From assembly GCA_002104945.1 (NCBI GenBank), contig MCFH01000066.1, positions 62,001-126,000 on the forward strand: DNA of 64,000 bases, written 5' to 3'. Of this stretch, positions 1-64,000 are shown piece by piece. The first letter of the stretch is position 1. Each line of letters begins with the position of its first letter. Below the pieces are notes generated by a model. It had not been told where the DNA came from. It searched no databases and saw only the letters and a list, made by a program, of their open reading frames with translations. The DNA is from Piromyces finnis finn. Taxonomy: Eukaryota; Fungi; Neocallimastigomycota. The position numbers and the translations under genes were made by a program.

Positions 1-346
1 ATTCAGATCCAATCTCTATAAAGCTAATATTGTTTCTATCGGTAAACATTTTATTGATAAAAGCTTTAGACAAGGTTGGAAAGGCCTTAAAAAACTTGCC
101 AAACCAAGTTATTCGTCCTCCCATATTTCAACTATTAAAGACAAGAATGGCAAGGATTTATTTACTCTTCAAGAACAATTAAAACGTTGGGCTGAACATT
201 ATGAAAATCTTGCATCTGATGTTACAAATCACAGCTTAAATCGTGGTTGCTGGGAAAGAGCATTCCAATTCAACCATATCAATCAAATAGCATGGGATAT
301 AAATGGTCCCATTTCTATTGAGGAAATTAGGAATGTTGTTCTGTAA

Positions 347-1783
347 ATGAAGAATAATAAGGCTCCAGGTCCCGATGGTATCCCAATTGAATTTTTCAAA
401 GCTTTCTTTTGTAACAAAGAACTGGAAAAAGAACATAAGTCTGCTGGAAATTGTCTTAAATTAATTTTTAATAAAATCTGGAATGGTTCCTTTCCTTTGA
501 AATGGAACTCTGCTTCCATTGTTTCTATTCCAAAGAAAGGCGATCTTTCAGACTGTAATAATTATCGTGGTATTTCTCTCATCAATGTAGGTCTTAAAAT
601 TATTTCAAAAATTGTAACTAATAGAATTTTAAAGTATGCTCTTTCTCATAACTTTATAAGACCTGAGCAATTTGGTTTTCGCAATAAAGAAGAATGTATT
701 AGCTTATTTATTTCCATTAGAGAAATCTGTCAAAGAAGGAAATTTAAAGGAAAAGCCACTTATGTCGCCTTTCTAGACCTTAAAAAAGCATACGACTCAG
801 TTCCTATTTTTAATATCCTTACAAAGTTATATAAATTAGGTATACGTGTTAAATGTTTTGATTTTCTCAATAATCTCTACTCTACCTCTAAAGCTCGTGC
901 ACGTTTCTTGGATATGCTTTCCAATGAATTCCCTATAAACCGTGGTGTAAGACAAGGATGTCCTCTTTCTCCTATACTGTTTAACCTCTTTATCAATGAT
1001 ATTTTAAATAAATGTGAAAGGCTTGGGGTTAGCTTAGGTAATAAACGTTGTTGTGGTGGCCTTTTCGCTGATGATATTGTTCTGATTGCTCCTAGCAAGA
1101 AGAACCTTCAAAAGATGCTCAATCTAGTGCATGATTGGGCTAATTTAAATGAAATGTCTTTTGGAATAAATAAATGTGCAACTATTGTTGTTAAACCTAT
1201 CAACTTTAATAGATCCCCTAGTTATGTCGACCCAACATTTTACATCGGTATGTACTCGATTCCAAAGGTTTCTTGCTATACTTATCTTGGAATCCCATTC
1301 GACGAAGATCTTTCTTTGACTCCTATTCTGTCTAATATGTACAAAAAAGTTCAGAAATCTTTATTCTCTTTTAAGAACTTCCTCACCAACAATTGTGTTC
1401 CTATTGGCTTAAAAAACATAGTAATTCATTCTTATATTTTAAGCAAAGTCTCTTATTATGCTCCTTTGCTTGGTTCCAACAAAAATAGAACTAGAAGAGT
1501 CCAATCTCTTATCAATACTGCTGTTTTATGGAGTGTCAATAGCTTTCACAATAAAAGTTTTAATAACAAAGATTTTGTTTTTGAACGAAATTCATTTATT
1601 AGTCTGTATGCTCTTACAAGAGATATGAAGATCCCTACCCTTTCAGGTATTTGTGCTGCGCAACAAGTGGAATGCTTTGTTAAATGGAGAAAATCAAATT
1701 GTATAATTAAAGATCTCGTCCGATCTATTCCTCCCATGTCTCATTACTCTTGGGCCAAAGAAGCTTATGAAAATAAATATTAA
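347..1783 (+). pseudogene. LINE reverse transcriptase domain (interrupted ORF2)
   Basis: Non-LTR RT motifs KAPGPDG, NYRGISL, QFGFR, FLDLKKAYDSV, GVRQGCPLSPILFN, LFADD and YTYLG. There is a stop upstream and a frameshift downstream. Confidence 0.92.
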
Positions 1784-2531
1784 AAGTACTAAAGATATTA
1801 AAGAATACTATTGGAATAATAGTAGCCTAAATAATGGAAGTAAAGCCCTCAGATATACTAACAACAAATTCCTTAATTCAAATCGCCTAATGCATATCGG
1901 TCTCAACAAACCTCACTTAAATTTAGGAATTACCTGGATTATTCGTAATCGATGCAGTTATGAATACACTATCCGAATTGCTATTGCCAGTAATAGAGTT
2001 ACTCCTGACTTCCCTTGCGTCTGTCCATGTTGTGGATATGACAAACAATCTTTTTACCATTGGATATTAGAATGTTCCGCATTCTCTGAATACAGAGCTT
2101 TTTCACTTAGCTTTCTTGACGATCTTTTTACCCTTTTTTACAATAAATATAAGAATCAATTCATCACATACTTACTCCCCGAAACGGAAGTAAGAAAAAT
2201 AATTTATAACTATATTTTTACGTTCCTTCTTGGTGGAACTTTAGCTTATGATGAGCTACAAATCGATAAGGCGGAACAAAGACATTTGAATGAACAGCTT
2301 TACAGTTCATCGGGGTTTCATGTTCCATATGTAGAGGGTCTCGCGGCTTTTCTTACTAAAACAATCCCTATCATTAGTAGCTCTATGAAGCTACTTTTCG
2401 ATAGGTTTAGTAAGACACCTAAAGTAATCAAGAGCGCCGACATCGTACCGATATGGCAAAAGATCATTCCTAATGTTCGTACACAGGGTTCAATGTTAGT
2501 ATTTCCTCAAATTCGAATGAAAACATTATGA
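1767..2531 (+). pseudogene. LINE ORF2 C-terminal region with Cys/His zinc-binding motif
   Basis: CPCCGYDKQSFYHWILEC resembles the C-terminal CCHC-type motif of LINE ORF2. It overlaps the RT ORF end in another frame. Confidence 0.75.
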
Positions 2532-2829
2532 AATCATGGGAGAGTTTAGTGGACACCACACTATCATACCTGATGTTACTTCTTTTTTTTATTTCATTTA
2601 ATTTATTAGGTAGGGACCAATCCCACACAGTACAAATTGCAGAGTTCATTGAACTTTTATGCAACTTAAATAATTATTTTATATTATTTTATATCTATAT
2701 TTTTATTTATATATATTTTATTATTTTTATTTATTATTTATTATATTAATATCAATATGTATTATCACCTAATGTTATGTAATATCTCAAATTAAATAAA
2801 TAAATAAAAGATGTGTATTCTCTTCCTAG

Positions 2830-2860
<31 letters not shown>

Positions 2861-2865
<5 letters not shown>

Positions 2866-3474
2866 TCTCTTGTAAGAATCCAATGTAGTCAACTTTAGCA
2901 TTTGCATTGTATTTTTATATTTATGTAGCTATTGTTGTATTGTTTCTTGTAAGAGACTGATTCATTTTACATCATGTAAAAATACTATTCACAAGCTTTC
3001 TGATATCGACATTTTTGATTCAAATTTTTTACCAATTTAAATATTTAATGAAAAGTAAAGTCAAACAATTTTAGTGTCAAAAAGCGAATCGAATTTACTA
3101 ACAACAAACCAAAACTAGAATTTTTAAAGAAAATTTACAACTAGAATTCAAAAAAAAGAAACTTTAAACAAAGCATCGTAACAATTTTTGTACTATCCAG
3201 TACTTTTAAGAAGAGAGAGAGACAGATTTTTTTCTATATACGTTATATTTATATTTTTTATTAGTACTTATTTTATATTCAATATTTTTAATTAGAATTA
3301 ATTATCATGTCAGTCCTTTATATTAAAGATAAGAATTATATCAGACGTGGTACCCGGTCTTATGGTATCCCCTTAGATGATATTCGCTCCTTCTTTATCC
3401 GTGGTATTCGATCATGGTCAGTAAATATGCTATGGGAAAAACTCGAGGTTATTCTAGAAGATAAATTTAATTCA
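2861..3474 (+). repeat. Truncated copy of the 5' region of the second LINE family (direct repeat of 3793-4411)
   Basis: Starts actcttctcttgtaagaatcc and ends gataaatttaattca in both copies, and encodes the same MSVLYIKDK...EDKFNS N-terminus. The copies differ by scattered SNPs and homopolymer lengths. Confidence 0.9.
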
Positions 3475-3792
3475 TCCCTCTTGGGAACGTGCCTTCATTT
3501 ATTTAATAAATGTAGTTTCTCAAGGGGGTCTACTCATGCTCATGGTACTGAGAGATTAGAAAGAATTAAATCCAAGTATTGCGCAATGGATGTTTGGTTA
3601 GTCTTTAAGGGAAAATTATTAGGACTAAGCTCATGGTACTGAGCGATTAAAAAACATTTATCCATCGAATTTAAGTATTTGATGAATAAGTTGAATGTTT
3701 GATATTCAGGTAAGTTTGTATAGTATTTAATTAGAAGAGTAATACATTTTGTTGCTGTATTTTTTCTTTTATTCATGTATTCTTGTAGTACT

Positions 3793-6700
3793 ACTCTTCT
3801 CTTGTAAGAATCCAATGTAGTCAACTTTAGCATTTGCATTGTATTTTTATATTTATGTAGCTATTGTTGTATTGTTTCTTGTAAGAGACTGATTCACTCT
3901 ACATCATGTAAAAATACTATTCACAAGCTTTCTGGTGTCGACATTCTTGATTCAAATTTTTACCAATTTAAATATTTAATGAAAAGTAAAGTCAAACAAT
4001 TTTAGTGTCAAAAAGCGAATCGAATTTACTAACAACAAACCAAAACTAGAATTTTTAAAAAAAGTTAACAACTAGAATTCAAAAAAAAAAAAGAAACTTT
4101 AAACAAAGCATCGTAACAATTTTTGTACTATCCAGTACTTTTAAGAAGAGAGAGAGAGAGAGAGATTTTTTTCCATATACCTTATATTTATAATTTTTAT
4201 TAGTATTTATTTTATATTCAATATTTTTTAATTAGAATTAATTATCATGTCAGTCCTTTATATTAAAGATAAGAATTATATCAGACGTGGTACCCGGTCT
4301 TATGGTATCCCCTTAGATGATATTCGCTCCTTTATCCGTGGTATTCGATCATGGTCAGTAAATATGCTATGGGAAAAACTCGAGGTTATTCTAGAAGATA
4401 AATTTAATTCAGTTATTAGTGTTAAATATTTTCAGACTTTCAATGATCACTTTTTCTTAGTCAAGGTTCATGGTTCATCGAAAGATTGTATTAAAATCTT
4501 ACACATGTTAAAGAAGAAACTTTCAGTTACCTCAATTTCCTTTTCAGCTCGTAGTAGAAGGAATCACAAATACACTTTTTCCACACTCAAACGTAAAATT
4601 TTAGTTTCTAATAAACATCAACATTCTATTCAACAATCATTTCAACAATCAGTTCAACAATCCCATCAACAATCCGATCTTCAACAAGATCTTCAACAAG
4701 ATCTTCAACAAGTTTCCCATCATGAAAATATTCCAGATCTACAGCAAACACAATTTCAATCTCAACATTCAACAATTAATTCTAATTGTTCTATCAACTC
4801 TGATAACAGTTCAATAGTTGATAGTTCTTCAGTTTCACAGCCATCTAGTAATAGTTCTACTTATTCCTCTGATGCATCATCCATTAATAACGATGACTTT
4901 AATAATAATAATAATAGCAACGATTCTTCCTCATCCAACAAGCCTGATAACTTTTCTTTTTGTCTTAGTTGGAACACCAATGGGTGGAATCACGAAAAGA
5001 GAGATAGTATTAGCTATTTCACAGCTATTTTCAAACCATTATTTTTATGTTTCCAAGAAACTGGTAATGGTTCTGGATCGAATACAGATTATCCTTGTCG
5101 TGTTACTTTGCGAAACTATATACACTTTTTCAAGAAAGCTGACGAATCAGTTCCTGGAATGAGAGATTTATATTTAGTTTTTCACAATTCGTGTCAAGCC
5201 TCACTTGAAAACTTCTCTGGAAAGTATATTATTTCTATTTATACTTTTAGTCTCTGGAATAGATTCAAATGCTCGATTGGAAATGTTTATATGCCTCATA
5301 GTCATCACAACATCTATGTTGATCATGCAAAGTTAGAAGTTCGCTTGTGGTTACAAACTCATTCATCCCATCCATCGATTCTTGTTGGTGATTTTAATAT
5401 GTCTAAAGTAAAATTATCCAACTGGTTATCAACTAATGGATTAGGAGATTGGGAAATTCTTCCGCTTAGAGGGTCTACTATCTCTTGGACTCGAGGTAAT
5501 CAATCTTCCGACATTGACCATGCTCTTATCAATTCGAAGATGAAAGATCTTATTCACTCAGGATCATTTATAAATAATTTTTATCCTGTATCAGACCATA
5601 AGCCACTTCTTATTAATGGTAAAATTATTCCTATGGAAGATTTTTCTAATGACTTTAATGTTCCTAAGAAAATTCTGAAATGGAATAGATTAAAATGTAT
5701 TGAGGAAAAGGAATCTATTCTCAGTCATAATAAATTCCAAATACTTTCAGCAAAATTCAACGATCCTAATGTTTCTACAGATGAACTTTCCAAAGAGTTT
5801 ACTTCAACTGCTTTTTCAATTGCAGACGAGCTCAGTATTACCTCAGCAAATAATGTTATAATGTCTTCATTTCATATTTCACAACAAATTTTTAATCTCC
5901 AAAAAATCAAAATGAAGTTGTATAAGAGATTTAAAAAAGAAAGAATTTATGATATAGATGAATTTATTAAAAGAATTAAAATCTACCGTAAGCTCATTGA
6001 TTACATCCACAAAAGATGTAATGAATTTAGGAAACAAGAATATCTTCATTGGATTAAAACAGGATGTGAGTATATGAAGAGTCATAATCCTAAGAAGGCC
6101 TGGAAATGGATCAAGAAAACTGCAAAAATTGGAAAAGATTCTTTCTTTATTGCTCAACCAATTAAAAATAAAAATGGAGAATTAGTTGTTGCTACAGAAG
6201 AACAACTAGAAGTGTGGCATGATCATTTCGAAAAGCTTGCATCAGATCCAAGTGGTGTAAGTCTTGATTTGGAGCATTGGTATGAAGAACCAATGAATAA
6301 ACGTTTTTCACTTCCTATGCTTGATGAGTGGGATATCAATCAAGATATTAGTATTGATGAAGTCAAGTCAGCTATACTCTCTACTCCAAATTATAAAGCA
6401 TCAGGTCCGGATGGTATTCCAATTGAATTTTACAAAGCATTAATTCCATCAAGTAATGATTCTAATAATGCTACAGATAATAATTCTTCTGGTAATGTCA
6501 CTTCTGGTAATACCACTTCAGATAATGATGCTCTTATTCTTAAATTATTCAACCGTATTTGGGATGGAAACTTCCCCATCTCTTGGAATGAATCCAGTAT
6601 TTTTTCTATTCATAAGAAGGGAGATTGTGATAACTATCGGGGTATATCACTTATCAATAATGATATTAAGTTGATTTCAAAAATTGTCACCACTAGAATC

Positions 6701-7864
6701 TCAGAATATGGTTTAAAGAATAATTTCATTAGACCTGAACAATTTGGTTTTCGAAAAAAGGAAGAAAGTATCAGTCTTTTCATTTCAATCCAAGAAATAT
6801 GCCGTAGACGTCAATTAGATAATAAAGAGACATATTTGGCCTTTTTAGATCTCAGGAAAGCATACGATTCAGTTCCAATCGGTAATATTCTCCATAAATT
6901 AGATTGTTTAGGAATTCGAGGTAAGAGTTTACAATTTATCAAAAATTTATACTTAACATCTAAGGCTAATGTCAAATTAGATGGACAATTCTCGAAATCT
7001 TTTGATGTGAAGAAAGGAATCCGTCAAGGTTGCCACTTTCTCCTATTCTTTTTAATCTCTTTATTAATGATATATTTAGAGAGTGCGAAGATCTCGGAGT
7101 CAGTTTAGGTGACACTCGATGCTGTGGTGGACTTTTTGCAGATGATATAGTTATTTGTGCTCCAACAAGAGGATGCTTAAAAAAGATGCTTAGAAGAGTT
7201 AATGAATGGGCCTTGTATAATGAAATGGAATTTGGTATCCAGAAATGTTCAACGATGGTGATTCATCCTGAATCAATAGAAAATCAGAACAAGAGAGATC
7301 CAAAATTTTACTTAGCAGGAAAACCAATTCAAACTACTGATTGCTATACTTATCTTGGTGTTCCATTTGATAAGAATTTGTCCCTTAAACCAGTAATTAA
7401 AGCTCTTAATAACAAGATTTTGAAAGGACTCTTTTCAGTCAGTAAATTCTTAAGAAATCCTAATACTCCTATTTCTTTCAAAAAGCTAGTACTTAATTCA
7501 CAAGTAATTAGCAGAGTTTCATACTTTGCACCATTACTTGGATCCAACGAAGCTAGGTCTAGGATTGCTCAGAAGCATGTTAACAAAGGAATAACGGTGG
7601 GTTGCCGGAGTTCATAAAGCTGTATTGTTTATATCTTTATACTCTATCTCAAAAGATTTGAATATTCCTCCATTGTCAGCCAAATGTGCATTAGCTCAGG
7701 TTAGATGTTTTAACAAATGGAAAAACTCAAATTGTATTATCTCATACCTTGTCAATTACATTTCTAAATTTAGAAAATACACGTGGTGCAAATCAAGTAG
7801 GATACTTGATAAAAAATTAAAGAAGCATGGAGATGTTAAAGCAGTTAAAAACTTTTATTGGAAT
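3793..7864 (+). mobile_element. Second LINE (APE endonuclease + RT), 3'-truncated at the junction with the gypsy element
   Basis: ORF 4247-7108 has APE motifs SWNTNG, FQET, GDFN, DIDH, SDHKP and RT motifs SGPDG, FLDLRKAYDSV, RQG. A frameshift near 7033 continues into LFADD and YTYLG (7030-7617), and a second shift into 7625 onward. Similarity to LINE 1 ends at FYWN (about 7864). The 5' boundary is approximate. Confidence 0.9.
4247..7108 (+). pseudogene. LINE polyprotein: N-terminal domain, Q/S/N-rich linker, APE endonuclease, RT (frameshifted at RQGCPLSP)
   Basis: ORF track translation. caaggttgccactttctcct lacks one C relative to the CAA GGT TGC CCA CTT TCT CCT frame. Confidence 0.88.
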
Positions 7865-8414
7865 GCAAGTTCTTCTTTGTGGAAATCACACTTCGCTAAC
7901 TTAGCTACTAGACGATTTTCTATTAGCTTTTGTAGGACTCTTTTTATATGCCCTACATGATCTTCAAGTGACTTGGAGTAGATGATGATATCATCCAAGT
8001 ACACCTGACAGCAGTCATTGATTTCTTCTGCTAGCACAGTATTGATGAACCCTTGGAAAGTAGCAGGAGCATTAGTCAACCCAAATGGCATCACTAGATA
8101 TTCGTAATGCCCAAACTTGGTTGAGAATGCCTTCTTGTATTCGTCGCCTTCACGGATACGCACGAGGTTATAGGCAGACTTCAAATCCAGCCTGGAGAAG
8201 ATAGTCGCACCTTTCATAGCATCGAATACTTGACTGATGAGTGATAAGGGAAGGAATTACTTACAGTTACCTTGTTGAGGCGTCTGTAGTCAGTACATAA
8301 TCGCCTTTCACCACTCTTTTTGGGCACGAAAAACACAGGATAACCCGCAGGGCTCTCGGACTTTCTGATGAAGCCCTTTGCCAGATTTTCCTCTATATAT
8401 TCCTTCAGTGCTTT

Positions 8415-11105
8415 TTATTCTTCTGGATTGAAGGGATATATAGGCCCTTTATGAAGACTAGCATCCGGCTCCAGGTCGATCTTACAGTCGTAAGGACGAT
8501 GTTCTGGTAGCTGGTTGGCTATTTCTTCATTAAATGCTTCTTTGAAATTGTAGTAGTACTTTTCCACAATTTCTTCAGACGTAGGTTGGTTTTCGTCTAA
8601 GTTTTCTTTCTGTACCAACCCTACGTAAATGTGATTTTTCTCTAAGTTGGATTCAAATGCCAACCCTCCGGAATCACATTTTTTCTCTAAGTTAGAACTT
8701 AGTGTCAACCCTCCGGAAACGCGAATTTTCTTTAAGTTAGCACTTTTTACCAACCTTACTGAAATCGCGGATTTCTCAAAGTTGGAACTCGATGCCAACC
8801 CTCCAGAACTTCCGTTTCTGGCTTCCCTCGCAGCCTTGTGGCTACCATTACCCACAATTTCGGCTTCTATGTTTTCCGCAGTTACAGTTACCAGTGGCCT
8901 TCTTACTTTTACATTAGTAACTGTGGTTATGGGACTTAATTGGATACAGTAGTAGATGTCACTACCATTCATACCATAACTGTTGGTGGGTTCCTTTTCT
9001 TTGCCATTATCTATTACAAAGTACCTCACTTGTGCATCTTTATCATAACCTCTGTAGATAAAGTGCTCGTCTATGAAGGCCAAGCCCACGATAATCATCT
9101 CCGACATGTTGTCGGATAGGTGACAACTTGTGTTGAAGCAGTATGGTTTAGCTTCCTGTTCACCAGATGGAGTTAACCATAACTTCAACTGCAAGTCGTC
9201 TGAGAACTGTTTTAACTCGATATCTCCATTAATAGTTCTAAATATGGCTGGTTTATCCACTACCTTCAACCAGAGTTTCTTTGCTAAATTTGGGTGAATG
9301 AGGTTTGTAGTGGAACCAGTATCATACAAGACTTCTACCCTTTTTATATCTCGAGGGTTTCTTCTCGCGTTTATTTCAGCTACTAGTTGATTCTGATTGT
9401 AGTAGCTATTATTCACCTTTGGCTGACTAGCCATGGCTTTAGGTAATGGGTTGTTTCCCATACTAGAAGGTCCTTGCTTTGGTTGGAAACTGGAACTTCT
9501 TCTGAAGTTTAACTTATTTAAGGATTCACGACGTTCTTTAGTACTATTACTGTTTTTTACATAAGTCTGAGTGTTGGTCTGCTCAACTTTAGGCTTGTTA
9601 CTTGGCTTGTTGTTCTTCTGCTTTAACTCGGCCCATTTAGGAAGTCTACATGGGTCTGTAATATCCAACAAGGCCATGATAGTGGTCTGGCAATCTCTCT
9701 TATCGTACTTTTCTATGGTTTCATTACGGAAGACTGCTTGGTGATTATCGCACTTTAACAAAACTTCACTTAATGTTTCCAACGTACGTTCCTGTTCAGG
9801 GATATCATAGAACGCTTCCCTAACAGAAGGCCTGACCTGTTGTATTAACACTTGTCTCCTTACATTATTTGGAAGCCCAAGTGTTTCCGTCAATTCATTG
9901 AACTCTTCCAAGTAATCGTATGCTTTTCCCCACTCATGTGTGAGCTTAAGCAACTTTGACTTGCAGAGTTCATGGGGAGACTCTAGTGGAAACTTATCTT
10001 GAAGGTGGAGGAATAGTCTTTCAGCATCAGGATTCCTACGCTGCAACATCCTCTCCCTAAGTCTATACCATCTCAATACTTTCCCACCTAGATGATCTTC
10101 AATAAAGCTAACCTTTGCCTTTTCGTCGTTACCATAGTCATATGGGTAACGTTTGAAATGACGTAAGCATTTCTCTTGAAAACCCTCTAAGTCTATCCCA
10201 TTATTGTCAAACATAGGCACTTTTTCCTCATACCTATGTACTCGCCAGTCGAACATCTTCACGTCCCCATCCTCGGAGTATTCCGTAGGGTTGGTGCTAC
10301 TACTAGTTCCAGCACCATGAGGATTACCCATACCACCGGTTTGATAGGATGTTCTTTCATGAGCTCTGGCTTCAGCTCTTCTGTTCATGGCTTCGACTTT
10401 AGCCTCGAACAATTTTTCTCTTTCTTCTAGAGCGTTTCGTTGCTCCCTCAATCTGGCCATCTCTTCTTCAAGCTCTTTTTTATAAGAGACAAAGGCACTA
10501 GATTGGCGGTACAACGTTTCTTGGTTGTTTAGCACTTGCTGGTGGTCTTGTAACCTTTCCTCATGTTCTGCAGTAAAGGCATTTTCCACAGCATGCAGCT
10601 CTTCCAAGCTAACTTGGCTAGCTGACTCATTTGCTTCCAACCTTTGATCCACTTCAACAAATTTTTGCTGAAGAGCATCGTTTATCTCGCTCTTGTAAAC
10701 CTCAATACCCCGAAGTTGTTCTTCCATAGCACCCAGACGGTTTCCCATACTAACAAACTGGCTAGATATTTCCGAAACCCATCTATTAAGAAGAACTTCA
10801 ATGTGCTGCATTGGGTTTACCTCACTATTATTAGTAAAAAAGAAAGAAGGATCAACAGGGGCGGGCATAGAATCCCCCTGTTGAACCTGTAAATTCTGAT
10901 TAGATTCGACCTCAGTGCTTTCGAGAAGCACTGGGGTTCGAACCCGTGACATTCCCTCTACACCATCCATGCCATCCGCGCTCGCCGCGTCAGGACGGGT
11001 CCCGTCCCTTACGAATGATGTTTTTGTGTCCAATTTATGGACACCTCGAGGGTTAGGAGACTTACCTGGGTTTTTCATTTCTAATTCAAAAATAAATTCT
11101 TTCAA
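8415..11105 (-). pseudogene. Gypsy Gag-protease-RT(start) polyprotein ending at a nonsense codon
   Basis: 896-aa ORF. The TAA at 8415-8417 is followed in frame by [33 protein letters not shown], so it is a premature stop. A frameshift near 8250 leads to the RT fragment 7855-8217. Confidence 0.88.
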
Positions 11106-11378
11106 TAAATTAAAGAATTTATTATATAAAATATGATTGTGATGAATTTTAAAATTTAAAATAATGAATTTTTTATTACTATACTATTAGAAAATAATTA
11201 TTTTTAATAATAAATTTACTTCTTTTAAATATAATATTTGAATATTATATAAAATATCGTAAATGATTATTATTAAACAATAATTTAAATGAAATAAAAT
11301 ATGTTTTTAAGAACTTTTAATAAAACTAACCTAATTAAAACTAAGCTAACGTAAGAACTAACTATAAAGCGATAGTAT

Positions 11379-11872
11379 TGTAAAAGGTTTTTTATATTAT
11401 TAGTTAATATGTTATATAACTAGTTAATTAAGTTAGTTATTACCTCTCTATACGAGTTAATAACTAAATAAAGTTTTATAAAAAATAATAAAAGAAGGAA
11501 AATAAATATTATAACACAAAAATAAATATAAATGTATATAAATATTATTATGAAATAAATTTACTTAAATAATTATTTTTAATTATATCTTTTATTTATT
11601 TAGTATAATTATAATACATTAATTATTATTATAGTTACTAATTTACTTTAATACTAACGCTAAAGTATTTAACGTTAGTTTTAACTATACTATTTAACTA
11701 TATTAGTTTATTTTCTTTACCACTTGATTGGGTAAAGCAAATAAACTTCCTATTTAATTAATAACCATTAATATATGGTTATACATATATCCGGCCAATA
11801 AATGATGACCAGAATATATCGTTTCAATTGAAATATTTGTGGGCAAAATTATGGCCACAAATATTTCTTACA
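11379..11872 (-). repeat. Putative 5' LTR of the gypsy element (494 bp)
   Basis: Bounded by TGTAA (11379) and TTACA (11868-11872) and lies upstream of gag on the minus strand. It is immediately followed on the minus strand by a PBS-like 11-mer complementary to an internal LTR site. There is no second LTR to confirm it. Confidence 0.6.
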
Positions 11873-11886
11873 AAAAGGTCGTTCCA

Positions 11887-11957
11887 GTTTTTATCCTGAT
11901 TGTTAAGGCGTTGCCTTAGCATACATAAGGCTTCTGGTTCGACCCCGCAGATGTCAG
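11887..11957 (+). other. Degenerate tRNA-like sequence (tRNA pseudogene or SINE head)
   Basis: A-box-like tatcctgattgttaaggcg, a perfect stem-loop GCCTTA-gcataca-TAAGGC (11913-11931) and B-box-like GGTTCGACCCC (11936-11946). The acceptor stem does not pair. Confidence 0.4.
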
Positions 11958-12431
11958 TGCCTGTGGATTTTCCCACTGGGTTTGCCATGGGTTGGGTTAT
12001 GATATTCAGGTAAGTATAAATGAACTTTCTAATTTACTACTATGATAATAACACTCGTCTAGCCGGCCTGAGAGGGTCTAGTGTACATGGTACATTCCAA
12101 ATTAGAACTTAATAAGTGGTGACTTAGGTTATGCCAAAAACACATAATATTCCTTAATCAATTTAAGTGTAAACATTAGGGGGCGGTTGACACGTGATCA
12201 AATTGACTATAAGAGGCTTAGCATTGTATTTGTGAAATATTGTACAACGACATGCATCTAATGTACATGGATTAAGTGAGCGTCGAAGCTGAAGAAACAG
12301 TATGACAGACCAGGAGGGTCACAACTACCTAGCAATAGGAATGAGCCAACGTTTCTCTAAGAACCACCATTGGAGCTAACTCCGATCGATGGGAGAAATG
12401 AACTCGGAAGTTAAAAAAAAAAATCCTTTAA

Positions 12432-12463
12432 ATTTAAAGGGTTAGAAATTAATAATTAATTTT
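12432..12463 (+). promoter_or_regulatory. Conserved upstream motif of array gene 1
   Basis: atttaaagggttagaaattaataattaatttt is identical to 25136-25167 and one mismatch from 37246-37277. Confidence 0.55.
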
Positions 12464-12752
12464 TTTTTTGTAAATCATCCCCTTTAAACTTAAAAGGTAA
12501 AAGCACCTTAATTTTTCTTATTATTGATGTAATGTTTATATCAGAAGATAAGGTATAAGAATATTAAAAACAAGTTTATTTTTAATATTATATAGAAGAC
12601 AGTCTGATATGATAATTTAAAAAAGAATAAAAAATAACAACATTACCTTAAATAATAAAATTTTTAAAGTCATTTTGAATATCTTTATTATCCTAAAATA
12701 ATTAATAAATGTACATTTTTTAAATTATCCTTTAAAATAATAGTAATTCAAA

Positions 12753-15700
12753 ATGTTAATATCAAAAAGAATAAAATGGTAAGTATTATTTTTCTTAAAA
12801 AAAATAAAACATTTATATTATGTATATGTGATAAATAATTAACAAAACAAATATTTAATATAAATGATTTAAAAAAAGGTTGTCATTACAATATTTAGTT
12901 TTATTGTCCCTTTCAAAAAATGTACTTGGTCAAGATGGAGGTGGTGCTAATAATGCAGGTAATGATAAAATTTAATTAAAGAGTAATACTAGATAGTAGT
13001 ATTAGAATTAAATGATTTTTAATTATGGTTATAGTTTTAACAGCTTGTGGTGAAGGTGTTCCTGGTAGTTGCACGGGTTTAACTTCATCTGGTTATTGTT
13101 TAGAAGAAAGTAATATATATAAATTAAAAGCAGCAACTACTGTAGCAGATGCAGATGGCTCATGTAACCCAATCACAGGCGCTGCACTAAAACAATTTAA
13201 AGCTGATGGTAGTAGTGAGGTTACTATTTCTAATAATTCACTAGGTGTATTATATAAATGTGTTGCGGGTACTACTAATACAGATGATCCTTCAACGTGT
13301 ACTTAAATTGATGGAGGATATTATATGATTTTAGGAAAACAATTTTTATTTTTATGTACAGCATCGTCAACTCCAAAAAAGGGATATTACCTTTCTTCAA
13401 CAACAACAGATACAAAAAATAAATTATATAGTTATGTTGGTGATTCACCTTTTTTGAAAGCATTAACAACTGCAAATGATGGTTATTATCTAAGTGGTGA
13501 AGATTTTGAAAATAGTAGATATAATAATTTAATTAAATGTACATCAGAGAGTTGTATTAAATTAGAAGATGCAGAATTGAAATCAGGTTATTATTTGTGT
13601 GGCGAAGATTTTAAAAGTAATACATATAATAATTTAATTTATTGTGATTCTAATAAAAAATGTTCAAAGTTGGAAGGTCCTTCAAAATCCAGTTATTATG
13701 TTAGCAGGGAAGATTTTGACACAACTGGTTCATATTATAAAAAATTAATTAATTGAAATGAAAGTGAAAAATGTACTACTGCAGTTGAACCTACAGTTTT
13801 AGGTTTTTGCACAAATGGTGATGGAAAAACTGACACAGAGATAAAAAATTAATTGATTGTTCAACTGCTAATCAATGTAAAGAAGTGGATGAACCAAAAA
13901 AAGGTTATTATCTTCGTGGTGAATTAACATCATCAGATGACAAACCAATTTCATTGTTTGAATGTAAGGATAAATCTTGTACAGTGCAAAAACCTACTGG
14001 GGAAGGTCATTATTTAGATGCTTCTGGTATAGATGCTGGGGGAAAATACTCTAAATTAATTTTATGTAAACATGATGCTTCAAAAAAATGTGAATCTGCT
14101 GCTGTTGCTGCTGAAAGTATGCCTTACGATGTAGGTAATTATTACTTTTTAGATAGAAAGGATACTTCCAAGGTAATTAAGTGTACCTATAGTGATGACG
14201 GAAATAAATGCGAAGAAGTTGATGGTGAAAAAAAGGCAGGTTATGGTTATATAGATTTCGGAGCTAAAGGTAACGTAATTGCTTGTACTGAAGGTACATG
14301 TAAATCTTTGGAAAAGGTTAATGCGCAAGCTGAAGATGAAGAAAATAATATATTAGCACAGAACACGGGTTTTCTTGATACTAGTGAAGGTGAAAATACT
14401 TATAAAAATATAATTATATGTATTAATTTAGAATGAGGAGGCTGTACATCAATTCCAATTGATGGAGTTCAAGGACATGCTTTCTTAGATGGCACTAGTT
14501 ATTACTCAAATAGTAAGATATTTAAAAATGTCATAAAATGTATGGAATCTGGTGGTTGTACTCCTCTTGAATCAGTTCCATCGTATTCTACAGCTGAAGT
14601 ATATATTGATGCTGAAAGTGTTAGTTAAAGTGAAAAGTATGCTAATATTATTAAACCTGTAGTTTCAGGTACAACTACATTTTCAGTTGTAGAAGATAAT
14701 GACACTAATACTATGTACGCTTATATTGATGCTTCCGATAAGAAAAAAATTATTACCTGTGATGCTACAGAAAAGTGTAAGTCAGATGAAAATGGTGCAT
14801 CCTTTGCTGAAAAAGTTAAAGCTTTTTATATTAATGGGTTAATTCCAACAGAAATTATAGCTTGTGAAAAAGAGGATTCGGAATATAAAAGGATAGCAGG
14901 AAGTGAAGAAAAGGGTCAAACTAAATATTATGCTGATATAAAAACAAAAACTAATATAATAAAATGTGATTGGCCAAAAGATGGTGCATCACCTAATACA
15001 ATAAATTGTGTATCTGAAGCTCATGCTTCAAATAGCAGTGAAGAAAAATATTATTATATTGATGGATATGAAGATAAAAATATATTAGCATGTGATAAAA
15101 GTAATGGTTGTATTTCTTCAGAAAGCCTTGCTACTACTAGTCAACCATCCTATTATGTTGATGCTAATGAGAGTACTTCTAAATCAATTATTACTTGTAC
15201 TACTACGAAATGTACTTCTGAAGAAGGTGAAACCACTGAAGGAACTACTTACAAAGATTCACTGATGATAAAAAAGTTATGAATCAAAGAATGGAGTTAG
15301 CGATGATTGTGACACTTATATTGATGCCGGTGATTTATCCCAAATTTTAAATTGTAAAAGAGACGGTAGTTGTATTTATTTCAAAACAAAGCCATCATTC
15401 TATAATTCAGAATATTACGCTCGTTTATCTAATGGAGTAACAGCAATTATAGAATGTGATTATGATACTACCTCTGCTAAAAAAAGCATTTGTAAATTGG
15501 ATACAACAACAGCTTTTAAAACAAACTCAGTTTATAGAAATGCACTTTTTAATAAAGAAAATGGTGATTCCACCAACCCATTAATTATTTGTGACTCTTC
15601 TTCAAAGTGTACACCATCTAAAGCTAAGATTACAGGTAAAAGTAAGAGTTACTACATTAATTCTGACGTTAAAAGTGTTGAAAAAACTTTAAATAGTGAT

Positions 15701-18700
15701 AACCAACTTATTATTTGTAAAACCGATGAAGGATGTACTGAACAAAAAGCGAGTTCTAATGCTAATAATTTCCATTACTATGTTAATGCAGGAAGTACTT
15801 TTGAAACTTCCTTAAATGATACTTTTAATTGAATGCAAGGATACTTGTCAAGTTTTAAATACCGCTAAAGATAGTGATATTTATATAGATCAATTTGATT
15901 CTTCTCACACCATTCAATGCTATGAATCCAATGGTTGTAAATCTATTCCTAATCATGCTATTGATAAGAAGAATGAAATTTTTTTAAATTCAAGTCTTAA
16001 TAGTACTTCAAATGTTATATTAAAGATTTGATTAAATGTATCAACAAGAGTGTGATTACTTGTTCAGCAAAGGATGATGTTAAGGATGAAGTTTATAAAA
16101 ATTCTCATAACACAACTGAAATTATCTATTGTACATCAGAAAATGGATGTTAGAGTAAGACCAGTGGTGGTACCACACAACCGGAATATTAAGTTAATGC
16201 TGATCCAACTAATGTTGACAAATTAAATGGTGATTTAATAAAATGTAAGAATGATGGATCCAAAATAACATGTGAAGTCACCTACGGTAATGATGGAGAT
16301 ATCTTCCTTAATGCCAATTACGAAAATGATGCGGCCAAAAAGCCTTTGATTATATGTACTACTGAAAATGAATGTGCTACTAACGCTAGTAAGGCAGAAT
16401 CTAATTCAATTCCAGCTTACTACGTTAATGCTGGTAGTGTTCTTTCCTCTAAATTAAATGATACTCTGTTCCTTTGGTACAGCTGTTTAATATAATATTG
16501 AACTAACAGTTCAAAATATTTTTTATGATAATTCTGGTGAAAATGACGAAACTAATCCATTAATTAAATGTAATGCTAATGGCTGTAAGGTTAGCATTAG
16601 CTCTGCCACTGAAAAGAGTAAAGAATATTACATTAATGCAGGTGATGCGGATGAAAAACCACTTGCTAATGATATTATTGAATGTACTAGTAAAGAAAAT
16701 GTAATTCAATGTGAAGTATTAGAAAAGGCTGGAGAAGGTGTCTATGTCAAGTCCAACTATTCTGAAAATGGAGATGCCAAGCAATTAATTCAATGTCGTA
16801 AAGATACAGGATGTGCTGGTATCAAGACCTCACCATCCAATTCTGAATACTTTGTTAATGCTGAAGCTACCGATCTCAATAATGCCATTATTTTCTGTGC
16901 CAACAAAAAGTGTGAAAAACAAACACCAACTGGTGTTCCAACTTACTATGTTGGTAGTAATGGTGATAGTCAAGAGGATCAAGTCAATGGTTTAATTGAA
17001 TGTACAGAATCTGAACCAGCCGATGACGACACCTCACCCAGAAGAAAGAGAGCCACCGAAAAGAAATGTAAATTAAAGCCAGCTTTCACCTCCAATGGAT
17101 ACTACTTAAACAGTGGTTACAACAAGGCAGTTAATCAAACCATTCTTTGTGATTCTTCCGAAGGATGTGCCACTGAAAAGGTCATTCTTGGTTACTATGT
17201 CAATGCAGGTGATGCCACCAAACCAGTCATTAAATGTGAAAAGGAAGGTACAGAATGTGTTGAAGAAGAAAGCAAGGAATGTCCAAGTTCTTTTGATATT
17301 ATTCCAGGCAATTACTGTTACAGTGAAGGATCCTTAAAATTCTATCCATCTAGCAATTCCACAGCTATTTCTGCTTCTAAATCAGATGACATTTACACTT
17401 TTGCTACCATTCCAGCCAACGGTTTCCCAGGTATTAAATCTGAAACTGGAGCGTTATTCAAAATTTCTCGTTACTACATCAATCGTTTCTGCCAAAGTGG
17501 CGTTGTTATGATTGATAAGAATGGTAAATTAGTTGATAATTTATCAGCAGCTGATCAATCCGACATTAGTGTCTATGACTGTAATGATTCCACCAAGATG
17601 TGTACAGAACGTTCAGGATGTACCAGTAACACCTACATGTTTGATAGCGAAAACAAAAAGGCCGTTTTCTGTAATAACAATAAATTAGAATATGCCGAAT
17701 TCACTGGATATGTTGTTGATGGTAATCGTGCCGTTGGTACGAATCATCCATACATTATTCATTGTGAAAACAATGGTAGTAAATGTGAAAGTATCAAACC
17801 AAAAGTTTCCTCTTACTACGAAAACAATGGTTATGATTCCAGTGCCAATGGATTAATTGAATGCAGTGGTAATAACTGTATTACTGTTGGTGCCACTGTT
17901 GGATATTATGTTGGACATGAAGGTAAGGGTATTATTCAATGTACCTCTTCCACTTCATGTGTCTATGCCGATTCCAAGTCCAAGGTGAAGTATGTCAATG
18001 CTGGATCTAACAAATCCTCCAATGCCATCATTTCATGTACCAAGGATTCATGTGTCTCAACCAAGGCCAACACTGGTTACTATTTAACCTACACTAGTAC
18101 TCTTTTAATTCAATGTACTAATCCATCCAACTGTGTTGAATTCACACCATCTGTCAATTACTACGACAATGCTGATTCATCCGAAAGTAGCAATACCATC
18201 ATCAACTGTGTTCAAAACAGTCAAGTGATTACTTGTTCCACTGAAGCCACCAACAGTGGTTTCTACATTTCCAGTACACCAAATGTTTTAATTCGTTGTA
18301 AATCCGGCAACAAGTGTAAGACCGTCACAGTAAAGAATGGTATTTTCCGTGGAGCCATCAAGAGTAATACTTCAGGTTCAAAGCGTTCTGATGATGAAAA
18401 AGAAAGTCAAGTTGAAAGTTCAATTGAAAGTCAAATTGAAAGCGAAGTTGAAGTTGAAGGTAATGATGATGGAAAGAGTGTTGTTGTTCCAAGAGGATCC
18501 GATGATTCTGTAATGCTGACACAGAAAGAATAGATTAGGATATCTATTCTATTACAATAACACTAAATTTAAAATAAAATAAAAAATTGTTTTATTAAAA
18601 ATATCTTTTATTATAATAGAAATTTTATTAATAACAATTACATCGATAAAATGATGAAAAATATCTTCTATTTATATTTTTCCTAAATACATTTATATTA

Positions 18701-20909
18701 TATTATAACTATTTATTTCTTATATATTATTATTTAAAATCTACACTAAAATCTTAATTATTAATAAATATTTAAACTATAACTATTTTTAGTAAAATAC
18801 AATTGGCAATTCAAATTAAGTACTATTCAATTTGAATATGTGCCCATGTATTATTGATATATTAATCATTTATTATTTATCTATTTCTATAAAAAAACAA
18901 TACTAAAACTAGGGATTTAAATTGAGAATATTAATTTACTTGTTAAACATTAAAAATAAATTAATAATTTATTTTGTTTTAAACTTTAATTATTAATAAA
19001 TAAATTATGTCTCATTTTCTTTTTCTGAATATAATTTGTGTAACTTAAACAATAATACTTATGGCTTAAGTTACATTAAAGATATCAAGTTGAGGCGTTT
19101 GATATCTTTACAGATTCCTACGATATCATTCATTGTATTCAAGAAAAGTGTTCTGCCCTCTCCCCAAGCGAAGTCTCAGCCATTCCAATTTGTGAATTCA
19201 ACAACAACAAGTGTTACATCACCAATGAATATGCCATGACCAAGTCAGCCACCACTTCCATTTCAGCTGGTAGTATTTGTACCAACAATGATCGTTCCGT
19301 TTTCTACTTTGCTACCGATACTGTTGTTGTTAAGCCAAATGTTATTTCAGGTAGTACTACCACTTACATCTACACCACCACCAATTCCAACTGTTTAGAA
19401 GTCAATGATTCGTACAGTGACATGTACTTTACCGTTGGTTCGAACATCTACCTTTTAGATCAAGGTAGTGTTTTACAATTCTATGAACAAGGATACTATT
19501 TCATCAACACAGCCAAGAATGCCATTGTTGGTGGTAGTGATATTGACAATTACAATGACAAGAATGTCAAGCTCTACAGATGTAATGGTAGTAGTTGTAG
19601 CATTTTAGATAAACCCGATTCCTTAACTTTCTATGCCGATGTCAACAAACGTATTCTTAGATACAATGTCAACAGTGGTTCTTACTCTTTTGCCTATGAA
19701 AAGGACATCATTTGTATTTTTGCCAATAACAAGTGTACACCTAATGCTGATTTAAAGAATCAAGAATTCTGTATTACATACAAGGGAGAATTAGCTCTTG
19801 CCGAGGCAGATATCAAGAACCGTGAAACCGGAGAATGTTACAAGGCCAGTAGTCTTAGTTCCACCATCTATGGTTATTCTCAATCCTTATATTCCATGAA
19901 TTTATATTCAGCTGAAATGATTGATGAAACCGGCTATTACATTGTTAGTCTTTCCACCAACACCAACGTCGTCAGTAAGAACTACAAGACCAAGAATAAC
20001 AAACTTGTCATCTATGGTTGTCAACTCTCTTCCTGTAAGGAAATTGAACCAGAAGAATATGCCTATTACTATGATTCACGTGCCAAGACCATTCTTCGTT
20101 ACAAGGATGGTGCCTGGAAGACACCAGAAACATCTGGTTATGCCTACATCTCGATTGATCCCGTCAACACCTACATCTACAGATTCACCAAGATCAATGA
20201 TGAAGTCAAGATCAATGGTATTGCCAACTACGGCTACTACTACACGGTTGATGGAGAAATGTACAACTGTAATCAAGATGAAGGAGGTGCCTGTACTCCA
20301 GTCAACAACACCGGCTACTACTTTACCAATGCTGGTGAGGTTTACTACTGTGTCCATGATTCCGAAAACTTGGAACCAACCGAATGTACCAAGCAAGCTT
20401 GTATTAGTGGACAATACTATTACATTGATGAAGCCTACTACAGATGTGAAAGTAGTTCCAGTCTTGTTCCAGTGATGTCTCGTTACTGTTCGTACAATGA
20501 AAATGTCATCATCAACTTCCCATTAGCCTTGACCGAAGAATACCCAGATAAGATTAAGCAAGCAGTTGAAGGTATTGAAAAGAACAACAATTCCACAGCC
20601 ATTATTAGACGTAGTGGAAAGAATTATTTAGAATCTGTTTCCGGTATTTTCACCAACTGTACCTACAATGTTGAAGAAACCAAGTCCACATTTGATTTAG
20701 TTTGTGTCAACAACTTTGTCAAGGTTGATGAAGAAACGGATGATGTCAAGATTTGTTCCATTGAAAAACTTAGCTATGTTGAATGTACCGAAGAAGAAGA
20801 AAATCCCGAAAAATGTAATGTTAGTTTTGGTATTTCCAGAGCTTCTCTTTCCATTCCTAGTTTAGTAATATCTACTCTACTTGTTGTAATAATCAATGAA
20901 TGTAATTAA
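12753..20909 (+). pseudogene. Array gene 1: scaffoldin-like Cys-repeat surface protein pseudogene
   Basis: Exons 12753-12778, 12879-12958 and 13035 onward give signal peptide MLISKRIKWLSLQYLVLLSLSKNVLG. There are at least 6 nonsense codons (13304, 13754, 14434, 14626, ~16150, ~16190) and 4 frameshifts (~13840, ~15255, ~15825, ~16020), plus a solo LTR at 18509-19112. The 3' half is nearly identical to genes 2-4. Confidence 0.9.
18509..19112. mobile_element. Solo LTR (604 bp) with 5-bp target-site duplication
   Basis: TGTAA...TTACA termini and GATTC duplicated at 18504-18508 and 19113-19117. Removing it restores gatgattcctacgatatc as in the three paralogs. Confidence 0.93.
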
Positions 20910-23900
20910 ATTACGTTGTTTCAGGTAACAATGTATAAATACAAATACAATATTTGAAATCAAAATATTTCTTTTAAGAAATATATGTTAAATCATCAAA
21001 AACGTTAATTCATATCAAATATTATAAATTATTTATTTATAAAAATTTTACTCATTCATACTTAAAATTCGCAATACTTCATCATTTATAATCAAAAGTC
21101 ATATTTAATTCATATGTTAATTTTTAATATATAAAAATTAGCATTGCTCAATCTTCAATTTTCAATTATACTCAATTCATCTCATAATGAATTAAAATAT
21201 ATTTTAATTGGTTTAATTATATAAAATAACTCAAAAAATTATTTTAATTTTAAATCAAAAAAAAAAAAAAACTATTGATTAAATCAATTTTATAAATTAT
21301 AATTTATAAATTATTATTCATATTTAAAACAAAGTAGTAATTATTATTATAATTATTAATCATTATTTTATCAAATGATCAATATTCAAAATTTTCATTG
21401 AACTATTCATAGATGAAAATATATTTTTAAATATATTTTTAAATAATTTTTACATTCATAATAATATTATATATTTATTTTAATAAATATCAATTATTAT
21501 TCATTTATTATTATTATTATTATTATTATTATAATAATAGTTATTTTTTAAAAAAAAATATGTTAATATTTTTAACATTATTCAATTATTTAAATTTCAT
21601 ATCATAAATATCTGACAATTATAAGTAATTGTAAAAATCATATCTATTCATTGATAAATGATAAATTTGAATTTATCTATCTATTATTACAAAATACATA
21701 AATAAAAAAGAACTTTTTCATTAAATAAAATTAATAGTATTATTTATAATTAATACTTTTTAAAAAATATACATTTATTCAATAGTTAAAGTATGGAAAA
21801 ATTATAAAATAACTAGAAAAAAATATTAATGTTTAAAAGTTTAGTATTAATAGACTTTTAACACAATACATACACAAAAGAAAGTATTATTTTTTATATT
21901 CAATTTATTCAATTATTTAAAAAGTTTAATATTGCAGCATTTTAAATACTTTCTATTAGCATCCTTAAAACTTTCTTTAAGCACTTATTTTTTTTTACCT
22001 GTAAATTTTGCTATTAAATAAATAATAAAAAAAGTATTTAAATTTTTTTTTATTTTAATCCATCTTATATATATACATTTAATATTTAAAAATATAATAA
22101 ATAAATATATTCAATTTTACTTTTTTTTTCATTAATATCTATTATTATACGATTTTTTTTTAAAAAAATAATGCAAAAAACTATTTATATTTAATCAGTA
22201 AAAATATAATTTTATTTTATATTTATTTTATTTAAGAATATTAAATTATTAAAAGATATCCTTAAAAATATAAAATTTTGTATTTTAATTTTTGTTATGA
22301 TAACTTTTAAATATTTCAAAGCAAATATAATTGATGATGTATTTACTTACATTGGAAATATATTACTATTATATATATATATTTTATCTTTTTTTATTTT
22401 TATTAATAGTCTAAAAGTCCATTTTTATAATTTATCATGTGATTATTACATATACATTGATTTATGATTACATGTAATTAATTTATGATTTTAATTTTAA
22501 AAATTTAAAATGAATTATTAAATATCAGTTCATATATATTACAAATGTATACTAATAAATGATAAATAAATTAAAAATATAATAGAAAGTTTATTTATTA
22601 ATATCTTATTAATTAAAATTAATCAATATTAAATTAAATAATAAACCATTTATTTTACCATTGATTACATAATATAATAATTGTATATATTAAATATTAA
22701 AAATATTAATTAAATTCCAATTCTTTCATATATTAAAAAATGTTGAAAATTTAAAAAAAAATTGGAAACAAAAATTTTTCTCAAACAAAAAAATTTTTTT
22801 TTTTTTTGGGGGGGGGGGGGAGTTTAAATTTCTCCAAGTTTAAAAGATTTTTGAAACTTTTTTTATTCGAAAATTTTGGTAAAAAAAATTTTTTTTTATT
22901 TTTTGGATCTAAAACTTAACCCTTTGAATTGAATTTTTTTATTAGAAAAAAATTTGGAAAAAAAAAAAAAAAAAGAATTATTATTACTGTTATTATTATT
23001 TTTTATGGTTTACTTTTTTGATATTATTTGGCTATTAGTCATGAGTAATAGTATTTCTCAAAAGTACGATAATCAAGGTAATGATTTTTCATTATATATT
23101 AAAATTTATTGTAAGTGTAATATTATTTTTTTTAATATTTTTTAATATTTATTATATCTATTCTTTCATTATATAAAAAAGTATTGTTGCTATCAGTAAA
23201 ACCATTTTATAATGGTTATCTTGAAAATTGTATCTTTATATAAAATTAAATAATTATAATAAAAATATAATAAATGCAATATCCATTTAAACATAAAAAA
23301 TAAGTAAATAGAGGAAATGCTGTTTAAAAACTTTTAAAAATTATATGTTTTTTTTTCTAACTATAAAAATAGTTTATATTTTAGATGCTATAATAAACCG
23401 TTTAAAAAGCAATAACATAATTATATATCTTTATGTATTTTATATTTTTTTTAGTGTATAAATAAAAATTAGTATTTTACTTTCATATTTAGTTTTTTAA
23501 AATCTAGTAATACCATATTGTTAAATGAGATAAATATAATGAAAAAAAAATTAACCGATAAGCGATAATTGTTTTTACTATGATTAGTAATTATATATAA
23601 TAATTTTATAAACTGTAAAACAAAAAGATTCAAAATAAAAGTTACTATATGGAAAAGGTAAAAACCCATAAATGTTGGAGGAAAGTAATTTTTTATTATT
23701 AACAAAATAAAAGAATAATGTTCAATGATACGAATAAAGTTAAAAAGTTTATTATTTAAAAGCTATAAAATATTAGATGAATAGATTTTTTTAGAGTAAT
23801 AAAGTAAGTGATATAACCATTAATTTTTATAATACTAGATTTTTCATTATTTTTTATTCAAATATTTTATTATAGGAATATTTTTTTTCATGTATAAATA

Positions 23901-25135
23901 CAATATAAAAGTTAAAGGTACACAAAATAATAAATGTTTTATTCTACAATTAATAAATATTATTTTATGTTTTTTTTTTATTTGATTGAATATCTAATAT
24001 TTTTTTAATATAAATCAGAAAATATATTATAAAAATAAACATTTTAACAAAGATTTATTTCTCAAATTATTTAATGCATTATTCAAATGTGAAGCGGTAA
24101 TAATTCATAGTAAAAGTTTTTTTTTTTTGAAAATAATGATGAATTTGTAAAAAAAAAAATTTGAATAAATGGTCCCACCTTTTATATAATAAATTTTATA
24201 ATATTTTTATTGTTAAATTACTCATAATTTCTGTTCTCTTTTTTTTCTTTTTTTTTTATATAGTGTTTTTAACTTTTTTGCATATTCTTCGTATTGAAAA
24301 TAAATTTAAAAGGTTCATTTTCTTGTTTAACATATATAATAATATTTATTAATATTTAATATTATAATTAAAAAGATAGTGTCGACTAAAATTACATTAA
24401 TCCTTAGTAATTCTAAAAATAGCAATTTAAAAAATACTCTCTCTTTATATTTTGTATTAAAAAAGATAGTTAAATATTTTAAATTTGTTTACTATTGTTA
24501 TTTACAAAAATAAAATGATTTATTTTTCTCATATTTATTTATTTAAAAAAAAATAGTAATAAAACAAGTAACAAAGTAACAAAATAGTTGTTTGAATATT
24601 GTTTATACTAATATCACTATTATTATCTTTATACCAGTAATAATACCATTCTTTTTTTTTTTTTTCAATTGTCTAATTATACAACCCTATTTATTTTTCA
24701 AGGCAATTTTGTTTTTTAGTTTATTCATAAAAATATAATATTTAATAGAGATATATATATTTTTAATATTCTGTTGAAGATAAATAATAAATGATTAATA
24801 ATAACTAAAAAGAATAAATAAAGAATATTAATAATAAAATAATTACGTAGAAATAAAAACTTTATATATTTTTATTATAATTTCAATTTTTTTTTTTTTA
24901 TAATATTTTACTAAAAAAGTTTATTTATTATTAAAATTTTAATTTTTCCTTTAAAGATTCTTTTTTTTTTTTTTTTTTTTGATTTTTTCCCTCCGAATTT
25001 TAAATTTTTACTTTTTCTCTATTCGATAATTGCCGTAATTTTAAACTTTTAAAATATTTTTTGTATAAATTTCAAAACGCGATCTCAAATTTTATAGGTT
25101 TTAAAAAATAAAAAGAAAATAAAAAATCTTTTTTA

Positions 25136-25167
25136 ATTTAAAGGGTTAGAAATTAATAATTAATTTT
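25136..25167 (+). promoter_or_regulatory. Conserved upstream motif of array gene 2
   Basis: Same 32-mer as 12432-12463, followed by ccctttaaacttaaaag as in gene 1. Confidence 0.55.
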
Positions 25168-25483
25168 CTTTTACCTTCCCTTTAAACTTAAAAGAAAAGG
25201 TAAACATAGTTCTTTTATTTCGTGCTTTATTATAATATAGTATTATGAATTGAAGCTTGTATCAATTTTAAGAGTAGGCATAATAATAACTAAATTTTAA
25301 TATATATTTTATATTTTATATCTTTGGTAATAGTATTTAATCAAGAAAACGAAAATAAATATTATTAAAAATTGAATAAATTTATTTATTCTTTTATTGA
25401 AGAATAAAATATTGATTAGAAGAAATATCAATGTTTATTTAATTTTAATAACATTTATAATACTAAAAATAATTAAATAGAAA

Positions 25484-28400
25484 ATGTTAATATTTAATAA
25501 ACTAAAAAGGTATGTAAAAATATTAAAAAAATTGATTTTAATTATTTAAATATTATCAACTAATAAACATTTAAAAACACTTTTAATAATAGGAAACCTT
25601 TAAAATGGTTAATTTCAATTCTTGTTGTAAACAGTGTTAAAGTATTAGCAACTAATGAAACAAGTAATTAAATTTTGATATTTAGTTTCATTTAAAATTT
25701 ATATATTTAAATATTTTATAACAATTATACTTTATATAACATTAGAATTAAAAAGTTGTGCTTCTGGAGTAGAAGCAAGTAATGACGAAATATGTAATGG
25801 AGCGACTGAAAACGCTAAGGAATACTGTATAAATAGTAGTAATCAAATTTATTATTCATATGGTGAATCAGAAACAAATTCATATTGTAAGATATCGGAT
25901 AAAACAATATTAGTAGAAGCAACTGATGGTGAAACAGCTGTAGAAATTGAAAATGGCAGTTCTGGTCTACTCTATGTATGTGGAAATGATGCATGTACAC
26001 AAGTAAAATCAGAATCATACTATTATACAAGTGGGAGTGATACAAAATTATTATTTACATGTACCTCATCAGTATGTACAGCAGAAACAATTTCTAGCAT
26101 TACAGGATATTATTTAGATGGTTCAACAGCAACTACTGACGGAAGCGCATACACTGGTTTAATTAAATGTACTGGCAGTACATGTGAAACTGTAGCAAGT
26201 GCTTCAATAACAAGTGGATATTATCCTCAAGGTCCACAAACATCCGAAAGCAAATACAAAAATTTAATTAAATGTGAAAAAGGACAATCAACTTCATGTA
26301 AAGTAGATTCACCAACAAAAGAAGGTATTTATCTTGGTGGAGAAGATGCTACAGAAAGTGGATCCAAAAAATTATTAAAGGGTGTAGAAACAACACCAGC
26401 TAAAAGAGCAGATACAATTACTTTTGAAGAAGTTAATCCTGCTGCCGGTGATGTTTTCCTTGATGGTTCAACATTAAATGATGATGGTACAGAAGCAACT
26501 CAAATTATTAATTGTAGTGGTAGTACGGTAGCATGTAAGGCTGAAGCTGGTGTTGTTGGTGTAGGATATCTTGATTCAGGAAGTGTAACTGAATCAGTTC
26601 CAGCTCCAGATTCAACAAGAAAAAGAGAAAAAACAAAGGTTTATACAAAAGTAATTTCATGTTCCGCTACTAATAAATGTTCATTAATAGATAAAGGAAA
26701 TGTAAAAAGTGGTGATGGTGAAGCTGGATACACAGCCTTTATTAATGGTGGATCTGATAATGCTACTAATAAACTTATTATTTGTTCCTCTGACGAATGT
26801 AAAAAGGATGCTGCATCTTCTCCACCTCAAGGTCATGCCTATCTTGAAGGAAGTAGCTATAGTGCAACAAATAGTTTTTCTAAAATTATCACATGTCCAA
26901 ATGGTACATGTGCTGTTTTAGCAGATATTCCAACTTACGGAACAGCTGAAGTATATATTGATGCTGGAAGTGTTGCTGATTCTAAATATGCCAATATTAT
27001 AAAACCTGTAGTTTCAGATACTACTGCTACATTTACAGTTAAAGCAGGTAATGCCACAAATACTATGTATGCCTATATTGATGCTACTGATAAGAAAAAT
27101 ATTATTAAATGTGATTCTACAAGCGGGTGTAAATCAGATGTTAATGGAGCATCCAGTGATAAAAAGGCATTTTATATTAATGGATTAGAACCAAAGGAAA
27201 TTATTGTATGTGAAACAGCAGACGGAGAATGTAGAAGTATTACTGGTAGTGAAGAAACTGGTAAAACAAAATATTATGCTGATATTATATCAGAAAGTAA
27301 TATAATTAAATGTGATAGTTCAACTTGTATTTCAGCAGAACATGAAGCACAAGAAGGTAGTAAAAATTACTATATTGATGGATATGAAAGTAAATACGTA
27401 TTGGAATGTGAAAGCGGTAAACAATGCGTATCTAAACCCAATCTTGCAACAGAAAACCAGCCTTCATATTATATTGATGCTGCTGCTAGTGATTCAAAAT
27501 CAATTATTACATGTACTACTACGGAATGTAAGTCTGGAGAAGGTGTCAAAACCGAAGGAACAGCTTATAAAGATGTAACTGATACTAAAAATGTTATTTT
27601 ATATGATTTAGATAAAAATCAATTTGCAGCAACTGCTGGAGTAGTAGTAGGAACATCTGACACCTACATTGATGCAGCTGACTTGTCAAAAATTATTTAT
27701 TGTACATCTACTAGTTGTAACTATTTCAAATCCAATCCAGTAGCATTCAATTCAGAATATTATCCACGTTTATTAGATGGTAAAAATGAAATTATTGAAT
27801 GTGATTATGATAATTCATCTAAAAATGTTACTTGTAAATTAGATAAAGAAACTGCCGTTAAGCCAAATTCTGTTTATATCAATGGGCTCTTTGGCAAAGA
27901 AAATGGCGATACTAAAAATCCATTAATTATTTGTGATGACGAAAAGTGTACACCATCTAAAGCTAAGATTACCGGAACTAGTAAGAGTTACTACATCAAT
28001 TCAGATATTCAAAGTGTCAATAAAACTTTAAATAACGATATTATTGAATGTACCGAAGAAAGTGAAGAATGTACCTTGATGAACGGTGCCAATACCAATG
28101 TTTACTTGAATGCCAATTTCAATGCTGACAGTAATGAAAATCAATTAATTATTTGTAGAACCAACGGTGGATGTTCAGAACAAAAAGCCAATTCCACTAT
28201 CACTGACTTACATTACTTTGTAAATGCTGGTAGTACAATTAAAACAGCATTAAATGAAACTTTAATTGAATGTAATAATAGTACCTGTGAAATCTTAACT
28301 ACCGTTGAAGACAGTAATATATTCATTGATCAATTCGATACCTCCCACATCATTCAATGTTACGAAGATCAAGGTTGTAAATCCACTCCTAGTCGTGCTA

Positions 28401-31400
28401 CCGATAAAAAGAATGAAATTTTCTTAAATTCCAGTGATCTTGTCAATGCCAAAGATCCATTAGTTAAAGATTTAATTAAATGTATCAATACTGAAGGTGT
28501 CATTACCTGTTCTGCCATGGACGGTGCTGCCGATGAAGTTTACATCAACGCTCATAACACCACTGAAATTATTTATTGTACTGCCGAAGAGGGTTGTAAA
28601 AGTAAGGTTAGCGGTGCCACTGCCAATCAACCAGAATATTATGTTAATGCTGATCCAACAGATGCTGATGCCTTAAATGGTGATTTAATTAAGTGTAAAA
28701 TGAGTGATTCAAAGATTACATGTGAAGTTACCTATGGTAATGATGGAGATGTCTTCCTTAATGCAAACTATGAAAATGATGTTGCCAAAAAGCCATTAAT
28801 TATGTGTTCTGCCGAAAGTGGATGTATTACCGATGCTAGTAAGACTACCGATAAATTACTTCCAGCTTACTATGTTAATGCTGGTAGTGTTCTTTCCTCC
28901 AAGTTAAATGACACTCTTATTGAATGTACCTATGAAACTAATGCTGAATGTAGTATTAAAGTTGCTCTTCAAAATGAAGTTTACGTCAATTCTGCCAACA
29001 ACACCGTCACCAATCCATTAATTAAATGTAATGCTAATGGTTGTAAGGTTAGTATTAGTTCAGCCACTGAAAAGAGTAAAGAATATTATATTAATGCAGG
29101 TGATGGTAATGAAAAGCCACTTGAAGCTGATATCATTGAATGTGTCAGTGGTGAAGAAGGTATTGAATGTTCCGTATTAGAAAAAGCCAATGAAGGTGTC
29201 TATGTCAATTCCAATTACTCTGAAAATGGAGATGCCAAGCAATTAATTCAATGTCGTAGTGATACAGGATGTGCTGGAATCAAGACCTCACCATCTAATT
29301 CTGAATACTTTGTTAATGCTGAAGCTACCGATCTCAACAATGCCATTATTTTCTGTGCCAACAAAAAGTGTGAAAAACAAACACCAACTGGTGTTCCAAC
29401 TTACTATGTTGGTAGTAATGGTGATAGTCAAGAGGATCAAGTCAATGGTTTAATTGAATGTACAGAATCTGAACCAGCCGATGACGACACCTCACCCAGA
29501 AGAAAGAGAGCCACCGAAAAGAAATGTAAATTAAAGCCAGCTTTCACCTCCAATGGATACTACTTAAACAGTGGTTACAACAAGGCAGTTAATCAAACCA
29601 TTCTTTGTGATTCTTCCGAAGGATGTGCCACTGAAAAGGTCATTCTCGGTTACTATGTCAATGCAGGTGATGCCACCAAACCAGTCATTAAATGTGAAAA
29701 GGAAGGTACAGAATGTGTTGAAGAAGAAAGCAAGGAATGTCCAAGTTCTTCTGATATTATTCCAGGTAATTACTGTTACAGTGAAGGATCCTTAAAATTC
29801 TATCCATCCAGCAACTCCACAGCTATTTCTGCTTCTAAATCAGATGACATTTACACTTTTGCTACCATTCCAGCCAACGGCTTCCCAGGTATTAAATCCG
29901 AAACTGGCGCCTTATTCAAGATTTCTCGTTACTACATCAATCGTTTCTACCAAAGTGGCGTTGTTATGATTGATAAGAATGGTAAATTAGTTGATAATTT
30001 ATCAGCAGCTGATCAATCCGACATTAGTGTCTATGACTGTAATGATTCCACCAAGATGTGTACAGAACGTTCAGGATGTACTAGTAACACCTACATGTTT
30101 GATAGCGAAAACAAAAAGGCCGTTTTCTGTAATAACAATAAATTAGAATATGCCGAATTCACTGGATATGTTGTTGATGGTAATCGTGCCGTTGGTACGA
30201 ATCATCCATACATTATTCATTGTGAAAACAATGGTAGTAAATGTGAAAGTATCAAACCAAAGGTTTCCTCTTACTACGAAAACAATGGTTATGATTCCAG
30301 TGTCAATGGATTAATTGAATGCAGTGGTAATAACTGTATTACTGTTGGTGCCACTGTTGGATACTATGTTGGACATGAAGGTAAGGGTATTATTCAATGT
30401 ACCTCTTCCACTTCATGTGTCTATGCCGATTCCAAGTCCAAGGTGAAGTATGTCAATGCAGGATCTAACAAATCCTCCAACGCCATCATTTCATGTACCA
30501 AGGATTCATGTGTCTCAACCAAGGCCAACACTGGTTACTATTTAACCTACACTAGTACTCTTTTAATTCAATGTACTAATCCATCCAACTGTGTTGAATT
30601 CACACCATCTGTCAATTACTACGACAATGCTGATTCTTCCGAAAGTAGCAATACCATCATCAATTGTGTTCAAAACAGTCAAGTCATTACCTGTTCCACT
30701 GAAGCTACCAACAGTGGTTTCTACATTTCAAGTACACCAAATGTTTTAATTCGTTGTAAATCCGGCAACAAGTGTAAGACTGTAACTGTAAAGAATGGTA
30801 TTTTCCGTGGAGCCATCAAGAGTAATACTTCAGGTTCAAAGCGTTCTGATGATGAAAAAGAAAGCCAAGTTGAAAGTTCAATTGAAAGCGACATTGAAGT
30901 TGAAGGTAATGATGATGGAAAGAGTGTTGTTATTCCAAGAGGATCCGATGATTCCTACGATATCATTCGTTGTATTCAAGAAAAGTGTTCCGCTCTTTCG
31001 CCAAGCGAAGTTTCTGCCATTCCAATTTGTGAATTCAACAACAACAAGTGTTACATCACCAATGAATATGCCATGACCAAGTCAGCCACCACTTCCATTT
31101 CAGCTGGTAGTATTTGTACCAACAATGATCGTTCCGTTTTCTACTTTGCTACCGATACTGTTGTTGTTAAGCCAAATGTTATTTCAGGTAGTACCACCAC
31201 TTACATCTACACCACCACCAATTCCAACTGTTTAGAAGTCAATGATTCGTACAGTGACATGTACTTTACGGTTGGTTCGAACATCTACCTTTTAGATCAA
31301 GGTAGTGTTTTACAATTCTATGAACAAGGATACTATTTCATCAACACAGCCAAGAATGCCATTGTTGGTGGTAGTGATATTGACAATTACAATGACAAGA

Positions 31401-32746
31401 ATGTCAAGCTCTACAGATGTAATGGTAGTAGTTGTAGCATTTTAGATAAGCCAGATTCCTTAACTTTCTATGCCGATGTCAACAAACGTATTCTTAGATA
31501 CAATGTCAACAGTGGTTCTTACTCTTTCGCCTATGAAAAGGACATCATTTGTATTTTCGCCAATAACAAGTGTACACCTAATGCCGATTTAAAGAATCAA
31601 GAATTCTGTATTACATACAAGGGAGAATTAGCTCTTGCCAAGGCAGATATCAAGAACCGTGAAACCGGAGAATGTTACAAGGCCAGTAGTCTTAGTTCCA
31701 CCATCTATGGTTATTCTCAATCCTTATATTCCATGAATTTATATTCAGCTGAAATGATTGATGAAACCGGTTATTACATTGTTAGTCTTTCCACCAACAC
31801 CACCGTCGTCAGTAAGAACTACAAGACCAAGAATAACAAGCTTGTCATCTATGGTTGTCAACTCTCTTCCTGTAAGGAAATTGAACCAGAAGAAGATACC
31901 TATTACTATGATTCAAGTGCCAAGACCATTCTTCGTTACAAGGATGGTGCCTGGAAGACACCAGAAACATCTGGTTATGCCTACATCTCGATTGATCCAG
32001 TCAACACCTACATCTACAGATTCACCAAGATCAATGATGAAGTCAAGATCAATGGTATTGCCAACTACGGCTACTACTACACGGTTGATGGAGAAATGTA
32101 CAACTGTAATCAAGATGAAGGAGGTGCCTGTACTCCAATCAACAACACCGGCTACTACTTTACCAATGCTGGTGAGGTTTACTACTGTGTCCATGATTCC
32201 GAAAACTTGGAACCAACCGAATGTACCAAGCAAGCCTGTATTAGTGGACAATACTATTACATTGATGAAGCCTACTACAGATGTGAAAGTAGTTCCAGTC
32301 TTGTTCCAGTGATGTCTCGTTACTGTTCGTACAATGAAAATGTCATTATCAACTTCCCATTAGCCTTGACCGAAGAATACCCAGACAAGATTAAGCAAGC
32401 AGTTGAAGGTATTGAAAAGAACAACAATTCCACAGCCATTATTAGACGTAGTGGTAAGAATTATTTAGAATCTGTTTCCGGTATTTTCACCAACTGTACC
32501 TACAATGTTGAAGAAACCAAGTCCACATTTGATTTAGTTTGTGTCAACAACTTTGTCAAGGTGGATGAAGAAACGGATGATGTCAAGATTTGTTCTATTG
32601 AAAAGCTCGGTTATGTTGAATGTACCGAAGAAGAAGAAAATCCCGAAAAATGTAATGTTAGTTTTGGTATTTCCAGAGCTTCCATTTCCATTTTTGGTAT
32701 AGTAGTATCTACTTTACTTGTTGTATTATTCAATGAACGTAATTAA
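25484..32746 (+). CDS. Array gene 2: secreted, C-terminally anchored Cys-repeat scaffoldin-like protein, 2365 aa
   Basis: Exons 25484-25509, 25593-25663 and 25746-32746 (GT-AG, phases 2 and 1, total 7098 nt). N-terminus MLIFNKLKRKPLKWLISILVVNSVKVLA. The frame is open from 25748 into ORF 27065. Repeats follow GYY(I/L/V)(N/D)...(L/I)IxC...C, and the tail is hydrophobic. Confidence 0.88.
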
Positions 32747-35700
32747 ATTATGTTGTAATATCAGTAAACAATGTACAATATACAAATGCAATATTTGAAA
32801 TCAAAATATTTATTTTAAGAAAAATTTAAATCACTCAATTCATTCAACCATCAATATATCAATAATTCATTATTTATTTAATGGCAAAAATTTTCATTCA
32901 AAAGAAGACCTGATATTTAGTATATTTTTCATAAAATGGAAAATTAAAATATTAAATATTAATTTTTTTCCTGTTTTTTATTTTCTATCCATAGAAAATA
33001 TTCTCAATCCTTCAATAATAATATAATAATTATATTAAAAAAAAAAAAAGAAAATCACTATGAACTATTTTATTTATAATCATGGTAAATTTGTTGAAGA
33101 GAAATAGCATTTTTCTTCACCTTCCACCCTTCATTTTAAAATACAAATTAAAATTAAATTTTATTTCATTTTAAAATCAAACACTATCGTATATTTTTTT
33201 TCAAAAAAAAAAAAAGTTCAATTTTTATAAATTATAATTTATAGAAAAAGTGCAATTAATCATAGAAAATATTATATATATATTATCTTAAATTTTATAA
33301 AGTGATAGAATAATAATTATTATTATAATTATTTTTCTATATTTAACCATTATATTATAAAAAGAACATCATTATTTTATCAGCATAATTATATCTAAAT
33401 TTTAAAAAGTTTTTTTTATTCAACATTCTTTCTATTATATTTATTAAAATAAATATATATAAAATTTCATATTTATCATCCATTCATCAATTATATAATA
33501 TATTTAAAATATATTCATTTTTTTTTATCAGTCAGTCATTCCTTCATTCCTTCATTTATTGTTAATAATAATTATTTTATTTATTAACTTTTATCATTCA
33601 TAAATAGCAAATGCGACAATTGTAATTGTATCCATTAATATTTATTTATTTATTTAAAAAATCATCATCATCATAATAAAAATAAAAATAAAAATAAATC
33701 TATCTAATAATTTATTATAAAAATTTTAATTTTTTTAATTTCATTTAAAAAAAAAAATAGTAAAAATTGTGGCAAAGGTGGCAATATCCGTATGACATTC
33801 CAAAGAATAAAGAATGAAAAAAATTTTTGAAGCTTTTTAAAAATACCAAAAAAAATTTTAAAAAATCTCAATTTTTAAATGAAAATTGAATTATTTCAAA
33901 ATTTACACCACCACCACAACCGCCACCTTTTTTTTTTTTTTGTTTTCAAATAAAAAAAAATAAAATTTTTTCTTTTAAAATTTAAAAAAGAGCCAAAATC
34001 AAATTTGAAAAATTGAAGCGATTCCTTTTTACCTTTTCCTTCATCATCTCTAGACTGAAAAATTTTTTGAAAATTTTTTGAAAATTTTTTTGGTATTCGT
34101 CAAAAGGAAAAAATTCAAATCCCCACAAAAATGAAATTGTTTCATTTTCAAAAAACAAAAAAAAATTCAAAAAAAAATTTTTATAAAATTAAATTGAAAA
34201 GAAAAAAATTTTTTTTTAAAAAAATCAAAGCAGCATTAAAGGTTGCTTTCCATTTTTCATCCTAAAAAAATTTGAAATTTTTAAAAAAAAAATGAAATCG
34301 ACGCCATTCAAAATTTAAAAAATTTTTTTTTTGGGGGGAAGGTAAAATTGGCTTAGAATAAAAAAATGTACCCCAAAAATAATATTTATTTATTTATTCA
34401 TTTACTTTATTAGTAATTTATTTATTCATCCATTTAATTAATTTGGCTTATAAATTTAAACTTTTTATTAAAGAATATATTATTAATATATTATACATAA
34501 TAGAATCAATATAATTTTAATAAAATATAATAAATAATTAATATTTGGATTCATACAATAAAAATCAATCGATTCTAAAGTTAATTTTAATAATAATTAA
34601 AGTTTATTATCAATGAAATCATGATTTTTAAATAATATGACACATTTTAATTGAATCACGTTTATCCATTAAATTTAATTTAATCTATGTTATTACACAT
34701 AAATATAGGTTACTTTTATGTGGTCATTTGAGTTTATTCTATTCGGTGGGTGGTGAAAATACTTTATAGCCAACTTTTACTAATAATTTCACTTTTCTAA
34801 ACATTCTATTTCCTTATTAATTATAAAAAAGCTTCTTCTAATGAATTATTAAACATGACTATTTTTATAGTATAAAATACCTATAATTAATTGAATATCA
34901 ATATATAATGGAATATATTCATACTATATATCAGTTGTTATATCATTAAAGTATTGGGTATAACTTTCCATATAGGAAATTGAATACGTTTAACTAGAAC
35001 TAAAAAGTCACATGTCAAATCATTAGAATTTGTATATATTATGTATACATTATGTATTACAATTTAAAATTTATTTTTATTCTACCAAAAAAAATTCATG
35101 CAAAAAAAAAGAATTTCTAAAATTCAAAATTTTTTGGTTCAATTTTAATTAAAATATTTAAATTGATTCAATATATTAACAATATATTCAAATATTATTG
35201 GGACTTTTATTTTTTATTGGTACAAACGACAAACGGATGGAAATACTATTGATCCTGGCTGGCTATTTGTTGTAAAAAAGATAAAAGCAAAAAAATCAAA
35301 ACTTTTCTATATCTATTGAAAATAAAAATGGAAAAAAATTAGTTGTTTATCCAAGAAGAAAGAAAGGTTTGTTTTTTTCAATGATAAAATAATAAGAAAT
35401 ATAGAGTCGAAAAAATAGGTTTGTTTTTTAAAAAAATGTATTATATATTGTCATATTGTCATACGTATTAATTAAATCTTTTTTTTTTTTAAATATGAAA
35501 ATAATATGACTTTTTATTGAATGACTTGAAAATTTATATTGAAAAATCAAAATATATAGTGTAAAATTAAAACAACAGTATGACTTTTCCAACACATGTT
35601 TAAACGAAATATTACATTTATTAGATAATAATGCCATAAAAAAGAGAAAACTTTAATTTGATCAAAAAAATAAAATACTTGTATTTATGATAGCAATAAA

Positions 35701-37245
35701 AACGAAAATAGAAATAAATTTATGTAACATTGATAGTCATAACCAGATCAAAAAGAAAAAAAAAAGATTAGTGACTATTTAATTAGAAATGGTTGAAGTA
35801 GAGGATAATAGTAAAAGTATAAAGTTTTATTTTGATCATCATATAAAATTAGCATATCATTTTCTTCTATTACCACTGATATAATATATTTTAATAATTT
35901 TTTAAAAATAAAATAGGTTCGGAATAATCTATCTTTTTTTTTTTTTTTTGTAAAATAAAAATCATCCAGTGAAGTAAATATTAAAATGGTTGCATAAAAA
36001 ACCTGTAATAAGGTAATGTGAATCTATTTCTGCAAAGGTAAAAAGAAAAGTAATTGCGTATAGAGAAATAGGTAAAAAAAATGTTTATAAAAATGATAGG
36101 TATAAATCATAATATATTTAAAAATATTAATTATACAATTTAATTTTTTTATATTTACCATTAAAACTTTATTGTCTATATTAGTGCCTGCTTATTAATT
36201 GAAATAAAAGTGGTATCTTTATAAAAATCATGAAATATCAAAAAAAGGTGTTATTACCTTTTTCATTATGAATATTAAACCAAGAGCCTATACAAAAAAT
36301 AATATGCAATACTTTTAGGTAATTTTCCTTTTTTCAGCATTCGAATATAATGAAAAGAATGAATGTTTGAAGAAATTAAATAACCTTTAATAGCAATCGT
36401 TAATAATATCAAAAAAAATTGAATAAACAAATCATTCTGTTAATTTTCATTATATAAGTAAAAAAATAAAAAGGGTAATAATTTATCAATAACTTTTGAT
36501 AATACATTATTTATTGATTAAAAATTTGTTTTAAATAACGGTAACAATCGTTAGAGGGATGAATAAATATAAAATTTAAACATTTAAATAATATACATTT
36601 AGTACCTTTTCAAAAAAAACTACTAATCAACATATTAAAAAAAGAGAGTATTATAACTCTGTGTAATTATAATTTTTTTATGAGAGTTAAAATTTAGTAA
36701 AATTTTATAATTATTGATATTTCTATAAAAAAAAATTCATATCAATGTTATGAATATATTAACTATCGAAAATGAAACAATGTTGCTGTTTTTTTTTTTT
36801 AAAAAAAAAAATAATAATAATTATAAATAGTTTTTTTTTAAATTTAAAATAATTTAATTTGAATAATGAAAAATCAATGAAAAAAATAAATTTCAAAAAA
36901 AAAAAAACACTAAAATATTATTTTTATTATTATAATTTCAAGTTTATTTCTATTAACAAAAAAAAAACATTTTATATGAATAAAAATACTTTTTTTTTTT
37001 TTTTTAATAATTTCAATTCAATTTTAAAATTCAATTTTTGGTAATGGTAAAAAATGAATTAAGAAAAATATTTTTTTACTTATTTTTTAGTTTCTACTTT
37101 AATTTTATTATTCCGATTGTAAATAATAAAAAAATAATCAACTGAAAACTTTGTATTTTGTCCTTTCTATAAATTTCTAACTTGATCTCAACCAAAAACA
37201 AAAAATAAAAAAAAATTTTTCAAAAAAAAAAAAAAAAAAATAAAA

Positions 37246-37277
37246 ATTTAAAGGGTTAAAAATTAATAATTAATTTT
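37246..37277 (+). promoter_or_regulatory. Conserved upstream motif of array gene 3
   Basis: atttaaagggttaaaaattaataattaatttt, one mismatch to the gene 1 and gene 2 motif. Confidence 0.5.
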
Positions 37278-37810
37278 TAATTTCTTTTTTTTTTTTTTCA
37301 TTTTGTTGGTAAGTTTTTTTTTTTTTTTTTTTTTAATAATTCTGGTTATATTTTATTATTTTTTATAATAAAAGTAAAAATTAAAGTTTTAGAAAAAAAA
37401 TGGTTTAAAACTTTTTTTAAAAATTAGTTGTAAATATCAATGTAAAAAAAAATAAATAAAAAGATGATAGATAATAATAAATATTATTACTACAAATGTA
37501 GTAATAAAATTGAAAAGACTTGTTTGAATATTTGATGCTTTTATCTTTCAAAAAAAAAATAAAATTATATGATTTAATAATTATACTAAAACTATTTAAT
37601 TTTTTTTTCCTTTTAGATTTCTAAAGAATATTAAATTCTAAAGAAATAATAAAAAAAAATAAATATTATTAAAAATTGAATAAATTCCATTATTCTTTTC
37701 TATTTTTAGAAAAAGAATAACTATAATACCTAGAGGAGGGAAAAAAATAATACTCAATGTTTATTTAATTTTAATAATATTTATATATTCCTATAAAATA
37801 AATATAGAAA

Positions 37811-40800
37811 ATGATATTGAAAAAACTAAAAAGGTAAATTTTTTTTAAATTTTATGCAACGGGAATATTGAGTAGTAAATGAAAGAAATAGTTGTAATAA
37901 TAATGATTATTTTAATATTAAATACTAGTTTAAAAAAAAACAAATATTTAATAACAATTGTTAAGTTTTTGTTTATGTAGTAAATTTGGGTTTTGATGAA
38001 CTTTTTTTTTTTTTAATAAAATAAAAATGTAAAAAGTTATAAAAAAAAAGAATTTTATATTTTTTCAATATTATTTAAAAAAATTTTTTTTTTGTAAGAA
38101 TATAATTTGTTTTTTTTTTTTTTTTTTAATGTTTATTTGTTTTAAATAAAAATTAAAAGCAATAGACTTGTTAGGAAAAAATTTTTTTTTTTTAATTACT
38201 TTAATATTTTTTTAAAACAAATAGCCAAATACTTGATTTAAAAAAAATATTTATTGTGTTATTAAAATTTTAATTTATTTTTATTTATCATGATAGGATA
38301 CCCTTTTCCATCTTTTTGGCAGTTTTATCTCTTTCTCAAAGGGGATTTGCAGATGGTAAAATAATAATTTTTAGAATTGCATATTATATATCTATCTATA
38401 TATTTTTTTTTTTAAATTTTAATAATATGAATATTAAATTTCTCATAAAATATTTTACATTTTTAAAATAAAAATAGGTTTACAACTATGTAATGAAAAT
38501 GTAAGTGATGAAAGTTGTGCTGCTGATGCTATAGCAGCTGATGGATATTGTATTAAACCAGCCAATGACGCAACTGATGGTAGTGGTACTATTTATAAAT
38601 TAACTGCAGCGTCAGGTGGAAATCAAGCAAAATGTGATAAGTTAACATCTACTACTGATAATAATTATTATTTATTTTCGGATAAATTATTACCCATGAG
38701 TACTGCAACAACAGGAAAATTATATTCTTGTGATACTAGTAAATGTACACCATTAACTGGTTATGTATGGACTGCTGATGGTGGTGCTACTACTTCAGAT
38801 TCAAATAAATATTTATTTAATTGTAGTAGTACAGGTTGTACTAAAGAAACACTACCAACTAAAGAAGGAGATTATTATTATCTTTATGGTAATGATTCAG
38901 TTTATAAGTTAACAATTGGTGATTCACCAGATTGTGTAATAGTTTCATCAATTAATGAAGGAAAATTAAAAGGTTATTTAAGTGCTGATGGTAAATCAAT
39001 TATTAAATGTACATCTTCAACAACTCCAGCATCTAAGAAAAGAGATAGTACAACATATACTTGTGAAAAAGTTTCTGTAACTGATGATAAAAAGCATTAT
39101 TTTATTGATGCTGCTGCAGAATCAAGTTCAATTATTACATGTGAACAAAAAGATAATAAAAGCATTTGTAGTTCAGCTCCTGTTACTCTTCCTGAAAGTG
39201 TTACAACTGTTGTTTTTGCTACTGAAGGTGAAAGAACTGTAATTAAATGTAGTTCAGCTGGTCAATCTCGTAGAGATGGTTCAAACAGTAGTTGTGATGC
39301 TGTAGATGTCGAGGTAAAAGAGGCAACTAGTACTGAACCTGAAGTAAATGCTTTCTTTATTGATGGTAATGATTCTAAAAGTAAAAAGATTATTGTTTGT
39401 ACTGCTAAGGATGGATGCAGTTCAAAAGACGGTGTTAAAACAACAGACGATAGTTATTACGTTGATAGTAGTAATAATGATAGTGTTATTAAATGTGCTA
39501 AAGATGGAGCCTGTTCAATGGAATCTCTAGGAGAAAATGCTTTTTATGTAGATGGATATAATACTGCAAATGTTTTAAAATGTGTAACTTCCAGTAAATG
39601 TGTTGAACTGAAAGGTGAATCAACTCCTGGATATGGTTATATTGATGGTAGTAAAACTGGTAATGTAATTGTTTGTAAACAAGGAACAGGAGAAAATGCC
39701 GCTGTAGAATGTAAATCTCAAGCTAATGGTTTTAGTACTGGTCAAATCACTGCATTTATTGATGCTAGTGCTTCTGATAAAAAAACACTTTTTACATGTA
39801 TTGCTGCAGATACCGCTTGTACTGTTCCAACTTCACCATTTACATTTGCTGATGGTGAAGCCTTTTTAGATGGTTCTAGTATTGACAGTAATAATAAAAT
39901 TACTAGTCTTATTATTTGTAAAAAAGAAGGTGATAACACTACTTGCTCTTCACTCGCTGCTTCAGACGAAACCCCTAAAACAGACGATGGTTATGGTTAT
40001 ATTGATGGTACAACACCAGCTAATATTATTCAATGTACTAAAACAGGATCAAATGTCACTTGTGAATCAATAGCAGGACCTTCAACTAATGATAAAGGAT
40101 TTGGTTTAATTGATGCTACGGATAATGGTACTCCAGTAACCAAAATTATTACCACAGATGGAACAAATATCAAATCAATTAAAAATACTGCTAAAGCTGA
40201 AGAGGGTAAAGCTCCGGCCAATCAATATTTCATTAACTTTGCCAAAAAATCCATGATTATTGTTTGCAGTGCAACAGATGGTTGTTCAACTATCGAAGGA
40301 AATAGTGCTACCACAGGCAATAAATATTATCCAGATGGTGAAGATAAGAGTAAAATTTTCCTTTGCGAACCTAAAGCTTCTGATACTGCTGTAGAATGTA
40401 AAGCAGCTAATCATTCAGGAACTGACACTGCTAAAACATACTTTATTAATGGATACCAAGACAAATATGTATTAGAATGTGACACAACTAACGGTTGTGT
40501 TTCATCATTAAATCTTGCTACTGAAAACCAACCATCTTATTATGTTGATTCTAGTGATACAGCAAAACCATTAATTATTACATGTACCCCTGATAAATGT
40601 ACTTCCGGAGAAGGTTCTACTGCGGAAGGAACTGCTTATAGAGATGCAACTGATGCCAAAAATGTTATTACATGTACATCTGCTAAATGTAATACACCAG
40701 CAGCAGGTGCTGGTACTGTAGATACCTATATTGATGCTGGTAATTTATCACAAATTATAAATTGTAAAACTGACGTTTGTAATTACATTAAAGCAGATGC

Positions 40801-43800
40801 AATTGCATTTAATTCAGAATATTATCCACGTTTATTAACTGGTGCAAAGGAAATTATTGAATGTGATTATGATAATTCATCTAAAAATGTTACTTGTAAA
40901 TTAGATAAAGAAACTGCCGTTAAGCCAAATTCTGTTTATATCAATGGTTTATTCGGTAAACCAAAAGGTGATGAAGAAAATCCATTAATTATTTGTGATG
41001 CCACAAAGTGTACACCATCTAAAGCTAAGATTACCGGAACTAGTAAGAGTTACTACATCAATTCAGATATTCAAAGTGTCAATAAAACTTTAAAGAACGA
41101 TATCATTGAATGTACTAAAGAAAGTGAAGAATGTACTCTTAGTAATGGTTCCAATACCAATGTTTACTTGAATGCCAATTTCAATGCTGAAAGTAATCAA
41201 AATCAATTAATTATTTGTAGAACCAACGGTGGATGTTCAGAACAAAAAGCCAATTCCACTACCACTGACTTACATTACTTTGTCAACGCTGGTAGTACAA
41301 TTAAAACAGCATTAAATGAAACTTTAATTGAGTGTAAGGATACTTGTCAAGTTTTAACTACCGTTAAAGACAGTAATATTTTCATTGATCAATTTGATAC
41401 CTCCCACATCATTCAATGTTACGAAGATCAAGGTTGTAAATCCACTCCAAGTCATGCCACTGATAAAAAGAATGAAATTTTCTTAAATTCCAGTGACCTT
41501 AGTAGTTCAACCAATGCTAAATTAACTAAAGATTTAATTAAATGTATCTTTGACAAAGGAGTCATTACCTGTTCCGCAAAGGATGGAGCTCCAGATGAAG
41601 TATATGTCAATTCTCATAACAACACTGAAATTATTTATTGTACCACCGAAGATGGTTGTAAAAGTAAGGCTAGTGGGGCTACTGCCACTCAACCAGAATA
41701 CTATGTTAATGCTGATCCAACAGATGCTGATGCCTTAAACGGTGATTTAATCAAGTGTAAAATGAGTGATTCAAAGGTTACATGTGAAGTTACCTATGGT
41801 AATGATGGAGATGTTTTCCTTAATGCCAACTATGAAAATGATGCTGCCAAAAAGCCATTAATTATGTGTTCTGCCGAAAGTGGATGTATTACCGATGCTA
41901 GTAAGACTACCGATAAATTACTTCCAGCTTACTATGTTAATGCTGGTAGTGTTCTTTCCTCCAAGTTAAATGACACTCTTATTGAATGTACCTATGAAAC
42001 TAATGCTGAATGTAGTATTAAAGTTGCTCTTCAAAATGAAGTTTACGTCAACTCTGCCAACAACACCGTCACCAATCCATTAATTAAATGTAATGCTAAT
42101 GGTTGTAAGGTTAGCATTAGTTCTGCCACTGAAAAGAGTAAGGAATACTATGTTAATGCTGGTGATGGTAATGAAAAGCCACTTGAAGCTGATATCATTG
42201 AATGTGTCAGTGGTGAAGAAGGTATTGAATGTACCGTATTAGAAAAGGCCAATGAAGGAGTCTATGTTAATTCCAATTACTCTGAAAACGGTGATGCCAA
42301 ACAATTAATTCAATGTCGTAAAGACACTGGATGTGCTGGTATCAAGACCTCCCCATCCAGCTCTGAATACTATGTCAATGCTGAAGCTACCGACCTCAAC
42401 AATGCCATTATTTTCTGTGCCAACAAAAAGTGTGAAAAACAAACACCAACTGGTGTTCCAACTTACTATGTTGGTAGTAATGGTGATAGTCAAGAGGATC
42501 AAGTCAATGGTTTAATTGAATGTACAGAATCTGAACCAGCCGATGACACCTCATCCAGAAGAAAGAGAGCCACCGAAAAGAAATGTAAATTAAAGCCAGC
42601 CTTCACTTCTAATGGATACTACTTAAACAGTGGTTACAACAAGTCCGTTAATCAAACCATTCTTTGTGATTCTTCCGAAGGATGTGCCACTGAAAAGGTC
42701 ATTCTTGGTTACTATGTCAATGCTGGTGACACCACCAAACCAGTCATTAAATGTGAAAAGGAAGGTACAGAATGTGTTGAAGAAGAAAGCAAGGAATGTC
42801 CAAGTTCTTCTGATATTATTCCAGGTAATTACTGTTACAGTGAAGGATCTCTTAAATTTTATCCATCCAGCAACTCCACAGCTATTTCTGCTTCTAAATC
42901 GGATGATATCTACACTTTTGCTACCATTCCAGCCAACGGTTTCCCAGGTATTAAATCTGAAACTGGAGCGTTATTCAAGATTTCTCGTTACTACATCAAT
43001 CGTTTCTACCAAAGTGGCGTTGTTATGATTGATAAGAATGGTAAATTAGTTGATAATTTATCAGCAGCTGATCAATCCGACATTAGTGTCTATGACTGTA
43101 ACGATTCCACCAAGATGTGTACTGAACGTTCAGGATGCACCAACAACACCTACATGTTCGATTCTGAAAATAAAAAGGCTGTCTTCTGTAATAACAATAA
43201 ATTAGAATATGCCGAATTCACTGGATATGTTGTTGATGGTAATCGTGCCGTTGGTACGAATCATCCATACATTATTCATTGTGAAAACAATGGTAGTAAA
43301 TGTGAAAGTATCAAACCAAAGGTTTCCTCCTACTACGAAAACAATGGTTATGATTCCAGTGCCAATGGATTAATTGAATGCAGTGGTAATAACTGTATCA
43401 CTGTTGGTGCCACTGTTGGATACTATGTTGGACATGAAGGTAAGGGTATTATTCAATGTACCTCTTCCACTTCATGTGTCTATGCCGATTCCAAGTCCAA
43501 GGTGAAGTATGTCAATGCTGGATCTAACAAATCTTCCAATGCCATCATTTCATGTACCAAGGATTCATGTGTCTCAACCAAGGCCAACACTGGTTACTAT
43601 TTAACCTACACTAGTACTCTTTTAATTCAATGTACTAATCCATCCAACTGTGTTGAATTCACACCATCTGTCAATTACTACGACAATGCTGATTCTTCCG
43701 AAAGTAGCAATACCATCATCAATTGTGTTCAAAACAGTCAAGTCATTACTTGTTCCACTGAAGCCACCAACAGTGGTTTCTACATTTCCAGTACACCAAA

Positions 43801-45817
43801 TGTTTTAATTCGTTGTAAATCCGGCAACAAGTGTAAGACTGTCACAGTAAAGAATGGTATATTCCGTGGAGCCATCAAGAGTAATACTTCAGGTTCAAAG
43901 CGTTCTGATGATGAAAAAGAAAGCCAAGTTGAAAGTTCAATTGAGAGTCAAATTGAAAGTGAAGTTGAAGTTGAAGGTAATGATGATGGAAAGAGTGTTG
44001 TTATTCCAAGAGGATCCGATGATTCCTACGATATCATTCGTTGTATTCAAGAAAAGTGTTCCGCTCTTTCGCCAAGCGAAGTCTCTGCCATTCCAATTTG
44101 TGAATTCAACAACAACAAGTGTTACATCACCAATGAATATGCCATGACCAAGTCAGCCACCACTTCCATTTCAGCTGGTAGTATTTGTACCAACAATGAT
44201 CGTTCCGTTTTCTACTTTGCTACCGATACTGTTGTTGTTAAGCCAAATGTTATTTCAGGTAGTACCACCACTTACATCTACACCACCACCAATTCCAACT
44301 GTTTAGAAGTCAATGATTCGTACAGTGACATGTACTTTACGGTTGGTTCGAACATCTACCTTTTAGATCAAGGTAGTGTTTTACAATTCTATGAACAAGG
44401 ATACTATTTCATCAACACAGCCAAGAATGCCATTGTTGGTGGTAGTGATATTGACAATTACAATGACAAGAATGTCAAGCTCTACAGATGTAATGGTAGT
44501 AGTTGTAGCATTTTAGATAAGCCAGATTCCTTAACTTTCTATGCCGATGTCAACAAACGTATTCTTAGATACAATGTCAACAGTGGTTCTTACTCTTTTG
44601 CCTATGAAAAGGACATCATTTGTATTTTCGCCAATAACAAGTGTACACCTAATGCTGATTTAAAGAATCAAGAATTCTGTATTACATACAAGGGAGAATT
44701 AGCTCTTGCCAAGGCAGATATCAAGAACCGTGAAACCGGAGAATGTTACAAGGCCAGTAGTCTTAGTTCCACCATCTATGGTTATTCTCAATCCTTATAT
44801 TCCATGAATTTATATTCAGCTGAAATGATTGATGAAACCGGTTATTACATTGTTAGTCTTTCCACCAACACCACCGTCGTCAGTAAGAACTACAAGACCA
44901 AGAATAACAAGCTTGTCATCTATGGTTGTCAACTCTCTTCCTGTAAGGAAATTGAACCAGAAGAAGATACCTATTACTATGATTCACGTGCCAAGACCAT
45001 TCTTCGTTACAAGGATGGTGCCTGGAAGACACCAGAAACCTCTGGTTATGCCTACATTTCCATTGATCCAGTCAACACCTACATCTACAGATTCACCAAG
45101 ATCAATGATGAAGTCAAGATCAATGGTATTGCCAACTACGGCTACTACTACACGGTTGATGGAGAAATGTACAACTGTAATCAAGATGAAGGAGGTGCCT
45201 GTACTCCAATCAACAACACCGGTTACTACTTTACCAATGCTGGTGAAGTTTACTATTGTGTACATGATTCCGAAAACTTGGAACCAACCGAATGTACCAA
45301 GCAAGCCTGTATTAGTGGACAATACTATTACATTGATGAAGCCTACTACAGATGTGAAAGTAGTTCCAGTCTTGTTCCAGTGATGTCTCGTTACTGTTCG
45401 TACAATGAAAATGTCATCATCAACTTCCCATTAGCCTTGACCGAGGAATACCCAGACAAGATTAAACAAGCAGTTGAAGGTATTGAAAAGAACAACAATT
45501 CCACAGCCATTATTAGACGTAGTGGAAAGAATTATTTAGAATCTGTTTCCGGTATTTTCACCAACTGTACCTACAATGTTGAAGAAACCAAGTCCACATT
45601 TGATTTAGTTTGTGTCAACAACTTTGTCAAGGTGGATGAAGAAACGGATGATGTCAAGATTTGTTCTATTGAAAAGCTCGGTTATGTTGAATGTACCGAA
45701 GAAGAAGAAAATCCCGAAAAATGTAATGTTAGTTTTGGTATTTCCAGAGCTTCCATTTCCATTCTTGGTATAGTAGTATCTACTTTACTTGTTGTATTAT
45801 TCAATGAACGTAATTAA
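37811..45817 (+). CDS. Array gene 3: secreted, C-terminally anchored Cys-repeat scaffoldin-like protein, 2473 aa
   Basis: Exons 37811-37833, 38297-38355 and 38478-45817 (total 7422 nt). Signal peptide MILKKLKRIPFSIFLAVLSLSQRGFA. In frame with ORF 38696. Confidence 0.88.
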
Positions 45818-48800
45818 ATTACGTTGTAATATCAGTAAACAATGTACAATATATAAATACAATATGAAATATTAAAATATTTCATTCAACTATAAATTAT
45901 TCAATACAATTTATAATTCAATCATAAATATATATATCATAAATATAAACAATTCACTCAATTATATCTGTAATCAATTTACATATTTTTTTTTACAAAT
46001 ATATTTTCTTAAAGAAAACAAATTCAATATTTAAAAAAATATCATTTTATTATTTGTAATTAAAACAACTATAAAATATCAATACTTTTTCAATTAATAG
46101 TTTTAATTATTATTAATAATTAAAAAAAAGAATAAATCCAATATTAAATCAATGAAGTAATAAGGAATTGAAATTTATTTTAATTCTTTAAACATTAAAA
46201 TAATTTGTTTTATCAGTAACTCTGCTGATAATAAAGAAAAATATATAAGAATTAAATAATTTAATTTTATACTATCGTTATTCAAAAATTATTTTATAAA
46301 TTATAATTTATAAAAAATAGAAATATTCATAAATACGAAAACATTATAATTACAATCGTACAACATTTCATAAATATCTTTTCATTTAAATTAATGTTAA
46401 AATAATGAATTATTTAAAAATGATTTTAAAATGAGTTTTTAAATAATTTTTTATTTTACTTTTTAATTGAAGCATTTCAATTATATATTTAAAATACCCT
46501 ATAAATACCAAAATTATATTTTGTATTTAAAAAAAAAAAAAAGAAAGTTGACATTATTAAAAAAAAAATGAAAATTATATTTTCATTTAAAAGTAATTAG
46601 TTATAATGAATAACTTTTTTTTTTTTTTGATCATTTTCAAATCATAAATATCAATTTTTATTTATTCATCATTTTAATGATTTTTTTTTAACGAAATTCA
46701 CAACACAAATATTCAAATTATTTTCTATCTATTGTTATTTTTTTTATAAAAAAAATAATAAAAAAACATCATTATTTCATAATTATTCAATATATAAAAG
46801 CATTTTATATAAAAAATAAAAATATAAAAAAATATAAAAAAAAATATTATAATTTAATAGTCATAAATATATTTTAAAATGTGTTTTTTATTTATTTTTT
46901 TTATTTTATTTTAATACAAGAACAAGATAAATATTAAAATATTTATTATAAAACAAAAAAAAAAAAAAACAATTTTAAAAAATATATTTAAATTTTTTTT
47001 TTTTTTTTATTTTGTTAGATTTATGGAGGGAGGGAAAACTAAAAATATTTAAATTTTATTTATATAAAACACAAAAATTAAAGTTTTTTTTTTTTTTTTT
47101 AATTTTTAAAATGTGGAAACGGTCAATTTTTTTCTCGCGTGTTAAAGTAAAAAATTAACCATAAAAAGTTTTCTTTTTTTTAATGAATTTAAAAAAATAT
47201 AAAAAAAAATTAAAGAAATATTATTTAAAAAAAAAAAAAAAAAAAAAAAAAGAAAATTCAACATTTTAAATAAATAATAAAAAGATTTTTAAATTATTTT
47301 ATTAATGGGATATATATCATCATTTAAATAATAAAAAGTCAAAAAAAAAAAAAAAAAAAAAAAAAAGGAATAATTATTAAAAATTGAAATGAAATATAAA
47401 AAAAAAAAACTAATTTGTAATTTTATCATTTTTTATTCCAATTTAAATAGTATAAAAAAAAAGTATTAATAAAAAAAAACGCTATTATTTATTATATTAA
47501 TTTTATTTTATTTTTTTTTATTTTTAATTTTTAAGAGAGGACATCTTTTACAAATTTAACTTCAATTTAAAAGTACTAAATTATTATTTGAAATAGATTA
47601 TTAAATACCCTTTTATACTGACAATAAAATAAAGTTATGATAAGTAATACTCTATGAATTTTAATTGTTACTATTTTGAAAACTAATTGATCCTATTTTG
47701 AATAATGAACTCCAAATTTTTTTTTAAATAAAGTACTTATTATGTAGTTCCTCTATCTATCCTTAGTAGTATTTTGTTTTATTTTTTAAAAAAAAATATC
47801 ATATTATTATTACATATATTTATTTTTATTATTCCTTTTATTATTATAAATAGTTTTATATTTTTTATTGATTAAATGGGAATGTCCTTTACTTTATATA
47901 TATTATAAATAAATATTATGTTTTTTTTTTTTTACTTTATTTTTTATTAAAAAAAAAAAAATATCGACGATATCCTTTTAATACAAATAATAATAACAAA
48001 TATTTATATAATTTTTTTTATTATAACCTATCATAAGAATAATAAATAATAGAAAGTGATATTATTTCAAAATTTTATATAAATAAAATACTCTTAAGAT
48101 TATATAATGATTGTTTCATACATAGATTTATATGAATTAAAAAAAAAAAAGTTATTACAATTTTTTAAATTTCATCCACATTATCAAAATGGATCATCCA
48201 TATTTTCAAATGAAAGATTAATTCTATGTTATTTCTATTAAAAAAAAAACACTTTTTTTTTTCTATAGCTTTAAAAATAATTAAAATAATGAATTATTAT
48301 ATTATAAAAACAAAAGAAAAAAAATATTGAAAAATAAAAAAAAGAAATAGACCCAATTGATTAAAGTTTAATAAATAGAGGTAGAAGAAAGAAAAACAAA
48401 ACCATTTTATTTTATTATTTAAATATTATTTATTTATTTTATTATTTATTTATTTATTTATTTATTTAAATACTATTTAATAATAATAATAATTAAAAAA
48501 TAATTTTTTTTTATTGGTAAATTCTTTTTTTTTTTTATTTAATAATTTAAAAAAAAAATAAAAAATTTTTATTATTAATTAAAGTTTTGAAAATTAAAAA
48601 AAATTTTTTTTAAAAAAAAAAACTCAGCAAAAAAAGAAAAAAAAAAAGAGCCTAACCCAATTATTACAGTTAAAGGGAAAAAAAGCGTTTTACTAGCAAC
48701 AAACATAGTAAAAATAAAAAAAGAGATAATTTTTATTACATAAAAAAATAGTTAAGAAAACAAGAATTGGAGGAATAAATAATATTTTAAAAAAAATAAT

Positions 48801-49340
48801 AAAATTAAAAAAAAAAAAAAAAAGAAATTTATTTTTTTTATAATTCAAAAAAATTTCAATTCATTTTGAATCTATTCCAATATATTTGTATCATATATTA
48901 ATTTAAATTAAATTTATTTTTTTAAAATTATTTAAAAACAAAAAAAAAGTCCAAAAAAAAAAAATAAAAACATTTTTGGTAAAAAAAAGAAAAAATAAAA
49001 ATTCTTTTTTTTTTATTTATTTTTAAAAAAAAATATAATTTTTTTTTTATTTAAATAAAAGATAGAATTTTATTTTTTTTTCTAAATTTCTTTAAATATA
49101 ATTTAGTAAAGGAAAAAGAAAAAAAGAAAGAGAGAAATAAAATATTTTTAAAGAAATAAACCAAGAAAAAAAATTATCTTTATTTTATTAATAATAAATG
49201 CCAGAATTTTTATTTTAATAAAAATTTTGGAAGATTCACAAAAAAAAAAAAAAAAACTTTTTAAAATAAAGAAAATAAAATAATCATCGTTGATTTTTTA
49301 TAATTTTCTAAAGTTTATTAAATAATTTTTAATAACAAAA

Positions 49341-52300
49341 ATGTTTCCGAAACTAAAAAGGTAAAAAAAAAATATTAAGAATAAAATAATAATAAGAATA
49401 TAGTTTTATTTTTTAAATAATAATTAAAAAAAAAATTATATTTTTAATATGTAAAATTTAATTATATTTAATATTAATTTAAATTTAACTATTTATAAAA
49501 ATTTAAATATTTCAATTTCATGTATTTTATAGGATACCATTAACATTATTAACATTAGCATCCCTTATAAAAGTTATTTCAGCGACTTCTGAAACTGGTA
49601 AATTTTTTTATTTTAAAATTAAATATAAAAAAAAAATAAATTATTAAAATTTTATTGATATATAATTTTAGAATTAAAAACTTGTGATAATAATTTATCA
49701 ATACCTGATAGTCCCCAATCATGTTCAGGAACACTTTCTGGTAAATTCTGTATAAAAGATTCTGTAATCTATGGAAGTTCAACTAGTGTTTGTAAACTTA
49801 CCACTGATGGTGATTATCTTTTTAAAGATGATGGAGAAACATTAATTACATCAGTATCATCTGGAACAAAAGGTTTATTATATACTATTTCAAGCGAAGA
49901 AGCCGAGCAAACTACAGAAAATAATATACTAGTTACAATTAGTAATAAAAACTATTTATTTGTATGTGATTCTGAATCTAAAATATGTACAGAATCTTCT
50001 AAAGAAGGATATTATTTAACAGGAGACAGTGGAAGTTCCGCTAAATTATACTACTGTGACAGTAGTAAAGCTTGTAGTACAAAAACTGGTTTATTAGACG
50101 GTTTTTACCCTAAAGGACCTATTGTAAATAGTGGTTATACTAGTTTAATCCAATGTTCTTCTACAAAATGTGAAGAACTAGAAGAAGTTCAAGCAGATAG
50201 TTTCTATCCTTGTGGTACTGGTGCTGTATCTGGTACACCAATTAAATATAAAAAATTGTTATCTTGTTCAGGTTCAGACACTGTTACATGCTCTGAATTA
50301 GCTACAAATAATATTGGATATTATTTAAATGGTAATGGTTATAGTGAAGGTTTTATTAGTTTAATTTATTGTTCTTCAGCAACTGAATGTACTGAATTTT
50401 CCAAGGGAAAAAAAAATGCTTTTTATATTAATGCAAAAAAGGCATCTGAAGTAATCGGTTATAATGGTACTAAATTTTCAAGTGCAGCTGGTGTAACCAC
50501 TGCTGGTAGTGCTTATATTGATGGTGGAAGTATTCCTGATGGTGAAGAAGCAGAAGCAGCAAATGTAATTAGTTGTGTTGGTGGTACCTGTATATCTATA
50601 CCTAAAGGTAATGCCAGTACCGATTTAAGTACAGGTTTTTTGAATGCTAATGAAGAAGATACAGATAATGAAATTATTCTTTGTAATGGAACATCATGTG
50701 TTGGAGATCCAGGACCAAATGATGCTGGACAAGCTGTTGTTGATGGTAGTAATTTAAATAGTCTTATTATTTATGATGGAACTGATATTGTAAGTCTACC
50801 AACTCCAAGTACATTAGATGGTCATGTTTATATTGATTATGCAAGCGGAACTGAAGAAGTATTTAAAAATATTATTCGTTGTGAAAGTACTGGATGTACT
50901 GTTTCTGCTGGTGTTGACGGATCAGAAACTGGTCAAGCTTACATTGATGCTATAACTAATGCAAACATTATTAAATGTACAGATGCCGATGGTTGTACAT
51001 CAGCTGAAAACGAAACTGAAGGTTCTGCCTATATTGATGCCTTAAAATCTTCCAATGTTATTTTATGTAATGAATCAGCATGCACTTCCTCTGAAGGTAT
51101 ATCCACTCCTGGTTACGGTTATTTAGATAAAGCTACAGAAGGAAATATTATTGTCTGTAAATCAGCTAATAATGTTACAACTTGTTCATCTATTGCCAAT
51201 GGTGGATCTGAAACTAGTCCAGTAGGATTCATTGATGCCAGTGTTAATGATGGAAAAACAATTATTGTTTGTAGCGGTGCAGAAGATAGTCCCTGTACTT
51301 CTTCTGAGACTGAAGTAACCCAAGGTCAAGCTTTTATTGATGGTACAAGTATTGTTGGTGAAACCTTTACTAATGTTATTGTTGCCGATGCTACAGCTGG
51401 TACTTTCTCTGCCTTAGCTGCCGCTGATAAGAAACCAAATACCACTCCAGGTTACGTTTACATTGATGCAAGTATTGAAGGTGCCGCTAATGTTATTCAA
51501 TGTACACTTGAAGGTTCAGCTGTCACTTGTACTTCAGCCGCAAATGAAGCTGTAGCAGGATTTGGATATCTTGATGCTACAGAAGAAGAAGAACACAAGA
51601 ATGTAATTCAATGTACTGAAGGTTGTAAATCCGAAGCAAATACTGCTGAAGAAGCAACCGAAGAAAAAGCTCCACAAAACGAATTTTTAATTAATGCCAG
51701 TGATAAAAAAAATATTATTGTATGTACTTCATCTGAAGGATGTTCCACCATTGTAGGTAATAGTGATACCACCGGTAATAAGTATTATCCATATAGTGTA
51801 ACAAATGAAAATATCATTAAATGTGAACATAATGCAGAATGTGCAACAGATAATCATGCTGGAGCTGACGGCAAAGCCTACTATATTAACGGATATGAAG
51901 ACAAGTATGTTTTAGCTTGTGATACCACTGATGGTTGTGTCACTTCATTTAATCTTGCCACTGCTGATCAACCATCCTATTATGTTGATTCTAGCGCTGA
52001 CAACCAACCATTAATTATTACCTGTACACCAGATAAATGTACTTCTGGACCAGGTTCTACCTTGGAAGGTACCGCTTACAAAGATCCAATTGACGCTAAA
52101 AATGTTATTATTTGTGAATCTGAAACTGCCGCTTGTACTGCTCCTGCCGCTGGTGCCGGTGATAGCGCAGATACTTACATTGATGCTGGTGATCTTTCCC
52201 AAATTATTAGCTGTAACGATACTGCCTGTAGTTACATTGCCACTAAGCCAGTTGCCTTTAATTCCGAATATTATGCCCGTTTTGCTGAGGGTGTTGCCGA

Positions 52301-55300
52301 AATTATTGAATGTGATTTTAATACCACTTCCACCAAAAAAAGTATCTGTAAATTAGATACTGAAACTGCCGTCCAACCCAACGCCGTATTCAGAAATGCT
52401 CTTTTCGGAAAAGAAAATGGTGATGCCACCAATCCATTAATTATTTGTGATAATGAAAGTAAATGTGCTCCATCCACCGTCACTGTTTCTGAATTTGGAA
52501 AGAGTTACTACATTAATTCCGATGTTCAAAGTGTCAATAAAACTTTAAATAACGATATTATTGAATGTACCGAAGAAAGTAAAGAATGTACCTTGATGAA
52601 CGGTTCCAATACCAGTGTTTACTTGAATGCTAATTTCGATGCTGATAATAATCCAAATCAATTAATTATTTGTAGAACCAATGGAGGATGTCTAGAACAA
52701 AAAGCCAATTCTACTGCTGACGATTTACATTACTTTGTTAATGCTGGTAGTGTTGTCAAGACCGCCTTAAATGAAACTTTAATTGAATGTAACGAGAGTA
52801 CCTGTGAAATTTTGACCACCGTCGAAGACAGTAATATTTTCATTGATCAATTCGACACATCCCATACCATTCAATGTTATCAAGCACAAGGTTGTAAATC
52901 CACTCCTAGCCGTGCTACCGATAAAAAGAATGAAATTTTCTTAAATTCCAGTGATCTTGTCAATTCCGAAGATCCATTAACTAAAGATTTAATTAAATGT
53001 GTCAACACTGAAGGTACCATTACTTGTTCTGCTATGGATGGTGCTGCCGATGAAGTCTACGTCAATGCTCATAACAACACTGAAATTATTTACTGTACCG
53101 ACGAAGATGGTTGTAAGAGTAAGGCTAGTGGTGCCACTGCCACTCAACCAGAATATTATGTTAATGCCGATCCAACCGATGTTGAAAAGTTAAACGGTGA
53201 TTTAATTAAATGTAAGAGTGATGGATCTAAAGTCATTTGTGAAGTTACCTATGGTAATGATGGTGATGTCTTCCTTAATGCCAACTATGAAAACGACTCT
53301 GCTAAAAAGCCATTGATTATGTGTTCCGCAGAAAGTGGATGTGCTACCGATGCCAGTAAGACTACCGATAAGTTACTTCCAGCTTACTACGTTAATGCCG
53401 GTAGCGTTCTTTCCTCCAAATTAAATGACACTCTTATTCAATGTACCTATGAAACTAATGCTGAATGTAGTATTAAAGTTGCTCTTCAAAATGAAGTTTA
53501 CGTCAACTCTGCCAACAACACCGTCACCAATCCATTAATTAAATGTAATGCTAATGGTTGTAAGGTTAGTATTAGTTCAGCCACTGAAAAGAGTAAGGAA
53601 TACTATGTCAATGCTGGTGATGGTAATGAAAAGCCACTTGAAGCTGATATCATTGAATGTGTCAGTGGTGAAGAAGGTATTGAATGTTCCGTATTAGAAA
53701 AAGCCAATGAAGGTGTCTATGTCAATTCCAATTACTCTGAAAATGGAGATGCCAAGCAATTAATTCAATGTCGTAAAGATACAGGATGTGCTGGTATCAA
53801 GACCTCACCATCTAATTCTGAATACTTTGTTAATGCTGAAGCTACCGATCTCAACAATGCCATTATTTTCTGTGCCAACAAAAAGTGTGAAAAACAAACA
53901 CCAACTGGTGTTCCAACTTACTATGTTGGTAGTAATGGTGATAGTCAAGAGGATCAAGTCAATGGTTTAATTGAATGTACAGAATCTGAACCAGCCGATG
54001 ACACCCCATCCAGAAGAAAGAGAGCCACCGAAAAGAAATGTAAATTAAAGCCAGCCTTCACTTCCAATGGCTACTACTTAAACAGTGGTTACAACAAGTC
54101 CGTTAATCAAACCATTCTTTGTGATTCTTCCGAAGGATGTGCCACTGAAAAGGTCATTCTTGGTTACTATGTCAATGCAGGTGATGCCACCAAACCAGTC
54201 ATTAAATGTGAAAAGGAAGGTACAGAATGTGTTGAAGAAGAAAGCAAGGAATGTCCAAGTTCTTTTGATATTATTCCAGGCAATTACTGTTACAGTGAAG
54301 GATCCTTAAAATTCTATCCATCTAGCAATTCCACAGCTATTTCTGCTTCTAAATCGGATGACATTTACACTTTTGCTACCATTCCAGCCAATGGTTTCCC
54401 AGGTATTAAATCTGAAACTGGAGCGTTATTCAAGATTTCTCGTTACTACATCAATCGTTTCTACCAAAGTGGCGTTGTTATGATTGATAAGAATGGTAAA
54501 TTAGTTGATAATTTATCAGCAGCTGATCAATCTGACATTAGTGTCTATGACTGTAATGATTCCACCAAGATGTGTACAGAACGTTCAGGATGTACTAGTA
54601 ACACCTACATGTTTGATAGCGAAAACAAAAAGGCCGTTTTCTGTAATAACAATAAATTAGAATATGCCGAATTCACTGGATATGTTGTTGATGGTAATCG
54701 TGCCGTTGGTACGAATCATCCATACATTATTCATTGTGAAAACAATGGTAGTAAATGTGAAAGTATCAAACCAAAGGTTTCCTCCTACTACGAAAACAAT
54801 GGTTATGATTCCAGTGCCAATGGATTAATTGAATGCAGTGGTAATAACTGTATCACTGTTGGTGCCACTGTTGGATATTATGTTGGACATGAAGGTAAGG
54901 GTATTATTCAATGTACCTCTTCCACTTCATGTGTCTATGCCGATTCCAAGTCCAAGGTGAAGTATGTCAATGCAGGATCTAACAAATCCTCCAATGCCAT
55001 CATTTCATGTACCAAGGATTCCTGTGTCTCCACTAAGGCCAACACTGGATACTATTTAACCTACACTAGTACTCTTTTAATTCAATGTACTAATCCATCC
55101 AACTGTGTAGAATTCACACCATCTGTCAATTACTACGACAATGCTGATTCATCCGAAAGTAGCAATACCATCATCAATTGTGTTCAAAACAGTCAAGTCA
55201 TTACCTGTTCCACTGAAGCCACCAACAGTGGTTTCTACATTTCCAGCACACCAAATGTTTTAATTCGTTGTAAATCCGGCAACAAGTGTAAGACGGTCAC

Positions 55301-57260
55301 GGTAAAGAATGGTATTTTCCGTGGAGCCATCAAGAGTAATACTTCAGGTTCAAAGCGTTCTGATGATGAAAAAGAAAGCCAAGTTGAAAGTCAAATTGAA
55401 AGTGACATTGAAGTTGAAGGTAATGATGATGGAAAGAGTGTTGTTATTCCAAGAGGATCCGATGATTCCTACGATATCATTCGTTGTATTCAAGAAAAGT
55501 GTTCCGCTCTTTCGCCAAGCGAAGTTTCTGCCATTCCAATTTGTGAATTCAACAACAACAAATGTTACATCACCAATGAATATGCCATGACCAAGTCAGC
55601 CACCACTTCCATTTCAGCTGGTAGTATTTGTACCAACAATGATCGTTCCGTTTTCTACTTTGCTACCGATACTGTTGTTGTTAAGCCAAATGTTATTTCA
55701 GGTAGTACCACCACTTACATCTACACCACCACCAATTCCAACTGTTTAGAAGTCAATGATTCGTACAGTGACATGTACTTTACCGTTGGTTCGAACATCT
55801 ACCTTTTAGATCAAGGTAGTGTTTTGCAATTCTATGAACAAGGATACTATTTCATCAACACAGCCAAGAATGCCATTGTTGGTGGTAGTGATATTGACAA
55901 TTACAATGACAAGAATGTCAAGCTCTACAGATGTAATGGTAGTAGTTGTAGCATTTTAGATAAACCCGATTCCTTAACTTTCTATGCCGATGTCAACAAA
56001 CGTATTCTTAGATACAATGTCAACAGTGGTTCTTACTCTTTTGCCTATGAAAAGGACATCATTTGTATTTTCGCTAATAACAAGTGTACACCAAATGCCG
56101 ATTTAAAGAATCAAGAATTCTGTATTACATACAAGGGAGAATTAGCTCTTGCCAAGGCAGATATCAAGAACCGTGAAACCGGAGAATGTTACAAGGCCAG
56201 TAGTCTTAGTTCCACCATCTATGGTTATTCTCAATCCTTATATTCCATGAATTTATATTCAGCTGAAATGATTGATGAAACCGGCTATTACATTGTTAGT
56301 CTTTCCACCAACACCACCGTCGTCAGTAAGAACTACAAGACCAAGAATAACAAGCTTGTCATCTATGGTTGTCAACTCTCTTCCTGTAAGGAAATTGAAC
56401 CAGAGGAAGATACCTATTACTATGATTCACGTGCCAAGACCATTCTTCGTTACAAGGATGGTGCCTGGAAGACACCAGAAACATCTGGTTATGCCTACAT
56501 CTCGATTGATCCCGTCAACACCTACATCTACAGATTCACCAAGATCAATGATGAAGTCAAGATCAATGGTATTGCCAACTATGGTTACTACTACACGGTT
56601 GATGGAGAAATGTACAACTGTAATCAAGATGAAGGAGGTGCCTGTACCCCAATCAACAACACTGGCTACTACTTTACCAATGCTGGTGAGGTTTACTACT
56701 GTGTCCATGATTCCGAAAACTTGGAACCAACCGAATGTACCAAGCAAGCCTGTATTAGTGGACAATACTATTACATTGATGAAGCCTACTACAGATGTGA
56801 AAGTAGTTCCAGTCTTGTTCCAGTGATGTCTCGTTACTGTTCGTACAATGAAAATGTCATTATCAACTTCCCATTAGCCTTGACCGAAGAATACCCAGAC
56901 AAGATTAAACAAGCAGTTGAAGGTATTGAAAAGAACAACAATTCCACAGCCATTATTAGACGTAGTGGTAAGAATTATTTAGAATCTGTTTCCGGTATTT
57001 TCACCAACTGTACCTACAATGTTGAAGAAACCAAGTCCACATTTGATTTAGTTTGTGTCAACAACTTTGTCAAGGTGGATGAAGAAACGGATGATGTCAA
57101 GATTTGTTCCATTGAAAAGCTCGGTTATGTTGAATGTACCGAAGAAGAAGAAAATCCCGAAAAATGTAATGTTAGTTTTGGTATTTCCAGAGCTTCTCTT
57201 TCCATTCTTAGTGTAGTTTTAACTACTGTCATTGTAGTATTATTTAATGAACGTCATTAA
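49341..57260 (+). CDS. Array gene 4: secreted, C-terminally anchored Cys-repeat scaffoldin-like protein, 2557 aa
   Basis: Exons 49341-49360, 49533-49597 and 49672-57260 (total 7674 nt). Signal peptide MFPKLKRIPLTLLTLASLIKVISA. The frame is open from 49674 into ORF 50256. Confidence 0.88.
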
Positions 57261-58675
57261 ATGGAAACAACTATGATTTAAATTTAAAAATTTTTTTTAA
57301 AAAATTTTATAGATAATGTATATTAAAAAAAAAAAGGAAATATATTTTGAAATATATTTTCCACTTTTTTTTTTCTCTCTCTCTCTTTCTTTCATATAAG
57401 AAAAAAAAATATATTTATTTTTTTTTTCAAAATTATCCACAATCTCATTATCATTTTTTTTTCATATTTTTTTGCATTTTAATCAATCAATTAATCAAAA
57501 ATCATCAAATTCTATCCCATATCATTTCAATCCAATTCAAAAATTATAATTACAATTTTCTTTTAAAGAAAAATAACCAATGACAACAAAAAGCAAACAA
57601 AGGAAATTTAATAATATTTATAAAAATATATAAATATCATTATTCAATCTAAATATATATTTTATATATATATTAAAAAGAAAAATATAAACTTTAGTTA
57701 GTTTATTTTAAAAATACTAATATTATTATATATTATTATTTAATATCAACCACAAACAAGCATCACAATAATAATCTTTTTATAAAAGAAAAATTAAAAA
57801 TAGGAATTAAAATTTATTTTTAATTCATATTTTAATTTTTATTAATATTATCACTACCCAAGAAATGATAATTTTTTTTAAAAAAAAAAAAAAAAAAAAG
57901 CAAAATATTTATTTTCATATCTTATAACTATCGTTACTTAATCATCATCTCATAGATATATTATAATTTATAGAAATTAAAAAAAAAATATTTATATATA
58001 TTTTTCCCCTCCATAATTCATCAAAAATATTTATTTTTTTACATTTATTTTTTTCTTAATTTATTTAATTCAACAAAATAATAATTATTATTATAATTAT
58101 TATTCAAAAAAAAAAGTTAATTCTCATAAAAAAGGACAAGCATAAATATTCAACATTCAACAATCATAATATTTATTTAGTAAAAAAAAAATATTTACAC
58201 ATTTAATCAACAACAACACTATAGATAAAATATTAATTATAAAATATTTTTTATAATTTTTTTAAAAAAGGTTAGGTTATTTATTTATTAATTGAATGAA
58301 TAACTTTTTTTTTTCTTCAATCCTCTCTTTTTTTTTTTTAATTTATTTATTAAAAAAAAAGAAAATATTTAAACATCATTATCTCTACATAGAATAAAAA
58401 AAAATATAAAGTTATTTTTTATATTTTTTTTTTTTTTCAATTGTATATTTTTTTAAAAAATGAATTTTTAATTCATTCATTAAGCAATAGCCATCATTCT
58501 AATTACTATTAAAACATAATTATCTATCTATTATTTTTTTTTAAAAAAAAATAATTATTATCTTAAAAAAAAAAAATAAACTTATTTTATTATAAAATAA
58601 AATAATAAAAAAAAAAAAATTAAAAAAAAAAAAAATCCATTTTTTAAAGTATTTTTTTTGTGTGTGTATTGTGTG

Positions 58676-58706
<31 letters not shown>

Positions 58707-61105
58707 AGTTTATTATTATTAAAAAATGTTTTCCGTTCTTTTTCCGCTCTCTCTTTTCCTTTTTTAAAAATTAATTTTTCAATATTAAAAAAAAAAAATT
58801 TTTTTTTATTTTTTACTTTTTTTTATTTTAAATAAAAGTCTTTCCTCAAATAAGAATTGTTTTTTCTTTTTTTTTTAAAAAAATAAAGGGAATATTCAAA
58901 CATGTTTTAACCTTTGTTGATGACAAACTTTTCTACAAACTTTTATAAAAAGAAAACTTTTTTTTTTTTTTTATTACTCATCATTATCAATTACTATAAA
59001 AATATAAAGGTAGTATTAAATATAAAAGTAATTAGTATTGTTATTACTATTGTTATTCATACTCTACGGGAATACGACTCAATTTAAAAACAAGGAAAAA
59101 AACATCATTTTTTCATAAAATATAAAAAAAAAAATGTTTTTAAAAGTAATCAACCACTTGGCTTCTTTACCGCCATTTCATAATTCAATGTAAAAGATCT
59201 AGATTGATTTTTTTTTTTTTTCATCAAGTATTACTTGTAAAACTCTGTTTCAACATAATAATAATAATAATAATTATTGTTTTTTATTATTTAAAACTTT
59301 TTTTTTTTGTTGTTGTTGCTAAAACGGTTTGTTTATCCACTCAAAAAATAAAATCAACAATTTTTTTTAATTTCCAAATAAATTGTAAAATTTACTTTTT
59401 TTTGTGTGTGTAATTACAAATAATCCGTGGTATTATTATCAATAAAATATTGTGTAGTGTCAGTCTTTTTTACATCAATTTCAATGTATTCATTATTTTT
59501 TTTTAAAAAAAAAATTGATTTTTACCATAATAATGTTTTTTTTTTTAATAATTCTAAAATAGATATAGTATATAGGTATATTCTAGTTTTGTAGGTCACC
59601 AGTAATAAATCTTTTTCTTCATGCCTTTTTTAAAATGAAAAAAAAAATAAAACAAATGAATAGACAATAGACAATAGTCTGAATAAAAAATAGACAATTA
59701 TTTTGTTTCTTTTTTTAAAAATATATATATATAAATACAATTTATCATTTTTACATTTCTTTTTCCATCAATGTCAATTTAAAAAAAAATGAAATATTTG
59801 TTGTTGTTTACTGTTTTTTTTTTTTTAAATAGTATAGTTTGTTATTGTTGTTGTTGTTTTTTTCTTTTTATTATTTTAAATTTTGAAAATAATAATAATC
59901 AATAATTGAAGTCATTTTCCATCCATTTCCTAATAAAATAAAAAAATAAAAAAAGTTGATTCCTACCAAAATTTCTCTTTTCTTAAAATAAAACCAATTT
60001 TTATTTTTTTTTTAAAACTTTAAATTTTGATTTCCATTTCTATTCTTTATCTTTTTTTTAAAAAAAAAAAAAACTCCATCCTTTGAGTATTAAAAAGAAA
60101 AAAAAAAGGGAAATTGAAAGAGGACAAAGTTTAAATTCATGTTACAAAAAATTCAACAGTTTCTTTCTTTATTTCTCTCTCTCTTTACACCTCAAACTAT
60201 TCTTGTGAAAAAAAAAAAGAAAGAAAGAAATTTATTTCATTTTTTTAAAAAAATAAAGTTTACATTTAAAACTTTTTTTTTTTTTTTTGTTAATTTATAT
60301 ATTTTTCTTTTTTAAAAAAAAAATAACATAATAATTATCAAAATCATTAAATGGTAAACAAAAATAAAAAAAAGTTTTTTAAATTTAACAAACTATATCA
60401 AGGTTTGAATTGGTTTTTACATTATTATTATTAATTACTTTTTAGTCCTATTGGAAATGACCTTTTGGTATTTTTTGTTGGATAAAAAATAGGATTTATT
60501 ATTTGTTACATTGTGTGCAAGATGTTCTGAACCATTGGCATTTCCATAATGTTCCACTGCTTCTTTTGCCTCTTAATTTTTTATTAATAAAATGAAGGCG
60601 TGGTTCTCCGCTTGAACTCTTATTATCGTTACAACAACTCTTTTTTCTATTTATCAGAGTTAAGTTTCCTTTTATTTTTTTTTTACTTTAATATATCTTT
60701 TAGTCTCATAAAGTAATACACCAACAATTAGAACAGCTTCAACAAATTCTGCTACACCTATGACGACTACTAGTACTATTACTACCATGATTAAATAGTT
60801 TTTTCCATCTTTACACTATTAATTTTCTAACAATATATTTTTTTAACAGTGTTATAAAAAAGTTTCTCTACCGTATACCTTTGCTTTATTTTTTAAAAAA
60901 ATCTATTATTTATTGTATTGCTAGGTCAATTTACAAAATAAACAATAAAAAAACACCATAAATTCTTCAAGCATTGCTCTTTCTTTTTCCTACTCTTTAT
61001 TCATGCTAAAATTACAAAGGCAAAGGCAAAGCAAAGCAACGATAAATGTACTTTTTTAACTCGAAACAAAAAAATAAAAAAAAATTAATTTTCAATATAG
61101 AATAG

Positions 61106-61571
61106 AATAATAAATTTTAAATTTTTATTTTAAATAAAAAAAATAATTTTTAATTTTTATATTATTAATAATAAATAATAATTTTATTTAAATAAATAAA
61201 TAAATAAAAAATATTTATTATTAATTTTTATATTATTTTAAATAAATAAATTTTAATTTTTATTATTAAAAAATATTATTAATTTTAATTTTTATTATTA
61301 TTTTAAATAAAATAAAAAAATTAATTTTAATAATAAATAATAATTTTAAATAATAAAAAAAAATTAATAATTTTATTTTAATAAATAAATAAATAAATAA
61401 AATATTTATTATTTATTTTTTATTATTAATTTTAAATAAATAATAATTTTAAATAATAAAAAAAAATTAATAATTTTATTTAAATAAAAAATAAAATTTT
61501 TATTATTAAAAAATATTTATTAATTTTAATTTTTTTTTATTATTTAAATAAAATAAAAAAAAAATAATTTT
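61106..61571. repeat. 466-bp tract containing only A and T, with internal duplicated units
   Basis: No G or C between 61105 and 61572. Recurring units include aaataataaaaaaaaattaataattttattt and tattattaaaaaatatt. Confidence 0.85.
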
Positions 61572-62038
61572 CAATAAAAAATCGTATAATAAAAAATAAA
61601 AAAAATAAATTTTAATTTTTTATTTATTTATTATTATACGATTTAAAAATTAAAATTTTTAATTTTTTTTATTTATATATCTTAATAAAAAATATTATTA
61701 TTATTATTATTATTATTAAATTATTAAATAATAAAAAATTGCGAAATAAATTTAATAAATAAATAATTTTAAAAGGTTAACATAAAGTCACATGGTCAAT
61801 AGTACAATTATATAATCATGTGATCATATAAAATAAAATAAAAATTTCTACAATACGTAGACATTACGTTTACAACACTTTTATCTTACATTTTTAGTGT
61901 TGACACGTGTGTGTTCATAAATATATGCTATGTGTTGATAAAATTATGTGTCCATAAAGGTTCACAATTTTTTTTTTTATTAATTCAAATAAAAAAATTA
62001 ATTTAAATAATATAAAATAAAAAAAATATTTTTTATTA

Positions 62039-62060
62039 AATAATAATAATAATAATACTG

Positions 62061-62118
<58 letters not shown>

Positions 62119-62156
62119 TAATAATAACAATAATAATAATAATAATAATAATAATA
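62039..62156 (+). repeat. (AAT)n microsatellite, slightly interrupted
   Basis: About 39 AAT units with a few AAC/ACT variants. Confidence 0.95.
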
Positions 62157-63225
62157 GAAATGGGGAAATAGATTTTTATTAACAAGGTTAACACAAAAAA
62201 TTGCATTGAAAATAAAAACAGCTATAGAATGAGATGTGGGTCTATGCAAACCATAAGGAATAACAAACTCTAAAACACGTAGAAATTACATTTACAGCAC
62301 TTTTACCTATTTATATTTTTATAAAATAGACAGGTGTGTTCATAAATAGATGATATAGACATGATGGTTCACAATTATATTTAATACTTTTTTATTATTA
62401 AAACGTAATATTCAAGTTAAATAAAAAAAACTTTTAAATAATTATAATTTTATTTCTGTAAATTTTCTTTTTATTATTATTTCCATTATTATTTTTTTTA
62501 GATAAAATAATGCATTCATAAATACTTGATAGTAAAATAAATAAAAAAAGTCTTTATTCTTTCATAAATAAATTAATCAACATTAACTATTAAAAAAACG
62601 ATGCATTTTTTTTATTATTTTGTCAATTTATTATAATGTTAGAGTTTATTTCAACCTTAAACTTTTACATGTTTTATTATGGATGATACATTTAATCAAT
62701 TACAATTACAATACATTTTAATTACATTGAATACACATTTCATTTTCAAATATTCTTTTATTAAAATCTAGGTATTGTTATTCCTAGGTATAAATAATTT
62801 GATTTATAGGTGAATACGAGGTTGTATTTATATCTATGTAGATCTATGTATATTCAATGATTTTTAAATTACAATATCAAATTTTACAATTAATATTTAT
62901 AATTTTAAATATACCCCATGTTAAAAAGTAGGCTATAATTCATTAAATGTAGGGTTTGATAGCTTTAATAACTATCATTATCTTAATAAAGTTAATGAGA
63001 AAAATGTTATCATTAATTGTTTTATGTTTTGATATTAAATCAAATGATTTTAATTAATGAAAAAGTAGGGTTTTTCACTATTAAAATATAATCTATTTGT
63101 ATATTTATAATTTACTTATTTTTATAATTAAATATAAAAGATTTGATTTTAATTGTGTGTTTTAGATAAGAAATAAGGTTTAACTTTTACTAAAATTGAC
63201 CTAATGAATAACTCTTCAAATAAAA

Positions 63226-63448
63226 TTAGATTTTGTCATTGAAGAAATCAACAGCGGCAGAGAAAAAACCATCTTTTGTTATTTTTTCACCTAACCTATT
63301 TTCCCATTGTTTAAAGTTTGGGTGGTTTGCGATTTGTTTCCATAAACCTTGGTATTCACCATTTTTTATCTGAGGATTGAGCTACTGTTTTTAAATTTTC
63401 AAAAATGTCTGGTCCACTTTGTGCTAATTGAACAATAACTTTTTCCAT
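63226..63448 (-). pseudogene. Probable small (73 aa) protein gene with a single +1 homopolymer slip
   Basis: A-rich context aaaaATG. Removing one T from the T6 run at 63362-63367 gives MEKVIVQLAQSGPDIFENLKTVAQSSDKNGEYQGLWKQIANHPNFKQWENRLGEKITKDGFFSAAVDFFNDKI*. It forms a GC-richer island in an AT desert. Confidence 0.5.
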
Positions 63449-64000
63449 TTTTATAAATTGTATATTAAACTACTACTGTTTGTTTATATTTAATGTGAAA
63501 TATTAGTATTTTATTATATTTTGAATAGGTAAAACTATAATAAATATTGGCTTTATTATTTTTTTTTTTTGAAATTTCATTGAAATTTATATTTTTTAAA
63601 AAATTTGATTTTTTTTTTTTTATGTTAAAAAAACTTAATCCTTTTCATCAGTTATTTTCTATTACATCTTTATTATCATCATTAGTATTGTCATTAATGT
63701 TGTTGTTATTACTGTTGTTGTCTTAAATTTTTATATAAACAATTATAAAAAAAAATTAAAAACTCGATTGTCGTAAATTTAAATTTTTAAAAATGTTTCA
63801 TCTATTATATTTAAATTTATTAATGAAAAAAAAAAAAAGGAATTAAATGTTCCGTTTTATATTTCTTTCTTTACAACAAATTATAAATAAATAAATGAAT
63901 GAATATAAAATTAATAAGTTCACTCTATTCATTTCAGTTTATTTTTATTCTAATTTGAGTTTTTAAGAACAAAACTAAAGGAATTTAATTTAAATTTCAA

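Follow-up and report, generated by a model that had tools for sequence, protein, structure and literature searches.

Scaffoldins of anaerobic fungi (Haitjema et al. 2017, Nat Microbiol 2:17087) are described in the literature as surface-anchored scaffolds that bind enzyme dockerins, and a ScaA fragment binds a fungal dockerin with a KD of ~1 uM (PMC8262932). The family has a wide size range, and its conserved large members are given as '>500 kDa' (PMC8262932), whereas the products predicted here are of 257-276 kDa. In other respects the genes described below resemble ScaA-type fungal scaffoldins, combining a signal peptide, dozens of Cys repeats and a C-terminal hydrophobic anchor with the absence of any Pfam domain. 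A second precedent is partial-gene concerted evolution of tandem or dispersed paralogs, exemplified by the FLO adhesins of yeast and the ALS adhesins of Candida. Two accounts of spider silk spidroin genes likewise describe interlocus gene conversion that is limited to part of the gene and leaves homogenised blocks (PMC9779670, PMC5348893), as at the present locus. As in such families, paralogs within a genome are closer to each other than to orthologues between genomes, low silent-site divergence (dS) is confined to a block, the flanks are not homogenised, and the proteins are very large, repeat-rich and secreted or displayed at the surface. The scaffoldins differ from these in several respects: the converted block comprises the membrane-proximal 3' half together with some of the repeats, what stays unconverted is a set of N-terminal types common to several genera, and the host genome is extremely AT-rich, with an unusually steep within-gene GC3 signal.

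Within the 64,000-nucleotide stretch of Piromyces finnis DNA analysed here (the window), positions 12753-57260 hold four head-to-tail scaffoldin genes, c1-c4, on the + strand (Table 1). We consider it very likely that this tandem array, putatively of the ScaA family and with three intact genes and one pseudogene, is under partial concerted evolution via recurrent, probably GC-biased interlocus gene conversion. Both the scaffoldin family and the gene-conversion process are known; full-text searches of the literature (Haitjema et al. 2017 lies outside them) brought up no account of the two together and no description of a scaffoldin array, a pseudogene or within-genome homogenisation, in keeping with an earlier remark that the arrangement was undescribed for fungal scaffoldins.

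Table 1. Features of the P. finnis scaffoldin array, in window coordinates
Feature	Coordinates	Strand	Characteristics
c1 scaffoldin pseudogene	12753..20909; exons 12753-12778, 12879-12958, 13035-20909	+	stops, frame changes, insertion
c2 intact scaffoldin gene, 2365 aa, 257 kDa	25484..32746; exons 25484-25509, 25593-25663, 25746-32746	+	stop-free spliced product
c3 intact scaffoldin gene, 2473 aa, 268 kDa	37811..45817; exons 37811-37833, 38297-38355, 38478-45817	+	open spliced product, GT..AG introns
c4 intact scaffoldin gene, 2557 aa, 276 kDa	49341..57260; exons 49341-49360, 49533-49597, 49672-57260	+	spliced product = P0001
Spacers 1-3	20910..25483; 32747-37810; 45818-49340		3.5-5.1 kb, GC 12-17%
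Divergent tips	c1 13035-15050; c2 25746..27360; c3 38478-40431; c4 49672-51878	+	DNA 49-56%, protein 17-39% identity
Intermediate zones	c1 ~15050-16666; c2 27361..28824; c3 40432-41886; c4 51879-53341	+	74-85% DNA identity
Homogenised (constant) zone c1, split by insertion	16667..20909	+	95-99% to c2-c4, 300-nt windows, from about 16967
Homogenised zone c2	28825..32746	+	97.7-97.8% to c3/c4; dS 0.02-0.27; mosaic variants
Homogenised zone c3	41887..45817	+	identity, dS and GC3
Homogenised zone c4	53342..57260	+	identity, dS and GC3
Solo-LTR-like insertion in c1, 604 nt, 16% GC	18509..19112		starts TG, ends CA, 5-bp duplication

All four units share an exon plan of two mini-exons, which encode the putative signal peptide, followed by one giant exon, and their stop codons at 20909, 32746, 45817 and 57260 define a period of 11.4-13.1 kb. 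The first-pass annotation had recognised the four paralogs with exact start and end coordinates but overlooked that c1 is not intact. Apart from a block of ~160-180 nt at exon 1 of c2 and c3 (25352-25512 versus 37656-37836, 76% identity), the spacers have no alignable sequence in common.

Three public proteins from one 269.5-kb contig, P0001, P0002 and P0003, carry the name "scaffoldin [Piromyces finnis]" and match the array at 96-99%, the c2 product being the same as P0002 across the whole of exon 3; three of the four products are thus covered by the public names. The array also matches, at 40-75% (E 0 to 1e-226), proteins named as scaffoldins in A. robustus, N. californiae, N. sp. 'constans' and Piromyces sp. 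E2. By this homology the genes are assigned to the anaerobic-fungal scaffoldins and provisionally to the ScaA family, and the public names agree with the first-pass annotation, which had called them scaffoldins. Its description of secreted, repeat-rich, C-terminally anchored proteins also fits. Firstly, the spliced exons 1 and 2 of c1-c4 encode a short basic N-terminus and then a hydrophobic segment, judged by eye to be a signal peptide. Secondly, each protein contains 44-50 Cys-pair units of about 30-40 aa, with a Cys content of 4.9-5.0%, and an alignment of 38 homologues shows no variation in the Cys, Ile, Tyr and Asn columns. Finally, all copies end in about 16-20 hydrophobic residues and four polar ones, a putative transmembrane or GPI anchor. 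The 3' zone encodes about 15-20 Cys-pair beta-repeat units, a conserved dibasic-site linker, an acidic linker, a ~570-aa C-terminal domain of beta-hairpin repeats and the anchor. The same Cys-pair units run through the variable and the constant zone, so the proposed division into tip and stalk does not correspond to a structural boundary; we retain "tip" for the divergent 5' part only.

Neither a Pfam search with the 2373-aa ORF (no family at E<=1) nor a PDB sequence search (no match at E<=0.1) placed these proteins in a known family. A bacterial cohesin-type scaffoldin was rejected, given the lack of a Pfam cohesin, dockerin or CBM3 domain and of a PDB sequence match. The C-terminal ~610 aa, modelled with AlphaFold2 (pLDDT 77.5), retrieve beta-hairpin repeat domains in Foldseek (E 5e-7 to 4e-4, probability up to 0.97, TM-scores 0.09-0.25), and for a well-modelled internal repeat segment (pLDDT 93) no PDB match was significant. 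The modelled C-terminal domain shares a predicted long run of beta-hairpins with cell-wall/choline-binding repeats, CROPs of large clostridial toxins and glucan-binding GtfD repeats, several of which bind carbohydrate. It differs from these solenoids in the low TM-scores, in having no sequence similarity to them and in its disulfide-type Cys-pair units. Membership in the CW_binding_1/CROP class, whose repeat is of ~20 aa, was therefore rejected on the missing Pfam match and those TM-scores, and the likeness to CROP-type solenoids is one of modelled architecture.

Identity and dS follow a gradient along every unit (dS and dN among copies by Nei-Gojobori, 100-codon windows). In the tips, 1.6-2.2 kb at the 5' end of each gene is not homogenised and dS and dN between copies are both near 1; the Cys repeat skeleton is nevertheless kept there, as had been noted, despite the low protein identity. 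Across the intermediate zone, identity climbs toward the 3' end and the closest pair varies by window. The constant zone of ~3.9 kb (1300 codons) then shows 97.1-97.8% DNA identity among c2-c4 and 94.9-95.7% against c1. Over the same course dS is 0.7-1.4 in the first third versus 0.02-0.27 in the last ~1300 codons. Past the stop codon, identity is 53-77% in the first 150 nt and about 55% farther out. Because dS is so high in the 5' third and the spacers and 3' flanks are unalignable, the units are old and not recent duplicates. The window comparison thus returns the divergent 5' part and the 3' part homogenised at silent sites that the first-pass annotation had anticipated, although "almost identical even at silent sites" holds relative to the rest of the gene and not literally, the last 1200 codons having a dS of 0.08-0.12 and a dN of 0.007 within the array.

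Variation inside the constant zone is mosaic. Among its 142 biallelic sites, each of the three 2:2 partitions, which are mutually incompatible, is represented (12, 10 and 10 sites), and adjacent sites share the same pattern 61 times against 26.4 +/- 4.4 expected, a value that none of 10000 shuffles reaches. The longest identical runs between copies measure 179-515 nt. Mosaic site patterns, low dS limited to a block and the tree conflict described below are together the marks of interlocus gene conversion. Purifying selection alone, acting on codon use as well, might be thought to have kept old C-terminal halves near-identical without exchange, given a very low constant-zone dN/dS of about 0.07 and the C-terminal ~600 aa being the best-conserved part between species (80-90% aa identity). 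Yet the same 1200 codons compared with a related fungus have a dS of 0.78-1.02 and a dN of 0.13, and since dS within the array is only ~0.1, codon constraint cannot account for the silent-site identity. Between species, these codons show a dS of 0.8-1.0 and an aa identity of only 74-90%; the three incompatible partitions and the clustered mosaic require exchange, and the near-identity extends to c1, a copy under relaxed constraint. Selection without exchange is accordingly extremely improbable.

One assembly of the locus was analysed, and long near-identical repeats are difficult to assemble, which leaves collapsed mapping or consensus polishing as a conceivable source of the near-identical 3' halves. 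The same P. finnis assembly indeed contains at least one artefactual contig derived from this locus, L003 (MCFH01000164.1), a palindromic duplicate of window positions 39702-47831. This contig, which was assembled separately but out of the same reads, nevertheless reproduces the c3 sequence and its 3' flank, and both of its arms have the c3 allele at every one of the 303 positions that are variable across c2-c4. Between copies, 87-199 differences per 3.9 kb remain, which are structured and mostly synonymous. The gradient also recurs in three other independent assemblies and a metagenome contig, and the GC3 gradient belongs to each single sequence. We regard an artefact as very improbable overall; consensus polishing could in principle still have contributed some of the homogenisation.

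Relatives in other genomes separate the histories of the two gene halves. In trees of the C-terminal block, copies cluster by genome (P. finnis, a metagenome set, A. robustus and Neocallimastix), and the P. finnis stem of 0.17-0.23 contrasts with tip branches under 0.03. The N-terminal block instead pairs c3 with P0008, P0007 with P0011 and P0005 with P0010. P. finnis monophyly is rejected there (AU p=0.017), a result of moderate strength; repeat regions align poorly. The C-terminal block in turn rejects the N-terminal pairings (p=1e-68, 1e-6 and 1e-4). Window-by-window BLAST agrees for every copy: foreign proteins match best over the first 400-600 residues and own paralogs thereafter. The tip of c3 corresponds to P0008 (61% versus 41% for the best own paralog), c4 to P0006, c2 to P0053/P0119 and c1 to P0010, these foreign comparators being mostly metagenome proteins. 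Because every tip is closer to a foreign relative than to its own array, tip divergence is older than the split of these fungi. Between c3 and P0008, dS is 0.4-1.5, mostly near 1, and roughly uniform over the whole gene, which means that both gene halves are of equal age between species. A database search for strain-level relatives found none.

The same pattern is observed in other fungi. On metagenome contig L001, a head-to-tail pair has a dS of 0.106, versus 0.37-0.39 for the inverted copy. Paralogs of A. robustus and N. lanati display the same gradient from a variable N-terminus to a constant C-terminus. One A. robustus copy lies more than 10 kb from any other scaffoldin gene, so tandem adjacency is unnecessary for the pattern.

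A homogenised base combined with diversifying, hypervariable tips was the picture first proposed for the array, and its first half stands. Under its second half, a recent tandem duplication would have been followed by positive selection that rapidly diversified the exposed N-terminal ends. The layout of a variable distal end on a constant anchored base is what such a history would leave, as is a silent, broken copy within the array, and against P0008 dN is 0.4-0.76 in the tip versus 0.06-0.2 in the base. However, dN/dS in the c3 tip is mostly 0.2-0.7 in that comparison, apart from one window of poor alignment at 1.17. Saturation in the tips extends to silent sites (dS 0.7-1.4), spacers and flanks are unalignable, and each tip is nearer to a relative in a foreign genome than to its own array. 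Recent diversification is thus very unlikely. On present sequences the tips appear to be old types that have been retained, and the pattern stems from homogenisation of the base and not from fast tip change.

Similar considerations apply to the analogy with variant antigens and with immune or viral evasion. Trypanosoma VSG, Plasmodium var, Anaplasma msp2 and Borrelia vlsE are variant surface antigen systems with silent donors, and the scaffoldins share with them a variable exposed and a conserved anchored end, a pseudogene in the array and active gene conversion. In the scaffoldins, by contrast, conversion affects the constant part, the variable parts are old and common to several taxa, only four copies exist and there is no sign of tip exchange; moreover, we know of no immune pressure on a rumen fungus. 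The analogy proposed earlier therefore extends to the layout only. Classification as a variant antigen or contingency family, which would call for fast-turnover diversifying tips, was rejected on the saturated dS, the foreign counterparts and the mostly low dN/dS.

Genome GC in this phylum is about 20%. Along each gene of the array, GC3 rises from 0.04-0.14 at the 5' end to 0.22-0.45, whereas GC12 stays flat at 0.36-0.48; c2, for example, has a GC3 of 0.22-0.45 in the homogenised zone versus 0.08-0.14 at the 5' end. The other fungus shows the same rise along its genes; there, the inverted copy P0007 combines a shorter homogenised zone with a later GC3 rise. Conversion is probably GC-biased, which would account for the raised GC3, and codon-usage selection within the conserved region could alternatively produce the gradient. 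Private changes in the constant zone number 52 strong-to-weak and 46 weak-to-strong (unpolarised), which is compatible with a GC equilibrium near 0.35 without proving biased conversion.

Under partial concerted evolution, recurrent non-allelic conversion between units, in tracts of roughly 10^2-10^3 nt, would act across the 3' ~3.9-4.5 kb and hold this zone at 95-98% identity, silent sites included. The exchanges may arise through double-strand-break repair with a sister copy as template, a repair that would favour GC. The 5' 1.6-2.2 kb of each gene would represent a separate, old N-terminal type that escapes conversion, probably because the tips are too diverged to pair, because selection favours distinct types, or both, and the intermediate zone would be where conversion tracts peter out. 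A further proposal, which we think unlikely, is that the homogenised 3' block is a maintained recombination platform for swapping or re-pairing N-terminal 'specificity cassettes' between live and silent copies; it might extend to dispersed loci in Anaeromyces. If so, a clonal, apparently asexual fungus could change its displayed scaffoldin tips (we know of no sexual cycle described for the anaerobic fungi), and the N-terminal types that recur across genera would each represent a separate class of dockerin or substrate binding. In a weaker version, the steep GC3 gradient would be the first trace left by GC-biased recombinational repair in an AT-rich phylum with no known sexual cycle.

The pseudogene c1 has only the constant zone in common with the live copies. 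In-frame stops lie just after 13303, 14433 and 14625, and indels specific to this copy comprise -99 at 15700, +1 at 15823, -4 at 16020, -8 at 16466 and +609 at 18504. All the small lesions are 5' of 16510, and the frames of the converted zone are open over 680 and 609 codons. Constant-zone codon changes private to c1 comprise 12 non-synonymous and 21 synonymous ones, compared with 11 and 66 for the intact genes (Fisher p=0.019). The public model of this copy, P0003 (2203 aa), requires 12 introns, ten of which fall within sister-gene exon sequence. The solo-LTR-like insertion is absent from c2-c4, and no second copy of it was found within the window; it is flanked by the 5-bp duplication GATTC, at 18504-18508 and 19113-19117.

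Four scaffoldin gene copies (c1-c4, of which c1 is a pseudogene) lie head to tail on the plus strand, and the bounds proposed in the first-pass annotation run exactly from the c1 ATG to the c4 stop codon (table). The window is very AT-rich, with spacers of 12-17% GC and coding parts of 28-38% GC. All units share a common gene plan: a mini-exon 1 encoding, from the ATG, a short basic peptide with a terminal K-R or K-W; a mini-exon 2 encoding the hydrophobic core of a signal peptide; and a giant exon 3 of 7.0-7.6 kb. The c2-c4 products are 257-276 kDa with a pI of about 4.5-4.75, and two are public, on a contig of 269,528 bp, as 'scaffoldin [Piromyces finnis]' (c2 as P0002, c4 as P0001). The sole similarity found among the spacers is a block around exon 1 of c2 and c3, which may represent a promoter and 5' UTR common to the two genes. 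The scaffoldins of fungi are described as large and repeat-rich, without homology to bacterial cellulosome parts; they range widely in size and may possess or lack a membrane anchor (PMC8262932). The KD reported for a ScaA fragment and a fungal dockerin is 994 nM, and the cohesin-like element of the family is still unidentified (PMC8262932). Judged by homology and architecture, c1-c4 fit this family as a whole (ScaA, ScaB or ScaC); homology, architecture and public names all bear out their earlier identification as scaffoldins.

Features of the scaffoldin array and its flanks, in window coordinates
Feature	Position	Strand	Details
LINE-like ORF	347-2531	+	endonuclease and reverse-transcriptase motifs, by eye
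Direct repeats (two)	2861-3474 and 3793-4411		~615 nt, 96% identical, between LINE-like fragments
LINE-like ORF, frameshift-split	4247-7617	+	endonuclease and reverse-transcriptase motifs, by eye
LTR-retrotransposon gag-protease ORF	8415-11105	-	by eye
Scaffoldin array	12753-57260	+	four units, c1-c4
c1 in-frame stops	just after 13303, 14433, 14625	+
c1 deletion	15700	+	99 nt, in-frame; alignable part vs sister copies
c1 indel	15823	+	+1 vs sister copies; inside T run, possible sequencing error
c1 indel	16020	+	-4 vs sister copies
c1 indel	16466	+	-8 vs sister copies
c1 gain	18504	+	609 nt vs sister copies
Insertion in c1	18509-19112		604 nt, 16% GC; TG start, CA end, flanking 5-bp duplication GATTC
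c1 stop codon	20909	+
Exon-1 block, c2 vs c3	25352-25512 vs 37656-37836	+	~160-180 nt, 76%; immediately upstream of and including exon 1
c2 GC3 rise	25746-32743	+
c2 dibasic site	about 29500	+	RRKR, exon-3 aa 1251
c2 stop codon	32746	+	spliced product open, 2365 aa
c3 GC3 rise	38478-45814	+
c3 dibasic site	about 42560	+	RRKR, exon-3 aa 1360
Modelled C-terminal region, c3	43847-45679	+	exon-3 aa 1790-2400
c3 stop codon	45817	+	spliced product open, 2473 aa
c4 GC3 rise	49672-57257	+
c4 dibasic site	about 54010	+	RRKR, exon-3 aa 1447
c4 stop codon	57260	+	spliced product open, 2557 aa
AT-rich tandem repeats (periods 50-94) and (AAT)39 microsatellite	61203-61571 and 62039-62156		gene-free region downstream of c4

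Pairwise DNA identity in a four-way MAFFT alignment of c1-c4 falls into distinct zones: 49-56% in the divergent N-terminal tip, 74-85% in an intermediate zone and, in the last ~3.9 kb (the constant zone), 97.1-97.8% among c2-c4 and 94.9-95.7% to c1. Past the stop codon it is 53-77% in the first 150 nt and about 55% further downstream. Synonymous and non-synonymous divergence (dS and dN; Nei-Gojobori, 100-codon windows) follow suit, with dS of 0.7-1.4 and dN of 0.6-1.2 in the first third, where both are saturated and the alignment is poor, and dS of 0.02-0.27 and dN of 0-0.018 in the last ~1300 codons. Because dS and dN within the array drop to 0.08-0.12 and 0.007 over the last 1200 codons, the gradient first noticed by inspection, from a divergent 5' part to a homogenised 3' part, is confirmed, with solid statistical support. 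The residual differences in the constant zone are almost all silent.

On the sequence evidence, the process in the array is ordinary partial concerted evolution, with the homogenised base explained by interlocus gene conversion. Constraint that keeps the 3' halves alike without exchange is not the explanation: over the last 1200 codons, comparison with a related fungus (metagenomic contig L001) gives a dS of 0.78-1.02 and a dN of 0.13, and between c3 and its closest foreign counterpart, P0008, dS stays at about 0.4-1.5 over the whole gene, with most values near 1, so the 3' half is free to change at silent sites. Recent duplication of whole units is excluded because the 5' thirds, spacers and 3' flanks are saturated or unalignable. 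The constant zone is a mosaic of short tracts, pseudogene c1 included. Its 142 biallelic sites include 12, 10 and 10 sites for the three mutually incompatible 2:2 partitions, and neighbouring sites share the same pattern in 61 cases versus 26.4 +/- 4.4 after shuffling (reached in 0/10000). Private variants of single copies are clustered in runs, and the longest identical runs span 179-515 nt.

Protein trees conflict along the length of the genes. The tree of the last 1100 aa groups strictly by genome (P. finnis; the metagenome proteins P0005-P0008; five A. robustus copies; the Neocallimastix sets), whereas a block of the variable part (c3 residues 300-650) pairs c3 with P0008, P0007 with P0011 and P0005 with P0010. 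The latter block rejects P. finnis monophyly (AU p=0.017), and the C-terminal block in turn rejects the three N-terminal pairings (p=1e-68, 1e-6 and 1e-4). Similarly, window-wise BLAST finds a foreign protein as the best match for every copy in the first 400-600 residues: P0053, P0119 and P0010 for c2, P0008 for c3 (61% vs 41% for the best own paralog), P0006 for c4, and P0010, collinearly, for the pieces of c1. Beyond these residues own paralogs lead, at 96-100% vs 62-90% for foreign proteins. The first-pass annotation was right to call the base homogenised. As the trees and matches place them, the tips are old, cross-genus N-terminal types; its proposal of a hypervariable, diversifying tip is not supported, nor is its analogy with variant surface antigens, since conversion acts on the constant part. 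A search of 5.8 billion proteins for a close strain-level relative of the c4 tip found none, the nearest non-self match being 35% identical.

An assembly artefact is also an unlikely source of the 3' near-identity. L003 (MCFH01000164.1), a P. finnis contig assembled separately, covers c3 and its downstream spacer and carries the c3 allele in both arms at 303/303 sites varying among c2-c4, and the gradient is repeated in three other assemblies. L003 itself (22,422 bp) is a palindrome duplicating window 39702-47831: window 40987-47831 is matched at 99.3% by L003 positions 1-6818 and again, in inverted orientation and at 98.8%, by positions 6783-14829. The contig probably arose as a hairpin artefact of long reads and gives the assembly a second c3. 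P0004, annotated as a 'partial hypothetical protein', comes from this contig and is rejected as a fifth scaffoldin copy on account of that hairpin-like duplication.

Contig L001 carries two head-to-tail scaffoldin genes with a dS of 0.106 over the last 1200 codons, and a third, inverted gene with a dS of 0.37-0.39 over the same stretch. In N. lanati, two or more scaffoldin genes stand in tandem. The A. robustus copies are spread over different contigs, and a copy on L006 (MCFG01000149.1) that shares the homogenised C-terminus stands alone, with no other scaffoldin gene within 10 kb in either direction. Tandem arrangement is therefore not universal, and homogenisation of this isolated copy would need to act between dispersed loci. 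In all these genomes, paralogs are 92-100% identical over the last ~1000-1400 residues and 15-60% at their N-termini. Because the same gradient recurs throughout, partial homogenisation is, as judged from these paralogs, a property of the scaffoldin subfamily and not of one locus, and tandem layout is not strictly needed. Other giant repeat proteins, such as spidroins, are reported to undergo partial concerted evolution (PMC9779670, PMC5348893), and a full-text literature search found no paper tying fungal scaffoldins to gene conversion, concerted evolution or tandem arrays. Both the family and the process are known; their combination was not found described in the literature searched. A further homologue of 3056 aa (P0058; 58% identity in the C-terminal region) is listed under a Methanosphaera stadtmanae MAG and almost certainly derives from an anaerobic-fungal contig mis-binned into the archaeal genome.

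Third-position GC (GC3) is 0.04-0.14 in the tips and reaches 0.22-0.45 in the homogenised zone, with GC at positions 1 and 2 flat at 0.36-0.48; along each gene the rise is four- to five-fold, from about 0.1 to 0.45. The rise follows the homogenised zone, also in genes of the second fungus (contigs L001 and L004), where the inverted copy P0007 exhibits both a shorter homogenised zone and a later GC3 increase. This gradient may be a trace of GC-biased gene conversion acting on a very AT-rich genome. It fits such conversion without proving it, and a crude test on unpolarised private changes is compatible but not decisive. Active gene conversion that carries a GC3 trace shows homologous recombination to be shaping genes in these extremely AT-rich fungi.

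Each product contains 44-50 Cys-pair units of about 30-40 aa. Since these run through variable and constant zones alike, 'tip' and 'stalk' do not differ in domain type, and the tip-on-stalk division suggested earlier does not hold as structure. AlphaFold2 models seven constant-zone units as all-beta, with about three strands per unit (pLDDT 93, pTM 0.88); a fold search with this internal repeat model returned no PDB match at E<=0.001 (TM-scores 0.08-0.17). The repeats are followed, in order, by a Thr/Gln-rich linker with an RRKR-type dibasic site, an acidic disordered linker, a ~570-aa C-terminal region that is the best conserved part between species, and a hydrophobic anchor. Most close homologues keep the dibasic site in the form RRKR, KKKR, KRKR or a similar motif, and several lack it; Kex2-type processing may take place there and would split the protein. 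With the C-terminal model (pLDDT 77.5), Foldseek retrieves beta-hairpin repeat solenoids (E 5e-7 to 4e-4, probability <=0.97), including the CROPs domains of large clostridial toxins, pneumococcal choline-binding modules (CbpF, LytB) and GtfD glucan-binding repeats. Because TM-scores are only 0.09-0.25, this predicted likeness is one of architecture only. It hints that a cell-wall or plant glycan might be a ligand of the constant base. A Pfam scan of a 2373-aa ORF and two tip pieces gave no family, with chance hits at E>0.1 only, and a PDB sequence search gave no match at E<=0.1.

These results have uses in scaffoldin phylogeny, reagent design and domain mapping. Trees built from whole proteins or C-termini, such as the 319-protein ScaA tree (PMC10978972), would cluster by species and mask the older N-terminal types; orthology is better called from the N-terminal part. 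Antibodies or probes raised to the constant part would hit all paralogs, tip fragments being copy-specific, and such cross-reactivity bears on the failed anti-ScaA localisation (PMC8262932). The split also offers the hypothesis that binding specificity resides in the cross-genus tip types, and anchoring or assembly in the species-uniform base.

Pseudogene c1 combines in-frame stops with several frame changes. Its private codon changes in the constant zone (non-synonymous to synonymous 12:21 vs 11:66 in c2-c4 pooled; Fisher p=0.019) indicate relaxed constraint. The public model P0003 (2203 aa, 'scaffoldin') spans the c1 lesions with 12 introns, and the sister genes have only the first two. The ten extra introns are rejected as real, being coding in c2-c4, having coding-like GC and containing nonsense codons along with the -4 and -8 deletions; P0003 represents a pseudogene whose stops, frameshifts and LTR-like insertion are skipped by artificial introns. 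With its TG..CA ends and flanking target duplication, that insertion looks like a solo LTR, and a search for further copies within the window gave only weak AT-rich matches. The upstream flank of the array consists of retroelement remains, as judged by eye from translations.
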